IMG/VR virus record: IMGVR_UViG_3300044814_000107
Span: 3,224 to 67,223 of that record
Source of the DNA: a virus
Lineage: Duplodnaviria > Heunggongvirae > Uroviricota > Caudoviricetes
Direction: 5' to 3' (one strand)
Length of the DNA: 64,000 nt
The notes beneath the pieces are model-generated. The model was given only the letters and a program-made list of their open reading frames with translations, was not told the origin of the DNA and made no database searches. The position numbers and the translations under genes were made by a program. Positions 1 through 64,000 of the stretch are shown in pieces. Numbering within the stretch: position 1 is the stretch's first letter; each line of letters begins with the position of its first letter.

Positions 1-1425
1 TGGCCGCCACCGGCGAAGGTATGGGCCGCGGTTGTATCCGTGATCGCGATGGTGGTCGTTCCAGCGGCGAGCGTCCCCGAGGCGAAGTTCCAGCACGTCG
101 CGTTGACGGCTCCGATCGTGACGTTGTCAGCGAGCGTGAGGGTGCCGCCGACGCACTGGATTACGAGAGCCTGGAGGATGGATACGGCGTTCGTGGTGAG
201 CGTGATTCCCCCCCGCCCTCGGAGGAAGAGGTTCTGGGAACCGCTTGTCGTCATTCCCGTCGCGAGCTTGAAGTCGCCGAAGCAGGAGCCCGCGACGGAA
301 AAGTTGAGGATCGGGCTGCCGGTGCAGGTGCAACTGATCGACCGGCCCATTCGCGGCATGTCCATCGTGACCGTCCGGCCCGCGACGAAAGCGTTCGAGA
401 TGATCACGTCGTCCTGCGGCAGCGGCGCGCGCGATGTCCAGCCGTGCGTGCTCCAGGTGAACGAAGCTGTGCCGGTTGCGGTCTGCGTAGCGGAGGTCGT
501 TGCGTTCGTCGTGACCGCGCCCGCGTTGCCGCCGCAATCACCGATGAAGGAGCCAGTGATGTTCGTCCACAAAGCGCTCCCCGAGTAGGCGAGGTTCATG
601 TCCCAGAAGTCGATGTCGCCGTTGATCGTGTAGTGCGATGCCGTGATCGTGCGCTGCGTCCCGACCGTGTCCGATTGGATAAGGAGCCGGTTAGCGCCGC
701 CCTGAGAGGGGCCGCCGAACACAATCGTCCCGAAGGTCGGGTTACCGGAGAGCGACCAAATCTGAGTCTTGGACGTTCCGCCTGTCCCGTAGACGATCGC
801 GGCGGCCGCAGCCGTCGAGGCAATCGTGATCGTGCCGCCCGCGGTCAGGCCCGAGTTGGCATCGAAGTTCGCGGTGTCGCTCGCCGTCGGCGCGGACGCG
901 CCCGAGGCACCACCCGTCGTTGCTGACCAGTGAGCAGTTGAGGAGTTGTCCCATGTTCCCGTCCCTCCGACCCAGAACCGCGTGACAGCCGCCCCTTCCA
1001 GCCTTGGCGTGAGAACCATCCCGCGCCGCGACTGCGTAAGCAGCGCGAGCCCGTCGCGGACCGTCCTCCGCCACCCGCCAGCCGCTTCGACCGCGCCACG
1101 GAACGCGGCCGGGATAACCGGCCTGACCTCGCGCCGCAGCCGCGCCCTGACCCGAGCTGTCCGCGACGCAGGGGCAGCGAGCGTGATCCGTCCCCCGTCG
1201 GGGAGCCGCAGGCGGCCCGTGTAGCCGCGCAACTCCAGACCAGCGGTCGGCATACCGCGCAGGTCGAGTTGCTCGTGTCCTTCGACATGGCAAACGACGA
1301 CAACGTCGTTGCCTCGGGCGTGGAGGTGGTGGAGCGGCTGGCCGCCCTCCTCCCGCGACCAGTTACGCGGGTCGCGCCACGACGACCCGCCGTGACCGAC
1401 GAGGTAGAGCCGACGCCGCGCCACG
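1..1425 (-). CDS. Gly/Thr/Ala-rich tail fibre-like or minor tail protein; partial, 3' end runs beyond the window start
   Basis: My own translation of the minus-strand frame, which is not in the ORF track because no stop falls inside the window. It is a continuous ORF of more than 470 codons reading ...GTWDNSSTAHWSATTGGASGASAPTASDTANFDANSGLTAGGTITIASTAAAAAIVYGTGGTSKTQIWSLSGNPTFGTIVFGGPSQGGANRLLIQSDTVGTQRTITASHYTINGDIDFWDMNLAYSGSALWTNITGSF... A candidate GTG start near 1423-1425 is preceded by GGAG. The plus-strand ORFs 21..926, 40..588 and 946..1224 are antisense to it. Confidence 0.55.
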
Positions 1426-1435
1426 GCGTCGGCTC

Positions 1436-2018
1436 CTACAACTCCGATGCGGTCAGGCCGTTGACGTTGATCTGCGGCGTGTCGCCATTCGCGACGACCG
1501 TCGACGTGATCGAACCCCAGAAGCGGATGTTCCCCGCCCCGATCGTGGCCGAGTCGAGAACAGCGATGAACGTGCAGGTCGTCGGCCCCGACCCGGCGGC
1601 CGGCCAAGTGATCGCCGTCGCGTTCTGGATGTTCGACCCTCCCGACGACGCCGGGAAGTTCGTCGTGTTCGACGTGACCGTCACGCGGGTATAGCCCGTG
1701 TAGGCCGCCTCCCCCGCCGTCGCGCCCGTCGACGTCTTGTCGAGCGTCGCCGTCCAGAGCGCGAAGAACTGCGACGCCGGCGCGGTCAGCGCGGTCGCGT
1801 TCCACTCCATGTTCAGGACCTTCGTGATCCAGTCGTTCGACTTGCCGGACGCGAAGACGACGAGATCGCGGAGCGACCTGAACCTCGGCCGGAAGACGAG
1901 GACCGCGCCGCCACGGCCGCGGAGGCGGTCACGGATCCGCCGACGGTAGATCGCGCGGTAGTCGAGCCCGTCCGCGCCGTGCCAATCGACCAGTGCCGGG
2001 TCGAGAGCGAATCCGTCC
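1436..2018 (-). CDS. putative minor tail or structural protein with a Thr/Gly/Ala-rich C-terminus
   Basis: Track ORF 1436..2158, trimmed to the internal start MDGFALDPALVDW. Its start overlaps the stop of the upstream gene at 2020. The C-terminal half has fibre-like composition (ITWPAAGSGPTTCTFIAVLDSATIGAGNIRFWGSI). Confidence 0.5.
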
Positions 2019-2019
2019 A

Positions 2020-2490
2020 TTACTGCCCACCTCCCTTGCTGCGGAGCTCGTCGAGGAACGTCTTCATCGGGCCGAGTTCCTCCTCGGTGACGCGGATCCC
2101 GTCCGAGCCGTCCTCGAGGTTGAACGACGCGAACCGCTGGTGCTTGCGGTCGTGCCACGACAGGTCGCCGTCCTCGGCGAGGTAATACGTGCCGCCGTCG
2201 TCGAGGTAGAGCTTCTGGTCCGGAATGTGGAACGGTGCCTCCTCGATTGCGGCGAGCGCTTCCTTCGCGTTCTCGAGCTGGTCGGCGGTGAACTGCCCGC
2301 CCCCGAGCGCGGCCCGCTTCTCCCAGAGCTCGACCTGCGCCTGCACGCCGGCGATGGCGGCCTGCTTCGCGTCAGTGTCCTCGATGACCGAGTAGTGGTA
2401 CCCGCCGTCGAGGAGGCGTCCGTCCGGCCCCTCGACGGTTCCGCCGGGGCTGACGTAGCAGGTAGGACCTTCGTACTTCACTGTCGCCAT
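2020..2490 (-). CDS. hypothetical phage protein
   Basis: Track ORF 2020..2619, trimmed to MATVKYEGPTCYV. A GGAGGGACGA sequence lies immediately 5' of that ATG. The amino-acid composition is protein-like. Confidence 0.55.
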   Translation of the reverse strand: MATVKYEGPTCYVSPGGTVEGPDGRLLDGGYHYSVIEDTDAKQAAIAGVQAQVELWEKRAALGGGQFTADQLENAKEALAAIEEAPFHIPDQKLYLDDGGTYYLAEDGDLSWHDRKHQRFASFNLEDGSDGIRVTEEELGPMKTFLDELRSKGGGQ

Positions 2491-2501
2491 TCGTCCCTCC
2501 T

Positions 2502-3158
2502 CTACGTGACCGGGAAGGTCTGGTAGCCGCAGGCGGCGTCGGGAATCGAGTCGGTGAGGAACCCGCCTCCGAGCTGCTTCGCCTCCTCCGGCAGGTCTCC
2601 GAAGATCCCGAGGCCCCACTCGCTGTTACCGCGAGAGAAGCCGCTCATCTTCGGCTGGTTGAAGTCGTTCTGGAGCGTGTCGGCCCCGACCGACCAGAAC
2701 GAGGACGGCCAGATCCAGTGGACGAACGGGAACGTCGCGTCCTGCCGGTCCTCGTTCCATCCCGTCTGCCAGCCCTCGAAGCAGACGTTCGGCTGCGCCG
2801 CGACGGAACAGTCGAAGGCGTTGTCGTTGAACCAGTGCCCGATCAGGTCACCGCCCGACAGGATCGCGGACGACCCGGTGAGCATCTCGAACAGGCCCCA
2901 CTCGAGCGCCGCGAGGTCGAGCTCGAAGTCGAACCGCTTCAGCTTGTCGAAGCCGCGGTACGTGGCGATGATGCAGTCGCAGCCGCCGATCAGGTCGGAG
3001 TCCTTGCCCGCGACGTACACGGGGGTGACGCCGAGCTGGATCGGCTTGTCCGAGACGTAGACGTTGTTCGGCCCGCTCATCGGCGAGCCGTCGTCGTTCA
3101 GACGGGTTGCCCTTACGCGGCACAAATGGATGGCCGCGAGGCACTCGTTTACAGCCAT
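2502..3158 (-). CDS. hypothetical virion-associated protein
   Basis: An AGGAGGTAAAGCG sequence lies 5' of the ATG at 3158. The 218-aa product is Trp-rich and protein-like. Confidence 0.6.
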   Translation of the reverse strand: MAVNECLAAIHLCRVRATRLNDDGSPMSGPNNVYVSDKPIQLGVTPVYVAGKDSDLIGGCDCIIATYRGFDKLKRFDFELDLAALEWGLFEMLTGSSAILSGGDLIGHWFNDNAFDCSVAAQPNVCFEGWQTGWNEDRQDATFPFVHWIWPSSFWSVGADTLQNDFNQPKMSGFSRGNSEWGLGIFGDLPEEAKQLGGGFLTDSIPDAACGYQTFPVT

Positions 3159-3243
3159 CGCTTTACCTCCTGGTTATGCCGGCGTTCCGGCTGATTTCCA
3201 ACGAGTCCGACCGACCCGTCAGCGAAAAGCGCGAGGGCGTTCA

Positions 3244-4272
3244 TCAGGAGCACCCCGTCATGCAGCGGTCGGCGAGAACCGCGACTTGGAGTTCCGTGTC
3301 CCACGTCGCTAGGGCATAGCGCTCGGCCCGGTACGTGATTCGGTTCGGGCGGCCGGTCGTCGCGCTGTCCGGGGTGCCGCGGTCGAGCGCCTGCTCGACC
3401 GTGTCCGGAACGACGAAAATCTCTGAGAGGCGGATGTCGACGGGGCCGGTCGCGTAAACCCACTCCTGCGTCCCGGTCGGTGCCCCGTGGCCGTGCGGAG
3501 TCGAGCCGGCGGCATAACCAGCGTCGGGGATGACGACGTTGCCGTTGATCGTCCGGATGACGCCGCCCTTGTTGTCGACCGTGAAGCGCTCGCGCAGCGC
3601 GGTCGCGAACTGCGGCGAGCAGTGGATGATCCCGAACCTCTCGCTGAGCCCGATCTGCTTCTCGAGCAGCGCGAGCGCGTTCGCTGCGCTCGTCGCTGTA
3701 TCGCCGGTCGGGAAGATGCAGTTCGAGTTCGCGTCCGACAGGTGCGGAGACAGCGGATCGGCCTCGCCGAACATGAGCTGCCGGGCGAGCGCCGCCGACT
3801 GCACGGCGGTCAGCGCAACGACCGCGCGCGCCTTGAAAGCCCCTTGGTCCCAGACCTTCGACGACGCGCAGGTCTCGGCGATGTAGAGCGTCGTCGCGGA
3901 GAACTGCGGATGCTCGAGATCGGTGCCGAAGTCCTTCTCTCCCGGGCCCGCCGTTTCCGCGTTCGAGTTACACGGCTCGTAGAGCTGGCCTTGGCCAGCG
4001 GGGTAGGGGTAGACGTCGACGCCGTTGAGCCAGCGAATATCGCCGGTAGTAGCGGGGAGGCTCCCCTCGGCCTGTAGCCGAGCGATCGCCTCGTCCATCG
4101 TCTCGCCGGTCGAGGAGAGGTCGTTCAGGTCTTCCGTCCCGTCAGCGGTGTCGACGATGATCCGAACGCCGGCCGCTGGAGCTGAGGCGGCCTGGATCAG
4201 GCCGTAGATCGGTGGGATGGGAGGAGGGCCGTCGATCCTCTCGAGCGGCCCATACCCGACTTGATTAGCCAC
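3244..4272 (-). CDS. putative HK97-fold major capsid protein
   Basis: The 342-aa product has a C-terminal region typical of HK97-like capsid proteins (GGVIRTINGNVVIPDAGY...GPVDIRLSEIFVVPD...NRITYRAERYALATWDTELQVAVLAD). Confidence 0.5.
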   Translation of the reverse strand: MANQVGYGPLERIDGPPPIPPIYGLIQAASAPAAGVRIIVDTADGTEDLNDLSSTGETMDEAIARLQAEGSLPATTGDIRWLNGVDVYPYPAGQGQLYEPCNSNAETAGPGEKDFGTDLEHPQFSATTLYIAETCASSKVWDQGAFKARAVVALTAVQSAALARQLMFGEADPLSPHLSDANSNCIFPTGDTATSAANALALLEKQIGLSERFGIIHCSPQFATALRERFTVDNKGGVIRTINGNVVIPDAGYAAGSTPHGHGAPTGTQEWVYATGPVDIRLSEIFVVPDTVEQALDRGTPDSATTGRPNRITYRAERYALATWDTELQVAVLADRCMTGCS

Positions 4273-4314
4273 GGTCCCTCCTCCCTCGTCCCAGTTCTCT
4301 CAGGTCTCCTCGGG

Positions 4315-6060
4315 TTAGCTCGTCGACCCGTAGGAGTACGGGCAGGCCGGGTTGTGCGTACCGGCCGTGATCCCCGTGTCGCACAGGGCCGAGATGACCG
4401 CGAGCGACTCGACGCCGATGAAGGCCACGTTCTCGAACGACTCGCCGAAAATCTCGAAGTCGTTCGTCGAGTTCAGGACCGAGTCGCGGACGAGGCCGAG
4501 CTCGAGCGTGCCGCCGTCGAGGTACAGGAACGACCCCTCGGGGAAGAGGTACCAGACGACGTCCGTCGGGAAGGTCTCGAGGTTCCCCGCGTTCTGGACG
4601 TCGAACTCCTGATGCCGGTTCGCGGCCGAGTCGATGTAGAACGTCGGCTCGACGCCGCCGGCGCGCAGCAGCGCGACGAACTTGTCCTGCGTCATCTCGA
4701 ACCGCTGGAACTGCGAGCGGTAGACGTCGGAGACGAGCAGGTCGAGGACCCACATCGGGAGCATGACGCGAAGGACGGCCCCCGGGTCCATGCGGTGCCT
4801 CGACCGCATTCCGGCCGCAGCGACGAGGATCTGCGAGAGCAGGCTCGCCGAGGCGCCGAGGCCGAGGCTGTCGGCGGTGACGGCCGTCGAGTTCGAGTCG
4901 ATGCCCGTCAGGAGCATCCTCTCCGCGAGGCGCGCGTGCGCCGCGAGGACGAGGTTGTTCCACTGCGCGACGCGCTCGGGGAAGGTGCGGGCACCGAGGT
5001 TCCCGAAGCGCAGGCAGTGGTAGAGGATCTCGACGTCGGTCTCGGTGAAGGCCGGACAGTCGACCGACTGGCAGGTCTTCGTCGCTCCCGCGGCGTCCTG
5101 GCCCGCCGTGAGCTGGCCGACGCCCGTCGTGATCGCCGAGAGCGCCGCCGGGCGAGCCGCCCGGATGCCGCCCCTGTCGGCGTTGAACGCCGGCAGCGCC
5201 GCGCGCACGGGGCGCTCGGCGACGGAGATCATCTGGAGGTTGTAGTACGGCGTCACCGGGGCGCAGAGGCCCCCGGACGCGACGAGCGACCCGCCGGACT
5301 GCTTCCGGCGCAGCTCGAAGTTCGACCGGATCTCGTGGTCGCTGACGACCGCAGCGATCAGAGCGGCCGTCGCCTCTTCGTCGAGGCCGATGAGCTTCCG
5401 GTCCTCGGGGTAGAGGTCGGACCAGTTGGCGACGGCGATCGAAACGTTGTCGGCGCCCTCCGGCATGTTGTCACCGAAGGAGCGGCGCCGCGAGATCATC
5501 GTGCGCGCGACGTCGGCCATCGACTCGAACGTCGAACCGAGCGACCTGTCGCCCGCCCCGGCAGCGGCGGTGAGCGGCACCATCGCCACCGACTCGACCG
5601 GCGCGGCCGCCCTTGAGCGTGCCGGGGCCGTGCCGCGACGCCGCGTGGCGCTCGCGGTGACCGCCTCGGGCTCCGCCGCGCCCTCCGCGGCGAGTGCGGC
5701 GATCTCCGCCGCTGCGGCCTCCGCCTCGGCGGGGACCTCGTCGCCCTCGGCGGGGACCTCGTCGCCCTCGGCGGGCGTCTCCTCGGCGGGGACCTCGTCG
5801 CCCTCGGCCGGGACCTCGTCGCCCTCGGCGGCGGGCTCTTCCGCCTCGAACGCGGCGGCGAGCGAACGCGCCTCCTTGACGGCCGCGATGGCCGTCTCGA
5901 CCTCGGCCTTGAGCTGCTCGTACGGCCGCTGGTCGGTCACGAACTCCGCCGGCGACTCGCTTACCTCGGAGAGGCGTGCGGTCGCGGCGTCGATGAAACT
6001 CTGGAGCCCGGCGGCATCGAGTGCGCCGAGGTCCTCCGGAATCTGGAAAAGCGGGTCCAT
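4315..6060 (-). CDS. capsid/scaffold-like structural protein with an N-terminal acidic coiled-coil repeat domain
   Basis: Track ORF 4315..6390, trimmed to MDPLFQIPEDL, where GAGGAGG precedes the ATG. The N-terminus carries AEGDEVP heptad repeats. The C-terminal ~330 aa are capsid-like (DFEIFGESFENVAFIGVESLAVISAL). Confidence 0.5.
   Translation of the reverse strand: MDPLFQIPEDLGALDAAGLQSFIDAATARLSEVSESPAEFVTDQRPYEQLKAEVETAIAAVKEARSLAAAFEAEEPAAEGDEVPAEGDEVPAEETPAEGDEVPAEGDEVPAEAEAAAAEIAALAAEGAAEPEAVTASATRRRGTAPARSRAAAPVESVAMVPLTAAAGAGDRSLGSTFESMADVARTMISRRRSFGDNMPEGADNVSIAVANWSDLYPEDRKLIGLDEEATAALIAAVVSDHEIRSNFELRRKQSGGSLVASGGLCAPVTPYYNLQMISVAERPVRAALPAFNADRGGIRAARPAALSAITTGVGQLTAGQDAAGATKTCQSVDCPAFTETDVEILYHCLRFGNLGARTFPERVAQWNNLVLAAHARLAERMLLTGIDSNSTAVTADSLGLGASASLLSQILVAAAGMRSRHRMDPGAVLRVMLPMWVLDLLVSDVYRSQFQRFEMTQDKFVALLRAGGVEPTFYIDSAANRHQEFDVQNAGNLETFPTDVVWYLFPEGSFLYLDGGTLELGLVRDSVLNSTNDFEIFGESFENVAFIGVESLAVISALCDTGITAGTHNPACPYSYGSTS
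5738..5830. repeat. tandem 21-bp repeats, at least 4 copies
   Basis: ggggacctcgtcgccctcggc is repeated in tandem. On the minus strand this encodes (P)AEGDEVP repeats inside the 4315..6060 CDS. Confidence 0.7.
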
Positions 6061-6440
6061 CTGCGAAGCCTCCTCTGCTGAACGCAGGACTGAGTTGGGT
6101 CGTGCTGACTCGGTTCGGCGCTCGGCGGCTATGTCGCCTCGCTGACGGGGAGCAACTCTGTCGCTCGATCCGGTAGCGGGAGTAAAGCACGGGCTATCCG
6201 TCGCGCCTCCGTCTCCCCGCGGGGGTATGCTCCTCGGCCGTGATCCCCGTCCTCGTTCTGAACCATTGCGTCGCGAACTCGGCCTTCGAGCCGAAGGGTC
6301 GCTGGACGGCCGAGGACGGCCGGATCGAGTCGGGCCGAACCGAACAACGGGATCTCTGCGAGGGAAGTAGGCGGCGGGCGCAGAGGCCAACAGCGCTGCT
6401 CGCGCTCACCCTGTCCTAACCCACCCGAAGGAGGCCACGA

Positions 6441-6692
6441 ATGGTCACTCGCTCCGGGGCGGGGCGGGGCCTTCGGAGCTTCCGACTCACCGACGTTCCG
6501 CAGGGCATCCGTTCCGCCGCCCTCGACAATCTGCTTCGTACTGAAGGCTCGAGCGACGGGATGCTCGTGCCGTCGTTCAGCCTGTCCGAGCGGATCGCGC
6601 TCGGCATCGCCGCCGACCGGCCGAGCGACCGCGTCTACTGGGTCTCGGCTGAGGCGTGGGAGAAGGCGTCGAAGAAGCGGAGCTGGCGATGA
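6441..6692 (+). CDS. hypothetical small protein
   Basis: AAGGAGG precedes the ATG. The stop overlaps the RNase H start (ATGA). This is a plus-strand pair inside minus-strand territory. Confidence 0.45.
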   Translation: MVTRSGAGRGLRSFRLTDVPQGIRSAALDNLLRTEGSSDGMLVPSFSLSERIALGIAADRPSDRVYWVSAEAWEKASKKRSWR

Positions 6693-7297
6693 CGACGTGG
6701 GAGGTGTGGACCGACGGGTCGTGCAAGTGCGTCGGCGACGGCTCGAGGGGAGATACTCCGAAGGGCGGTGTGGGCTTCGGCGGATGGGCCGCGATCGTCG
6801 AGCACGGCAGCGACGGGTTCGTCCTGCGCGGCCGAGAGTCGGAGACGACGAACGTCGAGATGGAGCTCCGAGCGATGATCGAGGGTCTGCGCGAGGTCGC
6901 CGACGGCGAGCGCGTCATCCTGCATACGGACTCGACCGTGGCGCTGGCGGTGCGCGAACGCTGGCAGCGCGAGGATCGGCTTCCACATCGCCCGGGCGTG
7001 CATCGGAACGGCCGACCGATCCACTGGAAGCTCTGGCTCGAGCTGATGGCCGAGTACGACCGCGTCGACGTCGAGGTTCGGCTCATCGGCAAGGGGCCGA
7101 ACGCCGTCCACTCCCGCGCGCACGCCTACGCCGGCGCGGAGGCTAAGGCGGGAGCGGGGAATCTGCCGAGACACCTCGTCCCGCTCGACGAGGCCGACCG
7201 GCGAATCCTCGGCGAGCGGTTCCGCCGCGACGTACGCGCGTGGCGGGACCGCCAGAACCAAACGACGGCGCGTCCGCTCCCTAGCTCGACCAGTTGA
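6689..7297 (+). CDS. ribonuclease HI
   Basis: The product shows the RNase H catalytic motifs: EVWTDGSC, TTNVEMELRAMIEGL and ILHTDSTVA. Track ORF 6656..7297 was trimmed to MTTWEV. Confidence 0.8.
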   Translation: MTTWEVWTDGSCKCVGDGSRGDTPKGGVGFGGWAAIVEHGSDGFVLRGRESETTNVEMELRAMIEGLREVADGERVILHTDSTVALAVRERWQREDRLPHRPGVHRNGRPIHWKLWLELMAEYDRVDVEVRLIGKGPNAVHSRAHAYAGAEAKAGAGNLPRHLVPLDEADRRILGERFRRDVRAWRDRQNQTTARPLPSSTS

Positions 7298-7952
7298 TCG
7301 CGGTCGCGTCGCAGCCGTAGTCGGGGTCGTCACCGATGAAGAAGTAGGCGCGCCGGTGGGGGTCGAGGCCGTCGCCGACGCGCCTGTTCCCGTTCATCAC
7401 GGAAGGCTCGGTATCGGGATGCTCGACGAGCGAGGGGACAGACGCGAGCATCGGCGTCTTGATCTGCGCGAGGAACCGGCCGACGATCTCGTCGTCCGCC
7501 GACCACGGGCGAGCCAGATTCGCGGCGTCGTACCAGGCGAGCAGACGGGCAGCGAGCTCGGCGGGCCACAGGCTCGCGACGACCGGCGCCCACGTCCCGA
7601 GCGGCAGTTCCGCCCACGCCGCGCCGGCGACGCGAGCCCGGTAGATCGCGTTCGTGTACGAGGTCGGCTTGCCGGGGACGAAGAAGGCGAGCGGCCGGTC
7701 TGGCCTCGCGGCAGCCGCCATCTCGACGCCCTCGAGCAGTCGGCCGCAGATCAGAACGTCCTCCTGCAGGATAAGGACGCTCCCTGCGTCCTCGCTCAGG
7801 CCGCGCTCTAGGCAGGCTCGGTAGGTCCGCCACGGAGACCGATGCGGAGAATCGGGGTCTGGGTCGTAGACAATCTCCGCCTCGCCGAGGCACTCGAGTA
7901 GTCCCTCGGCGAGGTCAGAGCGGGCAGGGTGCGCCTGGATCAGGCACTTCAC
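7281..7952 (-). CDS. hypothetical protein
   Basis: Track ORF 7281..8279, trimmed to the GTG (VKCLIQAHP) that overlaps the stop of the AAA ATPase gene as GTGA. The region upstream of that GTG in the same frame is Arg-rich and looks like noise. Confidence 0.45.
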   Translation of the reverse strand: MKCLIQAHPARSDLAEGLLECLGEAEIVYDPDPDSPHRSPWRTYRACLERGLSEDAGSVLILQEDVLICGRLLEGVEMAAAARPDRPLAFFVPGKPTSYTNAIYRARVAGAAWAELPLGTWAPVVASLWPAELAARLLAWYDAANLARPWSADDEIVGRFLAQIKTPMLASVPSLVEHPDTEPSVMNGNRRVGDGLDPHRRAYFFIGDDPDYGCDATAINWSS

Positions 7953-9544
7953 GCGCGACGTGCGAGCGCGAGCGCGCCGTCGATCGCGTCGAACGCTCGC
8001 TCGGCGAGCGACGCACGCGGAGCCTTGAACCCCAGCGCGGTGGGCCGAATCGCGAGCGGCCGGGTAGCGAGCGCCAGGACGCGCTCGTACGCCTCCTCCG
8101 ACCCTGGTACCGGCCAGACCTGCTCCCAGCCTTCGCCCTCGGGGGTGTTCGCCTCGGAGTCGCAGTCGAAGTTCTCGACGCCGTCGATCGCGAGGAACGC
8201 GGCCTCGGCCGCGTCGTGCTCGTCGTTCGACGTCCAGTCGGCGTGGTTCCAGAAGACCGCCTTCGCCTCGGCGTTCCACGAGGTCTCGCCGTAGCCGCCC
8301 TCAGGCGCGTGCTCGCTCGCGACCGCTTGGATCGCGGAAACGACATCGGTAGCCGCGGCAGCGGTGAGAGCCTCTTCCTCGGCCGGCTCATCGACAGGCT
8401 CGAGCGGCGCCGCTCCCTCGCCGACGTCCGCGTAGAGCTCCGCGAGCGTCGTCCCCGTAGCCGGTTCGCTCCCGAGCCACTCCGCCGCCTCCTCATCCGT
8501 CATCGGAGAGAAGACGATCTGCGAGGCGCACCGGCCGGGTCTGCGGACTGCCGCGTTCAGTTCGCCGAGCTCGTCGTTCGTCGTCACGAGAACGAGGACG
8601 CGGAGTCCCTGCCCGATCAGACCGTCGACGACGTTCAGGAGCCGCGAGAGACCCTGCCCGTACTTCTCCTTCGCGCCGGCCGAAAGCAGTTCGCCGGTGT
8701 CCTCGAGGATCAGGACGCGCCACTTCCCCTCGGGGGCCGCCTCAGAGACGACATCCCCGCCGGGCTCGCTGAGCGCCTCGTACGAGTCGGAGAGAAGGAC
8801 TTCGACCATGTAGGACGCGCTCTCGACGAAGAAGGCGTCCGGGTCGGTGATGTAGTGGAACTCTGCCCAGGGGAGCCACTCCGAGACGAGCGCGCGCAGC
8901 GCCCACGTCTTCCCCGTTCCTGGGGGTCCCTGCCAGAGCAGGAGCAGGCCACCCTTCCCCGGCTCGAACGACCGCATGACGCCGTCGAGTTCGTCGCGGA
9001 CGACCGCCGAGTAGTTGCGGCTGATCGTGTCCCAAGGGGAGGCGTCGATCATCCGGAGCCGACGCTCCGGCCCGTACTTGCCGTGCATCCAGAACGTGAC
9101 TGGGACGCGGTCGTCGGTCGCGTCAAGATAGGTCGCCGGGTAGAGCGTCTGGAACATCGACATCGACTGCTGGACCGATGCCGTCGACGCGCCGGCCAGC
9201 GTCGCGCCTGCCCAGCCCGAGCAGACCTTGACGAGCGCGAGCGTCCCGTCGGGAAGCCGGTAGAACGCTTGGCTGCCCTCCCGAAACAGTTCGCCGCGAA
9301 CGCCGCCGACGAAGTGGCCGTCGTACGGCCAGCTCCCCGAGTCGATCGTCGTGAGGCCGGACTCCATGACCGCCGCCTGAAAGAGGCGGTGCGCGTGTCC
9401 CCCGTAGAGCATGTCGTACGTCGGGAGAAGCCCAGGCGCGCCAGCGGCGACGAGAGCCTGCTCGAGCGCCGCCGCTCGAGGCGAGACGAAGGCGTCCGGC
9501 ACGCGCAGGGGCGCGTACCGGAGCTTGGCGCGTCCGCGCGGCAC
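7949..9544 (-). CDS. AAA+ ATPase
   Basis: A Walker A motif (GPPGTGKT), a Walker B-like motif (RVLILEDTGE) and a sensor-2-like motif (RRPGRCASQ) are present. The GTG start lies 3 nt after the stop of the upstream 812-aa gene. Confidence 0.8.
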   Translation of the reverse strand: MPRGRAKLRYAPLRVPDAFVSPRAAALEQALVAAGAPGLLPTYDMLYGGHAHRLFQAAVMESGLTTIDSGSWPYDGHFVGGVRGELFREGSQAFYRLPDGTLALVKVCSGWAGATLAGASTASVQQSMSMFQTLYPATYLDATDDRVPVTFWMHGKYGPERRLRMIDASPWDTISRNYSAVVRDELDGVMRSFEPGKGGLLLLWQGPPGTGKTWALRALVSEWLPWAEFHYITDPDAFFVESASYMVEVLLSDSYEALSEPGGDVVSEAAPEGKWRVLILEDTGELLSAGAKEKYGQGLSRLLNVVDGLIGQGLRVLVLVTTNDELGELNAAVRRPGRCASQIVFSPMTDEEAAEWLGSEPATGTTLAELYADVGEGAAPLEPVDEPAEEEALTAAAATDVVSAIQAVASEHAPEGGYGETSWNAEAKAVFWNHADWTSNDEHDAAEAAFLAIDGVENFDCDSEANTPEGEGWEQVWPVPGSEEAYERVLALATRPLAIRPTALGFKAPRASLAERAFDAIDGALALARRA

Positions 9545-9547
9545 GGC

Positions 9548-11986
9548 CTAGACCTCGGCCTGCGCCGTGAGCTCGCGAATCTCGGCCTCCTGCTCCGCCG
9601 AGATCCCCTCGAGGAGGATCCCCGCGGCGGTCAGCGTCACGACCTCCGCGTTCTCGCCGTCCGAGACCCCGAGCGCGTGCTGCCGCGGTACCGGAAATCC
9701 CGGCACGTTCACGGCGAGCAGAGCGATGAGCTCGAGGTTGCCGTCGACGCCGCGCCAATCTCCCGAGACGGTCGCGCCGCGCAGCAGGCGCAGCTTCTCC
9801 TCCGAGAGTTCCGGGCTGATCGCGCCGGCGAACCAGCCGCCGAACTCGTCCTCGCCGAAGTTGACGTGCGCTACGACGGTTCCCGTGTGGTCGTAGTGCC
9901 GGGTCGCCTGCTGGCGGGAGAGTCGCTGGCCGGCGTGCGCCGTATCGAGCGTGATCTTGCCGACCGCGAGCTGCTCGCCGTCCTCGCACTCGATCTCGCC
10001 GAGACGGAAGTAGGCGTATTCGGTCTCCGAGTGGGGAGCCGTGACGCACCCGTCGAACGAGAGGTGGCAGGTCTCCCACTCCCAGGCGTGGCCATAGACG
10101 CGACCATCGGGCGTGATCGTCATAGGCGTCAGCTCGGTCAGCTCGGGGTTCTGGAACCACTCGGCGGGCGGCGTAACCGGCGCGAGACCAGCAGCGGCCG
10201 CCGTCAGCGCGGTCGCAGCCTCGACCGCCTCGATGATCTCCGTGATCGGAGGGACGGTCTCGATGGTTTCCTCGGTGCAGCCGCAGTCGAACTCGACGCC
10301 GGACGCGACGAGCGCATCGCAGTCGACCTCGAACTCACTGGTCATTCCCTCGAAGCGGTAGAGCGGAGCGCCGGCGGACGCTGCGAGCGCGATGCTCGCT
10401 CCGCCGAACGCCGGGAACGGGCAGACGGTCGCCATACCGATGACGCCCTTCGTAATGACGAGGATCATCTGCTCGTCGCCGCCGAACAGGCGCTCGACAG
10501 CCTCCTCGAGCGACGGCGGCTCGCCGGCGGGAACCCACTCGCCGTCCTCGCCCTGCTGCGCGATCCAGTCCCCGTCGTCGCCGAACCAGTCGGAGCGCGG
10601 ACCGCGTTCCCACTCGAGCGGCGCGATGTCCACGCTCAGGCCGGTCAGCTCCTTCTCGGCGACCATCCTGGCAATCTGCTGGCCGTACTCCTCCTTCGAG
10701 AAGACGCCGGCCGCCTTGACGAGCTCTCCCTCGCGCCAGAGCTGGTCGATCCGGCCCGCGACCTTCGCGCCGTCGTGGCCGCCTTCCGCGGACGTCTCGA
10801 TCATCGCCATCAGGGTCAGCGGCAGATCGCGCGACCCCTCGTCGGGCGGCAGGATCAGCGCGCCTGGCGCGAACGCGCGGCCGTCCTCGGTCAGGACTCC
10901 CTCGGGCACGAACGTCGCCGTCCACGGGATCGACCCGTCGGTCGGCCGCGCCGTGTCGGCGGGTGCCGGAGTTGGCTCGCCGCTCGGCCCCGGCAGGATC
11001 TCGGCCGGCTCGTGCTCGGCCGGGATCGCGGGAGCGGTCGCCCCGTCCGCCAGTACGACGTCGCGAAGGGCGAAGCGGAACTTCGCCGACGCGGACATCA
11101 CGTCGGCGTCGTCGGGACTCTCGATCCAGCCGCTCTCGACGGTGACCCAGTCGGAGCGGTCGGAGAGGACGGGCTCGCCAACCCCGTCGATCGTGATGGG
11201 CGCGACGAAGTAGTCATCGCCGTCGCAGATCAGAACCTTGTCGAGCTTCACGCCGGCGTCGATCGCGCGCGGCCCGTCGAACGGCTCGCACCATTCGCTC
11301 GCGTAGCCGTCGCTGCGGCCACCCGAGAGGGTGTGGTTCACATCGCAGAGCAGGTCGACGAAGCCGTCCTCCGGCCCCCATGCGACGTCGCCGGCTGCGG
11401 CCTCGAGCGCGAGCAGCGTCCGGCGCGCGATGCGCGCGATCTCCTGCTCGCACCCCTCGAGGTCGGGCCTGACCGCGACCATCGCCGCGGCGAGAGCCTG
11501 TACGTCGGGCTCGGACTCGGGGTAGGCGAACTCGCCGCACCGGCAGGTGCCGCGGCCGTCCTCGTGAGCGCAGGTTCCGCCGGCGCCGGAGTGTTCGGAG
11601 AAGGGATGAGTGCAGGAGCAGCGGACGGCGGCCTGGTACGCCTCGAGCGCCTTGAGCGCCTCGTCCTCCGGCTGCATCTTCGCGCCGGGCTGGTTCTCCT
11701 TCAGCCGCTTGTCGGGCTTCGTCGCGGGGTTCGGCTTACCGCCGAGTTCGAGAGGGGCGAGCGCCTCGGCGAGCTGCGCGCGCTGCTCATCGGTGAGATC
11801 CGCGCCGATGACGAGCTCCTCGGAGTCGTCGGGAACGCCGACCTCGGTTGCGGCTGCGACGAGTTCGCGGATCTGCGCGATGTCCTCGGCCCCGAGGCGC
11901 TCGGTGCCCTGGACCCTGCGGCCGGCCGCGCGCCGTGCGCGCCTCCGGTCCTGCGCGTTCCCTCCACTGACGGTGCGACGGGCCAT
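9548..11986 (-). CDS. large hypothetical phage protein (812 aa) with an N-terminal Cys/His cluster
   Basis: GAAGGAGGAACGGG precedes the ATG at 11986. The product is an acidic 812-aa protein with a CSCTHPFSEHSGAGGTCAHEDGRGTCRCGEF cluster. It sits between the MuF-like gene and the AAA ATPase in the head-gene region. Its function cannot be assigned from sequence. Confidence 0.6.
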   Translation of the reverse strand: MARRTVSGGNAQDRRRARRAAGRRVQGTERLGAEDIAQIRELVAAATEVGVPDDSEELVIGADLTDEQRAQLAEALAPLELGGKPNPATKPDKRLKENQPGAKMQPEDEALKALEAYQAAVRCSCTHPFSEHSGAGGTCAHEDGRGTCRCGEFAYPESEPDVQALAAAMVAVRPDLEGCEQEIARIARRTLLALEAAAGDVAWGPEDGFVDLLCDVNHTLSGGRSDGYASEWCEPFDGPRAIDAGVKLDKVLICDGDDYFVAPITIDGVGEPVLSDRSDWVTVESGWIESPDDADVMSASAKFRFALRDVVLADGATAPAIPAEHEPAEILPGPSGEPTPAPADTARPTDGSIPWTATFVPEGVLTEDGRAFAPGALILPPDEGSRDLPLTLMAMIETSAEGGHDGAKVAGRIDQLWREGELVKAAGVFSKEEYGQQIARMVAEKELTGLSVDIAPLEWERGPRSDWFGDDGDWIAQQGEDGEWVPAGEPPSLEEAVERLFGGDEQMILVITKGVIGMATVCPFPAFGGASIALAASAGAPLYRFEGMTSEFEVDCDALVASGVEFDCGCTEETIETVPPITEIIEAVEAATALTAAAAGLAPVTPPAEWFQNPELTELTPMTITPDGRVYGHAWEWETCHLSFDGCVTAPHSETEYAYFRLGEIECEDGEQLAVGKITLDTAHAGQRLSRQQATRHYDHTGTVVAHVNFGEDEFGGWFAGAISPELSEEKLRLLRGATVSGDWRGVDGNLELIALLAVNVPGFPVPRQHALGVSDGENAEVVTLTAAGILLEGISAEQEAEIRELTAQAEV

Positions 11987-12095
11987 CCCGTTCCTCCTTC
12001 TTCAGGAGCGCTCCCTGCTCGGGAGTTGCTCGAATCGAGGAGGTTCTAGCACGGGAACTCCGCCGCGACCAGCCGCGCAGCGGAGTTCAGGGGAG

Positions 12096-12277
12096 GATCA
12101 GGCCGCGCTACGTTCGTCCGGGTCGACGCCGTGCTGGTAGACGAGGTGCTGCCTGAGGTTCCAGACAGCCGACTCTCGTGAGGAGCGGAGAAACTGGCGA
12201 CCGCAGTCCTCGACCTCGCAGCACGCGACGTAACGCTTCGCGACGGGGTCGTAGGTGACGTTCAGTTCGCGAGCCAC
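12096..12277 (-). CDS. possible small Cys-containing protein (about 59 aa)
   Basis: Own translation, below the track length threshold. A GTG start sits directly after the TAG of the upstream gene. The product reads VARELNVTYDPVAKRYVACCEVEDCGRQFLRSS... Confidence 0.25.
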
Positions 12278-12628
12278 CTAGACCTCCTCCGCGAGCGCGA
12301 TGGTCCACTTGCCCGCGTCGAGCGCCGGCGTATTCCCCGTGCCCTGACCGACCTCGATACACCCGGTCAGGTCGCGCACGACGTCCTCCGTCGCGAACGG
12401 CGCGTCGGGGGGAAGCTCGACGTTCAGGTGGACCAAGATCGTCCTCGGGACCGCGATCAGCGTCGCCCCGGAGACGGGGCAGCAGTGGGTCGTCCCGTGC
12501 CGCGGCTCCTTCAGACGGAGATCCCCGCGCCAGTAGTCAATGACCTCGAACTCCACCTTGCCGTAGCGGGAGTCCCTGACCTTCGACCCGATGGGGAACT
12601 GTTCGCTCAGATCAGACTGCGTGTGCAT
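12278..12628 (-). CDS. hypothetical protein
   Basis: GAGGAGG precedes the ATG at 12628. The 116-aa product is protein-like. Confidence 0.55.
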   Translation of the reverse strand: MHTQSDLSEQFPIGSKVRDSRYGKVEFEVIDYWRGDLRLKEPRHGTTHCCPVSGATLIAVPRTILVHLNVELPPDAPFATEDVVRDLTGCIEVGQGTGNTPALDAGKWTIALAEEV

Positions 12629-12861
12629 CCTCGCCTCCTCTCGGGTCTTCGCGAGCGGCGCAGAGGCGGCCGCGCACGGACTCGAGCAGCTCGAGCGGCC
12701 CAGCAGGAAGGCCGTCGAGACGATCCAGCGTCTCCACCGGAAACAGACACGGGGAGTAGAATCGAGCCGTGGCTGAGCCGCAGAAGAAGAAGGACGAGAT
12801 CGGAGAGCTCCTCGCTGAGGACGAGAACGCGACCGTCGTCGAGGGGCAGCAGGAAGCCTGG

Positions 12862-13152
12862 CTACTGACGGGCGACGCCGTCAAGATCGCCCACGACGCG
12901 CTGCCCGTCCCGAAGCGCAAATAGACGCGGCTTCCCGCTTACCTTCTGACGGACGAGCTCGAGTACGCCCTCGCCGCTCGTCGGCTCCTCCCATCCCGGC
13001 GACATCGCGCGCAGCGACCCGACGAGGACGGGTGGCCCGTACGAGTCCATGAGCAGGTCGTAGACGCGGCCGAGTTCTTGGCCGTCCGAGTCTGAGCCGA
13101 CGTCGACGAGATAGCGGTGGTCGCCCTGCTGCGCGATGATCTTGACGTCCAT
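12862..13152 (-). CDS. hypothetical protein
   Basis: The ATG at 13152 overlaps the stop of the upstream gene (ATGA). The sequence is protein-like. Confidence 0.5.
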   Translation of the reverse strand: MDVKIIAQQGDHRYLVDVGSDSDGQELGRVYDLLMDSYGPPVLVGSLRAMSPGWEEPTSGEGVLELVRQKVSGKPRLFALRDGQRVVGDLDGVARQ

Positions 13153-13631
13153 CAGATGTCCCCCAGGAAGTCCGCGTCGTGCGCGACGAACGCGGCGCTG
13201 CGGACGAGAGAGTCGAGGATGACGGTTCGCTCGTTGGCGCGCTTCGCGATGTCGCGTAGTTCCTTCGCGACATCGACGCTGGTCGGCGTCTCAGGCAGAT
13301 TCGTCTGGACGACCTGCTCGCCCTCGTAGTTCGCCGAGAGCGAGGTCAGCGCCTCGACGGCGTCCTTTAGCGACTGCGCGTGCTCGCGGCTGATGATCAG
13401 GTCGCGGTCCGGGGTGATCCCGCCGATGTCCGCAGTCGTAAGGCCTCCGTGGAGCTCGACCTCGACGTACTGCATCACGTCGGGAAGCGAGCCGTCCTCG
13501 GCGGCTTGAAGGATGTCGAAGTTCCCGGCCCAAGAGCCGATGCCGGGACTTGCGAGCGATGTCGGCGAGAGGTGGTTGGCGAGACCCTCGCGGTACGAAT
13601 CGCCCATCGCGAAGGTCGCGCGGCTGTTCAC
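13152..13631 (-). CDS. hypothetical protein
   Basis: The 159-aa product is protein-like. It is the first gene downstream of the IS insertion site. Confidence 0.55.
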   Translation of the reverse strand: MNSRATFAMGDSYREGLANHLSPTSLASPGIGSWAGNFDILQAAEDGSLPDVMQYVEVELHGGLTTADIGGITPDRDLIISREHAQSLKDAVEALTSLSANYEGEQVVQTNLPETPTSVDVAKELRDIAKRANERTVILDSLVRSAAFVAHDADFLGDI

Positions 13632-13762
13632 GGCCGGGTTGAGGTTGACGATGATGTCGCCATACTCGCCGACAGCGCCACCCTCGTTCGCGGTCCCGGC
13701 GAGGTAGCCATAGATCGGGGATGACTTACTTGACTAACCCCGAGAGGCAAGAGAGGCATAGG

Positions 13763-14482
13763 ATGGCACCTGTTCGGTGCCGTCAACCGCAGGAGGTTCC
13801 CTTGACGCTTCTCTACGACTCGTTCGGTGTTCGCCGTGTGTGGATCGACGTGAACTTCTGGCCCGAACTCCGTGACTTCCGACCAGGGGAACTATCGCAG
13901 CTCTACGCCCATCTCAACTCTGACGATCTCTTCTTGTCGTGCGACCTGAACTCCAACCAGGGCGCACGATTCGATGGGGAGCAATGGGCCTACGACATTA
14001 CGAGCGACCGGCTTGCGCTCAGATGCTTCGGCTACGAGTCCGTTGAACATCTACGTGGCCGTATCCGCGAAATGCTCAGAGGCACCCGAGAGTTCTTTGC
14101 GCCTCGCCGCGTCGCCTTCTTCGTCGATGAAGTTCGGATGTTCGGGGTCGTCCCGGATGACCGCGACCGTCCTATCGGCGAAGTCGTGCGCAAGCGTCTC
14201 CTGCGGGGAACGAAGGCCGAGGAGCTTGAGGGGCTGCCAGGACTCGTCGGCGCCGGTCTGCGGCTCGTAGGAGATACGGACGAGTTCCATTGGCATGCCA
14301 ACATTGAGCCCCCGCATGGCTCCTATGGCGTTCTCGGGCTGGGTGTAGAGGCTTACTTCACGCCGGATGTTGAACCGCCCACGCCCGAGACAGACATTGA
14401 GAGAATCAGCGGACAGGTCGATACTGCGTATACGTTTCTAAACGACCAAGTGAGGGAGTTTGCTAGCAAGCTCTTTCACTAG
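13763..14482 (+). CDS. hypothetical protein (IS cargo)
   Basis: Track ORF 13721..14482, trimmed to MAPVRCRQ, which is preceded by gagaggcatagg. The product is protein-like, with no recognisable family. Confidence 0.5.
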   Translation: MAPVRCRQPQEVPLTLLYDSFGVRRVWIDVNFWPELRDFRPGELSQLYAHLNSDDLFLSCDLNSNQGARFDGEQWAYDITSDRLALRCFGYESVEHLRGRIREMLRGTREFFAPRRVAFFVDEVRMFGVVPDDRDRPIGEVVRKRLLRGTKAEELEGLPGLVGAGLRLVGDTDEFHWHANIEPPHGSYGVLGLGVEAYFTPDVEPPTPETDIERISGQVDTAYTFLNDQVREFASKLFH

Positions 14483-14499
14483 AACAGGAGGAACGGAAG

Positions 14500-14658
14500 A
14501 TGGGTACAGCACGGATCCAGGACGCGGCGATTTCTGCTGCGCGCCGGAAGCGAACTCAGCGGCTCCGCGAGGAGCAGCGCGAGGACTGGGATCGCTTCAA
14601 GAGCTTGACGCGGACGCTCGTCCGCACGCCGAAAGACAAGACCCCCAAGTCCTAGCTA
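14500..14658 (+). CDS. possible small basic protein (52 aa)
   Basis: Own translation. AGGAGGAACGGAAG precedes the ATG. The product reads MGTARIQDAAISAARRKRTQRLREEQREDWDRFKSL... Confidence 0.3.
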
Positions 14659-14668
14659 GTGCGGCTAG

Positions 14669-14890
14669 CTAGCGAAGAACGCCAGAAGCGCGGAGTTGCC
14701 TCAGCGCGTTAGCGGCGATCCGATTCGTGCGCTCGATCTCTGGGCGCCTGCGACGCATCTGATCGCGCGCAGCGCGAAGCGAAGCCTCGTTGTCCCGAAG
14801 CTGTCGCTGAACGCGGGCCAAGAGTTCGCGATCGGATGCGGTCACGAGAGACAGAGTATCGGCGGAAGGGCGGCCTCGGTCAAGAGTCAC
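14669..14890 (-). CDS. small coiled-coil protein
   Basis: AAGGAGG precedes a GTG start that overlaps the upstream stop (GTGA). Confidence 0.4.
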   Translation of the reverse strand: MTLDRGRPSADTLSLVTASDRELLARVQRQLRDNEASLRAARDQMRRRRPEIERTNRIAANALRQLRASGVLR

Positions 14891-15408
14891 AGTTCCTCCT
14901 TAAGCCGAGCAATTTCAACCAGAGCGGCTTGGTAATTCGTGTTCAGGTCGGCAATCAGCTGATCCGACTGTTCGACGCGCTCTTCAAGTTCGGTGCGGCG
15001 GTCGAACTCCTCCTCCCACCATCCCTGCCACTGTTCGACGGCGCCCCGAAGATCCTCAAACGCCTGCGTCTCCAGGGGTCCGAACTTGGACATCCAGTGG
15101 CCCGCCTTACCCCGCTTCCAGAACGAGATGACCATGAATATCGCGGCGACCGCAAGGACGCCGGCGGCGGAGAGCAGGACGAGGCGCGCGGCGAACAACA
15201 CCAGGTTGTTCGCGAAGATGACGTCGATGAAGTTCGGGTTCTTCTGCAGCGGGTGCTGATTGGGGTAGACCCGGTACACAAGTAGTGCGACGGGAGCCAG
15301 GAGTACAAGAAGGGCCACGGCTCCTCTGACAGGATGCTGCTGTTCGGCCGCCTGCGGTTCGGCCTCGGAGCCAGCGTCAGGCAGACCAGCAGCGGGCGGC
15401 TCAACCAT
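14887..15408 (-). CDS. membrane protein with a C-terminal coiled coil
   Basis: Two hydrophobic helices (AVALLVLLAPVALLVY and LLSAAGVLAVAAIFMVISF) are followed by a coiled-coil tail. Confidence 0.5.
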   Translation of the reverse strand: MVEPPAAGLPDAGSEAEPQAAEQQHPVRGAVALLVLLAPVALLVYRVYPNQHPLQKNPNFIDVIFANNLVLFAARLVLLSAAGVLAVAAIFMVISFWKRGKAGHWMSKFGPLETQAFEDLRGAVEQWQGWWEEEFDRRTELEERVEQSDQLIADLNTNYQAALVEIARLKEEL

Positions 15409-15451
15409 GCGGGACCGAGCCTACTACCCGCACCGGTCAATTTCGCCTAGA

Positions 15452-15532
15452 GGTGCGGCCCCGGAAGGATTCGAACCTTCGACCGTCCCCTGAGACCAGC
15501 AGGGCGCTCTGTCCACTGAGCTACGGGGCCGC
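15452..15532 (-). tRNA. tRNA-Thr (anticodon GGT)
   Basis: Minus-strand sequence GCGGCCCCGTAGCTCAGTGGACAGAGCGCCCTGCTGGTCTCAGGGG...GGTTCGAATCCTTCCGGGGCCGCACC. The acceptor stem is a perfect 7 bp, the D-arm is canonical, the anticodon loop is CTGGTCT and the T-loop is GGTTCGAATCC. It lies inside the IS insertion. Confidence 0.75.
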
Positions 15533-15716
15533 TGCGGTCCACAGGCTACGAAGTGGTGCGGACGGAACCCCGCGCAAAGGTCCTGCAAATGAGGCACTGT
15601 TGCGCCGTCCGGTTGAGGGACCTAAACTCTGTTTGCCTGAGACCAGCGTTCTAGGCGCTGAGCTGCGGGGCATTCCCGTTGCACAGCGGAGCGGCCCTGC
15701 GGGGCCGCTCCAACGT

Positions 15717-16229
15717 CTAGGAGGCGGTGAGTTCGAGCCAGGTCAGGCGTCGGCCGAACGCTGTGCCGAGTACGGCGGCGAAGCGGTCGTAGTCGGTGAG
15801 CTTGCGGAGGTTGTAGGCGAGCGTCCGCTCGTCCAAGTACCGGTTCAGGTGTGCCGGATCGACGCTGATGTACGTGCCGTACAGCGACCGCTTCAAGACC
15901 GACCAGAAGTTCTCGATGGTGTTCGTGTGGGTATCGCCGTCCACGTAGCCGTTCATGTGGTTGATGGACGAGTGCTTGAAGCCGTACTCCCAGAGCGCGT
16001 CGTAGGCGCGAGCATTGTCCGTGTAGACGGTCGCTCCGCGCTCGACGGTGTTGACCACATGGCCTTTGAGCGATTGGTGCCCCGCGTCAGGGACGACGCT
16101 CGCGCGGACTTCGCCGCCGCGCTCGACGGCCCCAACGACGACCGTCTTGCTCTTGCGAGTGGCCCTCTGGCGAGCGTTCATCTTCGCGGCCTTCGCGCCG
16201 ACGAACGTTTCGTCAAAAGGGGTATCCAC
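15717..16229 (-). pseudogene. IS1595 (ISXO2-like) transposase, C-terminal DDE fragment
   Basis: The ORF resumes at FDETFVGAKAAKMNARQRATRK...GHVVNTVERGATVYTDNARAY. It is separated from the N-terminal fragment by the MITE-like insertion. Confidence 0.8.
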
Positions 16230-16418
16230 TTACGTGGCCCGATTGTGACGTGGCCCGATTGTGCTGGGAAACGTCGCAACACTTAGACATCGAGTCCTCC
16301 GTGGCAGATGAAGCGCAGGCAGCCAAACTTGCCGCAGCGAGGACAGATGAACCAGCGCCCCACCATCGGATTGGTTCTCCCGGTACTCGCTGAATGGGTC
16401 ATCTAAGTGGATACCCCC
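16217..16418. mobile_element. MITE-like miniature insertion (~200 bp) splitting the transposase gene
   Basis: Terminal inverted repeats aaaggggtatccactta and taagtggataccccctt are flanked by a direct repeat tttcgtcaa. An internal 14-bp direct repeat gtggcccgattgtg occurs twice. The insertion site falls exactly at the EIDE/TFVG junction of the transposase. Confidence 0.55.
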
Positions 16419-16827
16419 TTTCGTCAATCTCGACCTCACCGCTGAACTTCTCGAAGCTCCCGCGCCGCATCGCTTCGCGGACCCGATGGAGGACGAACCA
16501 CGCCGACTTCTGAGTGATCCCGAGCGACCGGCCGAGTTCATGCGAGCTGATCCCGTTCTTCGAGTTCGCAACCAGCCAGATAGCCGGAAGCCACTTGTCG
16601 AAGCCGAGCGCGGAGTCCTCGAAGATCGTGCCGACCTTGACGCTGAACTGCCGCTTGCAGGACTTGCACTTCCACCTGCGCTGATTGGCCAGGTAGGAGT
16701 GTTCGGGAGCGCCGCAGGACGGGCAGACAGGGCCATCGGGCCAACGCAGATCGGCCACGAACTTGGTGGCTACGTCGAGGTTGGAGAAGTAGCGGATCAC
16801 TTCGAGGAGGTTCGTGGGTTCGTTCAT
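16399..16827 (-). pseudogene. IS1595 (ISXO2-like) transposase, N-terminal zinc-ribbon fragment
   Basis: The product reads PDGPVCPSCGAPEHSYLANQRRWKCKSCKRQFSVKVGTIFE and ends ...SGEVEIDERGYPLR* at the MITE boundary. Confidence 0.8.
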
Positions 16828-16900
16828 AAGGGTTACTCTACTACCTCACGGCTGGTTAGTCAAGTAAGTCATCCCCCATAGATCGGACGCTTCTCCGGCG

Positions 16901-18307
16901 TCACATAGCGGTCGTAGCCGAACATTCTGCGCTCGGACTCAGCTCGCCCCGCGACCATGTTGGGAGTGACGCCGGGGGGCCATACGTCAGGACGCACCGG
17001 CAAGCGCAGACCTCTCCCGGATCGCCGTCCGGGTCGCCGGGGAACTGGAGCTGGTCCTCGCCGACCTGGAAGGTTCCGTCAAGCTCGACCGTCTGGCCGT
17101 CGAGGCCGGCGTAGAGCTCGTGGCGGGGGTATTTCGCGCCCGGCGCTGTCCGCCACGTCTTCGAGTAGTTCTGGCCGGTCGCGCCGGCGACGAGCTGCGT
17201 CGCGGCGAGCGAGCCACCATTTGCGGCGCCCGCCAACTCTGTACGCGCAATCAGCGTCGCCCTGGTCGCGGACGCGGCCTTCATCCCGGCGCGGATCGCG
17301 GTCGCTGTCTGCGGGATCGTGAGGCCGTTCTGATAGGCGGACTGGATGATCCGCATGACGTTGAGCTGCGTCGTCTCCGCGATGCTCGTGATCTGGCTGG
17401 CGCTCTGCGCCAAGACCCTCGCGGTCAGCGGGTTCGTCACGTCCCACGAGAGGCCCGCCTGCTCGAGCGCCGGCGTCATCGTCTGCTCGATCATCGCCTT
17501 GCGGACGGGCTCGGTCTTCTGCAGGAGATCGGCGACGAGCTGGTCGACGTCGATGACCTCGTCGGGGAACGGTGCCGACCACGTCGGCGGCTCGCCGGCA
17601 GCGGTCAGCGACGGCACGCCCACGAGCGGGACAACGACCTCCTCGCTATCGCCGCGCACGACGTGGATCGCGTCGAAGTGGAGCGGCTTCCCCGCGGCGC
17701 GCTCGATCGCCGCGTCCCGCTCCTCGGTCGAGGGGTCGGAGTGGACGGTGATATGAGCGGCGAATCCGTGCTGCCTGCCGTAGTCGATCCGCGCCTCGAG
17801 CAGCGCCTCGGTGACGGCGACGCGGAGCTCGACGAGGCCGCGCACGTCGGGGAGCAGGATCCCGACGCCGGGGAAGAGGCCGTAGCCGCCGACGACGCCG
17901 GTCAGCGGGGCGAGCGAGGCGGCGACCGGCCGTAGCGCGTCCGCGATCTCCTCGAGCGGCTGCTCCGTCTGGCCGAGATAGGCGAGCGTCACGTGAAGAC
18001 GCGCCGGCGGATCTCCGTCGGGATCGGCGATCGCCTCAGCCTCGTCGAAGCGGGGCCGCAGGCAGACCATCGTCGCGGTCGCCGAGACGTTCTCGTTCCC
18101 AGCCGCGGCGGTCAGGTGGTTCGTCGCCTTCTGCTCGAAACGGTGCGCGGCGCGCGCACCGGCGCGCGCGAGGATCGGGACTAGAACCCTCGCGAGTCTC
18201 CCCTCGAGAGCGTCTACGCGCTCCTGCGCCGCCGCCAGGACATCGTTGTGCTGTGCGGGGGTCACCCGTACGGCCTTCCTCCGAGCTGTCGACGCAGCCC
18301 TAGCCAC
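16901..18307 (-). CDS. MuF-like head morphogenesis protein with an N-terminal 2H-phosphoesterase-like domain
   Basis: AAGGAG precedes the GTG start. The C-terminus matches the Phage_Mu_F domain (ARTELAGAANGG...YSKTWRTAPGAKYPRHELYAGLDGQTVELDGTFQV). The N-terminus has the paired HxT motifs of a 2H phosphoesterase (LHVTLAYLG and AAHITVH). Confidence 0.75.
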   Translation of the reverse strand: MARAASTARRKAVRVTPAQHNDVLAAAQERVDALEGRLARVLVPILARAGARAAHRFEQKATNHLTAAAGNENVSATATMVCLRPRFDEAEAIADPDGDPPARLHVTLAYLGQTEQPLEEIADALRPVAASLAPLTGVVGGYGLFPGVGILLPDVRGLVELRVAVTEALLEARIDYGRQHGFAAHITVHSDPSTEERDAAIERAAGKPLHFDAIHVVRGDSEEVVVPLVGVPSLTAAGEPPTWSAPFPDEVIDVDQLVADLLQKTEPVRKAMIEQTMTPALEQAGLSWDVTNPLTARVLAQSASQITSIAETTQLNVMRIIQSAYQNGLTIPQTATAIRAGMKAASATRATLIARTELAGAANGGSLAATQLVAGATGQNYSKTWRTAPGAKYPRHELYAGLDGQTVELDGTFQVGEDQLQFPGDPDGDPGEVCACRCVLTYGPPASLPTWSRGELSPSAECSATTAM

Positions 18308-18314
18308 GGCTCGA

Positions 18315-21300
18315 CTACTCCTTGCGGGCGAGGACGCCGGAGACGTAGGTGGCGAACTGCGGAGGCAGCGGAGCCGGTGACTCGTCGTAGAGCGTCCGGG
18401 CCGCGTGACGCTCGACCTGCTCGAGCAGAACGGCTACCTGATCCGCGCGGAGGTTCCAGCTCGAAAGCGTCTCCTCGAGGACCCCGCGCGCGCCCGCGAT
18501 CAGCTCGCGCTCCGACGTTCCGAGTGCCCGCGTCCTCTCCGGCCCCAGCCGCGCGGCGACAATCTGGTTAGGTACGCCGTCGATCAGCTTCTCGCTGTCC
18601 CTGTCGCGCTTGGCGAGGGAGCGGAGTCGACTTCCCGCGAGCTCGCGGCAGCGCCGAAGCGCCAGGTCGGCCGCGCCGACGACCCTCGCCGCCTCGAGCG
18701 CCGACCCGACGACGCTCGAGATCGGTTCCTCGGCCGCGCTCTTCCCCGCGGGCGGTCCGGGCTCGACCTCGGCCCCGACTGCAGGCCCTTGCGACGCGCC
18801 CTCGGTGCCAGTCGCGGAGACGATCTCGCCGCCCTGCGGTTCGATGCCTCCCGACTTGATGGACGGGATGCCGTAGAGCGCGAGGCTGCCGTCGCGGACG
18901 GCGACGCCGATCATCTCGTTCAGCTCGTCGTCTGAGGGCGCGTCCACGTCGTCGAACCCCTTCGCCTTCCGCAAGGCTGCCTTCCCGATCGCGCGCGACT
19001 GGTAGGCGTCGAGCGCGTCCTTGCCGCGATCCGGATGGTTCACGACGTCGGTCGCGTCGTACTTGATCGCGAACTCCGCCCAGTCCTCCCGGCCGCTCGC
19101 GCGCATCTCGGGGCCGAAGTAGGAGGCGGTCAGGTCGTTCACGAGCTGGTTCGACGCCGGCTGGCCGTGAGCCTTCCACGTCTGGTCGTCGACGAGCCAT
19201 CCCGTGTTCCCGGTGAAGAAGACCTTGCCGTTGCGGCGCGCGAACCATGTGTGGTTCGGCGTGACTGGGCACCAGACGATCCCGTCGTAGAAGACGATCC
19301 GGTCGGTCGCGCCGTCAATCCCCTCCCGACGCGCGTGCTCCGCGGCCTTCACCGGCCGGACGCTCTTGGTCTCTAGCCCGTGAACTACGACTCCTCCACC
19401 GCTCTCGTGACGAGAAACGGCGCAACCCGCGAGGATGCACGCCAACTCGAAGGCGTCGAGTCCGTCGCCGTCCTTCTGCCAGATGTCGATGCGGCCCTGC
19501 GAGTAGTGCCAGCCGTCAGCCGCGCAGGAGACGGCGACGAAGATTTGGAGCTGTTCAAAGGTCAGCGCGCGGATGAAGTCGAGCGAGACGCGCTTCTTCG
19601 GCGCGACCACAAACAGATCCTTTGCGGCGTACTGGTTCAGTCGGAAGACGGTGATCGCGCCGCCGTGGCTCGACTCGTTCGACTGCTCGGCCTCGCGCCA
19701 GGCGGGCGCGGACGAGCCGCGCAGCGTGTCGCTGGCGGGGCCGTAGAGACGGCCGAGCAATTCGCGGATCTGCACGACCCGTTCTGGGTTCCTCGTGTGC
19801 GACTGAGAGATGGTCACGTTGCCGCCGATGCTCCCTTCCGTCCAGAACCAGGCGACCAGCCGCACGAAGTCGGACGAGTACGTCGCCTCCTCGGGCGCAG
19901 CGTGCGGCGCGGCGGTGATGATCGAGTGCTTCGCGGCCAGCTCAGCCGAGGTCGTCCACTCTCGGACAAACGGGATTCCTTCGCGCACCGCCCGCGACCG
20001 AGCTTGTGAACGCGCCGCCATGTCAAGAAGCCACGCCTCCTCCTCGGTTAGCTCTCCTCCGACCGTCACGACTATCGGATCGACGACTGCGTTCTCGTCG
20101 ATCGAGCCCGGACATAGGACGGGCCAGCGATGCGGAAGCGTCGTCAGCGAGGAGTGCGTCCGGCTCCGCAATTCGCGCATCGGCTCTCTCTGCGCCTCGG
20201 CGCGATAGATGTCCTGCACGGGCTGCCACTCCGACGCGCCAGTCTCATGGTTCAGCGTCAGAACCTCATCGCCCACGTCGAACTCGTTGTAGTGCCGCCA
20301 ACCCCCAGCCGTCAGGATCTCCGTCTCCTCGTCAACGCACCAGTGATTCGCGTCGGTCATCCCGAGCAGGATCTCGGGAGGCATATCGACTCCGAGCGCG
20401 ATCCGCTTCACGCACTCGTAGCGGAGGCCAGTCTCGGGGTAGAGCTGCGTCGGGTCGATGACCTGGATATGCCGGATCCCTCTCTCCACGGCTTCCGTCG
20501 AGCCGCGAATGACGAGCGGGACGATCTGCGACGCTGCGCCCTCGTTCGCGATCGGGGCCATCATCGCGTTCTTCAGGTCGCGCAGGAACGGGTCCTCCTC
20601 GATGTCCTCGCCGGGTGTGGCCTCGAGCGGCGCGTGCGAGAAGTCCTCCGAGATCGCGAGGATGCCGCTGCCGGCGAGCCGCGACCGGCCGCGCGCCCGG
20701 ACGGCGCGTGTCAGGATCAGTAGCTCCTCGCAGAGGTCGAGGACGCCCTTCATCGGCGAGTCGGCGAGCATCGAGTAGCGCGGGTGGCGGCGCCAGAGCC
20801 GGTAGACGACCGCTTGGTCACCAAGCGGCTCGAAGTCCTCGTCCGCAGCCTCGTAGAGCTGCTCGGCGGCCATCGACGGTGCCCTGTACCGCGTGTAGAT
20901 GCCGGACTGGACGCGAAGCTCGTCGGTCGAGAGCATCTCCCACTGCTCTTGGCCCGTATCGGGATCGGTCGAGCAGAGGAGGTACGTCTCGCCGGCGATG
21001 AACATGAGTCGGCCGTACGAGCTCAGCAGGCCCTCGCGACCGCCACCCGGATCTTGGATCCGCTCGAGTGCGGCGACCGCGTCTGGATCGTCGGTCTCCT
21101 CCCACTCGCCCTTCGCGTTCTTCTTCGCCGGGTAGAGCCGCAGGAGAGACATCATCCGCGCGTAGAACTGCGAGGCGTACCAGATTTCGCCGATCTGGTC
21201 GTAGTAGGAGAACGAGCGCGCCTGCCACGGCTGGATCAGCCGCCGCATCTGGTCGCTGTCTTGGTGGGTGACGCGGAAGCCGGCCGCAGTCAGCCCCTCG

Positions 21301-21365
21301 AGGCCCAGTCCGGAGGCGTTCGGATTACCCGTGCCGTAAGACTTCCGACGCGAGAAGAACCCCAT
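18315..21365 (-). CDS. portal protein interrupted by an intein (1016-aa precursor)
   Basis: The flanking (extein) regions resemble an SPP1 gp6-type portal (SFSYYDQIGEIWYASQFYARMM ... ETGLRYECVKRIALGVDMPPEILLGMTDANHW / TGWLVDDQTWKAHGQ). The intein shows block A (CVDEETEILTAGGW), block B (TLPHRW), a LAGLIDADG-like segment (LVAWFWTEGSIGGN) and blocks F/G (IVWCPVTPNHTWFARRNGKVFFTGN, followed by Thr). Confidence 0.8.
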   Translation of the reverse strand: MGFFSRRKSYGTGNPNASGLGLEGLTAAGFRVTHQDSDQMRRLIQPWQARSFSYYDQIGEIWYASQFYARMMSLLRLYPAKKNAKGEWEETDDPDAVAALERIQDPGGGREGLLSSYGRLMFIAGETYLLCSTDPDTGQEQWEMLSTDELRVQSGIYTRYRAPSMAAEQLYEAADEDFEPLGDQAVVYRLWRRHPRYSMLADSPMKGVLDLCEELLILTRAVRARGRSRLAGSGILAISEDFSHAPLEATPGEDIEEDPFLRDLKNAMMAPIANEGAASQIVPLVIRGSTEAVERGIRHIQVIDPTQLYPETGLRYECVKRIALGVDMPPEILLGMTDANHWCVDEETEILTAGGWRHYNEFDVGDEVLTLNHETGASEWQPVQDIYRAEAQREPMRELRSRTHSSLTTLPHRWPVLCPGSIDENAVVDPIVVTVGGELTEEEAWLLDMAARSQARSRAVREGIPFVREWTTSAELAAKHSIITAAPHAAPEEATYSSDFVRLVAWFWTEGSIGGNVTISQSHTRNPERVVQIRELLGRLYGPASDTLRGSSAPAWREAEQSNESSHGGAITVFRLNQYAAKDLFVVAPKKRVSLDFIRALTFEQLQIFVAVSCAADGWHYSQGRIDIWQKDGDGLDAFELACILAGCAVSRHESGGGVVVHGLETKSVRPVKAAEHARREGIDGATDRIVFYDGIVWCPVTPNHTWFARRNGKVFFTGNTGWLVDDQTWKAHGQPASNQLVNDLTASYFGPEMRASGREDWAEFAIKYDATDVVNHPDRGKDALDAYQSRAIGKAALRKAKGFDDVDAPSDDELNEMIGVAVRDGSLALYGIPSIKSGGIEPQGGEIVSATGTEGASQGPAVGAEVEPGPPAGKSAAEEPISSVVGSALEAARVVGAADLALRRCRELAGSRLRSLAKRDRDSEKLIDGVPNQIVAARLGPERTRALGTSERELIAGARGVLEETLSSWNLRADQVAVLLEQVERHAARTLYDESPAPLPPQFATYVSGVLARKE
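19206..20339 (-). mobile_element. intein (~378 aa) with a homing-endonuclease-like domain, in the portal gene
   Basis: Coordinates were derived from the amino-acid positions of intein blocks A through G (aa 343-720 of the precursor). The ending is unusual: GN followed by Thr. Confidence 0.65.
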
Positions 21366-21370
21366 CTAGG

Positions 21371-21553
21371 TCAGGCCGCCGACGGCTCGGGCTCGGCGGC
21401 GGCTGGCTTCGGGTTCCGCTTCGGGCCGCTCCACTTGAAGCCACCCGGATCGGCACCGCGCGCCTGGTCCGGCGACCGCTGACCCCGTACGACCTGCTCG
21501 CGCGGAACCCGTTCCGCTGAGCGCTTCGAGCCACCGCAACCGCAACCGCCCAT
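21371..21553 (-). CDS. small basic protein (60 aa)
   Basis: ACAGAGGAGGAACGGG precedes the ATG. The stop abuts the portal start codon. Confidence 0.4.
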   Translation of the reverse strand: MGGCGCGGSKRSAERVPREQVVRGQRSPDQARGADPGGFKWSGPKRNPKPAAAEPEPSAA

Positions 21554-21584
21554 CCCGTTCCTCCTCTGTTTTGACCTTGGACGA

Positions 21585-21658
21585 TGGCGCCGGCGGGACT
21601 CGAACCCGCGACCTCCGGATTATGAGTCCGGCGAGCTACCGACTGCTCTACGGCGCGC
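21585..21658 (-). tRNA. tRNA-Met (anticodon CAT)
   Basis: Minus-strand sequence CGCGCCGTAGAGCAGTCGGTAGCTCGCCGGACTCATAATCCGGAGGTCGCGGGTTCGAGTCCCGCCGGCGCCA. The anticodon loop is CTCATAA. The characteristic AGSSPAG peptide appears in the overlapping spurious ORF. Confidence 0.75.
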
Positions 21659-21662
21659 ACGC

Positions 21663-21836
21663 GAGGGTACTACGGGGAACCGTTGCCGCCATCGTCGCGC
21701 TGATGCGCGTCTCCGGTCAGCGTATGCCCCTCATACTCGGCGATGTCGTTGCGGAGGCGTTCCCGCTCGTCGTCGTCGGTGGCCGCCGCGAGCTGTGCGC
21801 GGAGCTCGGCGGCGACCTCGAGCTGGTTCTTGTTCA
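21663..21836 (-). CDS. possible small protein (57 aa)
   Basis: Own translation. GGGGGGAGG precedes a GTG that overlaps the upstream stop. The product reads VNKNQLEVAAELRAQLAAATDDDERERLRNDIAEYEGHTL... Confidence 0.3.
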
Positions 21837-22298
21837 CGGGGTAGCGCCTCCCCCCTCGTACGAGTAGCCGTTCGGAGGAGCCGCGATACCGACTCCCTTC
21901 GCGGGGAACTCGTTCGTCGTGAGAAGTCCCTGTACCGCGCGCAAGCCGGCGTTCAGAGCGCCGAGGATCGCGGCGACCGCGAGCGACTTCATCGTGTTCA
22001 GGTCGGGAGCTCCGAAAGTGCCGGGCAACGTCACGACAAGTGACGCGACGAACGCCTGCAGGAACGAGTCGGCCCAGTCCCCGAACGGGCTGCCGAAGTA
22101 GCTGACGAAATCGAGCTTCGGCAGGTACGCCTGGATACCCCGCAAGAACGCGACGATCGCCGCTCCGAGCGCGGCGACGCCGAAGAGATACATCTTGCCG
22201 AGGTTCGGAGCCGCGAGGATGCCGAGTCCGTAGGTGATGAGAGCCGCGAGGAAGGCACGAATCGCCGCCCGTCCGGCTGCTCCGAGTGTCGTTGTCAC
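21834..22298 (-). CDS. multi-pass membrane protein, possibly holin-like
   Basis: Track ORF 21834..22331, trimmed to a GTG preceded by AAGGAGG. Four predicted transmembrane helices. Confidence 0.5.
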   Translation of the reverse strand: MTTTLGAAGRAAIRAFLAALITYGLGILAAPNLGKMYLFGVAALGAAIVAFLRGIQAYLPKLDFVSYFGSPFGDWADSFLQAFVASLVVTLPGTFGAPDLNTMKSLAVAAILGALNAGLRAVQGLLTTNEFPAKGVGIAAPPNGYSYEGGGATP

Positions 22299-22445
22299 CG
22301 CTGAGTCCTCCTTCTGAAGGATGGCTTGCACGCTGAGAGGCTAGTGCGCGAAGGGGTCAGCGGCTACGCGCGGTCAGGGCGCGACCGCTTGCCAGACCCC
22401 GCAACCCCGAAGGGGATTCGGTGCTAGCCGCGCCCGACAGGGACG

Positions 22446-22742
22446 CTAGCAAGCGAGCGGTGGCCGACGCGGTACGTTGTGGAACGCCCAGTAGGCGTCG
22501 GGGTCGCGCGAGGCGGGGAACTGCCCGTAGGGGATGCGTTCGCAGTGGAGGCGGTAGCCGGTCTTCGTCTCGAAGACGCCGAAGACCTCGTAGGCGCGCT
22601 CGACCTCGTCCGGGTCACCGCCCGGTCCGTCGGTCTGGACGATCACGTCGAGGAGCTGCGGGCGGCGCCTGTCGCGCGGCCAGTCGGGGAACCGCATCCA
22701 CGTCGTCGTACCGAGCGGCCGGTGGTGGCCCGGCCGGATCAT
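22446..22742 (-). CDS. hypothetical protein
   Basis: Trimmed to MIRPGHH. The start overlaps the upstream stop (ATGA). Confidence 0.45.
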   Translation of the reverse strand: MIRPGHHRPLGTTTWMRFPDWPRDRRRPQLLDVIVQTDGPGGDPDEVERAYEVFGVFETKTGYRLHCERIPYGQFPASRDPDAYWAFHNVPRRPPLAC

Positions 22743-22921
22743 CCCGGCCAGACGCCGCCGCACGCGGCGAGGAGTTCCTCGTACCGCTCCTCCCACTCGC
22801 GCGCGTCGTCGAGCTCGGTGAGCAGGTCGACGAGGACGGAGCCGATGCGCGAGTGCTTACTGCCCGGTGACGTGAAGCGCTCGGCGAGCGCGCGGATCTC
22901 GGCTTCCCGCTCGGGCGTCAC
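22739..22921 (-). CDS. hypothetical small protein
   Basis: Translationally coupled to its neighbours by GTGA and ATGA overlaps. Confidence 0.4.
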   Translation of the reverse strand: MTPEREAEIRALAERFTSPGSKHSRIGSVLVDLLTELDDAREWEERYEELLAACGGVWPG

Positions 22922-23121
22922 CCGACGCGGCGCGCGGACGGCGCGAAGAGTTTCGCCTCGACGCTGCCCGGCGCGAGGTACTCGTAGACCTCGGCACCCT
23001 GGGGCCGTACGAGACGGACGGTCCCGGTCGTTCGGACGTCGTGGCGAATCCGGGCGGCGTCTTTCTTCCAGCAGAGGACCTTCTTGCCGTCAGGCAGCGT
23101 CAGCTCGAAGGTCGCTTTCAC
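22918..23121 (-). CDS. hypothetical small protein
   Basis: The 67-aa product is protein-like. The stop overlaps the next start. Confidence 0.45.
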   Translation of the reverse strand: MKATFELTLPDGKKVLCWKKDAARIRHDVRTTGTVRLVRPQGAEVYEYLAPGSVEAKLFAPSARRVG

Positions 23122-23462
23122 GGGTCCCAGTTCTTACTGACGAGGCCGACGGCGGCGTTCAGCGCGAACGCTGCGAGGGCGTAGAGCGTCCAGCGCGGCT
23201 CCTCGAGCCAGGCGACGTAGACGCCGCAGCCGACCCAGAAGCCGGCGCACCAAGGACAGCCGAGGAACTTCGCGAGTACCGGTCGGGTGTAGGTGCCGCG
23301 CGGGTCGTCGTTGTAGACGCGGACGCCCTTGTTCCGCTCGTTCCGGCCAGAGAGCCAGTGGCGGAGCCTAACGGCGTACGGCCACTCATCCCAGCCGATG
23401 AGTCTCACGAGACGAAAGGTCCCGAGCGCGAGAACGAGCGCGACCCACGGCGACGGGATCAC
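23118..23462 (-). CDS. membrane protein with a CPWC motif (DUF1360-like)
   Basis: Track ORF 23118..23507, trimmed to the GTG (VIPSPW) that overlaps the epimerase stop as GTGA. The product contains FLGCPWCAGFWVGCGVYVAW. Confidence 0.5.
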   Translation of the reverse strand: MIPSPWVALVLALGTFRLVRLIGWDEWPYAVRLRHWLSGRNERNKGVRVYNDDPRGTYTRPVLAKFLGCPWCAGFWVGCGVYVAWLEEPRWTLYALAAFALNAAVGLVSKNWDP

Positions 23463-24345
23463 GAGACGAGCTCCGAGAGTCCGACTTCGAGCGGACGCGG
23501 GTTCCACCCGCGCAGGCCCGCGCGGATCTTCGTCGAGTCGAGACAGCTCGATCGAACCTCTCCCGGCCGCGCCGCGACGAACTCATGGCGCGACCCGAGC
23601 CGCGTAAGCAGCGAGAGAATCCGCGTCTCCGCTCCGGTGCCGACGTTGTAGACGCCGGGCAGAAGATGGCAGGCGTCGATCGTCGCCGACGCGACGTCGG
23701 ATACGTGGACGAAGTCGCGGGTCTGCTCGCCGTCGCCGTAGACGACCGGGACGAGACCCCGTTCGATCTGGTCGAGGAAGATCGCGACGACGCCGCCTTC
23801 GGCGTCCGCTCGCTGACGAGGCCCGTAGACGTTCGCGTAGCGCAGGATGACGTGACTGCAGTCGAGGCCGAGGTAGCCCTCGCCGGCGAGCTTCGAGACG
23901 GCATAGGGGGAGACTGGCTTCGGAAGGTCGATCTCCAGCGCCGGCCCTCGACAGTCGCCGTACATCGCTCCGCCCGTCGATGCGAAAACGACCTTCGCCT
24001 CGCAGAGAGCGGCCGCCTGCGCAACGCGGAGAGTGCCGAAGACGTTCGTTCGCGCGTCCTCGAACGGATCGACGACGCTGCGGGTTACGTCGGTCTGCGC
24101 CGCCAAGTGATAGATGACCTCGGGCTCGGCCTCGATGATCGCTTCGGCCGCCTCTACGGTCGCGACGTCCCGCTTCACGAAGTAGGCGGCCGACCCTACG
24201 AGGTTCTCGAGCCTGCCGGTCGAGAGGTTGTCGATCACGAGGACGTATTCGCAGCCGCGCTCGAGAAGCTGCTCGACGAGGTGCGATCCGATGAAGCCTG
24301 CGCCGCCGGTGACGACAGCGCGGCGCGGCGTTCGGCGAGAGTCCA
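23459..24345 (-). CDS. NAD-dependent epimerase/dehydratase (GalE-like)
   Basis: A Rossmann motif (VVTGGAGFIGSHLVEQL) and a catalytic YxxxK motif (YAVSKLAGE) are present. The start was approximated at the GTG of VDSRR. Track ORF 23459..24499. Confidence 0.75.
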
Positions 24346-24419
24346 CGCCCGAAGGATGCCACGAACGGCGAGAGAGCGCGGAGGGAGCCTCACGGCCCCC
24401 CTCCGCCAGGTTGGTTCCT

Positions 24420-24884
24420 CTACGCCGACGGCGTGAGGATGATCTCGCCCGAGGTCTCCTCGCTCGCGGCGACGGTGAGCGTCGCTGCGAGGTGGACATC
24501 GACGCCGTCCGAGCTGCGCGTCGAGTCGCAGGAGATGACGGTCGCGCCGAGCGCGGTCGTCAGGGTGACGACGGCGGACAGGCCGTCCGCAGCCGCCTCG
24601 ACCGTCGCGACGCTCTCGTCGCTGGACGCCCAGACCGGCACGTCGTCCGGCGCGGTCGGGTTACCGTCCACGTCGAGGAACGACGCCGCGGCGCTGAGCG
24701 GAGAGCTGGTGTCGAGGACCTGAAGGTCCATGATGGTGACTCCTTCCAGTTGATGCCAGACTATGAATCCGAGGAGGGGCGGCCCTGGCGCAGCCAACTC
24801 CACCTGTCGCGCGAGTTGCCGTAGCAGTCGCGCTACGACCGTGCCGTTGGCCTCGATGAGTTGCCGCCAAAATCCCTTGGTCAT
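24420..24884 (-). CDS. bacterial Ig-like (Big_2-type) domain protein
   Basis: The C-terminal ~100 aa have an Ig-like pattern (VWASSDESVATVEAAADGLSAVVTLTTALGATVISCDS). An alternative internal start MDLQVLD at 24731 is preceded by GGAAGGAG. Confidence 0.55.
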   Translation of the reverse strand: MTKGFWRQLIEANGTVVARLLRQLARQVELAAPGPPLLGFIVWHQLEGVTIMDLQVLDTSSPLSAAASFLDVDGNPTAPDDVPVWASSDESVATVEAAADGLSAVVTLTTALGATVISCDSTRSSDGVDVHLAATLTVAASEETSGEIILTPSA

Positions 24885-24930
24885 GACTCTCCCTCTCGAA
24901 CGCTAGACGGCCTGGCGCGATTCTAGTCCT

Positions 24931-25218
24931 TTACGACGCCCGGCGCAGCCGACCGATCAGCGCGTCGACCTCGGTGAGGTCACCCGGCCACGACCTGCGG
25001 TGCCGCATATGGCTGATGAACGAGTCCGCTTCGATGATCAGCGAGAGCAGCGCCGAGCATTCGCCGGCGCTCAGAGGCGCGCCGCCGATGATGTCCTGCA
25101 CGCCGTCCTTCAGGAGCGCGATCGCGTTCCGTTCGTCGGCTAGATCCGCCACGGTCTCCCCTCCCATCCGTCGGGCTTCGAGGCGAGCCCGTGGACGGGC
25201 CTGCCGATCCGCCACCAC
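24931..25218 (-). CDS. hypothetical protein
   Basis: Protein-like C-terminal 78 aa. The start is uncertain (25218 or 25167). Confidence 0.35.
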   Translation of the reverse strand: MVADRQARPRARLEARRMGGETVADLADERNAIALLKDGVQDIIGGAPLSAGECSALLSLIIEADSFISHMRHRRSWPGDLTEVDALIGRLRRAS

Positions 25219-25382
25219 TCGTCCCAGGAGAGATTCGTCGCGATCAGCGCCTTGAGACGCAGGTCGCCTCCGAACTCGGACGGGCCGAGATCGCTGGTCG
25301 CGAACAGCGCGGCTTCGATGTCGTCGTGGACATCCTCGAGCGTCTTCCCCTGCGGGGTCACCTGCTGCTCGTCGTCACCCAT
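25140..25382 (-). CDS. hypothetical small protein
   Basis: Track ORF 25140..25613, trimmed to MGDDEQQ, which is preceded by GGGAGG. Confidence 0.4.
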   Translation of the reverse strand: MGDDEQQVTPQGKTLEDVHDDIEAALFATSDLGPSEFGGDLRLKALIATNLSWDEWWRIGRPVHGLASKPDGWEGRPWRI

Positions 25383-26995
25383 CGCGTGCCTCCCTTCAGC
25401 CCGCCCCTTACCGGGGCGGGGTCGTAGATCAGCTCGGCGTCGGCCGCGGGGTCGCGGCGGACGAAGTGCTCGTGGTAGCTCGCGCGGATCGCCTCCTCGG
25501 GCGCGCCGTCGTAGACGCGCCAGCCGGCGCCATACATCGCGGGGAGGTTCGTCGCGGCGTAGGCAGCGCGGCCGTTCGTGATCTTCCGACAGTTCTTCGA
25601 GGCATACCCCCACGCGACGTAGTTCCCGGTAGCCGTGGTGAGACTGATGACTTCGCTTTCGCCGTCCTCTTCAACCGCAACAATCTTGTCTGGGTGGCCG
25701 ATCGTACCGCCGATCCCGCGACTGGCGAGCATTTGGTCTGCCCACGTGCTTCGCTTCTTCGGCCGGACGAGATTGGCGAATCTGACAAAGGTTTCGCGGC
25801 CACCGACTAGATGGACACCCATTTCCGCCTTGCGGTACGGGAAGCCGAAGTGGTCGAGCGCTTCGCACAGCTCCTCGTAGAGGAAAGGGTTGGCGGCCGC
25901 GCTCTGTGCGATGTGGTTTCGGTGGCCCTCGCCGTCGAACATCCCCGCGAGCCAGCCGGCTAGCCAAGCATCATCGTAGTCAGGCGACGGGAACGACGGA
26001 GTTATGACGTGGGTTAGCGACCGGCCAATGGCCGCCGTCTTGAACACTCCGCTTCCCCGTACATAGGTAGCGTCGCCAACAATGACCTCGTTTCCCTGCC
26101 CCCATCTTCCTATCCCCTGCCCCCGGCCTTGCTCTCCGCCGACAGCGATGGGGAAGCGATCCGGCCCGCGAGTACCGTAGAAGTGCTGCCGCCAAAGGTG
26201 ATCAGGCGAGCAGCGAAGACTTCGGCCGGACTCAAACTCCACACGAACGATTGGCGACTGTCGTACCGAGACGTCCGTTACAGCGGATGGCAGTAGATGG
26301 ATCTTCGTTCGCGCAGAGGAGTGTCCCCAGCCGATCACCTCGTCACCCACTCGGACATCGCCTAGATGGCGAAAAGTGAGATCGCCCATCCAGATCGGTG
26401 CCTCTGGCGGATTACAGAACTGCGCCTCGGAGCGCCACGAGAAGTGCCGGACGTTCAGGGGCGCGTCGATCGTCAGCGTGCCGCCGGTCGTCTGGGCTCC
26501 GTGGTTTCCCATCTCGATCGAGAGGTCGGGCCTCAGTCGGCACGCGACCTTCACCATCCCGTGTTTCTTCTGCCGCCAGCAGAGCTGCGCGACAGGATTC
26601 GCCGCCGGCTCGTCGACATCGGTCGCGAAGTGGTTGAAGACGAGAGCGCGCAGGATTCCGACGTCGGGGCCGAGACCGCCGAGGTAGTCGCGGATCGGCA
26701 GGTCGCAGTCGCCGTGGTGCCAGATTTCGTCGGCGTCGCAGGGCAGCACCCAGCGGTGGCCGCGCGCGAGGGCCTCCATCGCGAGCGCGGTCGTCTTCCT
26801 GTCCTGGTAGTAGCCGATCTCGGGATCGTCGCGCAGTTCGACCGGCAGCCGCTCGAGGATCTCGCGCGTCCCGTCGCTCGAGAGGTTGTCGGCGACGATG
26901 ACCTCGTCGACGTGCCAGAGCAGGTGCCGAATCGTCGTCTCGACAATATCCGCCTCGTCTTTGACGAGCATGACCGCGCAGACCGTGCCGCTCAT
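25358..26995 (-). CDS. GT2-family glycosyltransferase interrupted by an intein (545-aa precursor)
   Basis: The flanking (extein) regions carry GT-A motifs: MLVKDEADIVETTI, VADNLSSDGT and a DxD motif (PCDADEIW). The insert runs from CNPPEAPIWM to SLTTATGNYVAWGYASKN and is followed by Cys. It contains block B (RCSPDHLW) and a LAGLIDADG motif (WLAGWLAGMFDGEGH). Confidence 0.8.
   Translation of the reverse strand: MSGTVCAVMLVKDEADIVETTIRHLLWHVDEVIVADNLSSDGTREILERLPVELRDDPEIGYYQDRKTTALAMEALARGHRWVLPCDADEIWHHGDCDLPIRDYLGGLGPDVGILRALVFNHFATDVDEPAANPVAQLCWRQKKHGMVKVACRLRPDLSIEMGNHGAQTTGGTLTIDAPLNVRHFSWRSEAQFCNPPEAPIWMGDLTFRHLGDVRVGDEVIGWGHSSARTKIHLLPSAVTDVSVRQSPIVRVEFESGRSLRCSPDHLWRQHFYGTRGPDRFPIAVGGEQGRGQGIGRWGQGNEVIVGDATYVRGSGVFKTAAIGRSLTHVITPSFPSPDYDDAWLAGWLAGMFDGEGHRNHIAQSAAANPFLYEELCEALDHFGFPYRKAEMGVHLVGGRETFVRFANLVRPKKRSTWADQMLASRGIGGTIGHPDKIVAVEEDGESEVISLTTATGNYVAWGYASKNCRKITNGRAAYAATNLPAMYGAGWRVYDGAPEEAIRASYHEHFVRRDPAADAELIYDPAPVRGGLKGGTRWVTTSSR
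25592..26416 (-). mobile_element. intein (~275 aa) with a LAGLIDADG homing endonuclease, in a glycosyltransferase gene
   Basis: Positions were derived from aa 194-468 of the precursor. The penultimate residue is Lys rather than the usual His, and the +1 extein residue is Cys. Confidence 0.65.
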
Positions 26996-27681
26996 CAGCG
27001 CTTCTCCACGAGCTCGCGGACGGCGGCGCGGCCGATAGCGGCAGCGTCGCGGTATTCCGCGAGGATCGTGAACTGCTCGGTGTAGCCTTCGCCTCCGGGG
27101 ATCGACTGTGGGAGTCGCTCGTGGAAGCTATGCAGAGCCAGTCCGAGGACGCGACGTGCCGGGGTCTCGCAGAAGGCGTCGCAGGCGTATGCGAACGCGC
27201 CGTCGTCGCCGCCCCAGAGTCCGAAGCGCTCGTCGTAGCCGTGCGCTCGTTCCCATGTCGAGCGGGAGAAGACGGTGAGGAGGCCGCTGCCGCCGTGGCC
27301 GAACTGCTGGCAGTCCGCCTCGCTGAAGGTAGGCAGCCCGCGCCAGAGTGAATCGTGGAGACGGACGGTCGCGGCCCGGTCGAGGTATGCGTAGTCGCTG
27401 AAGGGGACGACGAGCCCGTCGTGCTCGCTGGCGAGTTCGATCGCCAAGTCGAGCTGCGGCAACGGCGCGACGACATCCGGGTCGAGTTGGACGATCAGGT
27501 CGTGCGACGCGGCCGAGATGGCGGCGTTCAGGCCGCGCGCCTTAGTGAACGGCTCCGGGGCTCCGACGATGAACTCGGCGCTCGGGTAACGGCTGCGCCA
27601 CCACCGCTCTACGAACTCGAACGCGCGGAGGCGGTCGGGGTCGCCGAGATCCTTCCAAGCGGTGACGATCGAGAAGTTCAC
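26995..27681 (-). CDS. glycosyltransferase-like protein (GT-A fold)
   Basis: Track ORF 26995..27834, trimmed to a GTG preceded by AGGAGGAGGG that overlaps the upstream stop (GTGA). The product contains FSIVTAWKD, LIVQLDPDV and GLWGGDDGAFAYA. Confidence 0.55.
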   Translation of the reverse strand: MNFSIVTAWKDLGDPDRLRAFEFVERWWRSRYPSAEFIVGAPEPFTKARGLNAAISAASHDLIVQLDPDVVAPLPQLDLAIELASEHDGLVVPFSDYAYLDRAATVRLHDSLWRGLPTFSEADCQQFGHGGSGLLTVFSRSTWERAHGYDERFGLWGGDDGAFAYACDAFCETPARRVLGLALHSFHERLPQSIPGGEGYTEQFTILAEYRDAAAIGRAAVRELVEKR

Positions 27682-28412
27682 GCCCTCCTCCTGAGGTCGT
27701 CGCGCTCGGCGATCCGCCACTGGTAGATGTCCGGGTGGACGAGAGAGAGCGGCAGACCATCCGGACTCGGGATCTCCGCGTAGCCCGTCGATGCCTGGAT
27801 GTCGGTGAAGAAGAGAAGGTTCTGCCGGTACCACGGCTCGACGAGTTCATCGTTCCAGAATTCGCTGCGGATGAAGTCGTGCGCGTAGAGGCCGAACGTC
27901 TCGAACTTCTCGGCCCAATACGCCGGCCACTGTTCGTTCAGGTGGCCGTGTCCGCCCTGGCCGGGGATCGCAGCGGAGAAGACGATGCGCCGCGAGACGG
28001 CACAGAGTCCCGCGACGAGGTCGTCGGCGAGCTCAGCCGGCAGGTGTTCGGCTACCTCGAGGCAGACAGCGAGGTCGAAGGTGGGACTGCCCCCGTGGAT
28101 ATGCGCGATCTCGGCGCGCTCGTCGACGACGCGGCTGGCCCAGCTCCGGGAGCGCAGATCGACCGGGAGGAAGTCGATGCGGTGGGGATCGGGGGAGCCG
28201 AACGCCTCGAACTTCCAGACGTCGATCGAGTCGTCGGCGATGAGGACGTCGCAGCCGCGGTCGAAGAACGCGCGGCCCCACCAGCCTTCGCCGCCACCGA
28301 TGTCAGCGACGGTCTTCGGGAGGATCAGCTCGTAGAGGCGTGGGACGACCGCCTCGGCGCTGCGCTGGCATCCCTCGCGAATCCGTTCGTAGACCTCCGG
28401 CGAGAACGTCAT
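27678..28412 (-). CDS. class I SAM-dependent methyltransferase
   Basis: Motif I (VADIGGGEGWWG), an acidic loop (CDVLIADDS) and a post-I motif (DLAVCLEVAEHLP) are present. Confidence 0.75.
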   Translation of the reverse strand: MTFSPEVYERIREGCQRSAEAVVPRLYELILPKTVADIGGGEGWWGRAFFDRGCDVLIADDSIDVWKFEAFGSPDPHRIDFLPVDLRSRSWASRVVDERAEIAHIHGGSPTFDLAVCLEVAEHLPAELADDLVAGLCAVSRRIVFSAAIPGQGGHGHLNEQWPAYWAEKFETFGLYAHDFIRSEFWNDELVEPWYRQNLLFFTDIQASTGYAEIPSPDGLPLSLVHPDIYQWRIAERDDLRRRA

Positions 28413-28647
28413 CGCAAAACCAACCAGGCGAAGAAGACGATCCAGAGAGTGACAAGCGCGCCGATCGCGGCGCCGAGGATGAGCGTTCCTTTGACGAGGT
28501 TACGGTAGACGTCGCGGTTCCAGCGGAAAACAGCGACCGAGTCGGAGACCCACTGGTCGAGAACCGCAGCGATGCCCTGGCGTCTGCCGTGCTGGTAGCG
28601 CTCGGCCAGCCTGACCAAGCCGCTGGTGAGGGCGTCGCGAGCCATCA
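28409..28647 (-). CDS. small membrane protein
   Basis: Track ORF 28409..28759, trimmed to MARDALTSG. The ATG overlaps the upstream stop. It has a C-terminal transmembrane helix. Confidence 0.45.
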
Positions 28648-29310
28648 GTACCCGGCCCCCGAGCGGACGCCGATGTGCTCGACCTGCGGCTCGCCGTCGC
28701 CCCAGACTCCGAAGCGGTACCCCTGACGGACGAGCTCTAGTCCGAACCGACCTTCGCACTCTGGAAGTCCGTCGTCAGGCCAAGGGTTGGAGCGCATGAA
28801 CTCTGTACGCATGAGATTCGGGTTAGTCGTTAGGTACGAGCGGTGGCGGAGCCAGCCGCGCATCGCCTCGTACTCGCCGGGGCGCGACTCGACGAGTCCG
28901 CCGGCGGCGATCTCCTGCTCGCTCACGGCGTCCCGCATCAGCGCCATCTGCGCGAGCGTGTGGTCGGAGTCGAGGACTGCCGCGAGCTCGTGGAGGTCGA
29001 GGCGGTCGAGGAAGAGGAAGTCGTGCTCGAGCCAGAAGACGTATGGGATGTCGGAGTCGCACGCCCACGTCCAGAGCTGCCCGGTCGCGCGACAGAAGCC
29101 GACCTGCGCGGGACCGCCACGCAGCGAATAGCCGTCGCGGTGGCGGACGGTCCACTCGCTCTCGAGGCTCCGGAAGATGCCGTCGCCGAGGATCCGGACG
29201 TCGGCCGGTCGTGGCGACACGTTCTCGAAGAACGACTCCAGCGTCTCGTCCAAGGTCGACATCCGGCCGTGCGTGAGGACGGCGAGCTGGTAGCGGATCG
29301 CTTCCTCCAC
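28645..29310 (-). CDS. hypothetical protein, possibly a sugar-modifying enzyme
   Basis: The GTG start lies 2 nt after the CGACGACCGTAG variant of the start-associated motif. The product is protein-like (YVFWLEHDFLFLDR). Confidence 0.5.
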   Translation of the reverse strand: MEEAIRYQLAVLTHGRMSTLDETLESFFENVSPRPADVRILGDGIFRSLESEWTVRHRDGYSLRGGPAQVGFCRATGQLWTWACDSDIPYVFWLEHDFLFLDRLDLHELAAVLDSDHTLAQMALMRDAVSEQEIAAGGLVESRPGEYEAMRGWLRHRSYLTTNPNLMRTEFMRSNPWPDDGLPECEGRFGLELVRQGYRFGVWGDGEPQVEHIGVRSGAGY

Positions 29311-29311
29311 G

Positions 29312-29323
29312 CGACGACCGTAG
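29312..29323 (-). promoter_or_regulatory. start-associated motif variant (CGACGACCGTAG), 2 nt 5' of the GTG of 28645..29310
   Basis: One mismatch from CTAC-N4-GTAG. Confidence 0.4.
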
Positions 29324-29342
29324 CGGATCGAGCAGACGGCGT

Positions 29343-29825
29343 CTACCAGCTACCGCGCGTATCGACGCTGGCCGACGGCCATTGCTCGTCGGTCAGCGCG
29401 GCGACGTAGAACCGTTCAGGCGCAAGTTCGGGATGCTGGTAGCCGAACTCGGGACGCTCGAAGAAGCCGGCAAGCGCCGGGTCGGCGAACAGCGCCGCGA
29501 AACTCAGCGTCCGGTGGCTCGTAATCTCCTCGTGCGCGCTCCGCAGCAGAGCCGTCGCGTACCCCTTCCCGCGATGGTCAGGGTCGGTGCAGACGTTCAT
29601 CACGGCTCCGACGCGGACGACCGTCGCCGCGACTCCGATGCCGGCGCCGGGCGCGCTCGACGCGCGGACGAGGACGCTGCGGTAGGCGATCCCGACGAGC
29701 GCCCGAACGTGAACGATCTGCGGGTTCTCGTCGTCGAACTCCTGCTGGACGAGGTACTTCTCCGGGCGAGGCAGGTCGTCGACGGGGCGGCCGAAGCAGA
29801 GCTCGAGGAGCTCGTCGCGATTCAC
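29343..29825 (-). CDS. GNAT family N-acetyltransferase
   Basis: GNAT motif A is present (VCTDPDHRGKGYATALL). Confidence 0.7.
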   Translation of the reverse strand: MNRDELLELCFGRPVDDLPRPEKYLVQQEFDDENPQIVHVRALVGIAYRSVLVRASSAPGAGIGVAATVVRVGAVMNVCTDPDHRGKGYATALLRSAHEEITSHRTLSFAALFADPALAGFFERPEFGYQHPELAPERFYVAALTDEQWPSASVDTRGSW

Positions 29826-29959
29826 GCTGCGAGCCTACCGAGGATCGCTCGGACGTCCCCGACTTTCAGGCCGAGCCGCTTCGCGATCATCCGCGGCGGC
29901 ATCCCGTTTCTCGTGAGGCTGAGAACGGCCTGCTCGCGTTTAGCCTGCGGCGATTTCAT
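29822..29959 (-). CDS. small HTH DNA-binding protein
   Basis: Track ORF 29822..30037, trimmed to MKSPQAKREQAVLSLTRNGMPPRMIAKRLGLKVGDVRAILGRL, which is a LuxR- or sigma-region-4-like helix-turn-helix. Confidence 0.45.
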   Translation of the reverse strand: MKSPQAKREQAVLSLTRNGMPPRMIAKRLGLKVGDVRAILGRLAA

Positions 29960-30327
29960 CCCGGCGCCGGCGCAGGGAACCGCTCGGCGGCGCGGAGCTT
30001 GATCGGCTTTGGCATCCGCAGTTTCACCTTCGCCCACTCGTGCTTACGGCGGGGTTCGTCGTCGTCTCCGGTGATCCAGTCGTCGATGCTCCAGACGAGG
30101 TAGGCGACGTTTACGACGATGCACGGGAGCGCGAGGTCGGCGATCGTGAGCAGGGGCGCAGACGTGAGCAGCGCGATCTGGGAGGCCCATACCCGGAGAT
30201 ACGTCCAGCGGAGTCGGCGCCCTAGAGGACGACTGACGTGACGGCCGCGACCGCGGCGGCGCGTGGGGCATCCGACGATGGTTCCGAGTATCGCGAGTTG
30301 GGTCGCGCCTGTGATGAGCCAGATCAT
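29956..30327 (-). CDS. membrane protein
   Basis: Three hydrophobic segments. The stop overlaps the downstream start. Confidence 0.4.
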   Translation of the reverse strand: MIWLITGATQLAILGTIVGCPTRRRGRGRHVSRPLGRRLRWTYLRVWASQIALLTSAPLLTIADLALPCIVVNVAYLVWSIDDWITGDDDEPRRKHEWAKVKLRMPKPIKLRAAERFPAPAPG

Positions 30328-30551
30328 CGCGGCGTGCGTCCCTTCTTCGCGTTACCCAGCATGGGGGTTCGCGGCGTCCGTCCGTGCGTCTTCTTCTGGT
30401 AGGCGCCGCAGCAGTACCAGCGGTCAGGGTTCGAGATCGACGGCCCCCGGCTCGTCTCGCAGCCGCAGGCGAGCGTCACCGTCGCTATCGGCTCCGCCGA
30501 CAGCCCGACGAGCTTCTGCTTCGCGTCCTTCGACCTCGGGAAGTACGTCAC
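30324..30551 (-). CDS. small Cys-rich protein
   Basis: Contains CGCETS...WYCCGAY. The gene is overlap-coupled to its neighbours. Confidence 0.3.
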   Translation of the reverse strand: MTYFPRSKDAKQKLVGLSAEPIATVTLACGCETSRGPSISNPDRWYCCGAYQKKTHGRTPRTPMLGNAKKGRTPR

Positions 30552-30717
30552 CGGAGCCGGACCGCCTCGATCTTCTCGAGGACGCCCTCGTCCTCCTCGT
30601 TGAAGTCGTGCGCGACGATCTCGTCGGGGATCGCTCGGAGTGCGGAGACGCTGCTAGCGACTTCCGCCCAGGAGACGAGGACGGTCAGTTCGTCGTCGGT
30701 GAGTAGGAGCATCCGCT

Positions 30718-31032
30718 TCACGCGGGGCTCTTCGTCTCGAGGAAGAGCGGCCCGGTATCGTCGGTCAGGACGAGACCGTGGCGCATCCCGACCGCCATCT
30801 CGCCCGAGCGCTCGACGCCGAACTGCTCCATCGCGGCCTTCAGCGACTCGAGCCGCCAGTGCGCCCCGAGCAGACCGAGCGGCGTAGAGCGGAAGGTGTG
30901 GACGCAGGGTCCCGGCCCCTCCGTCCCGCCGGGGTCGTAGTCCTCGGTGATCGCGAGCATCGCGACCGCTTCGTCAAAGCTGACCGCGACAGGCTTCTCA
31001 GCCGTCACGATCGTCACCGCGCGAGAACGCAT
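30718..31032 (-). CDS. hypothetical protein
   Basis: The 104-aa product is protein-like. Confidence 0.45.
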   Translation of the reverse strand: MRSRAVTIVTAEKPVAVSFDEAVAMLAITEDYDPGGTEGPGPCVHTFRSTPLGLLGAHWRLESLKAAMEQFGVERSGEMAVGMRHGLVLTDDTGPLFLETKSPA

Positions 31033-31336
31033 CGACAGCGAGAGCGGCCGCTTCCTCGTCGTCCGAGTTGCCCTTCTCCCACACGGGCGAGATCCAGAGG
31101 GCGTACTCGATCAGGAGAGCGCGTTCCCGTTCCCGCGCTCGCTCGACCTCGGCGGTCCCGGCGCGCTCGCGATACTCGGTGATCGCGCGGTCGATGCCGT
31201 CGCCGAGCAGCGCCCCCGTCGTACCGACGTAGAAGACGCCGTCCTTCTGCCAGGCGAAGAGGTAGATCCCAGCGACGAGACCCAGCTCGTACGGCGAGAG
31301 CGGCTGGTGCTTCTCGATGGCCTCTTCGTATCTCAT
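30998..31336 (-). CDS. hypothetical protein
   Basis: The ATG lies 2 nt downstream of the CTACGGTCGTAGCG motif, and there is no separate Shine-Dalgarno sequence. Confidence 0.5.
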   Translation of the reverse strand: MRYEEAIEKHQPLSPYELGLVAGIYLFAWQKDGVFYVGTTGALLGDGIDRAITEYRERAGTAEVERARERERALLIEYALWISPVWEKGNSDDEEAAALAVDAFSRGDDRDG

Positions 31337-31338
31337 CG

Positions 31339-31350
31339 CTACGACCGTAG
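31339..31350 (-). promoter_or_regulatory. start-associated motif CTACGGTCGTAG(CG), 2 nt 5' of the ATG of 30998..31336
   Basis: Exact 12-mer. No separate Shine-Dalgarno sequence. Confidence 0.55.
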
Positions 31351-31533
31351 CCTACCCGAGTCAGTCGCGCCCATCCGCTCGTTCGCCTCGTCGATCTCGG
31401 CGTTCTCGCGCTCGAGCTGACGGACGTGTTCGAGGTTGGAGAGGCGCCGCTGCCGACGGCGCCTCCTCCACATGAGCCCGATCAGGATGGCCCCGAAGTT
31501 CAGGGTGCCGGCCAGATCGAGAACGAGTCTCAC
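31339..31533 (-). CDS. small membrane/coiled-coil protein
   Basis: An N-terminal transmembrane helix is followed by an Arg-rich stretch and a coiled coil. Confidence 0.3.
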   Translation of the reverse strand: MRLVLDLAGTLNFGAILIGLMWRRRRRQRRLSNLEHVRQLERENAEIDEANERMGATDSGRLRS

Positions 31534-31537
31534 CGTC

Positions 31538-32443
31538 TTACTTCTTCGCCGCCGAGTCGCCGAGCGTCCCGAGGAACGCGGGACAAGAGGCGTTCGCGCA
31601 GTAGATGACCTCGGCCTTCGGGCTCAGATGCTCGAGCGCCCGGAGCTTGAGAACCTCGGGGAAGTTCTGCAGCGCGTGACCGACGAGCGAGATCGACGCC
31701 GCCTGACCCTCGGCGAACTGGATGGCCTGCTGCGCCTCGGCGTGCGCCTGCGCGACCTTCGCCTGCGCCTGCTGCGCCTTCTGGACCTGTACCTGCTTGG
31801 CGGTGATCGCGTTCTGATACGCCTGCGAGAAGCCGATGTTCTGGATGAAGAAGTCGGTCACCGTGATCGAGTACGGGGCGAGTTCCTGCTTCAGACGTGC
31901 GAGAGTGTCGCGGCGGAGCTGCTCCCGGTGGTTCGTGATGTCGATCGTGTGGTAGGTCGCGGTGACCTCCTTGAAGTCCTGCAGGACCCGCGAGTCGACG
32001 AGCTTCTGCTTCCAGCTCGGCCCGACGTTCTTGTAGAGGGTGAAGACGTGCTGCGGGTCGACCTCGTAGTTGATCGCCAGGTTCGCCGTGATCTCCTGCT
32101 GGTCGTTCGTGACCGCGGAGTTCTCGGCACCGAGGACGAAGTCCTCGCGCTGGATCTGTACCGACTCCTTGACGATCGACGTCCAGGGAGCCTTGGCGAT
32201 CAGACCGGGCTGGGTCTTTACGCCGGTCAGTTTCCCAGCGAAGTTGTAGACGAGGCCGACCTGCCCCGTCCCGAGCAACGCGAACGAGGAGGCGAGCGTA
32301 AGAACGACCTCGGCGAGGAGCGCGAGGATAACAGTGATTGCGCCACCAAAGCGGCCGTCGGTGCCCTTCGCGGCTGCGACGAAGACGAAGAGACCGATCG
32401 CTCCGATGACGACGAAGATGACGGTGAGTACGAGCCAGACCAT
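31538..32443 (-). CDS. SPFH/Band-7 (prohibitin/HflC-like) domain membrane protein
   Basis: An N-terminal transmembrane helix precedes an SPFH core (GQVGLVYNFAGKLTGVKTQPGL...PWTSIVKESVQIQ...) and an AQ-rich coiled coil. GAAGGAGGG precedes the ATG. Confidence 0.85.
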   Translation of the reverse strand: MVWLVLTVIFVVIGAIGLFVFVAAAKGTDGRFGGAITVILALLAEVVLTLASSFALLGTGQVGLVYNFAGKLTGVKTQPGLIAKAPWTSIVKESVQIQREDFVLGAENSAVTNDQQEITANLAINYEVDPQHVFTLYKNVGPSWKQKLVDSRVLQDFKEVTATYHTIDITNHREQLRRDTLARLKQELAPYSITVTDFFIQNIGFSQAYQNAITAKQVQVQKAQQAQAKVAQAHAEAQQAIQFAEGQAASISLVGHALQNFPEVLKLRALEHLSPKAEVIYCANASCPAFLGTLGDSAAKK

Positions 32444-32467
32444 TGACCCTCCTTCGGGGGATTAGGA

Positions 32468-32479
32468 CTACGACCGTAG
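32468..32479 (-). promoter_or_regulatory. CTACGGTCGTAG motif, 24 nt 5' of the SPFH gene start
   Basis: Exact 12-mer, followed by GAAGGAGGG and then the ATG. Confidence 0.5.
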
Positions 32480-32601
32480 TAGTTCGGTCGGACGGCGTTT
32501 AGGGGATGACACCGAGGCCGAGCTAGACTGCCCCGCATGATCCTCTGGATTCTCGTAGTGGCCGTGATCGTGGTGCTGCTCGTGCTCCTCGCCAAGCACC
32601 T

Positions 32602-32853
32602 TTAGGCGGTACGCCACTTCCGGCGCTCGTGTGCGGCGATCTCGCGCGGGACAGCCTCACGATCCTGCTTCGCCTGGATCGCCGCGCGATGGATCAGCGA
32701 GCGCGCGAGCTTCGACGTCCTGCAGAGGCTACCTCGCGCGAAGACGAGCAGCGACCAGAAGACGATCCCGAGAGCCAAGCGGAAACGGATGATCTGGCGG
32801 CTGCTGAACTTCTCGGCGAGGAGACGGGCGAGCGGCGGATCAGGCTGCGGCAT
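32602..32853 (-). CDS. small membrane protein
   Basis: Track ORF 32602..32949, trimmed to MPQPDPPLARLL, which contains a transmembrane helix. Confidence 0.35.
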   Translation of the reverse strand: MPQPDPPLARLLAEKFSSRQIIRFRLALGIVFWSLLVFARGSLCRTSKLARSLIHRAAIQAKQDREAVPREIAAHERRKWRTA

Positions 32854-33541
32854 CAGCGATCCTCGCGAGGTGGTCGGCCCAGATCGCCGCGTAGGGCGAC
32901 TGGTCGACGTTCCGGCCGCTCGAGCTGACGTAGGCGCGGTACACGGCATCGGGAGCGTACACGAGGTGCGCGCCGGCGTCGAAGCAGCGGAGCCAGAGGT
33001 CGTAATCTTCGAGCGAAGACAGCTCCGTCCCGTCGTCGGTGCAGCCGCGGAACCCGCCGACCCGCTCGAACAGATCGCGGTGAACGGCCGTCCCGATGAC
33101 GCACTCGTTCAGCTCGGGCCACCGGCCCTGCTGCGGGATCCCGACGTACGGGTCGAAGCGGAGGCCGCGCGCGGTCTGCCGAACGTACTGGACGGCAGGG
33201 ATGAGCAGCGGCGGCGTCACCCAGAGCTCCTCGTAGTAGTCGTCGTCCTCCCATATCCCCGAGGGGTTGCGCTCGAGCGCGCAGTCGATCTCGCAGAGGA
33301 AGTTCTCGTCGAGCTCGTCGTCGGCGTCGAGGAAGATCAGCCACTCGGCGGCCGCGTTCGCCGCGGCGGCGTTCCGGGCCGCGGAGACCGTCAGCTCCGG
33401 GTAGTGCTCGACGACGATCTGCGGCCGATCCCCTTGCCCGTCGCGCTGCTTCTCGGCGGACGGGTGCGCGCGCGACCACGCGAGGTCGGACCACGGGTGT
33501 GCGTTCCCGCAGGTCGCGATGACGATGGCGAAGCGCGTCAC
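32840..33541 (-). CDS. GT2-family glycosyltransferase
   Basis: GT-A motifs are present: FAIVIATCGN, LIFLDADDEL (DxD) and EDYDLWLRC. Confidence 0.75.
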   Translation of the reverse strand: MTRFAIVIATCGNAHPWSDLAWSRAHPSAEKQRDGQGDRPQIVVEHYPELTVSAARNAAAANAAAEWLIFLDADDELDENFLCEIDCALERNPSGIWEDDDYYEELWVTPPLLIPAVQYVRQTARGLRFDPYVGIPQQGRWPELNECVIGTAVHRDLFERVGGFRGCTDDGTELSSLEDYDLWLRCFDAGAHLVYAPDAVYRAYVSSSGRNVDQSPYAAIWADHLARIADAAA

Positions 33542-34125
33542 GGCGTGGCCGTCGCTGCTGCCTCGGCCGCATGTTCCGGCCGTACGACGACGATCACGCT
33601 GGGGTTGGGCGGCGGCAGGAAAGCCTCTAGCCAGAGCACATGCTGGACTAGGAGGCGGGGGTCGTTACGGCCGTTTCTCAGTCGGATAAGTTCGCCCTCG
33701 CGGGGTACTCCTGACAGGACAACCTCCTGCCGTTCGCCGTCGGGATAGAGCAGAACGACCGGAGTAGCTTCCTGCACGGGCAGCTTCGAGGTTCCCGCGT
33801 CGCCCTCGGCGACAAGCCTTGCGACCTCCTTCGTGCCCTTGGCGGCCTCTTGCGCCAACCGCGTCGTCTCCGACTGCGCGGCCAACAGCAGCGCCGCTGC
33901 CTTCTCCGCCGTCCTCGCGACCTCCTCGCGCTGGCGCTGCTCCTCAGCCTTCGCCGCCTCTTCACGCTGCGACCTTCGGGTTTCGGCCTTCGCCTGCGCG
34001 CGCAGAAGCAACAGCGGTCCAGTGATGACGCCGCCCGCCGTAATGACTCCGGCCAGCACGACCCACAGGGGATCGACGCCGGGCGGGGTGATAGCAGAGA
34101 TGAGGAACGCACCTACGCCGACCAT
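33538..34125 (-). CDS. membrane protein with an EAAK-rich coiled coil
   Basis: Two N-terminal transmembrane helices, then AKAETRRSQREEAAKAEEQRQREE. Confidence 0.5.
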   Translation of the reverse strand: MVGVGAFLISAITPPGVDPLWVVLAGVITAGGVITGPLLLLRAQAKAETRRSQREEAAKAEEQRQREEVARTAEKAAALLLAAQSETTRLAQEAAKGTKEVARLVAEGDAGTSKLPVQEATPVVLLYPDGERQEVVLSGVPREGELIRLRNGRNDPRLLVQHVLWLEAFLPPPNPSVIVVVRPEHAAEAAATATP

Positions 34126-34325
34126 TCCCGCGGGACTTTACCCACCGCGGCGGTGGCCCTACAGGTCTGTCGTCCGACGCGCCCAGACGGAGAGAACGAC
34201 CATGAGGGCAGCGAAGGCGAGTTCGACGCCGCGGGTACGCCACGTCATCCACGGCACGATCACCGCCATAATCGTCGGGACGACAGCGGCGAGCCACGCC
34301 GACCGACAGTAGTACCGAAGCTCGC

Positions 34326-34580
34326 TCACCGCTCGTACTCCCGCGAGTCCCTTCCGAGCGTGACCTCGGCGCCGCACTCGTGCAGTCGCGCGGCCAGATC
34401 CTCGCCTGAAATGATCTCGCCAGCGAACCGGAAGACGGCCCCGTCGCGCTCGTACCGCGCGTACCGAACCGGCTCCTCGCCGACGCAACGCCACGTCTCC
34501 TCGAAGCCCTCGACCGGCAGCTCGGCGATGTGGCCGTCGCACGGGCCACCGATCAGACGGAACGCCTCGAGGCGGGTCAT
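34326..34580 (-). CDS. hypothetical small protein
   Basis: GGAAGGAGACGA precedes the ATG. The 84-aa product is protein-like. Confidence 0.5.
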   Translation of the reverse strand: MTRLEAFRLIGGPCDGHIAELPVEGFEETWRCVGEEPVRYARYERDGAVFRFAGEIISGEDLAARLHECGAEVTLGRDSREYER

Positions 34581-34867
34581 TCGTCTCCTTCCAAGTCGCT
34601 TTCGTCGAGCCAGCCGCGCTCCGGGTCGTTCTCGTCCTGAACGCCAACGAACGCGACGACTCGCCGGCCGTTCTCTAGTGCTCGGCGCCGCCAGTCGCGC
34701 AGGAGTGCGTCAGCCTCCTCGAGCGCCCTCCGCAGCGACGGGTACGTCGCGTCGCGCTCCGGGTTACCGTCGGCTTGGACGACGTAGACGCCGAACTCTC
34801 CGAGCTCGTCGTACTGCTGTGGGTAGCCCGCCTGGGGGCATCCGGTACCGAGAGCGATGCGAGTCAC
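34577..34867 (-). CDS. hypothetical protein
   Basis: This is the C-terminal 96 codons of track ORF 34577..35398, starting from the GTG at VTRIALGTG. That GTG overlaps the stop of the Zn-ribbon ORF (GTGA). The upstream part of the track ORF is Arg-rich noise. Confidence 0.4.
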   Translation of the reverse strand: MTRIALGTGCPQAGYPQQYDELGEFGVYVVQADGNPERDATYPSLRRALEEADALLRDWRRRALENGRRVVAFVGVQDENDPERGWLDESDLEGDE

Positions 34868-35017
34868 GGCCGGACCTCGTACGTCGGCGGGATCGCGGTC
34901 GCGACGCGCAGCGGGAGACTCCCGTCGACGACGACGCAGCCCGACTCCGAGCAGCGGACGTGGTCGAGCGGCGGATGGCCGCAGTACGGGCAGGGGTCGA
35001 GCAGGCCGGCGCGCTTC
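34862..35017 (-). CDS. possible small zinc-ribbon protein (about 51 aa)
   Basis: Own translation gives MKRAGLLDPCPYCGHPPLDHVRCSESGCVVVDG... The frame assignment is uncertain because of a homopolymer run at about 34920. Confidence 0.3.
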
Positions 35018-35550
35018 ATCGCTTCGTAGAACTCGACGATCGCGGCGGCCGCGCGCTCGACGACCGGCCCGAAGGCGAGTCCGAACTTGCTTCTCGAGCT
35101 CGCGGAACGCCTGCGTCATCCGGATCATCGCGCGGCGCGCCTCGCCGCCGACCCGGCCGCGCTCGCCGCCGACCCGGCCGCGCTCGACCCCGACGCGCCA
35201 GATCAGGACGAACCAGAAGACGAGAACGCCGACGATGATCGCGAAGGTCAGCACGTCGCCTCCGAACGACGATCCCCTCGGACGTTGAAGTTCGGGTGCG
35301 AGCGCCGCCAGAGCGCCCGAGCCAGCTTCCGTCGAACCCCGCGCTCGGTAAGCGCTGTAACGCTCTGCACGAGACGCGGCTTCACGCCGTCGATCCACTC
35401 GTTACCCCACGGAGGAGGACAGTGGAAAATCTCGCCGACCCAGAGGAGCCAGCCCTTACGCCGATAGCGGCGCCGATACGTCCACTCGCGGCTCACGTCG
35501 CGTCCCAGCGCGCGCGGCGCTCGGCGAGTTTCTCGGCGATACGCTCGATC

Positions 35551-36027
35551 TCAGCGGCCTCGCCCCAGCAGAACGCGCCCGGGAGGAGGTCGTACGGGCC
35601 GCGAAGAAGATCCTCCAACGGAGGGTTCGGCACGACGGTCGGCGGGGCGAATGGGTCGAGCGCGAGAACCTCGGCGAGCGTTCCCCTGCCAGACGAAGAC
35701 GAGCCCGCCGAGGAACCCGGCCGGCCGCGCGACGACGCGGATCTGGCGCTCTTCGTCTGAGGCTCCGGTGTCGTCGAGTCCCATCGCCTGCTGCCCGTAC
35801 TCGAGCACTACGGCGTAGCAGAGAAGCCCATCCTTCACGGCCTTCAGGAAGTCGAGCGGGCCATCGGACGACGGGAAGCGGTGCGGCGTGTCGTCGTTCT
35901 GGCAGTTGAGCGGCAGGCCGGTCTCCTTGTCCGTGAACTGGACCTTGTCCGGCTCGTCGTTCCAGGGACCGGCGCCCCACTCGCTCTTGTCGACGGTCGT
36001 GTAGACGCGCTCGGCGGCGTTACCCAT
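35551..36027 (-). CDS. hypothetical protein
   Basis: Track ORF 35551..36069, trimmed to MGNAAERVYTTVDKSEWGAGPWNDEPDKVQF. The sequence is protein-like. The C-terminal extent is uncertain. Confidence 0.5.
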   Translation of the reverse strand: MGNAAERVYTTVDKSEWGAGPWNDEPDKVQFTDKETGLPLNCQNDDTPHRFPSSDGPLDFLKAVKDGLLCYAVVLEYGQQAMGLDDTGASDEERQIRVVARPAGFLGGLVFVWQGNARRGSRARPIRPADRRAEPSVGGSSSRPVRPPPGRVLLGRGR

Positions 36028-36379
36028 CGCGGAGTCTCTCGCCGAACGCCTGCCCCGCCGCCATCGCACTATCGGGCGTCACCTTGTCGGCTAGATCGGG
36101 ACCGCCGAAGATCGGGTGCGCTGTCTGGAACAAGCGCAGCAGCTCGACCATCGTGTCGTGGCCGTAGTAGCCGCAGAGGTCGCAGAGGTAGCCGACGTTC
36201 GCGTCGGCGTACTCGGTATGGGCGCGGTACGCCTCCATGAAGGCGTCGGCCGTCCGCTGCCGATCCTCAGGGTCGGGCAATTTCCGGATCGCGTCCATCG
36301 CGTTCGCGATGTCGCCGAAGGTGGCGAGCGTTTCTCCCTGCCACTCGAACTGTGCCATCGGTACCTCCGTCGTCGTCAT
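36020..36379 (-). CDS. hypothetical protein
   Basis: The ATG lies 3 nt downstream of the CTACGGTCGTAGCG motif. An internal alternative start MAQFEWQ is preceded by GGAGG. Confidence 0.55.
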   Translation of the reverse strand: MTTTEVPMAQFEWQGETLATFGDIANAMDAIRKLPDPEDRQRTADAFMEAYRAHTEYADANVGYLCDLCGYYGHDTMVELLRLFQTAHPIFGGPDLADKVTPDSAMAAGQAFGERLRDG

Positions 36380-36382
36380 TCG

Positions 36383-36394
36383 CTACGACCGTAG
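36383..36394 (-). promoter_or_regulatory. start-associated motif CTACGGTCGTAGCGA, immediately 5' of the ATG at 36379
   Basis: Exact 12-mer. Confidence 0.55.
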
Positions 36395-36411
36395 CCTACC
36401 GGACGGACGGA

Positions 36412-37926
36412 TCAGGAACGAACGCCACGACGCGGCATACGGCGCGGATCCCACAGACGCCGGCGCTCCTCGAACAGCGCCCCGTCCTCCTGGATCGTCG
36501 CTTGCCCGATCCGGTAGGTCTCGTCGTCGTCTGCCTTCGACCAAGCGGGATGGAGATGCTCGACGATCGCGTCGTGCGCGTGCGCGTAGGTGCCACGTAT
36601 CTGAGCCGTCTGGACAAACTCGTCGTCGCAGTTGCGGCTTGCATATCCGTGAGCGATGTAGTTGCCGCTACTCGTCGTCATAGAAACAACCTCACCCTCA
36701 CCGTCAGGGTGGACGGAGACGATCCGGTCGCGACGACCGAATCTGCGCGCCCCGATCTTCTCGCCTCGCAGACGCGACCTGCCACGCGCTCGCCATCCGA
36801 CGATCAACTCCTCTAGTTTGGCCCGCTTCGTTGGCTCCACCCGGAGCAGAAAGTCGAGGTATCCCTGACGACCCCCTTGCAGGTTGAAATAGGTCATCCC
36901 GTGGTGCTGTTGCTGTGAGTACCGCTTCTCCGTTACAGGGATCTCGAGCATCTCGCACACGTGTCGTACGCGATCAACGATCTCTTCGTTCCGAAGGTGG
37001 CTCTGTGCGGCAACAATTAGACCCGATCCTTCGCCATCGTAGATACCAGCGAGCCAGCCGGCCTCACGCTCTAGGCCAGCAGGGATCGGCTTCGGCTCGT
37101 CGGCCACGTGTAGCAGCAGCGCACCAGGGTGAGGAGTCACCCACTGTCGATCCGGCTGTTTATCTAGGAGTGCAGGAGTCCACCACGCATTCAGCCAACG
37201 GTGATCGGGTGTGCAGCGAAACTCGCGCCCCGATTCCATGACCACCCGCACGAGCTCGGCATGACGTCTCTGCACGCTGAGGACATCCGCGAAGCAAAGA
37301 CTCCTCCTCGGAGATCCGACAGTCGGTCGCGCTGCTGCGTTGTATTCCCACCCGATTACTCGATCGCCTACCTCGATCTCCCCGAGAGGCGTAAAGGAGC
37401 AGTCGGCCATCCAGATAGGTGCCTCGGGCGGGTTGCAGTACCAATGCCCATACACCTCCGGGAGGATCCGGGTCGGGTCGTCGATGACGCCGCCGCAGGC
37501 GAGGTAGTCGCGATGCACGAGCGGGTGCGTCGAGTGGACGCCCGAGAGGACGCGCCGGTTCCCGAGGTCGTTCGTGCCGACGACGCAGGCGCCGAACGGG
37601 TGCCGGGAGGCGGCTCGTAGGCACGCCTCGAACCAGCCGTCGTGGAAGAGGAGGTCGGAGGCGGCGAGCAGGATCCAGTCCTCGCTCATCAGATCGTAGG
37701 CGCGGTTGTGCTTCCGAGCCCAGTCCGCGCGACACGGCTGCTCCCACGGGACGACGACAACTTCTTCGCCGGTCGATCGGCACGCCTCGATCGTCTCGTC
37801 GTCGCCGGGCGAACAGGAGAACAGGATCCGCGCGTGGGGAGCTGTCGCTCGAGCTGAACGCGCGGTCTCGACGCAGCGCTCGGGCCGGCCGAGAGTCGGA
37901 ATCGAGATAAGCAGCGACGGCGTCAT
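36412..37926 (-). CDS. glycosyltransferase-like protein interrupted by an intein (504-aa precursor)
   Basis: The N-extein carries GT-A-like motifs (ISIPTLGRPERC and ILFSCSPGDDET). The insert begins CNPPEAPIWM and ends GNYIAHGYASRN, followed by Cys. It contains block B (RCTPDHRW) and a LAGLIDADG motif (WLAGIYDGEGSG). This is a paralog of the intein in 25358..26995. Confidence 0.75.
   Translation of the reverse strand: MTPSLLISIPTLGRPERCVETARSARATAPHARILFSCSPGDDETIEACRSTGEEVVVVPWEQPCRADWARKHNRAYDLMSEDWILLAASDLLFHDGWFEACLRAASRHPFGACVVGTNDLGNRRVLSGVHSTHPLVHRDYLACGGVIDDPTRILPEVYGHWYCNPPEAPIWMADCSFTPLGEIEVGDRVIGWEYNAAARPTVGSPRRSLCFADVLSVQRRHAELVRVVMESGREFRCTPDHRWLNAWWTPALLDKQPDRQWVTPHPGALLLHVADEPKPIPAGLEREAGWLAGIYDGEGSGLIVAAQSHLRNEEIVDRVRHVCEMLEIPVTEKRYSQQQHHGMTYFNLQGGRQGYLDFLLRVEPTKRAKLEELIVGWRARGRSRLRGEKIGARRFGRRDRIVSVHPDGEGEVVSMTTSSGNYIAHGYASRNCDDEFVQTAQIRGTYAHAHDAIVEHLHPAWSKADDDETYRIGQATIQEDGALFEERRRLWDPRRMPRRGVRS
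36631..37437 (-). mobile_element. intein (~269 aa) with a LAGLIDADG homing endonuclease, in the second glycosyltransferase gene
   Basis: Positions were derived from aa 164-432 of the precursor. Its N-terminal and C-terminal blocks are identical to those of the intein at 25592..26416. Confidence 0.6.
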
Positions 37927-38002
37927 TCGAAGAACCCGCCGCCGCAGCCCGCCGCGATCAGCACGACCGCGGTGAACAGAACGACGGCGGGTAAACCGAG
38001 TC

Positions 38003-38848
38003 TCACGCCGAGGATGCCTCCCCCGCGCCCTCAGACGCCGCCTGCGTCCCGCCGCCGCTGCCGCCGGTGATCGCGGTCAGGTCGGCCTCGAGCGCCGACA
38101 GATCGAATCCTGCGGGCGAGGAGTCCTTCCCGCCGAAGAAGTCAGGAGAGAGCAGGGCGTAGACCTCGTCGACGTACTCGGCGAAGAAGGCGTTCGTCAT
38201 CTTCAGGACGCCGCCCCACGTCACGACGACGAGAGAGTCCTCGTCGTAACCGACGATCGGGACCGCGTGGCCGCCCCACGATCCCGGCTGGCTCCGCTCC
38301 GGATCGTCCGCGACGACGTCCCAGACCGGCTGGCCCTGCGCCGTCAGCGGCAGCCCGACGCCGATGTAGACGCCGCCGAACAGCGCGATCGCGGCCTTCA
38401 CGAGCTCGAGGTTCGACGCCTCGACGCCTGCGTACGCGGTGATCTTGTCCACCCACGTCGTTCCGGCGGCGATGCCCTGCTTCCGCCAGTAGTTGAGAAC
38501 GTCGATCTCCGACCGGCCGTTGTCGTCGCTGCCGGTCGCCCAATACACACCGACCACGTCGGCGTCACCCATCGTCTTGAGACCGCCAGCGGCGGCGCTC
38601 CACGCCTGGACCATGTGGCCCGAAGCGGCGCAGGTGCAGTCGCCGAGCGAGTCGTTGTCGTACATCGGCCACGACGGGACGTCCGAGTAGAAGTCGGTCG
38701 TCAGCGGCGTCGCGGGGAGTACGACGGCCTCGTCGACGTACTTGGCGAGGCGCAGTTTCGGTGGCTCGGCGGGCTTGATGCGGCCGAGGCGGAGATGTCC
38801 GAAGTCGCCGTGCTCGGCGAACTCGGGATGGATAGCGAGCTCGATCAT
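38003..38848 (-). CDS. papain-like (C1-type) cysteine peptidase
   Basis: Track ORF 38003..38947, trimmed to MIELAIHPEF. A catalytic Cys motif (GDCTCAASGH) and a His motif (WGGHAVPIVGYDEDSLVVVTWG) are present. It may be a lysis or virion peptidase. Confidence 0.6.
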   Translation of the reverse strand: MIELAIHPEFAEHGDFGHLRLGRIKPAEPPKLRLAKYVDEAVVLPATPLTTDFYSDVPSWPMYDNDSLGDCTCAASGHMVQAWSAAAGGLKTMGDADVVGVYWATGSDDNGRSEIDVLNYWRKQGIAAGTTWVDKITAYAGVEASNLELVKAAIALFGGVYIGVGLPLTAQGQPVWDVVADDPERSQPGSWGGHAVPIVGYDEDSLVVVTWGGVLKMTNAFFAEYVDEVYALLSPDFFGGKDSSPAGFDLSALEADLTAITGGSGGGTQAASEGAGEASSA

Positions 38849-39089
38849 GCTGCTGGGTCTCCTTCCGGTAGTGCCCTGGGGAGGGCTAGGCGTAGGGGCG
38901 TGACGACGGGCGTCGATCGTTTCCGATTCGTTCGCGCCTGGCGGCACGACGGCGAAGGTGTCGCGGAAGGCGTCGAGGCTGTCGGCGAACTCGCGCGCGT
39001 CCGCGGCGAGCCGCTCGAGTACGCGGGCGTCATCCTGAGAGAGCGCCGGGCGGATCCGGTACGAAGATGCCTCCGACCTGCACGGGCGC

Positions 39090-39250
39090 GAACGCTAGCA
39101 ACTCCTACGGACGTAGTTCAACTCAGAGCGGCGGCTTGTCTCGCGAGGAACGGAAGCGAGGACGTTGCGGCGAGGGGAACCTTTCCACTTTGGGTTTGTG
39201 GCGCCCGAAGAAGTGGCCTCCCTCGTGGGAGTCGCTGCCGCCGCTCTGAG
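39090..39250 (-). ncRNA. structured intergenic element with nested hairpins, candidate regulatory or non-coding RNA
   Basis: An outer 14-bp stem (ctcagagcggcggc paired with gccgccgctctgag) encloses inner stems (ccactt paired with aagtgg, and cgaggggaa paired with tccctcg). It has no coding potential. It lies between the peptidase gene and the upstream Zn-finger gene. Confidence 0.3.
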
Positions 39251-39261
39251 TATTCGAGATC

Positions 39262-39621
39262 CTACGTCGCAGGCGCGCCCTTGCGGCGGAAGATCGGACG
39301 GACCCCGCTCATCCAGACGCTCCGGTACGTCTTGATCAGGAAGTCGTTGACAACCGCGTACGCCGGTAGGTCTTCCAGAGACGACGCCGAGATCGTCGCC
39401 TTCAAGTCCTGCTCGAGTTCGCCGGCCTTCGTCAGAACGTCGTTCAGCGGTACCTGCCCCGCGATGTCTGCCACGTCACCCGACGCCCTGACTTCCTCTG
39501 CGGCCCATCGGTGTAATCCCGAGACATGCACCAAGCATTTGGTCATCGGGAACTGTGACTTCTTGTATCCACAGTCGACACACCGGATCGTGCCGGCAGG
39601 AGACACGGAGGGATCAGGCAT
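39262..39621 (-). CDS. small zinc-finger protein
   Basis: AAGGAAG precedes the ATG. The product contains CVDCGYKKSQFPMTKC. Confidence 0.5.
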   Translation of the reverse strand: MPDPSVSPAGTIRCVDCGYKKSQFPMTKCLVHVSGLHRWAAEEVRASGDVADIAGQVPLNDVLTKAGELEQDLKATISASSLEDLPAYAVVNDFLIKTYRSVWMSGVRPIFRRKGAPAT

Positions 39622-40141
39622 CGGACTTCCTTTGCAGCCGGTCGATCTCAGCGGCGATCAGCGCTCCGGCCTTTACGAGTTCGCGCTTGCGGTCGTAGGG
39701 CGTCCGCTTGTACCAGCGCCCCGCCCACGGCCAGAGCGGAGGGATCGTCACGCCGTCGAGCAGCGAGCGCGTCGGGAAGCGCACAGGCTCAGAAGCGTCA
39801 CCGCCGTCCGGTATCGCGTAGCAGGCTGCGGCGAGAGCAAGCTCGCCCTGGTCGTGGAGGTCGTCGTGATCCGGCGTCCATCCCTCCGCGTCGATCTGAC
39901 GTTGCCGTTCGGTGGCGATCAACTCAACTCCCGACGGTTCGGCGGGAGACACGGACACGGCAGCGGGATCGGAACGCGCCACAACGAACAGGTCTAAGCT
40001 CTCAGCGACGGTATGGAGCGCCGCGCCGCGGGCCTCGTGCTCGGTTCCCGCATCGACAGTGAAGCCGCCGCAGTCAAGCGTCACATCCCACGTAGCTGCT
40101 TCAGGGTCGCTCACGGTAGAGCGGGAATCAGGCGCGGTCAC
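39614..40141 (-). CDS. hypothetical protein
   Basis: GGGAGG precedes the GTG start. The 175-aa product is protein-like. Confidence 0.5.
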   Translation of the reverse strand: MTAPDSRSTVSDPEAATWDVTLDCGGFTVDAGTEHEARGAALHTVAESLDLFVVARSDPAAVSVSPAEPSGVELIATERQRQIDAEGWTPDHDDLHDQGELALAAACYAIPDGGDASEPVRFPTRSLLDGVTIPPLWPWAGRWYKRTPYDRKRELVKAGALIAAEIDRLQRKSDA

Positions 40142-40400
40142 GAGACTCAGCCTCCCGATGTAGCTTGCGGCCGAAGTCGAACGCTTCCCACGGAGGGCGG
40201 CGCGTGACGATGAACCGAGCGCCGTTAGGGGGCCACTCGCGGTACTGCGCCGCGATGTAGAACCGCCGCAGGAACCACGGCAGGCGGTCGATCATCCAAT
40301 GCAGAGGATCGCGGAATCGGTCAAGGCGCGGCTTCACATCGGTCGTGTGATCGAACCACGGGCAGCGCGGTGCGGTAGAGCGGGGATCGTCAGCGGCCAT
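40128..40400 (-). CDS. hypothetical small protein
   Basis: Track ORF 40128..40442, trimmed to MAADDP, which is preceded by GGGAGG. Confidence 0.4.
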   Translation of the reverse strand: MAADDPRSTAPRCPWFDHTTDVKPRLDRFRDPLHWMIDRLPWFLRRFYIAAQYREWPPNGARFIVTRRPPWEAFDFGRKLHREAESRDRA

Positions 40401-40557
40401 GCTCAGCCTCCCTCTCCTTCGCCATCGTCTCCAGACGGTCAAGCGTCCAGAACGCCTCCGGCTGCCGAGCGTGAGCGCCGCGCGGGAACCCGAAGATGCG
40501 GAGATACGCGCCGAGACGCCGAACCCACGGGCGGGGAACGTCAGCGGGGCGCTCAGA
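40390..40557 (-). CDS. possible small protein (about 56 aa)
   Basis: Own reading of the C-terminal part of track ORF 40390..41232. A GTG start is preceded by GAAGGAGG. The product reads VSERPADVPRPWVRRLGAYLRIFGFP... Confidence 0.3.
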   Translation of the reverse strand, partial: SERPADVPRPWVRRLGAYLRIFGFPRGAHARQPEAFWTLDRLETMAKEREAEHGR

Positions 40558-40601
40558 CACGGCGCAGCCTCCTTCGCAGGCCCTTGTTCCAGGGGTCGAT
40601 G

Positions 40602-42226
40602 TCAGATCCTTTCGGCGATGAAGTCGCTCAGGATGTTCGGAGTCGCGGTGTCCATGCCAACCACGTCCATCATCCCCGCGTCGTTCGGGTCGGCGATCGA
40701 GAAGCCGTTCGAGACCATCCCGACGACAGCGCAGCGCGCGTCGATCTGCGACGAACGCCGGTACTGGTCGAGGGCCTGCTTCGGATGGATCGAGCCGGCC
40801 CACGTCTCGCTGTCGGTCAGGACGACGAACGAGTCGAAGTCCTTCCCCTGCTGCTGCGCGTAGAGCATCGGGAGCGCGCAGTCCGTCCCGCCGAACGGCA
40901 GGCCCGTGACCGTCCGTACGGCGTCGTCGAGCCGCTGCCGCGACGAGAGGCCGAGCGGCGTCAGAGCGGTATCGCCGCCGAACGTCGAGTAGCGGCCGGT
41001 CTTCGACGTGAAGCCGACGACCTCGCAGTCCTTCTCCTTCGCGAGCGTGACGAGCGCGAGCGCGGCCGACGCGCCGCGGGGCGTCAGCGGCGAACCGGCG
41101 ACGTTCCCCGAGGCCATCGACCCGGAGACGTCGAGCGCGAGCAGGATCCGCTTCCCCGTCGCCTCGACGTTGTCGAACGCGAGGTAGAACGCCGCGTCGA
41201 GCGCGTCGATGACGACCGGCAGCGGAGTCCACGTGTTCGTACTCCGCATCCCGTGGCCGACCCCGTACGTCGCGAGCGCGACGAGCAGCGCCAGCGGATG
41301 CAGGCGCGACTTCCGGATCCGCTCGCCGTCGGCGAGCTGCTCGACGACGAGCTTCCGGTAGTCGCCCTCGAGGACCCCGAGGCGCGTCATGTTCGCGAGG
41401 TTCCGCGTCAGCGCGTGGATCGGCATCCCCCCGTCGAGGAGCGCGCGCCAGACCTCCGGATCGGTCAGGTGCTCCGTCTTCAGCGCCTCACGCGGAAGGA
41501 CGTATTCGCGGCAGAGCGACGCGGTCTGCGCCGGCGTCTCGGCCCGCTGTGCCCGCTCGAAGCCGTTCACGATGAGCGTGTTGTCCGAGAGCGGCGTCTT
41601 CTCCGACCCGCCGACGATCCAGGCGAAGAGCTGGTCGAGCTCGGAGCCGCGCTCGGGCGTCGGCTTCGCGAGGCGGAGCAGGTCGCGGTGCGACCAGCCG
41701 TCGCGCTGCCGGTACTTCACGGCGTCGTACGCGAGCGAGGAGACGCCCTTCGTCTCGTACCAGTTCCGGATCGCCCACTTCGCCGTCCGGCCCCAGCCGC
41801 GCTGCGTCTCGAGGTACGTCGCGAAGTGGTACAGGTGCGTCCCGATGCGCGCGACGAGCGGCAGCGCCTCGGCGGCCGCCTTCTTCGTCGCCTTGTCGCC
41901 GGCCGAGATCGCGACGGCCAGCGCGAAGAGCGCCGGGTCGTTCGAGGGTGCGCGACCGGCCTGCGATACCTGGACGATCTCGGCAACGAGGCGCTCGCCG
42001 TCCTGCTGCGCGAGCTCGCGGAGCGCGCCGACGTTCTCGCGGGTCAGGTCACGCTCGGTCGCGTAGTACGACCCGCCCTCGGAGCCGAGGATCAGGAAGC
42101 GCCGGAGGCGCGTCCAGCCGTCGACGGCCCAGACGAACCCGCCGGCCGAGTTCTCGACCTGGCCGGGCTCCATCGGCTCGTCCTGCGGGGTCTGAAGGGT
42201 CGAACCGTGCTTCTCGAGGTAGCTCA
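40602..42226 (-). CDS. rsr: Ro60 ortholog (Rsr; TROVE domain plus vWA/MIDAS)
   Basis: Track ORF 40602..42668, trimmed to MSYLEKHG, which is preceded by GGAGA. The product has a TROVE region followed by a C-terminal vWA domain with a MIDAS motif (ILLALDVSGSMASG). Confidence 0.85.
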
Positions 42227-42379
42227 TCTCGGTCTCCAATCGGCAGAGGGAACGGGACGTCGCGGACGAGATGTGGGAGTCGGATCGGGCGAGCGTCACG
42301 CCCATGCTCCGTTGCGAGGTAACCGACCTAGCCCTCCGGTCCAGCGACAGCGGGGAGACTACCTGACGCAGCGGTCGTA

Positions 42380-43168
42380 GTCGAGGGGGCGAGTAACGCG
42401 ACGGTGTCGGACTCCTGCCAGCTTCAGCAGCCGGTGATAACCGACGGGGTGCCGCTCCGGCCCACCTCTTCTGTCTCTGCCGAGAGACGTCAGGGAGAGT
42501 ACCGCGCGGGCGAGGAACTGACGGCCGAGTCCATCCGATCCCGAGGGATCGTACGGCGGGAGTCGAACCCGCTTTACCAGATAACCGGCTACGTCTCCGG
42601 CCCAGCGCTCGAGCCAGCGTACCGCCCGCGCAGATCCCTCGTTCGAGGGATTCTCTCGATCTCGGCACGTTCCGATCTATCCGACATGGATACAGAAGAA
42701 GAGATCGAGATCATCCCGGGCCGCTGCGTCGTCTGCGACGGGCCGGCCGAGGAGGACGGCGGACTCCTGTTCTGCGAGTTCTGCCCCGCCGTCGACGACG
42801 AAGCGAGAGGTGGAAGGCTGAAGTTGCGCGGGCGAGGTGTCGAAATCGGGTTTAGCGCTCTTCCAGTTGAGCTACCGCCCGCCGAAGCGGAACGACCGGG
42901 GATCGAACCCGGATCTCTCCTTTAGCAGAGGTAACCGATTCCGTTCGGCCCAGCGCGACGCCCAGCCTAGCAGGGCTGTCTCGTCGGCGTCGCGCTTGAG
43001 CGAGGAAGGAGTGCAGTGCGCGGGCGAGATTATCGAGGACCGGGTTTTAGGCGTCCTGTGCCACTTAGACGACGTCGCCCGAAGGCTACGGCGGGAGTCG
43101 AACCCGCGTCTCCCCCTCCAGATGGGTAACCGGATCTCGGCCGGCCCAGCGCGACGCGGACTCTATCA
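42380..43168 (-). ncRNA. cluster of about four tRNA-like, Y RNA-like repeats upstream of rsr
   Basis: The minus strand carries repeated canonical T-arms (GCGGGTTCGACTCCCGC and CCGGGTTCGATCCCCGG). There is one acceptor-plus-D-arm module (GCGGGCGGTAGCTCAACTGGAAGAGCGC...CGCCCGC). Conserved GCGCTGGGCC and GGTTA(C/T)C blocks recur in each unit. The units do not fold as complete cloverleaves, because the anticodon arm is missing, which fits the tRNA-mimic domain described for bacterial and phage Y RNAs. Boundaries are not resolved. Confidence 0.5.
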
Positions 43169-43169
43169 G

Positions 43170-43251
43170 CGGAAGGTGAAGGAGTCGAACCCTCGGGCAT
43201 TACCCCGGCCTGGTTTTCGAGACCAGTTTGCTCCCACGAGCGCCACCCTCC
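43170..43251 (-). tRNA. tRNA-Ser (anticodon CGA)
   Basis: Minus-strand sequence GGAGGGTGGCGCTCGTGGGAGCAAACTGGTCTCGAAAACCAGGCCGGGGTAATGCCCGAGGGTTCGACTCCTTCACCTTCCG. The acceptor stem is 7 bp including one G-U pair. The anticodon stem is CTGGT/ACCAG with loop CTCGAAA. The variable arm is long. Confidence 0.7.
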
Positions 43252-43263
43252 AGGGAAGCGGCG

Positions 43264-43521
43264 TCATTCTGCCTCCATTGTGTAGACGATCTGCAAGGGG
43301 TTCAGGAACGCCCGCCTCGGCGGAGCGCCGTGGACGATCCCGATGAGGCGCGGCTTCGAGCGGACACGAACTCCGAACCAGCGATGGACGCGGATGACCG
43401 TGCGCCAGTAGAACGTACCCAGCATCGCCCTCTGCCAGCGACGGTTGAACGAACGGTACGAATCGGAAACGGTAAAGGTGATCCCGTCCCCCATGCGTAC
43501 CAGCGTCGATCGCCTAGCCAC
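43264..43521 (-). CDS. hypothetical protein
   Basis: An 85-aa ORF downstream of the HNH gene. Support is only moderate. Confidence 0.35.
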   Translation of the reverse strand: MARRSTLVRMGDGITFTVSDSYRSFNRRWQRAMLGTFYWRTVIRVHRWFGVRVRSKPRLIGIVHGAPPRRAFLNPLQIVYTMEAE

Positions 43522-43885
43522 GGGAGGCCACGGTCTGTTCGGGCAGCGGAAGAACTCCCGCCTCTTGTTGTCGCCGCCATGTTCGCTCGCGGTGGCAGTT
43601 CGCGCAGACGACGTCGCACATCGCGATCTCGGCGAGGAGACGCGCGAGCGAACCGCCCTTGTGGGCCAGCTCGCAGATGCCGCTCGTCTTAGGTTCGCCC
43701 GGTCGGTGATCGAGATCCATCACGTAATGCGGGTACGAGTGGCCGCAGTCTTGGCAGGGCTTCGCCTTCGCCTCCCTGACGACAGCGGCGTTCCGCGCCT
43801 TGACTCGGTTGCGCGTCCGCGGCCTGTTCTCACGCGCCCACTTCGCCTGCGCCTCTCGTTGCCGGTCCTCGTCCTTGTACGGCAT
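43514..43885 (-). CDS. HNH endonuclease
   Basis: HNH motifs are present: CQDCGHSYPHYVMDLDHRPGEPK and CANCHRER. Confidence 0.8.
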   Translation of the reverse strand: MPYKDEDRQREAQAKWARENRPRTRNRVKARNAAVVREAKAKPCQDCGHSYPHYVMDLDHRPGEPKTSGICELAHKGGSLARLLAEIAMCDVVCANCHRERTWRRQQEAGVLPLPEQTVASRG

Positions 43886-43912
43886 CCCCGCACCGCAGTC
43901 TAACGGGTTATA

Positions 43913-43996
43913 CGGCGGGCGAGGGAGTCGAACCCTCTCAGCCTTGCGACCTCACGCGGCTAGCAACCGCGGCTCGTCACCGTGCGAGCACCCGCC
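43913..43996 (-). tRNA. tRNA-Ser (anticodon GCT)
   Basis: Minus-strand sequence GGCGGGTGCTCGCACGGTGACGAGCCGCGGTTGCTAGCCGCGTGAGGTCGCAAGGCTGAGAGGGTTCGACTCCCTCGCCCGCCG. The anticodon stem is CGCGG/CCGCG with loop TTGCTAG. The variable arm is long. Confidence 0.7.
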
Positions 43997-44049
43997 GTAG
44001 TCGGCTAGGCAGATGACGAACTGAAGACCGCGAACCTCACGCCGGCGAG

Positions 44050-44198
44050 TCTAGCTGTGACGAGCGCTCTCGGCGACGATCTTCCTTGCTGCGCCACGGC
44101 TTGACCTCGGCGTTGCAGTTCGAGCATCGTCCTTCGACGATCTTGCAGCGGCCACCCTTCTCCGGGCAGAACGTAACCTCGCCGAGGAATCGCATGTG
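44050..44198 (-). CDS. possible small zinc-ribbon protein (about 49 aa)
   Basis: Own translation gives MRFLGEVTFCPEKGGRCKIVEGRCSNCNAEVKPW..., directly after the stop of the upstream gene. Confidence 0.3.
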
Positions 44199-44206
44199 GC
44201 CGTCGA

Positions 44207-44782
44207 TCAGAAGAGGTCGTCTCCCATCCCGAGGCCGCGCTTGCGTTCCGGCCGTTCGAGCATCGCGAGGTCTACGGACGGCATCAGTTCGTCGACCGAC
44301 GGCATCGTCTCGAGGAATCCGAGCGCCGCGTCGCTGGTCAGGCCGGCGCGGACGAGCTGCGTCTGCACCTCGAGAAGCTGCCGGTCGATCTCGGCGACCG
44401 CCGTCCGTTCGCTCGCCTCGATCCGCTTATACGCCGCGCGGCGGAGGTCGTTCTGCTCGAACGCGACCGCGACCGGCCCCTGCGCCTGCCACGAGAACGC
44501 GAGCCGAGGCGCAAAGCCGGCCGGGATCCCGAGTTCCGCGCAGCGCTGCGCGACCTTCTCCTGCGCCTCGTCGACCGCCTTCTTTGCCTCCTCGACGGCC
44601 TCCTTCCAGACGTCGTCGCGGTTGTAGTCGTAATGGGTCAGGAGCTCCTGCTCGAACATGGCCTTCAGATCGGAAGAGCGGCGCTTCGCGTCACTCTTCG
44701 CGACCCTGGCCCGCTCGCGGGCGAGTCGGCGAAGGTCCTCGCGCTCGCCCTTCGTCATCGGTTTCTGCTCGGGCTCAGACAC
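44207..44782 (-). CDS. hypothetical coiled-coil protein
   Basis: Track ORF 44207..44911, trimmed to a GTG preceded by GGAGGAG (VSEPEQKPMTKGERE). Confidence 0.5.
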   Translation of the reverse strand: MSEPEQKPMTKGEREDLRRLARERARVAKSDAKRRSSDLKAMFEQELLTHYDYNRDDVWKEAVEEAKKAVDEAQEKVAQRCAELGIPAGFAPRLAFSWQAQGPVAVAFEQNDLRRAAYKRIEASERTAVAEIDRQLLEVQTQLVRAGLTSDAALGFLETMPSVDELMPSVDLAMLERPERKRGLGMGDDLF

Positions 44783-45122
44783 GGCTCCTCCATAGCATCG
44801 GCCTCTGGCCCTCGATCTGGATGCGCTCGACCGCGCCGCGCTTCTCGAGCGCTCGGAGGCGAGGGTGGAGCTGGTAGCCGAGGGTCTTGATTCCCTCGTC
44901 CTTCGCCTCACCCAGCGCGAGCAGGCGAGCGCCGAGCGGCTCTTCTGTGCCGCGCGCGTCCGTTCCCCACTCGAAGTCGTATCCGTGCCGGTCGCTCCAA
45001 CGATCGAAGGCTCGCTGCCGGATGCGATCAGCGATCTCGTTGGCCGAGAGCGGCCCGTTCTCCAGCACGGCGAGGATCTCGCGGTCGTCCGCGCGAAGGG
45101 TCACCTGCGTACTGGTCGTCAC
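44775..45122 (-). CDS. putative winged-helix DNA-binding protein
   Basis: The product reads LRADDREILAVLENGPLSANEIADRIRQ. The GTG start overlaps the upstream stop (GTGA). Confidence 0.45.
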   Translation of the reverse strand: MTTSTQVTLRADDREILAVLENGPLSANEIADRIRQRAFDRWSDRHGYDFEWGTDARGTEEPLGARLLALGEAKDEGIKTLGYQLHPRLRALEKRGAVERIQIEGQRPMLWRSRV

Positions 45123-45385
45123 CGTCTGCCGCTGCCGCGCGCGATGTACCCGCCAAGCTCGGCCGTGCCGGTCTTCCGGTCGAAGACGGGAACACCGGCA
45201 CCACGGATCGCGTCGTCGTCGGCGATCTGCGCCGTCGTCCGCGCGCCCTGGCGGCGCCTACCCCTCGAAACGGCAGACTCGTACCCGGGAGCTTCGCGGC
45301 CGGCGATCAGGCCGTCGTCGTCGTCGCGGTTGACGCCGGGGATCCGGCTCTTCGTGAAGAACAGACCGCGAGGAAGTTTCGGCAC
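45119..45385 (-). CDS. hypothetical small protein
   Basis: The GTG start lies 8 nt after the TerL stop. The stop overlaps the next start. Confidence 0.35.
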   Translation of the reverse strand: MPKLPRGLFFTKSRIPGVNRDDDDGLIAGREAPGYESAVSRGRRRQGARTTAQIADDDAIRGAGVPVFDRKTGTAELGGYIARGSGRR

Positions 45386-45395
45386 GCCGAGAAGT

Positions 45396-48002
45396 CTAGT
45401 AGTCGTGGACGCCGGCGCCCATCGGGACGATCCCCGGAATGTCGCCCTTCGCGACGAACGAGCCGTGCGGCGCCGTCGCTGGCTTCCACATCTTCAGCTC
45501 CCAGAACCCCCAGACGAGCGCGTCCATGCGGTTCGGAGACTCGTCCGCGGGCGTCCAGGTCGTCATCTCGTCCTCGAGCTCGGGGAAGGCGCCGACGTGC
45601 CGGATCGTCGCCTGCTTCTCGTGCTCCACGTCGGAGAAGTAGAGGGCCGAGATCGGCTCCGCCCTGGTGCGCTTCCCGCGGCTGGCCGTGACGAGCCTGA
45701 CGGGGACCGTCGAGTCGTACCCCTTGATCGTCAGCTCGACCATCTCGCCGCCGTTGTTCGACTCGGCGACGATCTTGTCCGCCTTCCAGTCGTGGAAGGC
45801 GTCGACGCTCGCGGCCGCCCACGCCTTCGGGCCACCCTTGATCTGCGTGCGGTCGTCGAGGACGTACCCGAGACCGTCTTCGCCGAGCCCGACGACGACG
45901 ATCCCGGCCGCGTCGGCCGACTCGCCTGACGTCGTGTTCGGGTCGACGCCGACCACGATCTTTCGCATCCGGTCGCCCCACTCGTCCCGCAGCGCCGCGA
46001 CCCGCTGCCAGCCACCCTGAACGACCGGCGCTTCGACGCGGATAGCGTCGATCGCCGCGCGCGTCCAGAGCGCCCCCTCGACGTCCTCGAGCAGTTCGGC
46101 CTCGATCTCCTGCCGGCCCGTCCGCGTCCCCTCAAGCGGCGCGACGACCTCCTGCCACCAAACGTCCGAGAGGTTCTCGCGGTTCTCGTACGACGAGCCG
46201 CGGACGAGGACGTACGCGGCTCGCGTCTTCGTCAGTTCGACCAGCTCGCGCGTCAGCCGGTTCGCCTTCGGCGTCGACGTCAGCACCGCCCGCGGATGCA
46301 CGCCGAGGCGCAGACCCAGCGTCATGTTCGACCACGTCGTGTCCATCTGCGACCCGACAGCCGCGCCCTTCGCCGCGTCCTTCCACGACGAGGTCTCCTC
46401 GCACCATGCGTAGTGGTGCTGCGGGCCTCGGAGCCGGTTAGGCTCCTCCGACCCGAACCCCTTGTAGATCGTCCCGTTCGCGAGGGTCAGCTCGAGCAGA
46501 GACTTGTTCCAGGCGACGCTGCGCGACCCGCCGAGCAGCTCCGAATCGGCGAAGACGGAGAGCAGGCCGGTCTCGCCCTCGAAACAGGTAGCGCGGACAT
46601 CGCCGAGCGTCGGCGCGATCACCGCGATCCGGCGCCGCGGAGCTTCGAGGCCGCGCGCCCTGGCCCACTGCGCCGCGCTGACCGTGTTGTGGGTCGGAAT
46701 CATCGCGTCCCCGGCGAGGTAGATCCGGTGAGGCGAGCCGACGGCGACGCAGTACATCGGCAGATCGACGCCTGTCGGCTCGATATTCACGATCATCCGG
46801 TGAAGCGACCGGAACGCCTGCCGCCCGAGCGGCCGACACCGATCGGCCTTGCGAGGGAGCCGGAAGACGGGCAGCGTCGGCCGCCACGTTACGCGATAGC
46901 GGCGCTTGCACTCGCGGCCGTTCAGGAAGGACGGACCGTCGGAGAGGGACGGCTTCTGGCCTAGCGACGTCGCGAGTTCCATCACAGCCTCCGCGAGCTG
47001 CGGGAGAGACGACGCGAACTCGACGTGCGAGGTCTGCGCGACAGCATGTCCGTCCGAATCCATGAGCCCCTGCAAGAGCGCGAGTCTCTGCGCGATAGAC
47101 CCGCGCAGGTACGCGGCCGGGACGTGCTTATTACCGAGCAGCCCCTCCTCCCTGAGAAGTCCGCGCAGACCGCGCGTACCGACGTCATTCGGATGCGAGA
47201 GTCGCCGGGGCGAGAACGCGGCAGCCTCCTTGAAGAACGACGTCTGGTCGTCCGGATGAATCGTTAGCTGCCCCGAGATCGTCGTCCCATCGCCGAGCCA
47301 GTAGCCGAGGACGTACGGGTCGATCGGCAGGTCAGCCTCGGGAAGGTCGAGCGGTGCCGCGACCGGGATCGAGTGGTTCAGGTCACCGCGGACGCCTCTC
47401 CGCAAATCGAACGCGAGCTGCGCGGTCGTACGAACGCGCGGCCCCGGACCGTCCTCGACCCTCTGCGGCTCCCTGTCGCGCCTCCACGCCCGCCGTACGC
47501 GCCACGCAGGCCAGTCATCCGGAAGCCGCGTCGAGTCCTCATAGGCCGACCGGAGATACGCCTTCCGCGCCGCCTTATCCCATGTCGTCCACTGGTGATC
47601 GGCGCAGGCGAGGATCGAGCTCCCGTCCGAGAACGTCAACCGATACGCCTCGACGATGCGACGCTCCGACTTCCAAGTAACGCGCGTCGGGCACCCCTGC
47701 TCGTCGAGCAGAAGATCGCCTACCCGCACGTCGCGCATCGTCACCCACCCGGACGGCGTCGGAAGCCGCGTCTCCTCGTGCAGGAGCTTCCCGAAGCCGC
47801 GGCCGGCCATCAGGTACCAGAACACCCAGTCGCCCGCAGGCGCGAGCTGCTTCGGCCTGGCGCGGTACCGCCAGTTCGTCAGGGCCCGACGGGATAGCTC
47901 GTCGGGAGAGATGTTCGACTTCGCAGCCTCGTCCGCGAGCCACGCGCGTCGCTGCTCCGGCGCGAACCCGGCGACCCGCTCGAGCAGGGACTCCTCGGTC
48001 AC
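45396..48002 (-). CDS. terminase large subunit with a P-loop intein (868-aa precursor)
   Basis: The Walker A motif AGRGFGK is split before its final Thr by an insert that runs from LLHEETRLPTPSG to MIPTHN. The insert contains block B (CADHQW) and a LAGLIDADG-like segment (LGYWLGDGTT). The C-extein has nuclease-like residues (VVGVDPNTTSGESADAAGIVVVG) typical of a terminase nuclease domain. Confidence 0.85.
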   Translation of the reverse strand: MTEESLLERVAGFAPEQRRAWLADEAAKSNISPDELSRRALTNWRYRARPKQLAPAGDWVFWYLMAGRGFGKLLHEETRLPTPSGWVTMRDVRVGDLLLDEQGCPTRVTWKSERRIVEAYRLTFSDGSSILACADHQWTTWDKAARKAYLRSAYEDSTRLPDDWPAWRVRRAWRRDREPQRVEDGPGPRVRTTAQLAFDLRRGVRGDLNHSIPVAAPLDLPEADLPIDPYVLGYWLGDGTTISGQLTIHPDDQTSFFKEAAAFSPRRLSHPNDVGTRGLRGLLREEGLLGNKHVPAAYLRGSIAQRLALLQGLMDSDGHAVAQTSHVEFASSLPQLAEAVMELATSLGQKPSLSDGPSFLNGRECKRRYRVTWRPTLPVFRLPRKADRCRPLGRQAFRSLHRMIVNIEPTGVDLPMYCVAVGSPHRIYLAGDAMIPTHNTVSAAQWARARGLEAPRRRIAVIAPTLGDVRATCFEGETGLLSVFADSELLGGSRSVAWNKSLLELTLANGTIYKGFGSEEPNRLRGPQHHYAWCEETSSWKDAAKGAAVGSQMDTTWSNMTLGLRLGVHPRAVLTSTPKANRLTRELVELTKTRAAYVLVRGSSYENRENLSDVWWQEVVAPLEGTRTGRQEIEAELLEDVEGALWTRAAIDAIRVEAPVVQGGWQRVAALRDEWGDRMRKIVVGVDPNTTSGESADAAGIVVVGLGEDGLGYVLDDRTQIKGGPKAWAAASVDAFHDWKADKIVAESNNGGEMVELTIKGYDSTVPVRLVTASRGKRTRAEPISALYFSDVEHEKQATIRHVGAFPELEDEMTTWTPADESPNRMDALVWGFWELKMWKPATAPHGSFVAKGDIPGIVPMGAGVHDY
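46686..47786 (-). mobile_element. class-3-like intein (~367 aa) with a LAGLIDADG domain, in the TerL P-loop
   Basis: It has a non-nucleophilic Leu at position 1, the WCT signature residues (Trp after the block B His, Cys in block F at MYCVAV, Thr in block G at PTHN), and Thr as the +1 residue. Confidence 0.6.
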
Positions 48003-48490
48003 CCGCCGGCGGTCTGGCGGGCAGCCTCGCGCGCGTCCCTGCGCCGGCGCGCATCCGCGATCTCGTCGCAGCGACGCTCGAGCCGCTCAGCGATCGACTC
48101 GTCCTGAACGAGCTCGAGGTCGAGCGGGTCGCTGTCGTCGATCGGGACGAACTCCGCCGGCCTGCCCCAGCCGCGCTCGGCGAGGATCTTCGAGACCGCG
48201 AGCCGGTCACCGATCGAGACCGGCTCGTACGTCGTCTCCTTCTCGCCGGTCGGCTCGCCCTTCGCGTTCACGACGGTGCGCTGCGTTCGGAGCTCGCCGG
48301 AGAGGACAGCTCCCCAGAAGCCGACGAGGCTCTCGCCGTCGTCGCCGATGGTCTCGCGGACGCGGGATGCGAGGCCCTTCTTGCGGCCTCCGGGGTTGCC
48401 GGAGACGCCCTTCTCGAAGGGGCGGCCGACCGTCGCTGTTCTTGGGCTGTTCTCAGCGGGCGGTTCGGCTTGATCAAGCGGTTCGCGCAT
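47999..48490 (-). CDS. putative terminase small subunit
   Basis: It sits immediately upstream of TerL with an ATGA overlap. A GNPGGRKKG-type motif (FEKGVSGNPGGRKKG) is present. The CTAC-CCTC-GTAG motif lies 5 nt upstream of the ATG. Confidence 0.5.
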   Translation of the reverse strand: MREPLDQAEPPAENSPRTATVGRPFEKGVSGNPGGRKKGLASRVRETIGDDGESLVGFWGAVLSGELRTQRTVVNAKGEPTGEKETTYEPVSIGDRLAVSKILAERGWGRPAEFVPIDDSDPLDLELVQDESIAERLERRCDEIADARRRRDAREAARQTAGG

Positions 48491-48495
48491 TGGGA

Positions 48496-48507
48496 CTACG
48501 AGGGTAG
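48496..48507 (-). promoter_or_regulatory. CTAC-CCTC-GTAG variant, 5 nt 5' of the terminase small subunit ATG
   Basis: Same arms as the canonical motif, with a different 4-nt spacer. Confidence 0.4.
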
Positions 48508-48625
48508 CGCGCGAGGGGGTGAGCGGGCAAGTCCGCCGGCTTATCGGCGCTTCGACTTAGCGATCCCGATGATGCGGCCGTCACGGACGTAGAGGGTCAG
48601 TCGCCCAGCTACGTTCGTAGCACTT

Positions 48626-50221
48626 TCAGGCTACTCGGCGGCGTTTGTCGCGGGCGATAGCGGCGCTGATGAGGTCAGACGCCTCGCCCTTCGTCAGGCC
48701 GTCCGTGACCGGGATCCCGTGCTGGTGGAGGAACGCGACCTGCTTCCCGGACGGCGGCTTGGCCCTCCACGGAGCGGTCTTGTCGACGAGAGCCTTCACG
48801 CTGCTGTCCTGGTTACTGCGGAGGAACTCTTCGGCGACGCCCATCGCGTATCCGATGTCGAGTCCTTCGCCGAGGCTGACGTTGCGGCCACCCTTCTCGC
48901 GGCGTATCGCGTCCCATCGTTCGGCGGGTCGCGGGTGGAGGAAGATGTCGCCGAGGTCGCCGAGGTTGAGGAGCCAGCTTCCGTCCTCGAGGCGGAGCCA
49001 GTTGAGGTCCTTCCGCTCGAAGAGGTTCGCGACCTCCATGCCCGCGCCGCTGGCGGTCGGGTCCCAGAGGCCGGCGAGTTTCGCGGGGCCCTGCGCCAGG
49101 ATGCGAACGGCCCCTTCCTTTTCGCAGGATCCGGGCCGGAGGCCGAACATCTTCGGCAGCGACATGATGTCGAGGCGGTCGCTGTTTCCGACGAGGTCGA
49201 GGACGACGAGGTCGTCCTTGCCGGGGTGGAGGCGCGTGCCGCGGCCGACCATCTGGACGTAGAGCGGTCGGCTGCGCGTCGGGCGGGCGACGATGATGCA
49301 GCCGACGGATGGCTCGTCGTATCCCTCGGTTAGGACCATCGCGTTCGCGACGACGCGCGTCTCGCCTGATGCGAACCTGTCGAGGACGGCCCGACGGTCG
49401 GAGATGTCCATGAGTCCGTCGACGGCCTCGGCCGGGACTCCTGCGGCGCTGAACGTGGCCGCCATCTGGTGTGCGGCGACGACGGTCGGGGTGAAGATGA
49501 TCGCTTTGCGGCCGTCCGCGTGTTCGAGGTAGGAGTTCGCCGCGACTGAGTAGGCGTGCGTGGCGTTGAGCATCCCTTCGACGTCGCGGCCGACGAAGTC
49601 GCCTCGGCTGACGCGGAGCTTGCCCATGTCGTAGGCGAGCCGGACGGCGTAGGCGCGGACGTCGACGAGGTATCCAGCGGCGATCATTTCGCGGATGTCC
49701 TTGAAGTAGACGACACGCTCCCAGACGGCTCCGAGGCCGACCCTGTCTCCTCGCTCGAGGGTCGCGCTGACGCCAACGAGCAGCGAACCCGGCGCGCGGG
49801 CGTCGATGATCCGACGGTAGGTGGCGGCGACGGCGTGGTGGGCCTCGTCGATCACGGCCGTCGCGAACAGGTCGAAGGGGAACTCGTCGATTCTGCGCTG
49901 CCGGGAGAGCGACTGAACGCTGGCGATCACGACGTCGTGGTCGATGTCGTTGGTGCCCGCCTGGACGAATCCGATGTCGACCGCTGGGTTGATCTCCCGG
50001 TACTTGTCCGCCGCTTGGCGGAGTAGCTCGTCCCTGTGCGCGAGGATCAGCGTCCGGCCGAGGTGCTTCCGCTCCTCCGCGAGCTGCGAGAAGACGATCG
50101 TCTTGCCTGTCCCCGTCGGGAGTCCGACCGCTGGTGCCATGCAGCCATCGGCCGCGGCGGCGTGAATCGCATCTACGGCTTCTCGCTGGTACGGCCGAAG
50201 CCGGATCGTCGGAACGGTCAC
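48626..50221 (-). CDS. SF2 DEAD/DEAH-box helicase
   Basis: Motif I (LPTGTGKT), motif II (DEAHH), a SAT-like motif and motif VI (QMVGRGTR) are present. The GTG start lies 2 nt after the CTACGGTCGTAGCG motif. Confidence 0.8.
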   Translation of the reverse strand: MTVPTIRLRPYQREAVDAIHAAAADGCMAPAVGLPTGTGKTIVFSQLAEERKHLGRTLILAHRDELLRQAADKYREINPAVDIGFVQAGTNDIDHDVVIASVQSLSRQRRIDEFPFDLFATAVIDEAHHAVAATYRRIIDARAPGSLLVGVSATLERGDRVGLGAVWERVVYFKDIREMIAAGYLVDVRAYAVRLAYDMGKLRVSRGDFVGRDVEGMLNATHAYSVAANSYLEHADGRKAIIFTPTVVAAHQMAATFSAAGVPAEAVDGLMDISDRRAVLDRFASGETRVVANAMVLTEGYDEPSVGCIIVARPTRSRPLYVQMVGRGTRLHPGKDDLVVLDLVGNSDRLDIMSLPKMFGLRPGSCEKEGAVRILAQGPAKLAGLWDPTASGAGMEVANLFERKDLNWLRLEDGSWLLNLGDLGDIFLHPRPAERWDAIRREKGGRNVSLGEGLDIGYAMGVAEEFLRSNQDSSVKALVDKTAPWRAKPPSGKQVAFLHQHGIPVTDGLTKGEASDLISAAIARDKRRRVA

Positions 50222-50223
50222 CG

Positions 50224-50235
50224 CTACGACCGTAG
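50224..50235 (-). promoter_or_regulatory. start-associated motif CTACGGTCGTAGCG, immediately 5' of the helicase GTG
   Basis: Exact 12-mer. Confidence 0.55.
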
Positions 50236-50472
50236 CGCAGCGGTCGGACGGGATCTACGCAGCGCGGAGGAGTTCGAGCTCTTCGAGTTCGACAACGGAC
50301 TCGGGCAGCAGTCGCAGCGGCACCTTGAAGTCCTGCTCGACCTCGTGACGGATCATGGGAAGGTTCCGCCGGCGCGTCTCCGCGTCGATCCGTCTACGGA
50401 TCTCGTCGAGCTCCGGAACGGTGAGGGATCGCCTGTCGATGCGTGGAGTTGAGCAGATCCATCGGCCGGACG

Positions 50473-50841
50473 CTAGGCAACGCGCGCCGCGCGCCGCTCG
50501 AGCTGCTCGGCACGCTGACGGAGCCGACGCCGCTCGCACTCCCTCCGGCCCGAGGCGTAGACGTGCCGGTGACGGCAAGGCGGCAGGTCGCCGCGGAACG
50601 CGCGCATCAGCCGGGCGAGCATCTCGACCTGCGGGTGATGGTGGGCGCACGCGGTCACGCAGTTGTCCTCGTCGAGAGCGAGGTCGGGGCGCTGCTCGCG
50701 CGGGATCAGGTGATGGACGTGGAGGACGCCGCGGCAGTCCCCGCCGAGGAGACGGGCGACACTACAGCGGCCAGCGTCGCGCGCGAGAACGCGCTCGCGG
50801 ACGAGCTTCCACTCGGGTGAGGTGAGGAACGGGTCTGTCAC
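50473..50841 (-). CDS. HNH endonuclease
   Basis: HNH motifs are present: CRGVLHVHHLIPREQ and NCVTACAHHH. Confidence 0.75.
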   Translation of the reverse strand: MTDPFLTSPEWKLVRERVLARDAGRCSVARLLGGDCRGVLHVHHLIPREQRPDLALDEDNCVTACAHHHPQVEMLARLMRAFRGDLPPCRHRHVYASGRRECERRRLRQRAEQLERRAARVA

Positions 50842-50948
50842 AGCGGATCACCGCTAGGAGGATGCCCGACCCGTCGGACAGCAAAACGCCCATAGCGAGC
50901 GCGACGAGCCACAAGCAGGGCCGGTAGAGACTCTACGCCGTGCAGCGA

Positions 50949-51929
50949 TCAGAACGCGACGAGCGGCTCGAAGATCGGCAGCGACTCCTGGTTCGCCTCG
51001 TCCCCAGCAGCAGCGACGTTCTTCACGGCCTGCCGGTAGTAGCTCGGCTTCAACTCGACGCCGATCCCGAAGCGGCCGTTCTGGACGGCCGAGTAGACCT
51101 CCGACCCGACCCCCATGAATGGCGTCAAGACTCGCTCGCCGGGATTCGACCAGAGCACTACAGCCCGGTCGATCACGTCGAGTTGGAGCGGATGAACGTG
51201 CTTCTCGTCCTCGTCGTCGCGGGCCTCACGGAACGGGAGCACACGGTCGAGCCGCACGTCGTCCCAGAACGCGGATGCGTACTGTCGCCAGATCCAGTGC
51301 GAGTAGCGGTTCTCGGTCTGCTTGCCGTCGTAGCCGCGGTAGCGGAGCAGGTCCTCGGGGATAGATCGTTCGCCGGCGTAGTCCAGTAGGCCGTTCGGGT
51401 GTTCCACCGGGACGGGGTTTTCGCCGGCGCTGCGGAAGACGAGGAGGTAGTCGGCCGAGGCGACCGAGCAGCGCGTCGCGTCCTCGACGACTGTCCGGTG
51501 CGTGAGTCCCTTCACCATCGTCCGGTTGCGAACGGTGAGCGGCTCCTTCCAGACGTGGTAGCGGGCGACGTAGTCGAACCCGAGCTCGCGGTGGAGGCGG
51601 ATGATGTCGCCAGGGAAGTCCGTCAGGCCGTCGCCCTTGCCGGTGTTCCCGGTCGGCACGTCCATGCAGTGAACGCAGCTCATCCGACCCGGCATCGTCG
51701 CGCGACCGATCTCCTCAACAAAGAAGCGGTAGTGGTCGAAGAACTCGTCGTAGTCGCGGCTGTTCGAGAGATCCCGCTCGCTCGACGTGTACTGGTAGAG
51801 ACCCGCGAACGGCGGCGAGTAGATCGACAAATGGATCGACCCGTCAGGCAGAGACGGCATAACCTCCATCGCATCGCCGCAGTAGAGGGCGTATCGCTCG
51901 GTGAGCGTCTGGTCTACGACTTGAGCCAT
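50949..51929 (-). CDS. DNA methyltransferase (beta-class N6A/N4C; motif IV SPPF)
   Basis: Track ORF 50949..52367, trimmed to MAQVVDQTL. Motif IV (IYSPPFAG) precedes a C-terminal motif I (VLTPFMGVGSEVYSAVQNGRFGIGVEL), which is the permuted beta-class order. Confidence 0.75.
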   Translation of the reverse strand: MAQVVDQTLTERYALYCGDAMEVMPSLPDGSIHLSIYSPPFAGLYQYTSSERDLSNSRDYDEFFDHYRFFVEEIGRATMPGRMSCVHCMDVPTGNTGKGDGLTDFPGDIIRLHRELGFDYVARYHVWKEPLTVRNRTMVKGLTHRTVVEDATRCSVASADYLLVFRSAGENPVPVEHPNGLLDYAGERSIPEDLLRYRGYDGKQTENRYSHWIWRQYASAFWDDVRLDRVLPFREARDDEDEKHVHPLQLDVIDRAVVLWSNPGERVLTPFMGVGSEVYSAVQNGRFGIGVELKPSYYRQAVKNVAAAGDEANQESLPIFEPLVAF

Positions 51930-53317
51930 GCGGGTACCTCCATCGTGGTCTCGTAGGTTTGGGAGCGGGCGACATCGGTGGCGTCTCGCATGTGCGAGAC
52001 GAGAGCGTCGAACATCCGGTCGGCCTGCGCCGCCTTCCGCTCGAGGCTCCGTAGCGTCGACTCGCCGCCCGTCGTCGTGATGACATCGACGCGGACGGGG
52101 CGCGTCTGGCCGAACCGCCAGCTCCGGCGTACGGCTTGGTAGAACTGCTCGTAGGAGTGGTTCGGGAAGTACGTCATCCGGGCGCAGTGCTGCCAGTTCA
52201 AACCCCACGCTCCGATCGCGGGCTTTGTAACGAGAACGCGGATCTCGCCCCGCCCGAACGCGGCCAGCTTCTCCTCCTTCGCGTCGAGCGAATCGGCGCC
52301 CGAGACCTGGACTGCCCCGTCGATGAGCCGCGAGAGCAGGTCTCCCTCGTCGTTTAGCTGACACCACGCGACTCCGCTGTCGGCGCCTGCGAGCAGCTCG
52401 GCCGCGCGGTCGCAGCGCTCCTCGAGCGTCCGTCGCGCCTCCTCGCGCTCCTCGTTCAGACCTTGCGCCGGCAGATCGAAGAGTTGCCCCTCCCGCGGCC
52501 TGTTCGCGGCGATGATGTGGTCTACCTGCTCAAGTGGGGGAAGTACGAACTGGTCATCGGAGTAGCCGAGATCCGACGGCTTCCGCATCGACCGCGCCCA
52601 CGACGCGACCCAGCGCCAGAACGGGTCCTCAGCGTGGCCCTTGAAGCGCCAGTTCTCGCCGCCACGCGGACGCCACCGGCCACCCATCGACTGAGAGGTC
52701 TTCTCCTTGTTCGTGAAGAACCGAGAGAGCATGTCCATGTGGCCGAGATAGCCAAGCGCCTCGCTCGACGTACCGAGCTCGATGTAGTCGTTCGGCGCAG
52801 CCGTAGCGGTACAGAGAAGGCGGTAGGGAGTCTTGCGGACGAACTCAGTCACGGCCTGTCGGCGCACCCCGTCGAACGCCTTGATCGCGCTCGACTCATC
52901 GCAGACCACCGCTCCGAAGTCGCCCCGGTCGAATAGGTGAAGACGCTCGTAGTTCGCAACTGTGATTCCGGCTGCGATCTTCCCGTCGCGAGAGACAGCC
53001 GCCTCGATCCCGAACTTCTCTGCTTCCCCCTCGGTCTGGTATCCGACGGCGAGAGGCGTCAAAAGGAGAACGGGTTTCCCAGTCGCGCGGCGGGCGTTCT
53101 CTGCCCAGACGAGCTGCATCGGCGTCTTGCCGAGTCCGCAGTCAGCGAAGATCGCTGCTCGGCCCCGAGATACAGCCCACCTTACGAGGTCAGCCTGGAA
53201 GGGGTAGAGGAAGTCGGGCATCCACTCCGGGTCGAAGCCGCTCGCGGCGTCGAGTTGCGTCTTCCTCTCAAGGAAGTCGAGGTAGGTCGCGATCTCCTTC
53301 TGGGACGAGGACGCCAT
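51914..53317 (-). CDS. SF2 helicase-domain protein (possible partner of the methyltransferase)
   Basis: Motif I (ADCGLGKT), motif II (VCDESS), a TAT motif and a helicase-C motif (WRFGQTRPV) are present. The ATG lies 3 nt after the CTACGGTCGTAG motif. The 3' end overlaps the methyltransferase start. Confidence 0.7.
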   Translation of the reverse strand: MASSSQKEIATYLDFLERKTQLDAASGFDPEWMPDFLYPFQADLVRWAVSRGRAAIFADCGLGKTPMQLVWAENARRATGKPVLLLTPLAVGYQTEGEAEKFGIEAAVSRDGKIAAGITVANYERLHLFDRGDFGAVVCDESSAIKAFDGVRRQAVTEFVRKTPYRLLCTATAAPNDYIELGTSSEALGYLGHMDMLSRFFTNKEKTSQSMGGRWRPRGGENWRFKGHAEDPFWRWVASWARSMRKPSDLGYSDDQFVLPPLEQVDHIIAANRPREGQLFDLPAQGLNEEREEARRTLEERCDRAAELLAGADSGVAWCQLNDEGDLLSRLIDGAVQVSGADSLDAKEEKLAAFGRGEIRVLVTKPAIGAWGLNWQHCARMTYFPNHSYEQFYQAVRRSWRFGQTRPVRVDVITTTGGESTLRSLERKAAQADRMFDALVSHMRDATDVARSQTYETTMEVPAWLKS

Positions 53318-53320
53318 TAG

Positions 53321-53332
53321 CTACGACCGTAG
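53321..53332 (-). promoter_or_regulatory. start-associated motif CTACGGTCGTAGCTA, immediately 5' of the ATG at 53317
   Basis: Exact 12-mer. Confidence 0.55.
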
Positions 53333-53358
53333 CGTAAAGATCGGCCGGACAGGGGCCA

Positions 53359-53940
53359 CTACTCGCCCGTTCCTTCTACGTCTAGCTGGGGATGGCCCCT
53401 CAGTGCTTTCGCGCGGGATCTCCTACCCGCCCGCTTATCGGCTGTCGGGCTGAGTCCCATGAAGAACCCCGGCTGCACTCTCCACGCCTCCCATGCTCGG
53501 CCGACAGCGCCCGATCCAGGGAAGAGGTCATCAAGCAGATCGTCAGGTCGAGCGCCGAGCCACTCGAAGATCCAGCGCGAGAACGCTTCGGGCTTCTGCC
53601 CGATGACGTAGCTTTCGGGGATCGGACGCCACGTAAAGCCCTCGGTCTCGCAGTGGATCCAGTCGCGCAGATCCGCCGGCGGGCGGGCGCTTGAGACGAT
53701 CACCGGCTCCCAGCCGTAGCGGACGGTGTTCTTCACCCAGGCGAGAACACGTACTCCGGGCGGGCAGAGAGCGAGTATGTCTCTCAGCGCGGCAGCGCTG
53801 GTCGAGAGCGCCCAGCCGTCGTAGCCGACGAGCCGCTCGAGGAGCTCGACGTGGTCGACCTCGCCCGCGTAGTCCGGGTGGTCCGCGTACAGGTGGGCCT
53901 TCCCAGGGTACGGCGGATCGGCGTAGGCGAGTAGTAGTGG
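53359..53940 (-). CDS. MT-A70 family N6-adenine methyltransferase
   Basis: Track ORF 53359..54294, with the start placed downstream of the CTACGACCGTAG motif at the GTG of VPNEAPLLL. The catalytic motif is DPPY (LLLAYADPPYPG). Confidence 0.65.
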   Translation of the reverse strand, partial: PLLLAYADPPYPGKAHLYADHPDYAGEVDHVELLERLVGYDGWALSTSAAALRDILALCPPGVRVLAWVKNTVRYGWEPVIVSSARPPADLRDWIHCETEGFTWRPIPESYVIGQKPEAFSRWIFEWLGARPDDLLDDLFPGSGAVGRAWEAWRVQPGFFMGLSPTADKRAGRRSRAKALRGHPQLDVEGTGE

Positions 53941-53984
53941 CGCTTCGTTCGGCACGACAGGACGGTACTCGGCACCCCGGACAA

Positions 53985-53996
53985 CTACGGTCGTAG
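53985..53996 (-). promoter_or_regulatory. CTACGACCGTAG motif, about 40 nt 5' of the proposed MT-A70 gene start
   Basis: Exact 12-mer in the opposite centre orientation. Confidence 0.45.
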
Positions 53997-54038
53997 CGAA
54001 TAGTTCACGCAGGCAGTAGTCGCAGGTTTTCGTCTCGC

Positions 54039-55979
54039 TCAGAGAACCCCCGTCAGAGTCAGTCGGCCTAGCCACAACCCTACTTGCTCCGAGACCTGAA
54101 CCTGAACGGAGTTCCCGAGGATGCGGAGTTGAGCCGTCCGCGGGATGTCGACGTCGCTGACCCAGCCCGCGGGGAAGCCGAGCATCCACTCGACGAAGGC
54201 TGGGGCTAGTCGTCCCTGTTCGTCGGTAGGAGCGGGAGCTGGCCGTCCGAGGATTCGCTCCCATCGGTCGACGGCGGGTCCGTAGACGCCCCATTCGACG
54301 TTTCCTCGTTCACCGCGCTCGAGAGCGTCGGACCGCCCGTCCCGAACCTCTGCCCCTTGCTCCCCTTCTCCCCGTCGGAGCTCATCGGGGTCGGCAGCAG
54401 CTTCTTCGTCCTGCCCCGGTTCGGCCGGCCCATCGTGTCCGTCCCCGTCTCGTTTCTGCGGCTCTCGCCGTGCGTCAGCGCCGCCCGCAGTTCGCCTCCC
54501 GCGCCCGGGTTCTCCTCGTTCGCGACCGGCGTCGGCAACAGGGTCGGCTGCTCGCCCTCCTGCGTGAACGGCGTTTCGGAGATCGTCTCGCGCATCGAGA
54601 TCGCCGTCCCGAGCGGCAGAGTCGCCTTCTGGCCCGACGGTCGGCGTCCCGACTGCGACATCGCGCCCCTCTCCTGCCTGCCCCCGTCCCCGTCCGCAGC
54701 CTGCGGCGTCGGCAGCAGCCGCGGCGTCCTCGAGTCGCCTGTCTGGATCGCGTCCGTCAGGCTCACCCCCGAATGCGCCCTCGACCCCTCCAGATTCCGT
54801 GAGCCGCTCGCCTCCGAGTCCCCCGCCGTCGGCGTCGGAAGGAGTTTCCCGTCCACCTGCTGACGGCGAATCTCCGGTCCCAGTAGTCGACGGAACCCGT
54901 CCGGCCTCTCTCCGTCGCCGCCCGTCTGCGCCGTCGGGGTCGGTAGTAGTTTCCCCACGGCCGCGTCCGCCGCAATGAGGTTCAGCGGTGGCGAGTTCCT
55001 CTCCCGCTGCGACGGCCCCGCCGTGTTCTCGCCGTCCTGCGTCGTCGGCGTCGGCAGCAGCCGGTCTACCTCCCGAAGGCTCGGCCCCCCGTCCCTCGTC
55101 TCGCCGTCCGTCAGGCCCCGGCTGTCCGAGACGACCGGCGTCGGCAGCAGCCTTACCTCGGCCGCGATCGCGTCCGGCAGTTCGACCGATCGCTTCCCGC
55201 GCGTCCCCTCGTGCTCCCTCGACGCCGCCCGCTCCGGATCCGCCATCGAGTTCTCCGGCCTCCGACCCAGCCACGCGCCCGGCGTCGGCAGCAGATCCTC
55301 CTCGCCCTTCGGGAGGAGCGCCGGGACCGTCCTCGAGAGCGTCCGCTGCGTCATCCACTTCCGGCCCGGCAGCCACAGCCGGTGAAGCGGATCGTCCGGA
55401 TCCAGGTGCGTCCGGAACTCCTCGAGGAACTCCCCCGTCGGCGTCGACTCCTGCGCCGACGGGGTCGGCAGAAGGAAGTCGGGCGATGAGGAACCATCGG
55501 TCTCGGCCGTGAGGCGCTCCGACATCGGCAGCTCGCAGGCAGTCGTAGGCCCACCGATAGCCGAGCGCGGCCAGGTCGGCGCAGACCACTCCGAGAGCAG
55601 ATTCTCCTGCATCGAGGCGTAGGCCGGCCGCTGTTCGGATTCCGGGGACGTTCTCGAGGACGACGTAGCGGGGACGAAGCGCGCGAAGGGCGTCGGCGAC
55701 TCCGAACCAGACCTGGCCGTGGTCGCCCTCGATCCCGGCTCGGCGCCCGGCGAGGCTGTAGTCGGGGCAGGGGAACCCGGCGGCGAGGAGATCGACTCGC
55801 TCGACGGTGGACCAATCTCGAAAGAGGTCTCCATGATTCGGTACTCCAGGGTAGTGGGTTTCGAGGACGGTGGCCGCGGCCGGGTCGGGCTCCGCGAACC
55901 ACGCCCACTGGATGCCGAGCGCCTGCTCGAGGCCGAGGTCGAGACCACCGCCTCCCGAGCAGAGCGACCCGCCGATCAT
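54039..55979 (-). CDS. Dcm-like DNA cytosine-5 methyltransferase with an aberrant ~1-kb variable region
   Basis: Motif I (LCSGGGGLDLGL), motif IV (FPCPDYS), motif VI (ENVPG), motif VIII (HGRDRWFLIA), motif IX (FVEWMLGFP) and motif X (GNSVQVQ) are all in this frame. The intervening ~330 codons are low-complexity Gly/Arg/Asp/Ala-rich. In the +1 frame (track ORF 54206..55948) the same DNA encodes at least 10 LLPTP repeats. Confidence 0.55.
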   Translation of the reverse strand: MIGGSLCSGGGGLDLGLEQALGIQWAWFAEPDPAAATVLETHYPGVPNHGDLFRDWSTVERVDLLAAGFPCPDYSLAGRRAGIEGDHGQVWFGVADALRALRPRYVVLENVPGIRTAAGLRLDAGESALGVVCADLAALGYRWAYDCLRAADVGAPHGRDRWFLIARLPSADPVGAGVDADGGVPRGVPDAPGSGRSASPAVAAGPEVDDAADALEDGPGAPPEGRGGSAADAGRVAGSEAGELDGGSGAGGVEGARGDAREAIGRTAGRDRGRGKAAADAGRLGQPGPDGRRDEGRGAEPSGGRPAAADADDAGRREHGGAVAAGEELATAEPHCGGRGRGETTTDPDGADGRRRREAGRVPSTTGTGDSPSAGGRETPSDADGGGLGGERLTESGGVEGAFGGEPDGRDPDRRLEDAAAAADAAGCGRGRGQAGEGRDVAVGTPTVGPEGDSAARDGDLDARDDLRNAVHAGGRAADPVADAGRERGEPGRGRRTAGGADARREPQKRDGDGHDGPAEPGQDEEAAADPDELRRGEGEQGAEVRDGRSDALERGERGNVEWGVYGPAVDRWERILGRPAPAPTDEQGRLAPAFVEWMLGFPAGWVSDVDIPRTAQLRILGNSVQVQVSEQVGLWLGRLTLTGVL

Positions 55980-56220
55980 CGCGCGGAGAGAGGGATCTGG
56001 AACGGGGAGTCTGGCGGCGACGTGAACGCGGGTTCGCCGACGATCTCGGTTCGTTCCTCGTCGGAGAGCAGACGGGCGTCGAAGCAGACCTTGACCTCGT
56101 GGAGGACGCAGAGTTCGTGGGCGATCTTGCTCTTCTCGATCCCTGCGGCATCAGCTTCGGCCATCATCAAGCGGACGAGAGCCGTCTCCTCCTCCGTGTA
56201 TTCAGCGACTCGGCCGCTGT
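55976..56220 (-). CDS. hypothetical small protein
   Basis: This is the C-terminal ~80 codons of track ORF 55976..56557, from the GTG (VEIEFPKDSG) that lies about 25 nt downstream of the CTACGACCGTAG motif. Confidence 0.35.
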
Positions 56221-56274
56221 CCTTAGGGAACTCGATCTCCACGAAGGGGTGACCGTAGCCGCCTTCTCGGACGG

Positions 56275-56286
56275 CTACGGTCGTAG
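56275..56286 (-). promoter_or_regulatory. CTACGACCGTAG motif, about 25 nt 5' of the GTG of 55976..56220
   Basis: Exact 12-mer, with a half-site (gaccgtagcc) 15 nt away. Confidence 0.45.
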
Positions 56287-56289
56287 GAC

Positions 56290-56616
56290 TTACAGCGACG
56301 ACGGGCTTGCGCCGGCGACGGCCATCGCGCGGCGAACCCCGCCGATCATCGCCAGCGTGCGAGCTTCGATGCCGAACGCCCGCTCGAGCTGGAGCGAGAG
56401 GTGGTAGAGCCTGCGCCCGAGCCGCCGGTCGAGGTCGGAGGCGTAGGCTCCGGTCGAGTCGTATTCGATCTCGACCATCTTCGCCCAGAACGCGGCGAAG
56501 CGATCCCAGTCGAAGTGGACTCCTTCGTTCTCGACGTACTCCTCGCAGCGGGCGCACCCGTCGACGAGGAACTCGTCGCGCTCGTCCGGGCTCGGGTGGG
56601 CGATGTGGGTCGTCAC
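56290..56616 (-). CDS. hypothetical protein
   Basis: The GTG start (VTTHIAHP) overlaps the upstream stop (GTGA). The sequence is protein-like. Confidence 0.45.
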   Translation of the reverse strand: MTTHIAHPSPDERDEFLVDGCARCEEYVENEGVHFDWDRFAAFWAKMVEIEYDSTGAYASDLDRRLGRRLYHLSLQLERAFGIEARTLAMIGGVRRAMAVAGASPSSL

Positions 56617-57002
56617 CGGACGCACCGGACCGAGATCGTGTACGTCATCTCGGGAATCGCGGTCGGCGGCGGGTTCGGGACCTCGATGTAGCCCTTCGCC
56701 CTCCGAACGCCCTTCAGGACGGCGCTGACCTTGCGACCGACGGGAGTCAGGATCGGCGACTGCTGCCAGCCGCCGCGCCGCGCCTTGTAGGTGAGCCAGA
56801 CTTGGAAGCTGTCCGTCGGGATCCGCGACAGGACGATCCTGCCCGACCTCCTGTGGCAGACGAGCCGTGCTGACGTCCTGCAGGGGAGGTTGTCCCCGTT
56901 GCCGGAGCAGGTCACGGTCTGGCTCGTCGAGGATGACCGCGCGAGCGCGGCCGGGACGAGAACGAGCGCGGCCAGGGCCGCGAGTACGACGAGATTCTTC
57001 AT
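56613..57002 (-). CDS. secreted protein or lipoprotein with a signal peptide
   Basis: Track ORF 56613..57329, trimmed to MKNLVVLAALAALVLVPAALARSSS, which is preceded by AAGGAG. The mature part contains Cys residues. Confidence 0.5.
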   Translation of the reverse strand: MKNLVVLAALAALVLVPAALARSSSTSQTVTCSGNGDNLPCRTSARLVCHRRSGRIVLSRIPTDSFQVWLTYKARRGGWQQSPILTPVGRKVSAVLKGVRRAKGYIEVPNPPPTAIPEMTYTISVRCVR

Positions 57003-57433
57003 TTCACTTCTCCTTCTTGGTCGTGGGGGAATCGGGTTCGGGCGCCGACTGGTTGCGCCCAGCCGGCGCGAAGCGCCTCCCAGACGCGGTCTCGGATCCA
57101 GTCGACGCTGTTCGGGAAGCCGCAGACCTCGGCCCAGCCGTCGAGGATCGCTTCGACGTTCGCATCGGGTAGCGGGCCGTCGAACGGCGGGATGACGCAG
57201 AGCAGTTCGGTCGTCCCGTCGCCGAGGCGGAGCAGGTAGAGCTCGCCGGGGTCGGCGGATGTCGGACCGCGTCCGAGGGGGCCGATCCATGTCAGCCGGT
57301 AGTGGTCGCGGCCCGAGCCGCCGCGCCACAGGACTCCGAACTCGTAGCCGTCCTCCATGTAGCCGCCGTCCGTTCGGGGCTGGATCTGGCGGTTCCGCAG
57401 CAGGTCGGCGAGGGTGGGGAAGATGACGCTCAC
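56999..57433 (-). CDS. hypothetical protein
   Basis: Trimmed to a GTG preceded by GGAGG (VSVIFPTL). The stop overlaps the next start. Confidence 0.5.
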   Translation of the reverse strand: MSVIFPTLADLLRNRQIQPRTDGGYMEDGYEFGVLWRGGSGRDHYRLTWIGPLGRGPTSADPGELYLLRLGDGTTELLCVIPPFDGPLPDANVEAILDGWAEVCGFPNSVDWIRDRVWEALRAGWAQPVGARTRFPHDQEGEVK

Positions 57434-57645
57434 GACTCGCCTCCGTGCGAGCGGATGTACTCGAGAGCCTCCTCGGGACTGATGAACGCGAACGGGGTCG
57501 CGTCGATCTCGGCCGCCTTCAGGCCGTGCTGCGCGATACAGATGCGGCAGACCCACCACTGTCCGATCGCGCCGACGGTGACCTTGACCGGCTCGTCCCA
57601 CTCGATCTCCGGGTAGCTGTCGCGGAGTTCCTGTACGGAGATCAC
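57430..57645 (-). CDS. hypothetical small protein
   Basis: Coupled to its neighbours by GTGA overlaps at both ends. The 71-aa product is protein-like. Confidence 0.45.
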   Translation of the reverse strand: MISVQELRDSYPEIEWDEPVKVTVGAIGQWWVCRICIAQHGLKAAEIDATPFAFISPEEALEYIRSHGGES

Positions 57646-58106
57646 TGGTCGCGTCCGATCCGCGGGCTGAGCAGACCGCCGCGGCTGAGTTCAGCCCCGA
57701 GCGGGTAGTGCGCGTCCGTCCTGCGGCGTCCCTTCCCGGGCGAGTTCACGATCTTCGCGAGGTGACGCTCGACGAGCGCCTCCCGCAGGCCCGGCTCGAA
57801 CTCGTAGGGAACGCCGCCGGGCCAGAGCTCGTGTGTATCGCGGAGCCCGAGCCCGTCGTCGACAACGTGGACGAACCAGCGATCGCCGGCGCGGTTACAC
57901 GCCCGCCAGATCGTCGCGCCGAACGACGTATCCTCCTCGTCGGCGCGAGCGGCCATGACTTCCCCGACTCGCGCGAGGCCGCGCTCGTAGACCTCTCCGG
58001 CCGCATCCTTATCGGGGAACTCGAAGGCGAAGACGTCGACGCGGTCGATCATCTCCGTCAGGGTTTCGACGCCCCGAGCGAGGCGTTCAGTGTTGGTGGT
58101 TTCCAT
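57642..58106 (-). CDS. hypothetical protein
   Basis: GGAAGGAGAG precedes the ATG. Confidence 0.55.
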   Translation of the reverse strand: METTNTERLARGVETLTEMIDRVDVFAFEFPDKDAAGEVYERGLARVGEVMAARADEEDTSFGATIWRACNRAGDRWFVHVVDDGLGLRDTHELWPGGVPYEFEPGLREALVERHLAKIVNSPGKGRRRTDAHYPLGAELSRGGLLSPRIGRDQ

Positions 58107-58411
58107 CAGTGTTCTCTCCTTCCGGCCGTAGGACGGCCTATGGTCGTTTCTCTTTCAGGTCGGTGCCAGCAGGGGATTAGCCAGCGGCCGGCGACAGCGT
58201 CGAGGACGCCGATCGCGCCGAGGTCGCAGAGCCGCCGGCCGTGCTCGGCCTCGTCCGCGTCGAGCTGGCGGAGCGCCGGCCCGAGCCCCTCGAAGTCGGT
58301 CGCGGCGACGACGCGGAGTCGTTTCCCGACCCGCGCGTAGATGCGGAGACGATGCTCCTCGTCGAGCGGGTAGAGCGCCGTCGACGGAATCACGTAGGTC
58401 GGGCGCGCCAT
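58106..58411 (-). CDS. hypothetical protein
   Basis: Track ORF 58106..58543, trimmed to MARPTYVIP. The start overlaps the upstream stop (TGATG). Confidence 0.45.
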   Translation of the reverse strand: MARPTYVIPSTALYPLDEEHRLRIYARVGKRLRVVAATDFEGLGPALRQLDADEAEHGRRLCDLGAIGVLDAVAGRWLIPCWHRPERETTIGRPTAGRREH

Positions 58412-58890
58412 CAGATGTCGCGCCCCCGTTCGCGAAGTACCGAGACCAGCTCGGCCTCGGCGCAGGCGTCGATTAGCAGGATCGCCCACCGGAGCGCCGC
58501 GAGCTCCTCGCGGGTGCGGTCGGCGTCGCGGCGCGGATCCCACTCCGCGAGGCGACGCTCGAGCCGGTCCCGTCGGCGATCAAGCGCCGCGCGGTAGTCC
58601 CGCTCGCGCTTCCTGAGCTGCGGCACCGCCTCGTTCGGGAGTTTCACCATCGCCAGCGCCGGGTCGTCGATGGTGCTGTCGCGCCTGACCTCCTGCGCGG
58701 ACTGGAGACAGCGAAGGCACCACGCTATGCGGGCGCTATTCGCCTCTCGCCTCGTTACCGGCCGAAGACTGATCGCCGTTCCGCAGAACGGCTGGCCGGC
58801 GTCGTCCAGCAGGTGCAGGTCGAGGGTGTGGCCGCGCGAGGCGACCACACCCTCGTACCCGCCGAACCACGTCAGGGACTTCGTCGCCAT
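58411..58890 (-). CDS. hypothetical protein
   Basis: GGAGACG precedes the ATG. The 159-aa product is protein-like. Confidence 0.5.
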   Translation of the reverse strand: MATKSLTWFGGYEGVVASRGHTLDLHLLDDAGQPFCGTAISLRPVTRREANSARIAWCLRCLQSAQEVRRDSTIDDPALAMVKLPNEAVPQLRKRERDYRAALDRRRDRLERRLAEWDPRRDADRTREELAALRWAILLIDACAEAELVSVLRERGRDI

Positions 58891-59672
58891 TAGGCCGACG
58901 TCTCCTCCGCGGTCGAAACGGCGGCGGCCGCGATTGCAAGCGCGTGCGCGACCTTCGGTACGTCCGCCTTACGGCTGACCGTCCGGGTCAGACCCCACTT
59001 CGTCTCGTGGAAGCCCGCTCCCGCAGGGAGGCTTTCCATGACCGCCATCAGCGGCTTCGGGATCTTCACCGGCTGGCCGGTCGCGCGGCCCTTCTCGAGA
59101 TACGCGAACGCCTTCTTCCCGACCAGCAGCCGGGTCATTCCGGAGGCGTTCGTCGCGACCTCGACGCCAGCGACGCGCTCCTTTACCGCTGCGATCAGGA
59201 CGGCCGCGAGATCCTCGCCGCCCTCCTGCCGCTTCTGCGGCGTCTTCTTCGTGGTCGTATTCTCCGCCACGGAGTCCTCCTTCGTAGGGGTGGTAGGCGG
59301 GGGAGCCTCACTAGCGACGCGGCGAGAGCGGTAGCGACTGCTAGCGGTCGTCGGGCGTTCGCCTTGAAGGTCTGCTCCCCCGTTAGGCCGACCGCGACTG
59401 CGGCCGACCGCCGAGCGACCCGTCCCGGCGAGGGAGAACGGGTCGCTCGGCGCTCGGTCGATGTTGTTGGGGCCGTAGATGTTGACGTTTCCGTGACCGT
59501 CGGCGTCCGTACGGCCGACGACCTTGCCTGACGGATCGCGGACGTAGAAGCTCGCCTCGACGCCGCCGCGCGTGGCCTCGTTCGCGACCGTGATCGCGGC
59601 GGACAGGCCGAGAGCAGCGCTCTCGGCCTTCCTGTCCACCTCGGGTCCGGTGACGGTGTACCGAGCCTTCAC
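58890..59672 (-). CDS. hypothetical two-domain protein
   Basis: Track ORF 58890..59873, trimmed to a GTG preceded by GAGGAG (VKARYTVTGPEV). A Pro/Thr-rich linker separates two domains. The C-terminal domain contains LLVGKKAFAYLEKGRATGQPVKIP. Confidence 0.5.
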   Translation of the reverse strand: MKARYTVTGPEVDRKAESAALGLSAAITVANEATRGGVEASFYVRDPSGKVVGRTDADGHGNVNIYGPNNIDRAPSDPFSLAGTGRSAVGRSRGRPNGGADLQGERPTTASSRYRSRRVASEAPPPTTPTKEDSVAENTTTKKTPQKRQEGGEDLAAVLIAAVKERVAGVEVATNASGMTRLLVGKKAFAYLEKGRATGQPVKIPKPLMAVMESLPAGAGFHETKWGLTRTVSRKADVPKVAHALAIAAAAVSTAEETSA

Positions 59673-60355
59673 GAAGTGCTCCTCGGGTCGTCCAGCGAGC
59701 GGACGGGGTTCCGCTCGAAGAACCGAACGTAGAGCTGCTCGAGCTCGGCGACGTCGAATCGCTCGCGCGGTACCCCGATCCGCTCGAAGTCGGCGCGGTC
59801 GAGGACGTGCGCTGCGAGTTTCGCTGCGTCGCCCTGCTCGACGACCGGGTCGCAGTCGGGGCAGGCGGCCCAATACTCATCTTGGACGATTGTGGCGACG
59901 CCCGATCCGACCTCCGGACGCCCCGGGGAGGCGATGAGGATGTCCTCGACGAGATGGCCGTCGGTCGTGTACGTGACGACGTTCTCCCCGAGCAGGTGGC
60001 AACAGAAGTCGCAGACGCCTCCCTCCGCGACGTTCTGTGCCGCCCACTCGTTCGCGTCGGCTGCTGCGCGGTCGATGAACTCCTGCGGGTTCCGGGCGTG
60101 CCGCTTCTCGACGCTCGTCCTGACGTTCTCGCGGACAGACTCGATCTCCTCCTCGGAGTAGCCGAGGTCGGCGACACCGTCGATCCCTTGCTTCCCGCCG
60201 ACGACGTCGATCTCGTACTGCCAATCCTCGCCGGACTTGAGCGTCAGTTCGCAGCGACAGCGATGGGACTCCGCCGACAGGAAGGCCGCGTGCGGCTTCC
60301 TGATGGCGTAGCGGTTCCCCGAGGGGTAGACGGCGACGACCTGAAACTCGGCCAC
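59669..60355 (-). CDS. hypothetical Cys-containing protein
   Basis: The 228-aa product is protein-like (CRCELT...CDFCCHLL...CPDCDP). The stop overlaps the next GTG. Confidence 0.5.
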   Translation of the reverse strand: MAEFQVVAVYPSGNRYAIRKPHAAFLSAESHRCRCELTLKSGEDWQYEIDVVGGKQGIDGVADLGYSEEEIESVRENVRTSVEKRHARNPQEFIDRAAADANEWAAQNVAEGGVCDFCCHLLGENVVTYTTDGHLVEDILIASPGRPEVGSGVATIVQDEYWAACPDCDPVVEQGDAAKLAAHVLDRADFERIGVPRERFDVAELEQLYVRFFERNPVRSLDDPRSTS

Positions 60356-60727
60356 CTAGACCGCCCCCTCGTCCTTCGCGCGGGCCTCGTCCGAGGCGCG
60401 GTCGAAACGCTCGACCGTCTTCACGATCCCCTCAACCGCGCGGTCGCGCGCCTCGAGGACATCGCGTCCGCTCCGTTCGAGGACGTACTCCGGAGAACCC
60501 TTCGTCCCCGGTTCTACCTCGGTGCGCGAGGGGACGTACGAGTTGTAGAAGTCGCGATGCCCCTCGGGGCCGAGTGCGATCTCTCCCGCTTCGAGCAGGC
60601 GGTCGGCCGTCCGTCCGACGTGGCCTTCGAGGTGCCACGCGAGTCCGGTATCGACCAGCTCTTGGTAACAGGCGACGACCTCCTCCTCGGAGGCCGTCTC
60701 GTCGTAGAGCGCAGTCAGGTCGGCCAT
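60356..60727 (-). CDS. hypothetical protein
   Basis: GGAGGCGAGC precedes the ATG. Confidence 0.5.
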   Translation of the reverse strand: MADLTALYDETASEEEVVACYQELVDTGLAWHLEGHVGRTADRLLEAGEIALGPEGHRDFYNSYVPSRTEVEPGTKGSPEYVLERSGRDVLEARDRAVEGIVKTVERFDRASDEARAKDEGAV

Positions 60728-61015
60728 CTAGCTCGCCTCCCCGGGAGCGCCGAGGTACTCGATCCGACGCGCGACGACGGCGAAGTGGCCGTCTGTCGAC
60801 TGGATTCGTCCGTCGATGGCGATACGCCGACCCTTCGAGAGGTACTGGCTAGCGAGTTCGGCCTGCCTGCCGAAAGTCTCGACAGAGATTAGGTCAGTAC
60901 CGCCAGCGCTGGTCGGGCGGTCGACCGCGAGGGTGAAGGTTGCCTTCGCCTCGCTGCCGACGCCTTCAGCCTCTACGTCGGTCGTCAGGTTACCGATCAG
61001 GGTGACGAGGTTCAT
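60728..61015 (-). CDS. short SSB-like OB-fold protein
   Basis: The product reads MNLVTLIGNLTTDVE...FTLAVDR...ETFGRQAELASQYLSKGRRIAIDGRIQS. This pattern resembles the SSB N-terminal OB fold. Confidence 0.6.
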   Translation of the reverse strand: MNLVTLIGNLTTDVEAEGVGSEAKATFTLAVDRPTSAGGTDLISVETFGRQAELASQYLSKGRRIAIDGRIQSTDGHFAVVARRIEYLGAPGEAS

Positions 61016-61440
61016 GCCGCCACCGCCGCCCAGACCCGCGCCTCGTAGCCGCGATCGTCGATAGTCCCGCGTCCGCGCCGCGACGCGACGAGCGAGGGTG
61101 CCGCTTCGACGGCCTTCCGCAGTTTCGTAACAGCGAGCGGGTCGCTCCCTGTCTTCTGCGTCGCGACCGTGTCGATCCCGAGCGCTCTCGCCCGGTCGCA
61201 GAGCGCGTAGTACGCCTCTGGCGTGATAAACGAATCGGCCAGCGAGGACAGGTCTGCCCTGCGGACCCTCTCGCGGATTAGCTGGCCGTCGACGTAGAAG
61301 TCGGCGGTCAGGAACCGCGACGCCGCGCCGTTGTCGGTCGCGTCGTTCATCAGCGTCCGGGCCGCGACGACCGCAGACTCCGGATTCTCCGCCTCGGCTG
61401 TATCGCCGTTCGAGAGGCGGATCTCGATCATGGTTTCCAT
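61012..61440 (-). CDS. hypothetical protein
   Basis: The 142-aa product is protein-like. The stop overlaps the SSB-like gene start (ATGA). Confidence 0.5.
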   Translation of the reverse strand: METMIEIRLSNGDTAEAENPESAVVAARTLMNDATDNGAASRFLTADFYVDGQLIRERVRRADLSSLADSFITPEAYYALCDRARALGIDTVATQKTGSDPLAVTKLRKAVEAAPSLVASRRGRGTIDDRGYEARVWAAVAA

Positions 61441-61572
61441 CTGTTTGCCCTACTTTCCGCCCCGTCCCCGGGGCCGTTGTTATCTGCTGTTGTTGTAACA
61501 GGTTCGTAGCGTCACCGCCAGCCGCAAGACGAGTTATCTAGCGGAATACGAGGCTACGTCGTAGCGTTACTC

Positions 61573-61800
61573 TCAGGTCGTCGCCGCGAGAAGCGCGTCG
61601 CGCAGGTCAGCCCACGCGCTCGTCTCAGGCAGCGACGTAAAGAGGCGGTCGCATATCTCGCGGGGAGACTCCCCCCGGCGGATCGCGACGCAGTAGACGC
61701 TCGCCAGAAGGAAGGCGTCAGCGATCTCCGGCTCCTGCTCGAGCAGAGCCGTTGTCGACCGGAGAACCGCGTTGCCCTTCTCCTCGGTCTCGGTGTCCAT
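61573..61800 (-). CDS. hypothetical small protein
   Basis: This is the C-terminal 75 aa of track ORF 61573..62049 (MDTETEEKGN...). The upstream part is Arg/Pro-rich noise. Confidence 0.35.
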   Translation of the reverse strand: MDTETEEKGNAVLRSTTALLEQEPEIADAFLLASVYCVAIRRGESPREICDRLFTSLPETSAWADLRDALLAATT

Positions 61801-61877
61801 CGAAGCGGCCGGCTGCGAGTCGAACGCGCTGATCCCGACTGGATCGTCGGGCTGCCCCCGTGGGCTCGGCCGCGTGG

Positions 61878-62519
61878 TCAGGCTATCGCGCGCTTCGGAT
61901 ACGGGCGGCGGCGCAGCTCGACGAGCTCGCGCATATCCGAGTCGAGCGGCATTTCGTAGCGGTATTTCCCCGGCATCGTCCGGGTCGGCGTCGTGGCGAG
62001 TCGGCCGCTCTCGCGGAGGTCGTAGTAGACGCCCTTCTTGTGCCTCCACCGGCCACCGACGAAGTATTCGACGACGCTCGCGGACTGGCCGGTGAAGATC
62101 CAGTTGCCCGCCTGGTAGATCCCGCCGACGTGGTCCTGCGACGGGTCGGCGAACGAGACGACGAGACGGAGGCCAGGGTTCGACCGCTTCAAGAAGCGGA
62201 GCGCGATCGCGACGATCTTCGAGACCGGCGCGTCATGCTCGCGGAGCGCTACCCGCGTCAGCTCGCAGACCTCCGTGTGGTCGAGGTCGAACTGCCGGCC
62301 GAGGTGCGGGGACGCGCCGCGGGAGAAGATCACGACGCCCTTGAAGTGTTCGTCCTCCCAGACGCCGACGATGACGAGTTTCCCGGTCGGCAGGACGCCG
62401 GCGTAGTGCCAGCGAGTGCAGGCGAACTCGGCGGCCGCGTGGTCGGCAAAAGCGAGGCGGAGGGCTCCTCCGGAGGAGCGTTCAGTGGCACCCTCGAGCC
62501 ATTCGCGCTCGCTCGGCAT
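61878..62519 (-). CDS. conserved phage protein of unknown function
   Basis: Trimmed to MPSEREW. The product is protein-like (WHYAGVLPTGKLVIVGVWEDEHFKGVVIFSRG...YQAGNWIFTGQS). Confidence 0.5.
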   Translation of the reverse strand: MPSEREWLEGATERSSGGALRLAFADHAAAEFACTRWHYAGVLPTGKLVIVGVWEDEHFKGVVIFSRGASPHLGRQFDLDHTEVCELTRVALREHDAPVSKIVAIALRFLKRSNPGLRLVVSFADPSQDHVGGIYQAGNWIFTGQSASVVEYFVGGRWRHKKGVYYDLRESGRLATTPTRTMPGKYRYEMPLDSDMRELVELRRRPYPKRAIA

Positions 62520-62535
62520 CCCTTCGCCGTCAGAG

Positions 62536-62841
62536 CTAGCCACGCTGTACCACGTCCTCTCTGACGATGCCGGTCATCGGTTCGCTCTGGCCGATCGCGC
62601 CGCACTTCGTACAAGCAAAGCGCAGGACGCCCTCGACGAGCGGGATACCGTGAACGTGCGGCCTGTCGGAGTCGCGGTACTCGTTCGTCTGACGCCATAC
62701 ATGCTCGCAGGCGGCAGACGGGGTGTAGCCGGCGCACTCGCACGGGCCGCGCTTCGGATCGGCGAAAGCGTGGAGGCAGCGCCGACCCCGCGTGAAGGCG
62801 TGATCGCTTTCGGGATGCCCACACTCGCAAGCGGACTCGCT
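62536..62841 (-). CDS. small Cys-rich (zinc-binding) protein
   Basis: This is the C-terminal 102 codons of track ORF 62536..63489 (MSESACECGHPESDH...CECAGY...CEHVW...CTKCG). The ATG overlaps the ParB-like gene stop (ATGA). Confidence 0.4.
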   Translation of the reverse strand, partial: SESACECGHPESDHAFTRGRRCLHAFADPKRGPCECAGYTPSAACEHVWRQTNEYRDSDRPHVHGIPLVEGVLRFACTKCGAIGQSEPMTGIVREDVVQRG

Positions 62842-63482
62842 CATGTGCGCTCGGCCGCCTCGCGGACCGCCCGTACGACCGCCTCCGCCGCCGTCTCGAG
62901 GCCCCACTCGCGGCGCAGGATCGAGACGTGTCGGGCGAAGTCCTGGCGACCCTCGCGCGAGAGAAGCAGCGGTACCTCGAACGTCTCCGGAAGCGGGGAG
63001 CGCGCGTCGAGCGCCGGGACCCCTTCGACCTCGGGGAACTGTGGGTCGGCGAGGAACGCGAGCCGTTCGGCGAGCTCGGCGGCGTCCTCCTGCGAGTAGC
63101 CGGTCCCCTCGAAGTTGGCGAGGTCGGCTAGCTGCGCGGCGAGCAGCTCCTCGTCGAAGCCACCGGCGCGCCCGGTCGCGTTGTCGCCGACGAGGTAGGC
63201 GCGAGCTTCCTCCTCGTTCGCGAACTGGTTCGGGATCGCGGCGATGTGCGTCCAGCCGAGAGACCGAGCCGCAGCGACGCGGGTGTGGCCGGCGACGATG
63301 CGCGAGCCGTCGACGCTGATTGGGAGCACCTGCCCGAATCGGGCGAGCGAGCGCGAGACGAGTTCGACATCGCCTTGGTTCGGGTTGCCGGGCCACGGCT
63401 CGAGCGAGTCGATCTCGACGAGGAACCGCTTCAGATCCGCGGCGCCGTTCCAGACCTTCGGCTTCGTACGAGGAGGCGTCAC
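62841..63482 (-). CDS. ParB-like nuclease domain protein
   Basis: Track ORF 62841..63788, trimmed to the GTG (VTPPRTKPKVW) that overlaps the upstream stop (GTGA). The product carries a ParB/Srx N-terminal domain motif (LVEIDSLEPWPGNPNQGDVELVSRSLARFGQVLPISVDGSRIVAGHTRVAAAR). Confidence 0.7.
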   Translation of the reverse strand: MTPPRTKPKVWNGAADLKRFLVEIDSLEPWPGNPNQGDVELVSRSLARFGQVLPISVDGSRIVAGHTRVAAARSLGWTHIAAIPNQFANEEEARAYLVGDNATGRAGGFDEELLAAQLADLANFEGTGYSQEDAAELAERLAFLADPQFPEVEGVPALDARSPLPETFEVPLLLSREGRQDFARHVSILRREWGLETAAEAVVRAVREAAERT

Positions 63483-63727
63483 AAGGCACCCAGGAGCCAC
63501 GTAGCGACCCGGTAGAGGCCGACGAAGGCTGCGAGCAGGAGAACCGCCACCAGCGCGTAGACGAGCAGTACGAAGGCCCGGCCGACGACCGCCCCGACGA
63601 CCGAACCGATGGCGGCGCTCAGCGGCGCGCGGGCGCGGTTGCGCGCCTTCTCCTGCAGCTTCGCTACGCGCGCCCCGATCTCGGGATCGTCGGCGCCGCC
63701 GATCATCGGCACGTCGTCCTTCTTCAC
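63479..63727 (-). CDS. small membrane protein
   Basis: The GTG start overlaps the stop of the upstream partial gene (GTGA). It has C-terminal transmembrane helices (FVLLVYALVAVLLLAAFVGLY). Confidence 0.4.
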   Translation of the reverse strand: MKKDDVPMIGGADDPEIGARVAKLQEKARNRARAPLSAAIGSVVGAVVGRAFVLLVYALVAVLLLAAFVGLYRVATWLLGAL

Positions 63728-64000
63728 GCGACATACCCCACCGGCTCGACGCCGGTCTCGCGGATCCACGCGCCGCCGATCCGTTCACCGTGCTTCCCGC
63801 CGAGGTCGATGCAGAGCACGAACGGCTCGTCCGGCTCGAATCCTTCCGGGCGACCGTCCACGAAGCGAGCGTCGTCGGCGTCGCGGCCGAGAGCCTTCAT
63901 GTCCTTGATGCGAGCCGGCTGGCCCTGAACGCGGAAGACCACGCCGGGCGTGTGCCCGACGATCTGCGAGAACCCGGCCGTGGACTTCGGCTCCTGCCAG
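63724..64000 (-). CDS. metallophosphoesterase (calcineurin-like); partial, 5' end beyond the window
   Basis: The minus-strand frame is open to the window end and reads ...SQIVGHTPGVVFRVQGQ...FVLCIDLGGKHGERIGGAWIRE, which contains the GHT(P) motif of the phosphoesterase C-terminal region. Confidence 0.5.
   Translation of the reverse strand, partial: WQEPKSTAGFSQIVGHTPGVVFRVQGQPARIKDMKALGRDADDARFVDGRPEGFEPDEPFVLCIDLGGKHGERIGGAWIRETGVEPVGYVA

Follow-up and report, generated by a model that had tools for sequence, protein, structure and literature searches.

The window, a stretch of 64,000 nt analysed over its full length, derives from an uncultured, high-GC phage of the actinobacteria type. A Pfam scan placed a sugar-modification gene cluster on its minus strand (23459..33541), surrounding a glycosyltransferase gene referred to here as gene A; a second glycosyltransferase gene, gene B, is found 10 kb from gene A, and the two belong to one phage glycosylation gene cluster. 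A first-pass annotation had described both as open reading frames (ORFs) interrupted by related inserts, and we recovered the two ORFs with in-frame inserts of 275 aa in gene A and 269 aa in gene B. The features are as follows.

23459..24499, minus strand: NAD-dependent epimerase/dehydratase (Pfam scan)
25358..26995, minus strand: gene A precursor, 545 aa; ORF for a GT-A-fold glycosyltransferase (Glyco_tranf_2_4 / Glycos_transf_2) with an intein
26417..26995, minus strand: N-extein A (aa 1-193), with a DAD motif at aa 87-89 and an RHFSWRS motif (His184)
25592..26416, minus strand: intein A (aa 194-468, 275 aa), starting at Cys1 and followed by Cys +1
26192..26215, minus strand: intein A block B, RCSPDHLW (SPDH)
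25922..25966, minus strand: intein A LAGLIDADG-like motif, WLAGWLAGMFDGEGH (WLAGMFDGEG)
25592..25654, minus strand: intein A blocks F/G, ...TGNYVAWGYASKN
25358..25591, minus strand: C-extein A (aa 469-545 plus stop), first residue Cys +1
26995..27834, minus strand: glycosyltransferase, Glyco_transf_7C-like (Pfam scan)
27678..28412, minus strand: methyltransferase (Pfam scan)
29343..29825, minus strand: GNAT acetyltransferase (Pfam scan)
32840..33541, minus strand: glycosyltransferase, GT2 (Pfam scan)
36412..37926, minus strand: gene B precursor, 504 aa; ORF for a divergent GT-A-fold glycosyltransferase with an intein
37438..37926, minus strand: N-extein B (aa 1-163), with S90-D91 and VVGTNDLGN, ending in YGHWY
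36631..37437, minus strand: intein B (aa 164-432, 269 aa), starting at Cys1 and followed by Cys +1
37195..37218, minus strand: intein B block B, RCTPDHRW (TPDH)
37024..37059, minus strand: intein B LAGLIDADG-like motif, GWLAGIYDGEGS (WLAGIYDGEG)
36631..36693, minus strand: intein B blocks F/G, ...SGNYIAHGYASRN
36412..36630, minus strand: C-extein B (aa 433-504 plus stop), with Cys +1 and the invariant D-x-E (CDDEF), then VEHLHP

A comparable cluster, in which the gene A orthologue lacks an intein, is present on a related contig (L003) of metagenomic origin. Among GenBank phages, a near-identity DNA search with 13 kb of the window returned no match, and neither did a tblastn search with extein B.

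Removal of the insert from either gene leaves a continuous protein like its full-length intein-free homologues. Joined extein A recovered 335 homologues, the best of which is 261 aa long and 90% identical, and 116 of the best 120 are 240 to 299 aa in length; joined extein B recovered 570 (best 68% identical), with 118 of the best 120 at 200 to 259 aa. Family alignments are gap-free at both junctions, and the insertion is precise at the single-residue level. At the DNA level, an intein-free allele (L002) shares ~89% nucleotide identity with the N-extein of gene A and ~86% with its C-extein, and at the junction only the two codons past the insertion point differ (GCG TCG in the allele versus TGT CGG in gene A). 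Position +1, Cys in the window, is Leu or Val in intein-free homologues of gene A.

The conclusion that both host genes encode GT-A-fold glycosyltransferases, continuous once the insert is removed, is supported by profile searches and structural models. Glycosyltransferase profiles recognised joined extein A above their cutoffs (PF13704, 41.1 bits against 27.5; PF00535, 28.0 bits against 23.3), while joined extein B came in just below (PF13641, 26.5 bits against 27; PF00535, 19.8 bits against 23.3), with precomputed PF00535 assignments for some of its homologues, so that the proposed agreement of the exteins with glycosyltransferase family models held for A and fell narrowly short for B. A model of spliced A (pLDDT 94.6, pTM 0.90) aligned with the S-glycosyltransferases SunS and ThuS over ~250 columns (E 2e-10), in a fold that spans the splice junction; the model of precursor B matched GT-A enzymes through its N-extein part only (~165-175 columns, E 2e-5). 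With homologues of full length, gap-free junctions and a continuous GT-A fold in the spliced A model, the exteins do rejoin as the first-pass annotation had proposed. Among solved structures, those nearest to extein A are GmaR by sequence, and SunS and ThuS by both sequence and fold, which only suggests, by analogy, that enzyme A may use a protein as its acceptor. D87-A88-D89 of extein A is invariant in the 53-sequence alignment of its family, in which the window protein is itself a row and therefore keeps every invariant column by construction; the same holds for window protein B in its own alignment. The gene B family has a consensus DD, whose first Asp is found in 90% or more of the homologues that lack an intein and is Ser in window protein B (S90-D91).

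Both inserts are class 1 inteins. Each carries the catalytic set of Cys1, (S/T)xxH, terminal Asn and Cys +1, and they share an identical start over their first 10 residues (CNPPEAPIWM; 30 of the first 36 nucleotides identical), block B and a LAGLIDADG motif, as had been claimed. The C-terminal block, TTATGNYVAWGYASKN in intein A and TTSSGNYIAHGYASRN in intein B, runs into junctions ...KN|C and ...RN|C; the reported common ending thus stands for GYAS(K/R)N followed by Cys, but not for 'TTATGNY', which the two do not have in common. Overall, the inteins are 34 to ~40% identical as proteins (BLASTP over the full length, 34%, E 1e-42) and 52% identical as DNA. A profile of the family, run against a six-frame translation of the window, found exactly these two copies (E 3e-107 and 3e-95).

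The sole curated intein model with a significant match was NCBIfam NF038136, through its intein segment alone, to which the inserts align at profile positions ~74-335 (E 5e-12 and 5e-9). Pfam Hint (12 bits, cutoff 29.7) and Intein_splicing (11.3 bits, cutoff 35.8) were sub-threshold for both inserts, as were TIGR01445 (21.2 and 14.8 bits, cutoff 24.5) and LAGLIDADG_3 (12-14 bits, cutoff 22.5); since all Pfam and TIGRFAM intein and LAGLIDADG matches fell below their thresholds, none was relied upon for identity. Whereas the suggested check against Hint and LAGLIDADG profiles gave nothing above cutoff in Pfam, fold comparison matched solved inteins. In Foldseek, precursor B as modelled by AlphaFold (pLDDT 88.7) had its best PDB fold matches in PhoVMA, PI-SceI and TliVMA (probability 1.00), followed by the DnaB, DnaE and gp41-1 mini-inteins, BIL (bacterial intein-like) and Hedgehog Hint domains and then GT-A enzymes, with TM-scores of 0.62-0.77 when normalised to the mini-inteins. 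Its top 50 matches in BFVD were mostly known intein-host types (terminases, ribonucleotide reductases, helicases, polymerases and 'Hint domain' proteins), and the family profile recovered the gp41-1 intein, a BIL domain, the DnaB intein and PI-SceI from the PDB (E 2e-4 to 1e-2). Antibody Fab chains returned from the PDB by a single-sequence search with intein A were set aside as spurious, the match being to a Gly-rich insertion specific to A. Homology, fold and extein restoration together bear out the original identification of the inserts as inteins.

The two copies belong to one large, mainly phage-borne intein family that has spread into many unrelated host proteins. It comprises 1450 cluster representatives at E<=1e-3, with inteins of ~240-275 aa and the signature C-N-P-P-E-A-P-I-W-M ... 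T-G-N-Y-V-A-W-G-Y-A-S-K-N | C. Hosts among 66 representatives include SNF2 helicases (28), PAPS reductase (5), M4 peptidase (3), polymerases, terminases, a portal and GT2 enzymes; about 10 of the representatives examined lie in the gene B family and one in the gene A family, and two (P0267 and P0332) are inteins in a third, canonical GT2 family. The GT2 gene of the window at 32840..33541 was considered as an empty site for an intein of the P0267 type and rejected, the extein kinship being only distant. Cys1, terminal Asn and the TxxH of block B are each kept in 120/120 family members, the His of that block and the Cys preceding it being invariant in the family alignment, and residue +1 is Cys in 106, Ser in 13 and Thr in one. 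The penultimate residue is K in 93 members, R in 13, S in eight, H in five and E in one, and the block F His is also absent, with Gly at position -11 in our own register against canonical blocks F/G. Thus, the first-pass annotation was right that penultimate His is replaced (Lys in A, Arg in B), but the two copies are not atypical on that account, given that 106/120 members have K or R. Mycobacteriophage class 1 inteins have often lost the penultimate His, and one such case, the RDF intein, splices to completion with Gly in that position (PMC5050341).

Each insert has one LAGLIDADG motif, and the family conserves G-x-x-D-G-E-G, a Gln, an Asn and F-x5-P usually followed by K-R; within the motif G-x-x-D-G is invariant and the next Glu is kept in at least 90%, against a mean family identity of 41%. 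In the model of precursor B, the order of secondary structure (LAGLIDADG helix 286-299, strands 304-309, 331-335 and 344-349, helices 314-326 and 352-363) is compatible with one LAGLIDADG core domain. Matches of the family profile to PDB endonuclease domains were not significant (PI-PfuI, E 0.09; I-MsoI, E 1.4). The phage inteins of one earlier study (PMC5050341) carry two LAGLIDADG motifs. With a single such domain the endonuclease, if active, would probably be dimeric, and given the single motif it could also be inactive or need a partner.

The first-pass annotation had further proposed that the genes are paralogs, interrupted at an equivalent position, with intein homing between them. The divergence it had described outside the inserts is real (BLASTP between joined extein A and B flanks, E 0.46, no detectable sequence similarity). 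A profile-profile comparison of the exteins aligned just the first ~100 residues with 0.7% probability, so that genes A and B have only the GT-A fold in common and are not detectable paralogues. Nor did the comparison bear out an equivalent position. The residues around the two junctions bear no relation to each other (RS-x-(E/D)-Q-(F/Y) | (L/V)-R-K-I-x-N-G in gene A, Y-x-H-x-(F/Y/W) | (V/C)-D-D-E-F-V-Q-T in gene B), and the reconstituted 60-nt target sites share 19/60 bases. For both extein families, profile alignments to PDB entries end before the junction is reached, and motif and secondary-structure order, rather than superposition, suggests that the insertion sites differ. Recent homing from one gene to the other within this genome, between paralogues with equivalent target sites, would account for two inteins of one family with the same first 10 residues, 10 kb apart in a single cluster, but we judge it extremely improbable. 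The CNPPEAPIWM start is conserved family-wide and is the commonest start (30/120 members), and dozens of inteins in other genomes are closer to either copy than the copies are to each other: among 122 family members intein B ranks 98th in the list of intein A, and A ranks 84th in that of B. Inteins at the gene B site form their own group across many metagenomes, with 50-63% identity among them, and include all 11 nearest relatives of intein B, at the same site in gene B orthologues; the nearest relative of intein A likewise occupies the gene A site of another genome. As the two inteins are ~40% identical and each is nearest to inteins at its own site elsewhere, homing between genes A and B is unsupported. 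The two copies instead represent distinct lineages that diverged long ago, each associated with its own site, and they arrived independently.

We therefore consider it highly probable that each GT-A-fold enzyme is interrupted beside invariant residues by a class 1 intein with a LAGLIDADG-type domain that splices, the two inteins representing long-diverged lineages. That the inserts are instead non-splicing Hint-domain insertions, leaving the genes inactive or their products cleaved into fragments like those of bacterial intein-like domains, appears very unlikely to us. The sub-threshold scores of the curated intein models, the presence of BIL domains among the fold and profile matches, and the absence of both canonical His residues of the C-terminal step would agree with such insertions; yet the Cys1, TxxH, terminal Asn and +1 nucleophile kept by all 120 family members examined, residue-exact insertion into intact ORFs, exteins that hold every family-invariant residue (by construction, as the window proteins are in the alignments) and the splicing of phage class 1 inteins that lack the penultimate His, such as RDF, all argue for splicing. 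A domesticated or decaying state, with splicing kept, the endonuclease dead and inheritance vertical, is a possibility that we take more seriously while still thinking it rather unlikely. The single motif, the weak LAGLIDADG_3 score and the wide divergence of carriers at the gene B site would fit such decay, but in a family of otherwise low identity, residues of the endonuclease domain, among them the acidic one in the motif, vary little or not at all, and for a related intein of C1 phages there are indications that it spread horizontally in recent times (bioRxiv 10.1101/2025.01.02.630785). Moreover, the 80 best gene B loci in IMG/VR (80/80) are intein-free, and the same is true of the top 120 homologues for either extein; a few intein-bearing alleles scattered among intein-free ones is a pattern typical of ongoing gain and loss. 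Third-position GC content (GC3) of the inteins also lies well under that of the exteins, at 0.69 in intein A versus 0.91 in each of its exteins and 0.66 in intein B versus 0.87 and 0.77, which would fit an origin outside this genome.

If the splicing inteins follow class 1 chemistry, Cys1 would form a thioester after translation, the thioester would be transferred to Cys +1, and cyclisation of the terminal Asn would release the intein, joining the exteins into an enzyme A of ~270 aa and an enzyme B of ~235 aa within the glycosylation cluster. Spread could proceed through cleavage of intein-free alleles by the endonuclease during co-infection, followed by gene conversion. Because both insertions adjoin invariant residues, neither glycosyltransferase is at all likely to be active before its intein is spliced out, and control of virion glycosylation, should the phage carry it out, would then lie with the inteins. 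One might speculate that the CNPPEAPIWM...GYASKN family is a mechanistically distinct intein type (no canonical His, a penultimate K/R and a dimerising single-domain endonuclease) and that in this phage, with two inteins that interrupt active sites, each with a Cys1/Cys +1 pair, splicing might serve as a redox or time switch that delays virion glycosylation until late infection, a reading we hold to be unlikely. For intein biology the gain is incremental, a known kind of element in a host type missing from the phage surveys consulted: sugar-transfer enzymes are added to phage intein targets that so far have been almost all DNA-handling or virion-assembly proteins. One intein family in at least three GT-A-fold families, at three sites, represents repeated extein switching, and with over a thousand sequence clusters of compact inteins whose splicing, if any, dispenses with the usual penultimate His, it is a reasonable source of splicing tools.

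None of the phage and prokaryote intein surveys consulted, including one of 784 actinophage inteins in 19 host proteins, lists a glycosyltransferase as host. A literature search for inteins and glycosyltransferases together found no relevant paper; in a Haloferax paper on glycosylation, the only endonucleases mentioned are free-standing ones. Chitin synthase is a member of CAZy family GT2. Inteins are known from the chitin synthases (CHS) of fungi (Green, Novikova and Belfort 2018, PMC5784728), so that glycosyltransferase hosts are not unprecedented overall, and the earlier view of the host as unusual is upheld for phages only. The CHS inteins, of which there are four Pezizomycotina cases, share a glycosyltransferase host with inteins A and B, but reside in eukaryotic nuclear genes, group with glutamate synthase inteins and interrupt a large, membrane-bound processive synthase unlike enzymes A and B; we found no evidence that they are members of the CNPPEAPIWM family.

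PI-SceI and the archaeal VMA inteins carry two LAGLIDADG motifs. They are the best fold matches to the precursor B model (E 4e-7 to 1e-6) and have the same layout, in which the endonuclease domain splits the splicing domain, but sequence identity is ~10% and they are 360-450 aa long, compared to 269-275 aa and a single motif here. The one LAGLIDADG helix and short alpha/beta unit of our inteins are presumably like those of the single-motif homodimers of the I-CreI type, and we take the F-L-x4-P-x-K-R stretch of the family to resemble the end of the I-CreI core. The intein segment of the Rv2578c-family radical SAM protein (NF038136) aligns with both inserts over their entire length. Its host, a bacterial protein, is a different one, and since nothing outside the intein matches, the score for the full protein is low (35-45 against a cutoff of 700 bits). 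Also among the closest known systems is the intein of CharlieB gp252 and other cluster C1 mycobacteriophages, which we equate with the Pham3880 intein of PMC5050341 and whose host has been called 'terminase-like' (Kelley et al. 2016, PMC5050341) and, apparently for the same protein, 'putative integrin-like' (Gosselin et al. 2025, bioRxiv 10.1101/2025.01.02.630785). It is a member of the same family, 38% identical over the full 269 aa, starting with CNTPDAPVWM, with a TxxH block, one AAWLAGVYDGEGH motif and the ending NNYIAWGFASSN|C, and as here its penultimate residue is not His. Like inteins A and B it is class 1 and phage-borne, but its host is unrelated to glycosyltransferases and belongs to cultured Mycobacterium phages, whereas inteins A and B interrupt glycosyltransferases of an uncultured high-GC phage.

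Two minus-strand glycosyltransferase genes in the window, A and B, each carry an in-frame insert that the first-pass annotation, which gave the same coordinates for both open reading frames, took for an intein.

25358..26995, minus strand: ORF A, 545 aa
25592..26416, minus strand: intein A, 275 aa (ORF A aa 194-468), starting CNPPEAPIWM, with Cys directly after
36412..37926, minus strand: ORF B, 504 aa
36631..37437, minus strand: intein B, 269 aa (ORF B aa 164-432), starting CNPPEAPIWM, with Cys directly after

Catalytic residues, the intein segment of NCBIfam NF038136, phage relatives, predicted fold and family profile all agree that the inserts are inteins. They align with each other over their full length (BLASTP, 34% identity, E 1e-42) and are the only copies found by an intein-family profile in the six-frame translation of the window. 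Both have the complete set of class 1 catalytic positions (Cys1, (S/T)-P-D-H in block B, terminal Asn and Cys+1), and the intein motifs previously named were found in both, except that the ending 'TTATGNY...' is wrong for intein B, which has TTSSGNYIAHGYASRN. Curated Pfam and TIGRFAM intein models all scored the inserts under threshold; the intein segment of NF038136 aligned end to end with both (E 5e-12 and 5e-9). A tblastn search with intein B matched 179 phage records (144 Mycobacterium, 17 Gordonia, 15 Ralstonia), the best being cluster C1 mycobacteriophages such as CharlieB, whose gp252 contains an insert that starts CNTPDAPVWM and ends NNYIAWGFASSN before a Cys, resembling the CNPPEAPIWM start and following Cys of the window inserts. 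We take this insert to be both the Pham3880 intein described by Kelley et al. 2016 (PMC5050341) and the one that Gosselin et al. 2025 assign to a 'putative integrin-like protein'. The AlphaFold model of precursor B (pLDDT 88.7) best matched the PhoVMA, PI-SceI and TliVMA inteins in the PDB, then mini-inteins, BIL and Hedgehog Hint domains, and after these GT-A glycosyltransferases; its top viral match was a protein of Mycobacterium phage Sauce, and the remaining named top matches were mostly known intein-host protein types. Searched against PDB sequences, a 24-sequence family profile recovered the gp41-1 intein, a BIL domain, a DnaB intein and PI-SceI (E 2e-4 to 1e-2). The element is of a standard type, a class 1 intein with a LAGLIDADG-type domain.

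Once the inserts are removed, the exteins rejoin into glycosyltransferases, as shown by full-length intein-free homologues, alignments with no gap at either junction and a fold match for spliced A. Joined extein A has 335 homologues (116 of the best 120 are 240-299 aa long; the top one has 261 aa and 90% identity) and joined extein B has 570 (118 of the best 120 are 200-259 aa long; top identity 68%). The insertion sites read R-H-F-S-W-R-S-x-(E/D)-Q-(F/Y) / (L/V)-R-K-I-x-N-G in A and Y-x-H-x-(F/Y/W) / (V/C)-D-D-E-F-V-Q-T in B, where the slash marks the junction, and the junction residues Arg and Lys at the A site and Tyr, His, Asp and Glu at the B site are invariant in 121/121 sequences. In another metagenome, gene A has an allele free of the intein (locus L002), which shares ~89% DNA identity with the N-extein and ~86% with the C-extein and whose junction departs from that of the window solely in the first two codons downstream of the insertion, GCG TCG (Ala-Ser) versus TGT CGG (Cys-Arg). 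Extein A scores above the Pfam GT2 thresholds and extein B just under them. The spliced A model (pLDDT 94.6, pTM 0.90) had fold matches to SunS and ThuS, two protein S-glycosyltransferases, spanning ~250 columns (E 2e-10); by sequence, the closest solved relative of extein A is the flagellin glycosyltransferase GmaR. Both glycosyltransferases look to be under selection because the window proteins keep the family-invariant columns, which, as rows of the extein family alignments, they keep by construction; since the enzymes look selected, we infer that the inteins must splice. ORF B has a Ser at aa 90 (37657..37659), where no fewer than 90% of the intein-free members of its family have the first Asp of a DD motif; at this position the intein-bearing GT-B orthologues P0002, P0003 and P0007 have Cys, Ser and Thr, and P0001 keeps the Asp.

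Among 1.84 billion cluster representatives, intein A had 1450 matches at E<=1e-3 and 137 at E<=1e-30. Pfam hosts among 66 representatives were SNF2-family helicases (28), PAPS reductase (5), thermolysin-type peptidase (3), family A and B DNA polymerases, terminases, one portal and GT2 enzymes. Local profiles placed ~10 representatives in the GT-B family (homologues of gene B) and one, P0254, in the GT-A family (homologues of gene A), at the same sites as in the window; P0267 and P0332, among the representatives examined, have a third, canonical GT2 family as host, with the site upstream of its ...GGY...EDWDLW region. The signature of 120 extracted inteins is C-N-P-P-E-A-P-I-W-M-(G/A)-D ... T-x-T-G-N-Y-V-A-W-G-Y-A-S-K-N. 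Their penultimate position holds Lys (93), Arg (13), Ser (8), His (5) or Glu (1). The non-His penultimate residue that had been called atypical is thus real in both copies but a trait of the family (Lys/Arg in 106/120) and nothing peculiar to them. Class 1 inteins of mycobacteriophages have often lost the penultimate His, and one of them splices well with a Gly in its place (PMC5050341). In our own register against canonical blocks F/G the His of block F is absent too, with Gly at position -11.

The first-pass annotation further proposed that the inteins sit at equivalent positions in paralogous genes and homed from one to the other. Paralogy is undetectable, as the joined flanks show no similarity (BLASTP E 0.46), and an equivalent position was not borne out. 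The A junction, within the first turn of helix 190-205 in the spliced A model, comes after a long strand whose end is the invariant His184 (RHFSW); the B junction precedes an invariant D-x-E at a helix start in the precursor B model, with a long strand ending E-H-L-H-P after it. The usual order of GT-A motifs is DxD, acidic catalytic motif, C-terminal His. From motif and secondary-structure order we infer that the sites differ, intein B lying before the acidic motif and intein A after the His; the third GT2 family has its intein at yet another site. The sites are alike only in the adjoining invariant, probably active-site, residues, and insertion next to an active site is usual for inteins. 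Homing between the genes is likewise unsupported, with dissimilar exteins, target sites that share 19/60 nt when reconstituted, and inteins each closer to own-site inteins elsewhere. Inteins A and B are 40% identical over 240 shared columns; the 11 nearest relatives of B (50-63%) are all at the GT-B site and the nearest of A is the GT-A-site intein P0254 (54%), and among 122 family members ranked by similarity B is 98th in A's list and A 84th in B's. Inteins A and B are two old, site-specific lineages of one family, in line with the 'extein switching' reported for inteins of actinophages (bioRxiv 10.1101/2025.01.02.630785). GC3 is 0.69 in intein A and 0.66 in intein B, both far under the exteins (0.77-0.91), and intein-free alleles dominate, accounting for the best 120 homologues of either extein and for all 80 best of 339 IMG/VR GT-B loci, occupancy counts from these best 120 or 80 matches being lower bounds. 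Low GC3 and an intein-free majority fit sporadic horizontal gain.

Each insert has one LAGLIDADG motif, not two, and the endonuclease, if active, would be dimeric. In the precursor B model, helix 286-299 (the LAGLIDADG motif) is followed by strand, helix, strand, strand and helix, a predicted order that would fit one LAGLIDADG core domain. Residues invariant across the family fall within this part (G-x-x-D-G, with a Glu directly after it in at least 90% of members, a Gln, an Asn and F-x5-P, usually followed by K-R), which argues that the endonuclease domain is under selection. Pfam LAGLIDADG_3 was sub-threshold on the inserts, and profile matches to endonuclease domains in the PDB were not significant. 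In intein A, block B and the LAGLIDADG motif have an extra Gly/Arg-rich segment (GGEQGRGQGIGRWGQGNEVIVGD...) of ~25-40 aa between them (aa ~272-320 of ORF A, ~26036..26182), absent from intein B; P0254 also carries an insertion there. This segment could be an added DNA-recognition region, and it was the source of spurious antibody matches of intein A in the PDB sequence search.

The window comes from a high-GC phage (~67%), encodes a major head protein, portal, large terminase and helicases, nearly all genes being on the minus strand, and has no close DNA-level relative among GenBank phages; its capsid protein shares 33-39% identity with the capsid proteins of an Actinomycetia phage and of large Arthrobacter, Microbacterium and Gordonia phages. 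Proteins A and B, each a 'hypothetical protein' in the JGI/IMG annotation of a 92,052-bp contig, are encoded in a cluster where Pfam also identifies an epimerase/dehydratase, two more glycosyltransferases, a methyltransferase and an acetyltransferase; in a similar cluster on a related metagenomic contig (L003), the GT-A orthologue has no intein. Other features are as follows.

15455..15530, minus strand: tRNA-Thr (GGT)
16901..18307, minus strand: 468-aa ORF, 2'-5' RNA ligase/LigT-like phosphoesterase (aa 89-216) fused to a Mu F-like head morphogenesis domain (aa 321-440)
19206..20339, minus strand: ~378-aa insert in portal gene (18315..21365, 1016 aa)
21585..21657, minus strand: tRNA-Met (CAT)
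40602..42668, minus strand: phage-encoded Ro60-like protein, TROVE (E 1e-38) and Ro60 vWA (E 9e-58) domains
43169..43251, minus strand: tRNA-Ser (CGA)
43912..43997, minus strand: tRNA-Ser (GCT)
46686..47786, minus strand: ~367-aa insert in large terminase gene (45396..48002, 868 aa)

Rfam agrees on 2/4 tRNA genes; run on the window at gathering thresholds, it detected nothing resembling a Y RNA gene, Y RNAs being the partners of cellular Ro60 proteins. The terminase insert divides the Walker A motif (GRGFGK / ... THN / TVSAAQW), belongs to a different family from the glycosyltransferase inteins and lacks a starting Cys; the block B Trp (ADHQW), block F Cys (MYCVAV) and Thr before the terminal HN make up the 'WCT' pattern of class 3 inteins. 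Two LAGLIDADG motifs are present in the insert (YVLGYWLGDGT and LLQGLMDSDGH), with Pfam LAGLIDADG_3 above cutoff (27.5 bits) and Hom_end below (18 bits, cutoff 21.1). The portal protein matches PHROGs in two stretches, and its insert (...DANHW / CVDEETEILT ... VFFTGN / TGWLVDD; penultimate Gly), with boundaries drawn by reading the sequence alone and no match in a Pfam scan, reads like a candidate fourth intein. Four inteins in 64 kb, if true, would make this an intein-rich phage.

Glycosyltransferase hosts are absent from the 2016 mycobacteriophage intein survey, a 2015 survey of bacterial and archaeal inteins and the 2025 actinophage survey (784 inteins, 19 host proteins), and a phrase search found no paper linking inteins with glycosyltransferases. 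Glycosyltransferase hosts do have a precedent elsewhere in biology, the inteins known from fungal chitin synthase (PMC5784728). The intein family already has described members, the Pham3880 intein of C1 phages and the NF038136 intein, and what is new here is the type of host protein, a glycosyltransferase.

Follow-up and report, generated by a model that had tools for sequence, protein, structure and literature searches.

The 64,000-nt stretch of phage DNA analyzed here (hereafter the window) carries repeated copies of a palindromic 12-mer, CTACGGTCGTAG, that abuts the start codons of five genes, and this placement raises the question of what the element does. The initial annotation offered two answers: a translation signal resembling the start-associated sequences of cluster K mycobacteriophages, or an operator for a dimeric regulator. 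We put forward a different reading, to which we assign a probability of roughly 0.65, whereby the 12-mer constitutes the -10 region of a family of phage promoters for leaderless mRNAs, reused about a dozen times, with the dyad as one part of the promoter. The phage that would use this repeated promoter is an uncultured, probably actinobacterial one.

The element occurs far above chance. The seven or more exact copies originally reported were borne out, with n = 7 against 0.01 expected (~700-fold enrichment; 0 of 100 shuffles reached 7), and the broader CTAC-N4-GTAG pattern occurs 10 times against 0.28 expected. The dyad can be written CTACG-GT-CGTAG and is symmetric at 10 of 12 positions. Five exact copies lie on the minus (coding) strand, at 31339, 32468, 36383, 50224 and 53321, and two more, at 53985 and 56275, have the opposite orientation; these reversed copies account for the centre-flipped form described earlier, which is merely the reverse complement and not a separate form. 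In RNA, reverse-oriented dyads would differ from forward ones only at the two asymmetric centre bases. Variant dyads previously listed at the TerS start and at 29312 were recovered, while those given at 48611 and 61548 map to 48609-48620 and, as an 11-mer, to 61554-61564; another variant, at 39105-39116, was absent from that list. Every copy is intergenic, the sole overlap being with the stop codon of a 64-aa ORF at 31339. All genes run in the same direction, and the description of the interval as non-structural is loose, since TerS and TerL lie inside it. The sites and their immediate context are as follows.

61554..61564, minus strand: 11-bp variant dyad CTACGACGTAG with a 1-nt centre, within a gap of 132 nt; neither a box nor a -10 unit recognized nearby
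56275..56286, minus strand: exact dyad, reversed (coding strand CTACGACCGTAG), directly upstream of the CGTCCG box 56268-56273, at the -35 place
56240..56273, minus strand: unit of CGTCCG 56268-56273, N10, TACGGT 56252-56257 (a -10 within the half dyad CTACGGTCACCC), 9 nt and GTG 56242 of an 88-aa gene
53985..53996, minus strand: exact dyad, reversed, directly upstream of the TGTCCG box 53978-53983
53953..53983, minus strand: unit of TGTCCG 53978-53983, N10, TACCGT 53962-53967, 6 nt and GTG 53955 of a gene for a 198-aa protein with a DPPY motif
53315..53351, minus strand: unit of a helicase-like gene, with dyad 53321-53332, TACGGT 53326-53331, 8 nt and ATG 53317, plus a degenerate box (read as CGGCCG at N10, or as GTCCG 53346-53350 at N9 from an overlapping TACGCT)
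50219..50250, minus strand: unit of an SF2 helicase gene, with CGTCCG 50245-50250, N10, dyad 50224-50235, TACGGT 50229-50234, 7 nt and GTG 50221
48609..48620, minus strand: variant dyad CTACGAACGTAG, reversed, 5 nt past the helicase stop codon; no coding-strand promoter-like unit attached
48488..48507, minus strand: TerS variant, with CTACCCTCGTAG 48496-48507, TACCCT 48501-48506, 10 nt and ATG 48490; lacks both the CGTCCG box and Shine-Dalgarno pairing (+0.5 kcal/mol)
39092..39116, minus strand: variant dyad CTACGTCCGTAG at 39105-39116, containing CGTCCG 39108-39113, then N10 and TAGCGT 39092-39097; in a 413-nt gap, with the next strong start at 38848, ~240 nt downstream
36377..36409, minus strand: unit of CGTCCG 36404-36409, N10, dyad 36383-36394, TACGGT 36388-36393, 8 nt and ATG 36379
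32441..32494, minus strand: unit with a leader, comprising CGTCCG 32489-32494, N10, dyad 32468-32479, 24 nt that include GAAGGAGG, the ribosome-binding site, and ATG 32443 of a gene for a Band_7 protein
31334..31350, minus strand: dyad 31339-31350 (its TAG ends the 64-aa ORF that lies upstream), TACGGT 31344-31349, 7 nt and ATG 31336, with no CGTCCG
29308..29338, minus strand: unit of a glycosyltransferase gene, with CGTCTG 29333-29338, N10, variant dyad CTACGGTCGTCG at 29312-29323, TACGGT 29317-29322, 6 nt and GTG 29310
15543..15564, minus strand: dyad-free unit of CGTCCG 15559-15564, N10 and TAGCCT 15543-15548, with the mature 5' end of tRNA-Thr (15455-15530) 12 nt downstream

The motif had been placed 2-3 nt from the start of five genes; it abuts the start codon in all five, over a range of 1-3 nt (1 nt at 29310, 2 nt at 31336 and 50221, 3 nt at 36379 and 53317). 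None of these genes has a Shine-Dalgarno sequence, and the 12-mer contains no Shine-Dalgarno-like stretch. Where a start is assigned to the remaining copies, said to lie 24-40 nt upstream, spacings are 24 nt (32443), 29 nt (53955) and 32 nt (56242). Independent public gene calls agree on the starts at 31336, 29310, 53317 and 56242. The SF2 helicase shares a conserved N-terminus with nine homologues; no start codon other than 50221 preserves it, and the public call at 50140 truncates it. Between 53955 and the public call at 54075, third-position GC favours the former as the start, with a value of 0.62 across the 120-nt extension and 0.78 downstream. The gene at 36020-36379 may instead be leadered, since a second in-frame ATG, at 36358, is preceded by GGAGG and has precisely the 24-nt distance to the motif seen at 32468; for the 36383 copy, leadered and leaderless starts are equally possible.

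The dyad belongs to a larger, bipartite arrangement that the initial annotation did not describe, consisting, on the coding strand, of CGTCCG, 10 nt, TACGGT (a TANNNT -10 hexamer of actinobacterial type), 6-9 nt and ATG or GTG. The pattern GTCCG-N10-TANNNT occurs seven times on the coding strand and never on the other (~0.5 expected per strand; shuffle mean 1.1 with both strands pooled). Six sites score at least 17/19 against CCGTCCG-N9-CTACGGT-CGTAG, all on the coding strand, and only variants with C at the fourth box position (T at one site) and with N10 spacing are enriched. Other high-GC phage loci, ~0.9 Mb, yield 2 hits in total. An extra copy outside the window, CCGTCCG-N9-CTACGTTCGTAG-CT-ATG, stands at a publicly called start. 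An alignment of 16 sites carries information only in CGTCCG and TA...T, and none in the -35 region. Distances from the -10 hexamer to the start, always ATG or GTG, are 6, 6, 7, 7, 8, 8 and 9 nt, and the anti-Shine-Dalgarno pairing predicted there reaches only -3 to -6.5 kcal/mol, which is weak compared with the -9 to -14 kcal/mol of many other genes. The start-abutting dyads are all (7/7) oriented to give TACGNT, and the two exact upstream, reversed dyads give TACGAC, an invalid -10. Two dyad sites, at 31339 and at TerS (48496), are without the box.

The same unit is conserved in distant metagenomic relatives, which share with this phage a helicase (65-70% identity) and Band_7, ParB-like and HNH genes. 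Their GTCCG-N10/11-TANNNT matches occur only on the coding strand and only between genes, and their CGTCCG-N10-TANNNT units sometimes lie 7-8 nt from called starts; in one relative, the called starts include an ATG and a GTG that follow TAGCCT and TATCGT, respectively, at a distance of 8 nt. Several of these units bear a different dyad over the -10, TATCG(C/T)GATA (TATCGYGATA), and others, like the unit at the tRNA, have no dyad and keep box, -10 and spacing.

We interpret this architecture as a promoter in which transcription would start ~7 nt past the hexamer, at or 1-2 nt before the start codon, so that units abutting ATG or GTG would produce leaderless mRNAs, which would explain the absence of Shine-Dalgarno sequences at these genes. 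From the 32468 unit, and possibly one more, the same promoter would be followed by a leader of ~17-24 nt with a normal ribosome-binding site, and one unit would drive a tRNA. The invariant CGTCCG box, at about -29 to -24 (~-26), appears to stand in for the absent -35 element, which suggests that an adaptor or activator acting at ~-26 would most likely be needed, in a recruitment architecture like those of PafBC sigma adaptation and of T4 MotA/AsiA middle promoters. Several observations count against this reading: a consensus scan found no canonical sigma-70-type promoter, terminators at the ends of upstream operons are no commoner than chance, the box is missing at 31339 and TerS and degenerate at 53321, and no promoter context was recognized for the dyads at 48609 and 61554. 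Nor was a gene for an activator, a sigma factor, an RNA polymerase or a clear repressor found in the window; of a total of at least 92 kb, inspection covered these 64 kb and ~12.6 kb of flanks.

The proposed translation signal, in which the motif would act in the mRNA to recruit ribosomes or a factor to the start codon as in cluster K, agrees with its position 1-3 nt before five starts without Shine-Dalgarno sequences, and a small 5-bp hairpin, albeit weak (-6.5 kcal/mol), can form. We nonetheless regard it as very improbable: the motif has no anti-Shine-Dalgarno complementarity, no larger consistent RNA fold was found around it, it also occurs 24-32 nt from starts, once before a gene with its own GAAGGAGG, and it is accompanied by a conserved upstream box at promoter spacing. 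A palindrome-free copy of box and -10 hexamer precedes the tRNA gene by 12 nt, and that unit therefore cannot be a translation signal. Cleavage of polycistronic transcripts at the hairpin by an endoribonuclease, releasing leaderless mRNAs, would suit the single gene direction, the lack of terminators above chance at the ends of upstream operons and the weak folding of the motif, yet there is little to recommend it given a DNA-strand-specific box 10 bp upstream and TANNNT, both promoter features, and given that in mycobacteria it is initiation of transcription, and not processing, that yields leaderless mRNAs (Shell et al. 2015, PMC4633059). We attach similarly little weight to the palindrome serving a phage-encoded RNA polymerase as a hairpin- or structure-dependent promoter, as in N4, or acting as another extruded DNA-structure signal. 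Near-identical copies are typical of phage RNA-polymerase promoters, four sites could form a G-CTAC/GTAG-C stem closed by a 4-nt loop, and inspection covered only the 64 kb and its flanks; against this, the inspected DNA revealed no RNA polymerase gene, palindrome-free units keep box, -10 and spacing, and TANNNT fits host SigA-type recognition.

The operator proposed initially is plausible for the dyad itself, although the -10 hexamer explains the start-codon placement better. As a complete account, with dyads binding a dimeric phage or host regulator and transcription starting elsewhere, on the model of phiC31 conserved inverted repeats, cluster O repeats or KorB/ParB-type operators, we consider it unlikely. 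Symmetry at 10 of 12 positions, the two orientations of the dyad and its three alternative placements relative to box and -10, the relatives' own dyad, and genes for a ParB/Noc-like protein and small helix-turn-helix proteins all argue for it, but it leaves unexplained the strand-specific CGTCCG-N10 box, the fixed 6-9 nt from TANNNT to ATG or GTG, the missing Shine-Dalgarno sequences, the perfect link between dyad orientation and position, and the dyad-free units at the tRNA and in relatives. Least probable of all is that products of the phage's own DNA-modification or nuclease genes modify or cut the palindrome, which would be intergenic by accident: the phage does encode at least three DNA methyltransferase-like proteins, a Mom-like protein and an HNH protein, but a recognition site would not keep to gene starts, one orientation and a box 10 bp upstream, and at 12 bp the element would be a long methyltransferase site.

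The promoter reading finds parallels in known systems. T4 middle promoters combine a MotA box at ~-30 with a sigma-70 -10, through sigma appropriation by AsiA and MotA. As proposed here, the -35 gives way to an activator box ~10-13 bp upstream of the -10, in many copies per genome; the box sequence differs, no MotA/AsiA homologues were detected in the window, and the present phage would have an actinobacterial host and leaderless transcripts. A further match is provided by the PafBC-dependent promoters of Actinobacteria (RecA-NDp, sigma adaptation), which have the consensus tGTCgg(N10)tA(N3)T and no -35, whose GTC triplet, recognized by PafB, is strictly conserved, and for which a parallel with T4 middle promoters has itself been drawn (Mueller et al. 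2021, PMC8635444). Both are bipartite, with a GTC-core element at -28 to -23, exactly 12 nt before TANNNT and in the same GTC register, and some host PafBC promoters also bear a palindromic repressor (LexA) box. The phage units differ in being phage-borne, present in about a dozen copies and fused to a dyad over the -10, and their dependence on PafBC is putative; the recruiting factor is probably not a standard PafBC, because CGTCCG has invariant C at positions 1 and 5, where the PafBC consensus has t and g.

In mycobacteria, an upstream -10 hexamer and a Shine-Dalgarno sequence are mutually exclusive and mark leaderless and leadered genes, respectively (Shell et al. 2015, PMC4633059), and leaderless transcripts are predicted for the cluster O promoters PL1 and PR2 (PMC4351075). 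Here too, as in the leaderless-mRNA promoters of mycobacteria and other Actinobacteria, a -10 would replace the Shine-Dalgarno before ATG or GTG, with a predicted +1 at the start codon, although in this phage the whole promoter, dyad included, and not just TANNNT, is near-identical across copies. The cluster K sequence GGGATAGGAGCCC lacks symmetry and includes a ribosome-binding site with GGAG; in its extended form, paired inverted repeats of 17 bp lie farther upstream (Pope et al. 2011, PMC3203893). It shares with the present motif a position immediately upstream of many starts and a predominant orientation, but the latter is a dyad, has no Shine-Dalgarno-like sequence and fits a -10 hexamer. 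The 17-bp cluster O palindrome TGTTCGG-N3-CCGAACA (Cresawn et al. 2015, PMC4351075) is likewise invariant, scattered over an actinophage genome and often near gene starts; its repeats number more than 30, about one third within genes, show no orientation preference and stand apart from predicted SigA promoters. The pairing of many copies of one operator with a near-identical phage promoter family recalls phiC31 and L5. The phiC31 conserved inverted repeats, which accompany conserved early promoters, and the L5 stoperators, which are asymmetric, belong to temperate phages with an identified repressor, whereas no repressor or lysogeny genes were seen here.

Within the promoter reading, the dyad would amount to the -10 hexamer plus its mirrored half, a symmetry not required by RNA polymerase, and in three promoters it would lie over the -35 or -26 position and not the -10. 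We infer that it is most likely an operator for a dimeric, phage-lineage-specific regulator that would occlude the promoter.

The window is part of a large, uncultured actinobacteriophage with a GC content of ~67 % and nearly all of its genes on the minus strand, transcribed in the direction 64000 to 1. Identical DNA is present in Logan assemblies of run SRR24887271, and one phage protein is also encoded on a 92-kb JGI contig. In the order of transcription, genes for ParB-like, Mom-like and SSB proteins are followed by many small genes, a methylase gene, a helicase-like gene with a further methylase gene, an HNH gene, an SF2 helicase gene, TerS, an intein-containing TerL, tRNAs and a Ro60 orthologue, ~24 kb of glycosyltransferase and other non-structural genes, and finally the portal, MuF-like protein, protease and capsid genes. 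The cultured-phage collection yielded no nucleotide match, and its best protein matches (helicase or capsid protein of Actinoplanes phiAsp2, Actinomycetia phage DSL-LC01 and Arthrobacter Atuin) are 37-39 % identical.

The repeated palindrome described in the initial annotation is real: CTACGGTCGTAG has seven exact copies in the window against 0.01 expected, and the looser pattern CTAC-N4-GTAG has 10 against 0.28, with all dyad copies located in short intergenic gaps. The element is the dyad CTACG-GT-CGTAG, and what had been called its centre-flipped form is therefore the reverse complement of CTACGGTCGTAG. Five exact copies and a variant at 29312 have the CTACGGTCGTAG orientation on the coding strand; in five of these six the gap to a start codon is 1-3 nt, and in the remaining one (32468) it is 24 nt, to a start with the ribosome-binding site GAAGGAGG. 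For the two exact copies in reverse orientation, the gap to a start is 29 and 32 nt. Of the abutting starts, those at 31336, 29310, 53317 and 56242 match public gene calls. For the SF2 helicase, an alignment with nine homologues identifies GTG 50221 as the sole start retaining the conserved N-terminus, and at 53955 the longer public call is disfavoured by third-position GC. Public gene callers misplace starts in this phage: that of the helicase is set at 50140, losing the conserved N-terminus, and further errors fall probably at 54075 and possibly at 36358.

When the sites are aligned on the coding strand, a further invariant element, C-CGTCCG, emerges at a constant 9 nt upstream of the dyad. 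Counted from the hexamer within the dyad, the full unit reads CGTCCG-N10-TACGGT-(CGTAG)-N1-3-ATG/GTG, in which TACGGT matches the actinobacterial -10 consensus TANNNT. The pattern GTCCG-N10-TANNNT occurs seven times on the coding strand of the window and never on the other strand (shuffled sequences give 1.1 for both strands summed), and it occurs twice in total in ~0.9 Mb of other high-GC phage contigs. Only C is enriched at the fourth box position (T at one site), and only the N10 spacing is enriched. The 6.7 kb to the left of the window contain no copy of the unit. Some individual units and variants are listed below.

Promoter-like units and variants, read on the coding strand
56242 (minus strand): CGTCCG-N10-TACGGT, then 9 nt and GTG
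53955 (minus strand): TGTCCG-N10-TACCGT, then 6 nt and GTG
39105: variant dyad with the CGTCCG box inside it, then N10 and TAGCGT
tRNA-Thr: dyad-less unit CGTCCG-N10-TAGCCT, 12 nt before the mature 5' end
5.3 kb past the right end of the window: CCGTCCG-N9-CTACGTTCGTAG-CT-ATG, the ATG being the publicly called start

The final T of the hexamer and the start codon, which is always ATG or GTG, are separated by 6-9 nt at 29310, 31336, 36379, 50221, 53317, 53955 and 56242, and by 7 nt at position 90 of L205, a metagenomic locus carrying DNA of the same phage beyond the right end of the window. Anti-Shine-Dalgarno duplex energies at unit starts are -3 to -6.5 kcal/mol, as opposed to -9 to -14 kcal/mol at many other genes of the window. 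The dyad overlaps the -10 at seven sites, the -35 position at two and the -26 box at one. All seven dyads over a -10 are oriented to give TACG(G/T)T, the reversed form (TACGAC) being found only away from the -10, and both reverse-oriented exact dyads lie directly upstream of a unit whose -10 region lacks a second dyad arm. Dyads 48609 and 61554 have no recognised promoter context, and the dyad-bearing promoters at 31339 and TerS have no CGTCCG box. Across 16 aligned sites from this phage and its relatives, information is found only in C-GTCCG and TA...T; every position upstream of the box carries ≤0.3 bit, and there is thus no conserved -35. A scan with the sigma-70 consensus found no promoters, and a terminator scan remained at about chance level. 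Four minus-strand starts (34125, 22331, 16827 and 15408) have TANNNT 6-9 nt upstream with neither a Shine-Dalgarno sequence nor a CGTCCG box, and tRNA-Met (21657) is preceded by TACCCT at a distance of 6 nt; all of these may represent ordinary promoters of the structural region, leaderless or host-type.

The contigs whose helicases are most similar to the SF2 helicase (62-70 % identity) also have Band_7, ParB-like, HNH and two more proteins in common with this phage. The CTACGGTCGTAG dyad is absent from these contigs. The GC content of the related metagenomic phages is ~72 %, and their GTCCG-N10/11-TANNNT sequences are on the coding strand only and intergenic only. One relative (L203) has two units with publicly called starts, ATG and GTG, 8 nt further on, another (L207) has one unit with an in-frame GTG 7 nt downstream, and L200, L202, L209, L210 and L211 have several units with a different dyad, TATCG(C/T)GATA, over the -10.

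Sites of the TATCG(C/T)GATA dyad in related metagenomic loci
L200: 1463-1500
L200: 7797-7830
L202: 1296
L209: 11536
L210: 7555
L211: 4421

At L200:21180, a 9-bp inverted repeat flanks the -10 on both sides. Since the relatives keep the box and the -10 but have another dyad, box and -10 are constant in the lineage and the dyad is lineage-specific, a combination that would be expected of a common polymerase-recruiting signal with a fast co-evolving operator. Searching IMG/VR and JGI metagenomes with TerS and TerL returned nothing, or one contig with TerL alone in common, and IMG/VR scans for GCTACGGTCGTAGC and GTCCG-N10-TACGGTCGTAG gave single matches only, those of the second scan in unrelated contigs. 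Eighty loci carrying the 467-aa helicase-like gene and its methylase have only this two-gene module in common, with the motif in 0/80, and k-mers over-represented in other loci were discarded as coding or tandem-repeat artefacts, none representing an analogous motif.

On the sequence evidence, the best-supported reading is a reused phage promoter that would yield leaderless mRNAs, combining an activator-type -26 box with an overlapping dyad operator. As in actinobacterial leaderless promoters, TANNNT stands 6-9 nt before ATG or GTG, and these starts have no Shine-Dalgarno sequence; in mycobacteria, leaderless mRNAs come from initiation and not from processing (Shell et al. 2015, PMC4633059). 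The initial annotation had suggested a translation signal, by analogy with the start-associated sequences of cluster K phages, or else an operator for a dimeric regulator. The former finds no support, as the unit also precedes tRNA-Thr and stands 24 nt before a start with its own ribosome-binding site (32468); both placements fit a promoter and not a translation signal. The operator proposal is plausible only as a second layer. Dyad symmetry overlaps core promoter elements, as it does in repressor operators such as the conserved inverted repeats of phiC31 and those of the LexA-box type, and five symmetric pairs are unlikely to fall in the promoter core by chance (~0.001); a dimer bound over the -10, the -35 position or the box would block initiation at each. 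Orientation is nevertheless tied to position, with reversed dyads only away from the -10, and this link is unexpected for a pure operator. Consistent RNA structure was rejected as an explanation, since only a 5-bp hairpin forms and larger folds vary from site to site, and no Rfam family overlaps the sites. A second common box, CGACTGAC, was likewise dismissed as not enriched (4 found against 6.3 expected).

Under the leaderless-promoter reading, the dyad would be bound by a regulator, for which the following proteins are weak candidates.

Weak candidates for the dyad-binding protein
62841-63482: ParB/Noc-like protein
29822-29959: 45-aa helix-turn-helix protein
44775-45122: 115-aa winged-helix-like protein
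Just outside the window: HerA-MarR fusion

Past the outermost promoter unit, the second gene (L205:506-2335, ~67-69 kb in window-equivalent coordinates) encodes a HerA/FtsK-like ATPase of 609 aa with a C-terminal MarR-type winged helix, possibly a DNA-binding regulator or a packaging or partition factor. The window proteins scanned with Pfam gave no match to a sigma factor, an RNA polymerase or a WYL, MotA or AsiA domain, and their helix-turn-helix matches were sub-threshold only.

In a promoter without a -35, a conserved box that lies 10 bp before a SigA-type -10 cannot make the usual contact with sigma region 4. A comparable -35-less geometry, with an activator box upstream of the -10, is found in the MotA-box middle promoters of phage T4, which resemble the phage units in architecture and are unrelated to them in sequence; the box is 10 bp from the -10 here versus ~11-13 bp in T4. 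Neither the Pfam-scanned window proteins nor the precomputed matches for other called genes include MotA or AsiA homologues, the DNA covered being the window and ~12.6 kb of flanks in a genome of at least 92 kb. The PafBC-dependent DNA-damage promoters of Actinobacteria have the consensus tGTCgg(N10)tA(N3)T, in which GTC is strictly conserved and read by PafB, while t at position 1 and gg at positions 5-6 are at most 50 % conserved, and PafBC sits between sigma region 4 and DNA in what has been named sigma adaptation (PMC8635444). A second WYL activator, SiwR, likewise works via the -26 region. The phage units resemble PafBC promoters in having no conserved -35 and in placing GTC 12 nt upstream of TANNNT at eight window sites and one in L205; we estimate the chance of GTC falling in the exact PafBC register at ~0.01-0.05. 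They differ in the remainder of the box, CGTCCG, which has C at position 1 in 15/16 sites and at position 5 in 15/16, so that only the final G agrees. Because the box deviates at two positions and the CGTCCG-N10-TANNNT pattern is confined to this phage lineage, we classify the unit as a -26-element-like promoter and not as a proven PafBC site. An apparent excess of the canonical GTCGG-N10-TANNNT in control phages (coding strand, 6 versus 1) was set aside, since it was partly due, at three of the six sites, to one conserved stretch of coding sequence. A LexA box is present as well in some host PafBC promoters, providing a precedent for an activator box and a palindromic repressor site together. 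It is conceivable, if rather unlikely, that the phage lineage took over the sigma-adaptation promoter layout of the host DNA-damage regulon (-26 GTC box, SigA -10, no -35), such that a WYL-type ssDNA-sensing activator would turn on a dozen operons in response to ssDNA from infection or replication and the lineage-specific -10 dyad would add phage-controlled repression. That activator could be host PafBC, a host-clade PafBC variant or a phage-encoded mimic.

Actinophages are well known to carry repeated regulatory motifs and leaderless promoters. The start-associated sequences of cluster K are asymmetric 13-bp GGGATAGGAGCCC-like elements that include the ribosome-binding site and lie directly upstream of starts in one orientation, whereas the present motif is a dyad without purine-rich Shine-Dalgarno content, so placed in six copies, with three at 24-32 nt and 2-3 reversed. 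The 17-bp palindromic repeats of cluster O consist of a 7-bp inverted repeat with a 3-bp spacer in >30 copies, many inside ORFs and with no orientation bias; the phage dyad differs in sequence and geometry, all of its copies are intergenic, and its orientation tracks position. The -35-less CGTCCG-N10-TANNNT architecture, conserved across the phage lineage, is a new variant.

The gene content of the window has several features of separate interest. The TerL gene (45396-48002, minus strand) is split by an intein, with LAGLIDADG_3, homing-endonuclease and Hint matches between the ATPase part and the Terminase_6C nuclease domain. The Ro60 orthologue encoded by the phage has TROVE and Ro60 vWA domains (40602-42668, minus strand, and 42228-43300), and the non-coding sequence upstream of it contains two extra tRNA-like T-arm motifs GGGTTCGACTCC (42559 and 43094), not called as tRNAs, and a sub-threshold match to the Rfam Y RNA-like family YrlA (42857-42915, E = 0.18), which suggests a phage Ro60 and Y RNA module adjoining two tRNA-Ser genes. 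The terminase and portal genes are separated by an insertion of ~24 kb of non-structural genes (21400-45400), which encode several glycosyltransferases, an acetyltransferase, a SAM methyltransferase-like protein, a nucleotide-sugar epimerase and a Band_7 protein, suggesting virion or cell-wall glycan modification. DNA-modification genes are unusually dense (53359-53955 on the minus strand, 50949-51929, 54206-55834 and 61878-62543) and comprise an N6/N4 methylase, a second methyltransferase, a Mom-family protein and a 198-aa protein with a DPPY motif at its beginning and no Pfam match. At 50443-50841, public annotation places a gene on the plus strand (ORF 50443-50820), although the ORF 50473-50841 on the minus strand encodes an HNH endonuclease kept in related contigs; a hairpin resembling a terminator (50902-50886) and a weak unit, TGTCCG-N10-CATCCT, lie upstream of it. 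Tandem repeats of 21 nt (5734-5830) occur within the N-terminal extension of the capsid gene, and a direct duplication of 21 nt (35144-35185) lies within a 531-nt gap separating called genes.

If true, the proposed promoter would account for the division of a large, one-directional actinophage genome into transcription units and for the many phage genes without ribosome-binding sites. It would provide a searchable signature (CGTCCG-N10-TANNNT, 6-9 nt, ATG/GTG) for annotating related metagenomic phages and a testable example of activator-dependent, -35-less phage transcription in Actinobacteria. Its candidate tie to the PafBC/WYL ssDNA-sensing pathway, together with a separable operator, would make it a useful regulated promoter part, and, should the sigma-adaptation reading be true, it would represent the first such phage promoter class and an actinobacterial counterpart of T4 sigma appropriation.
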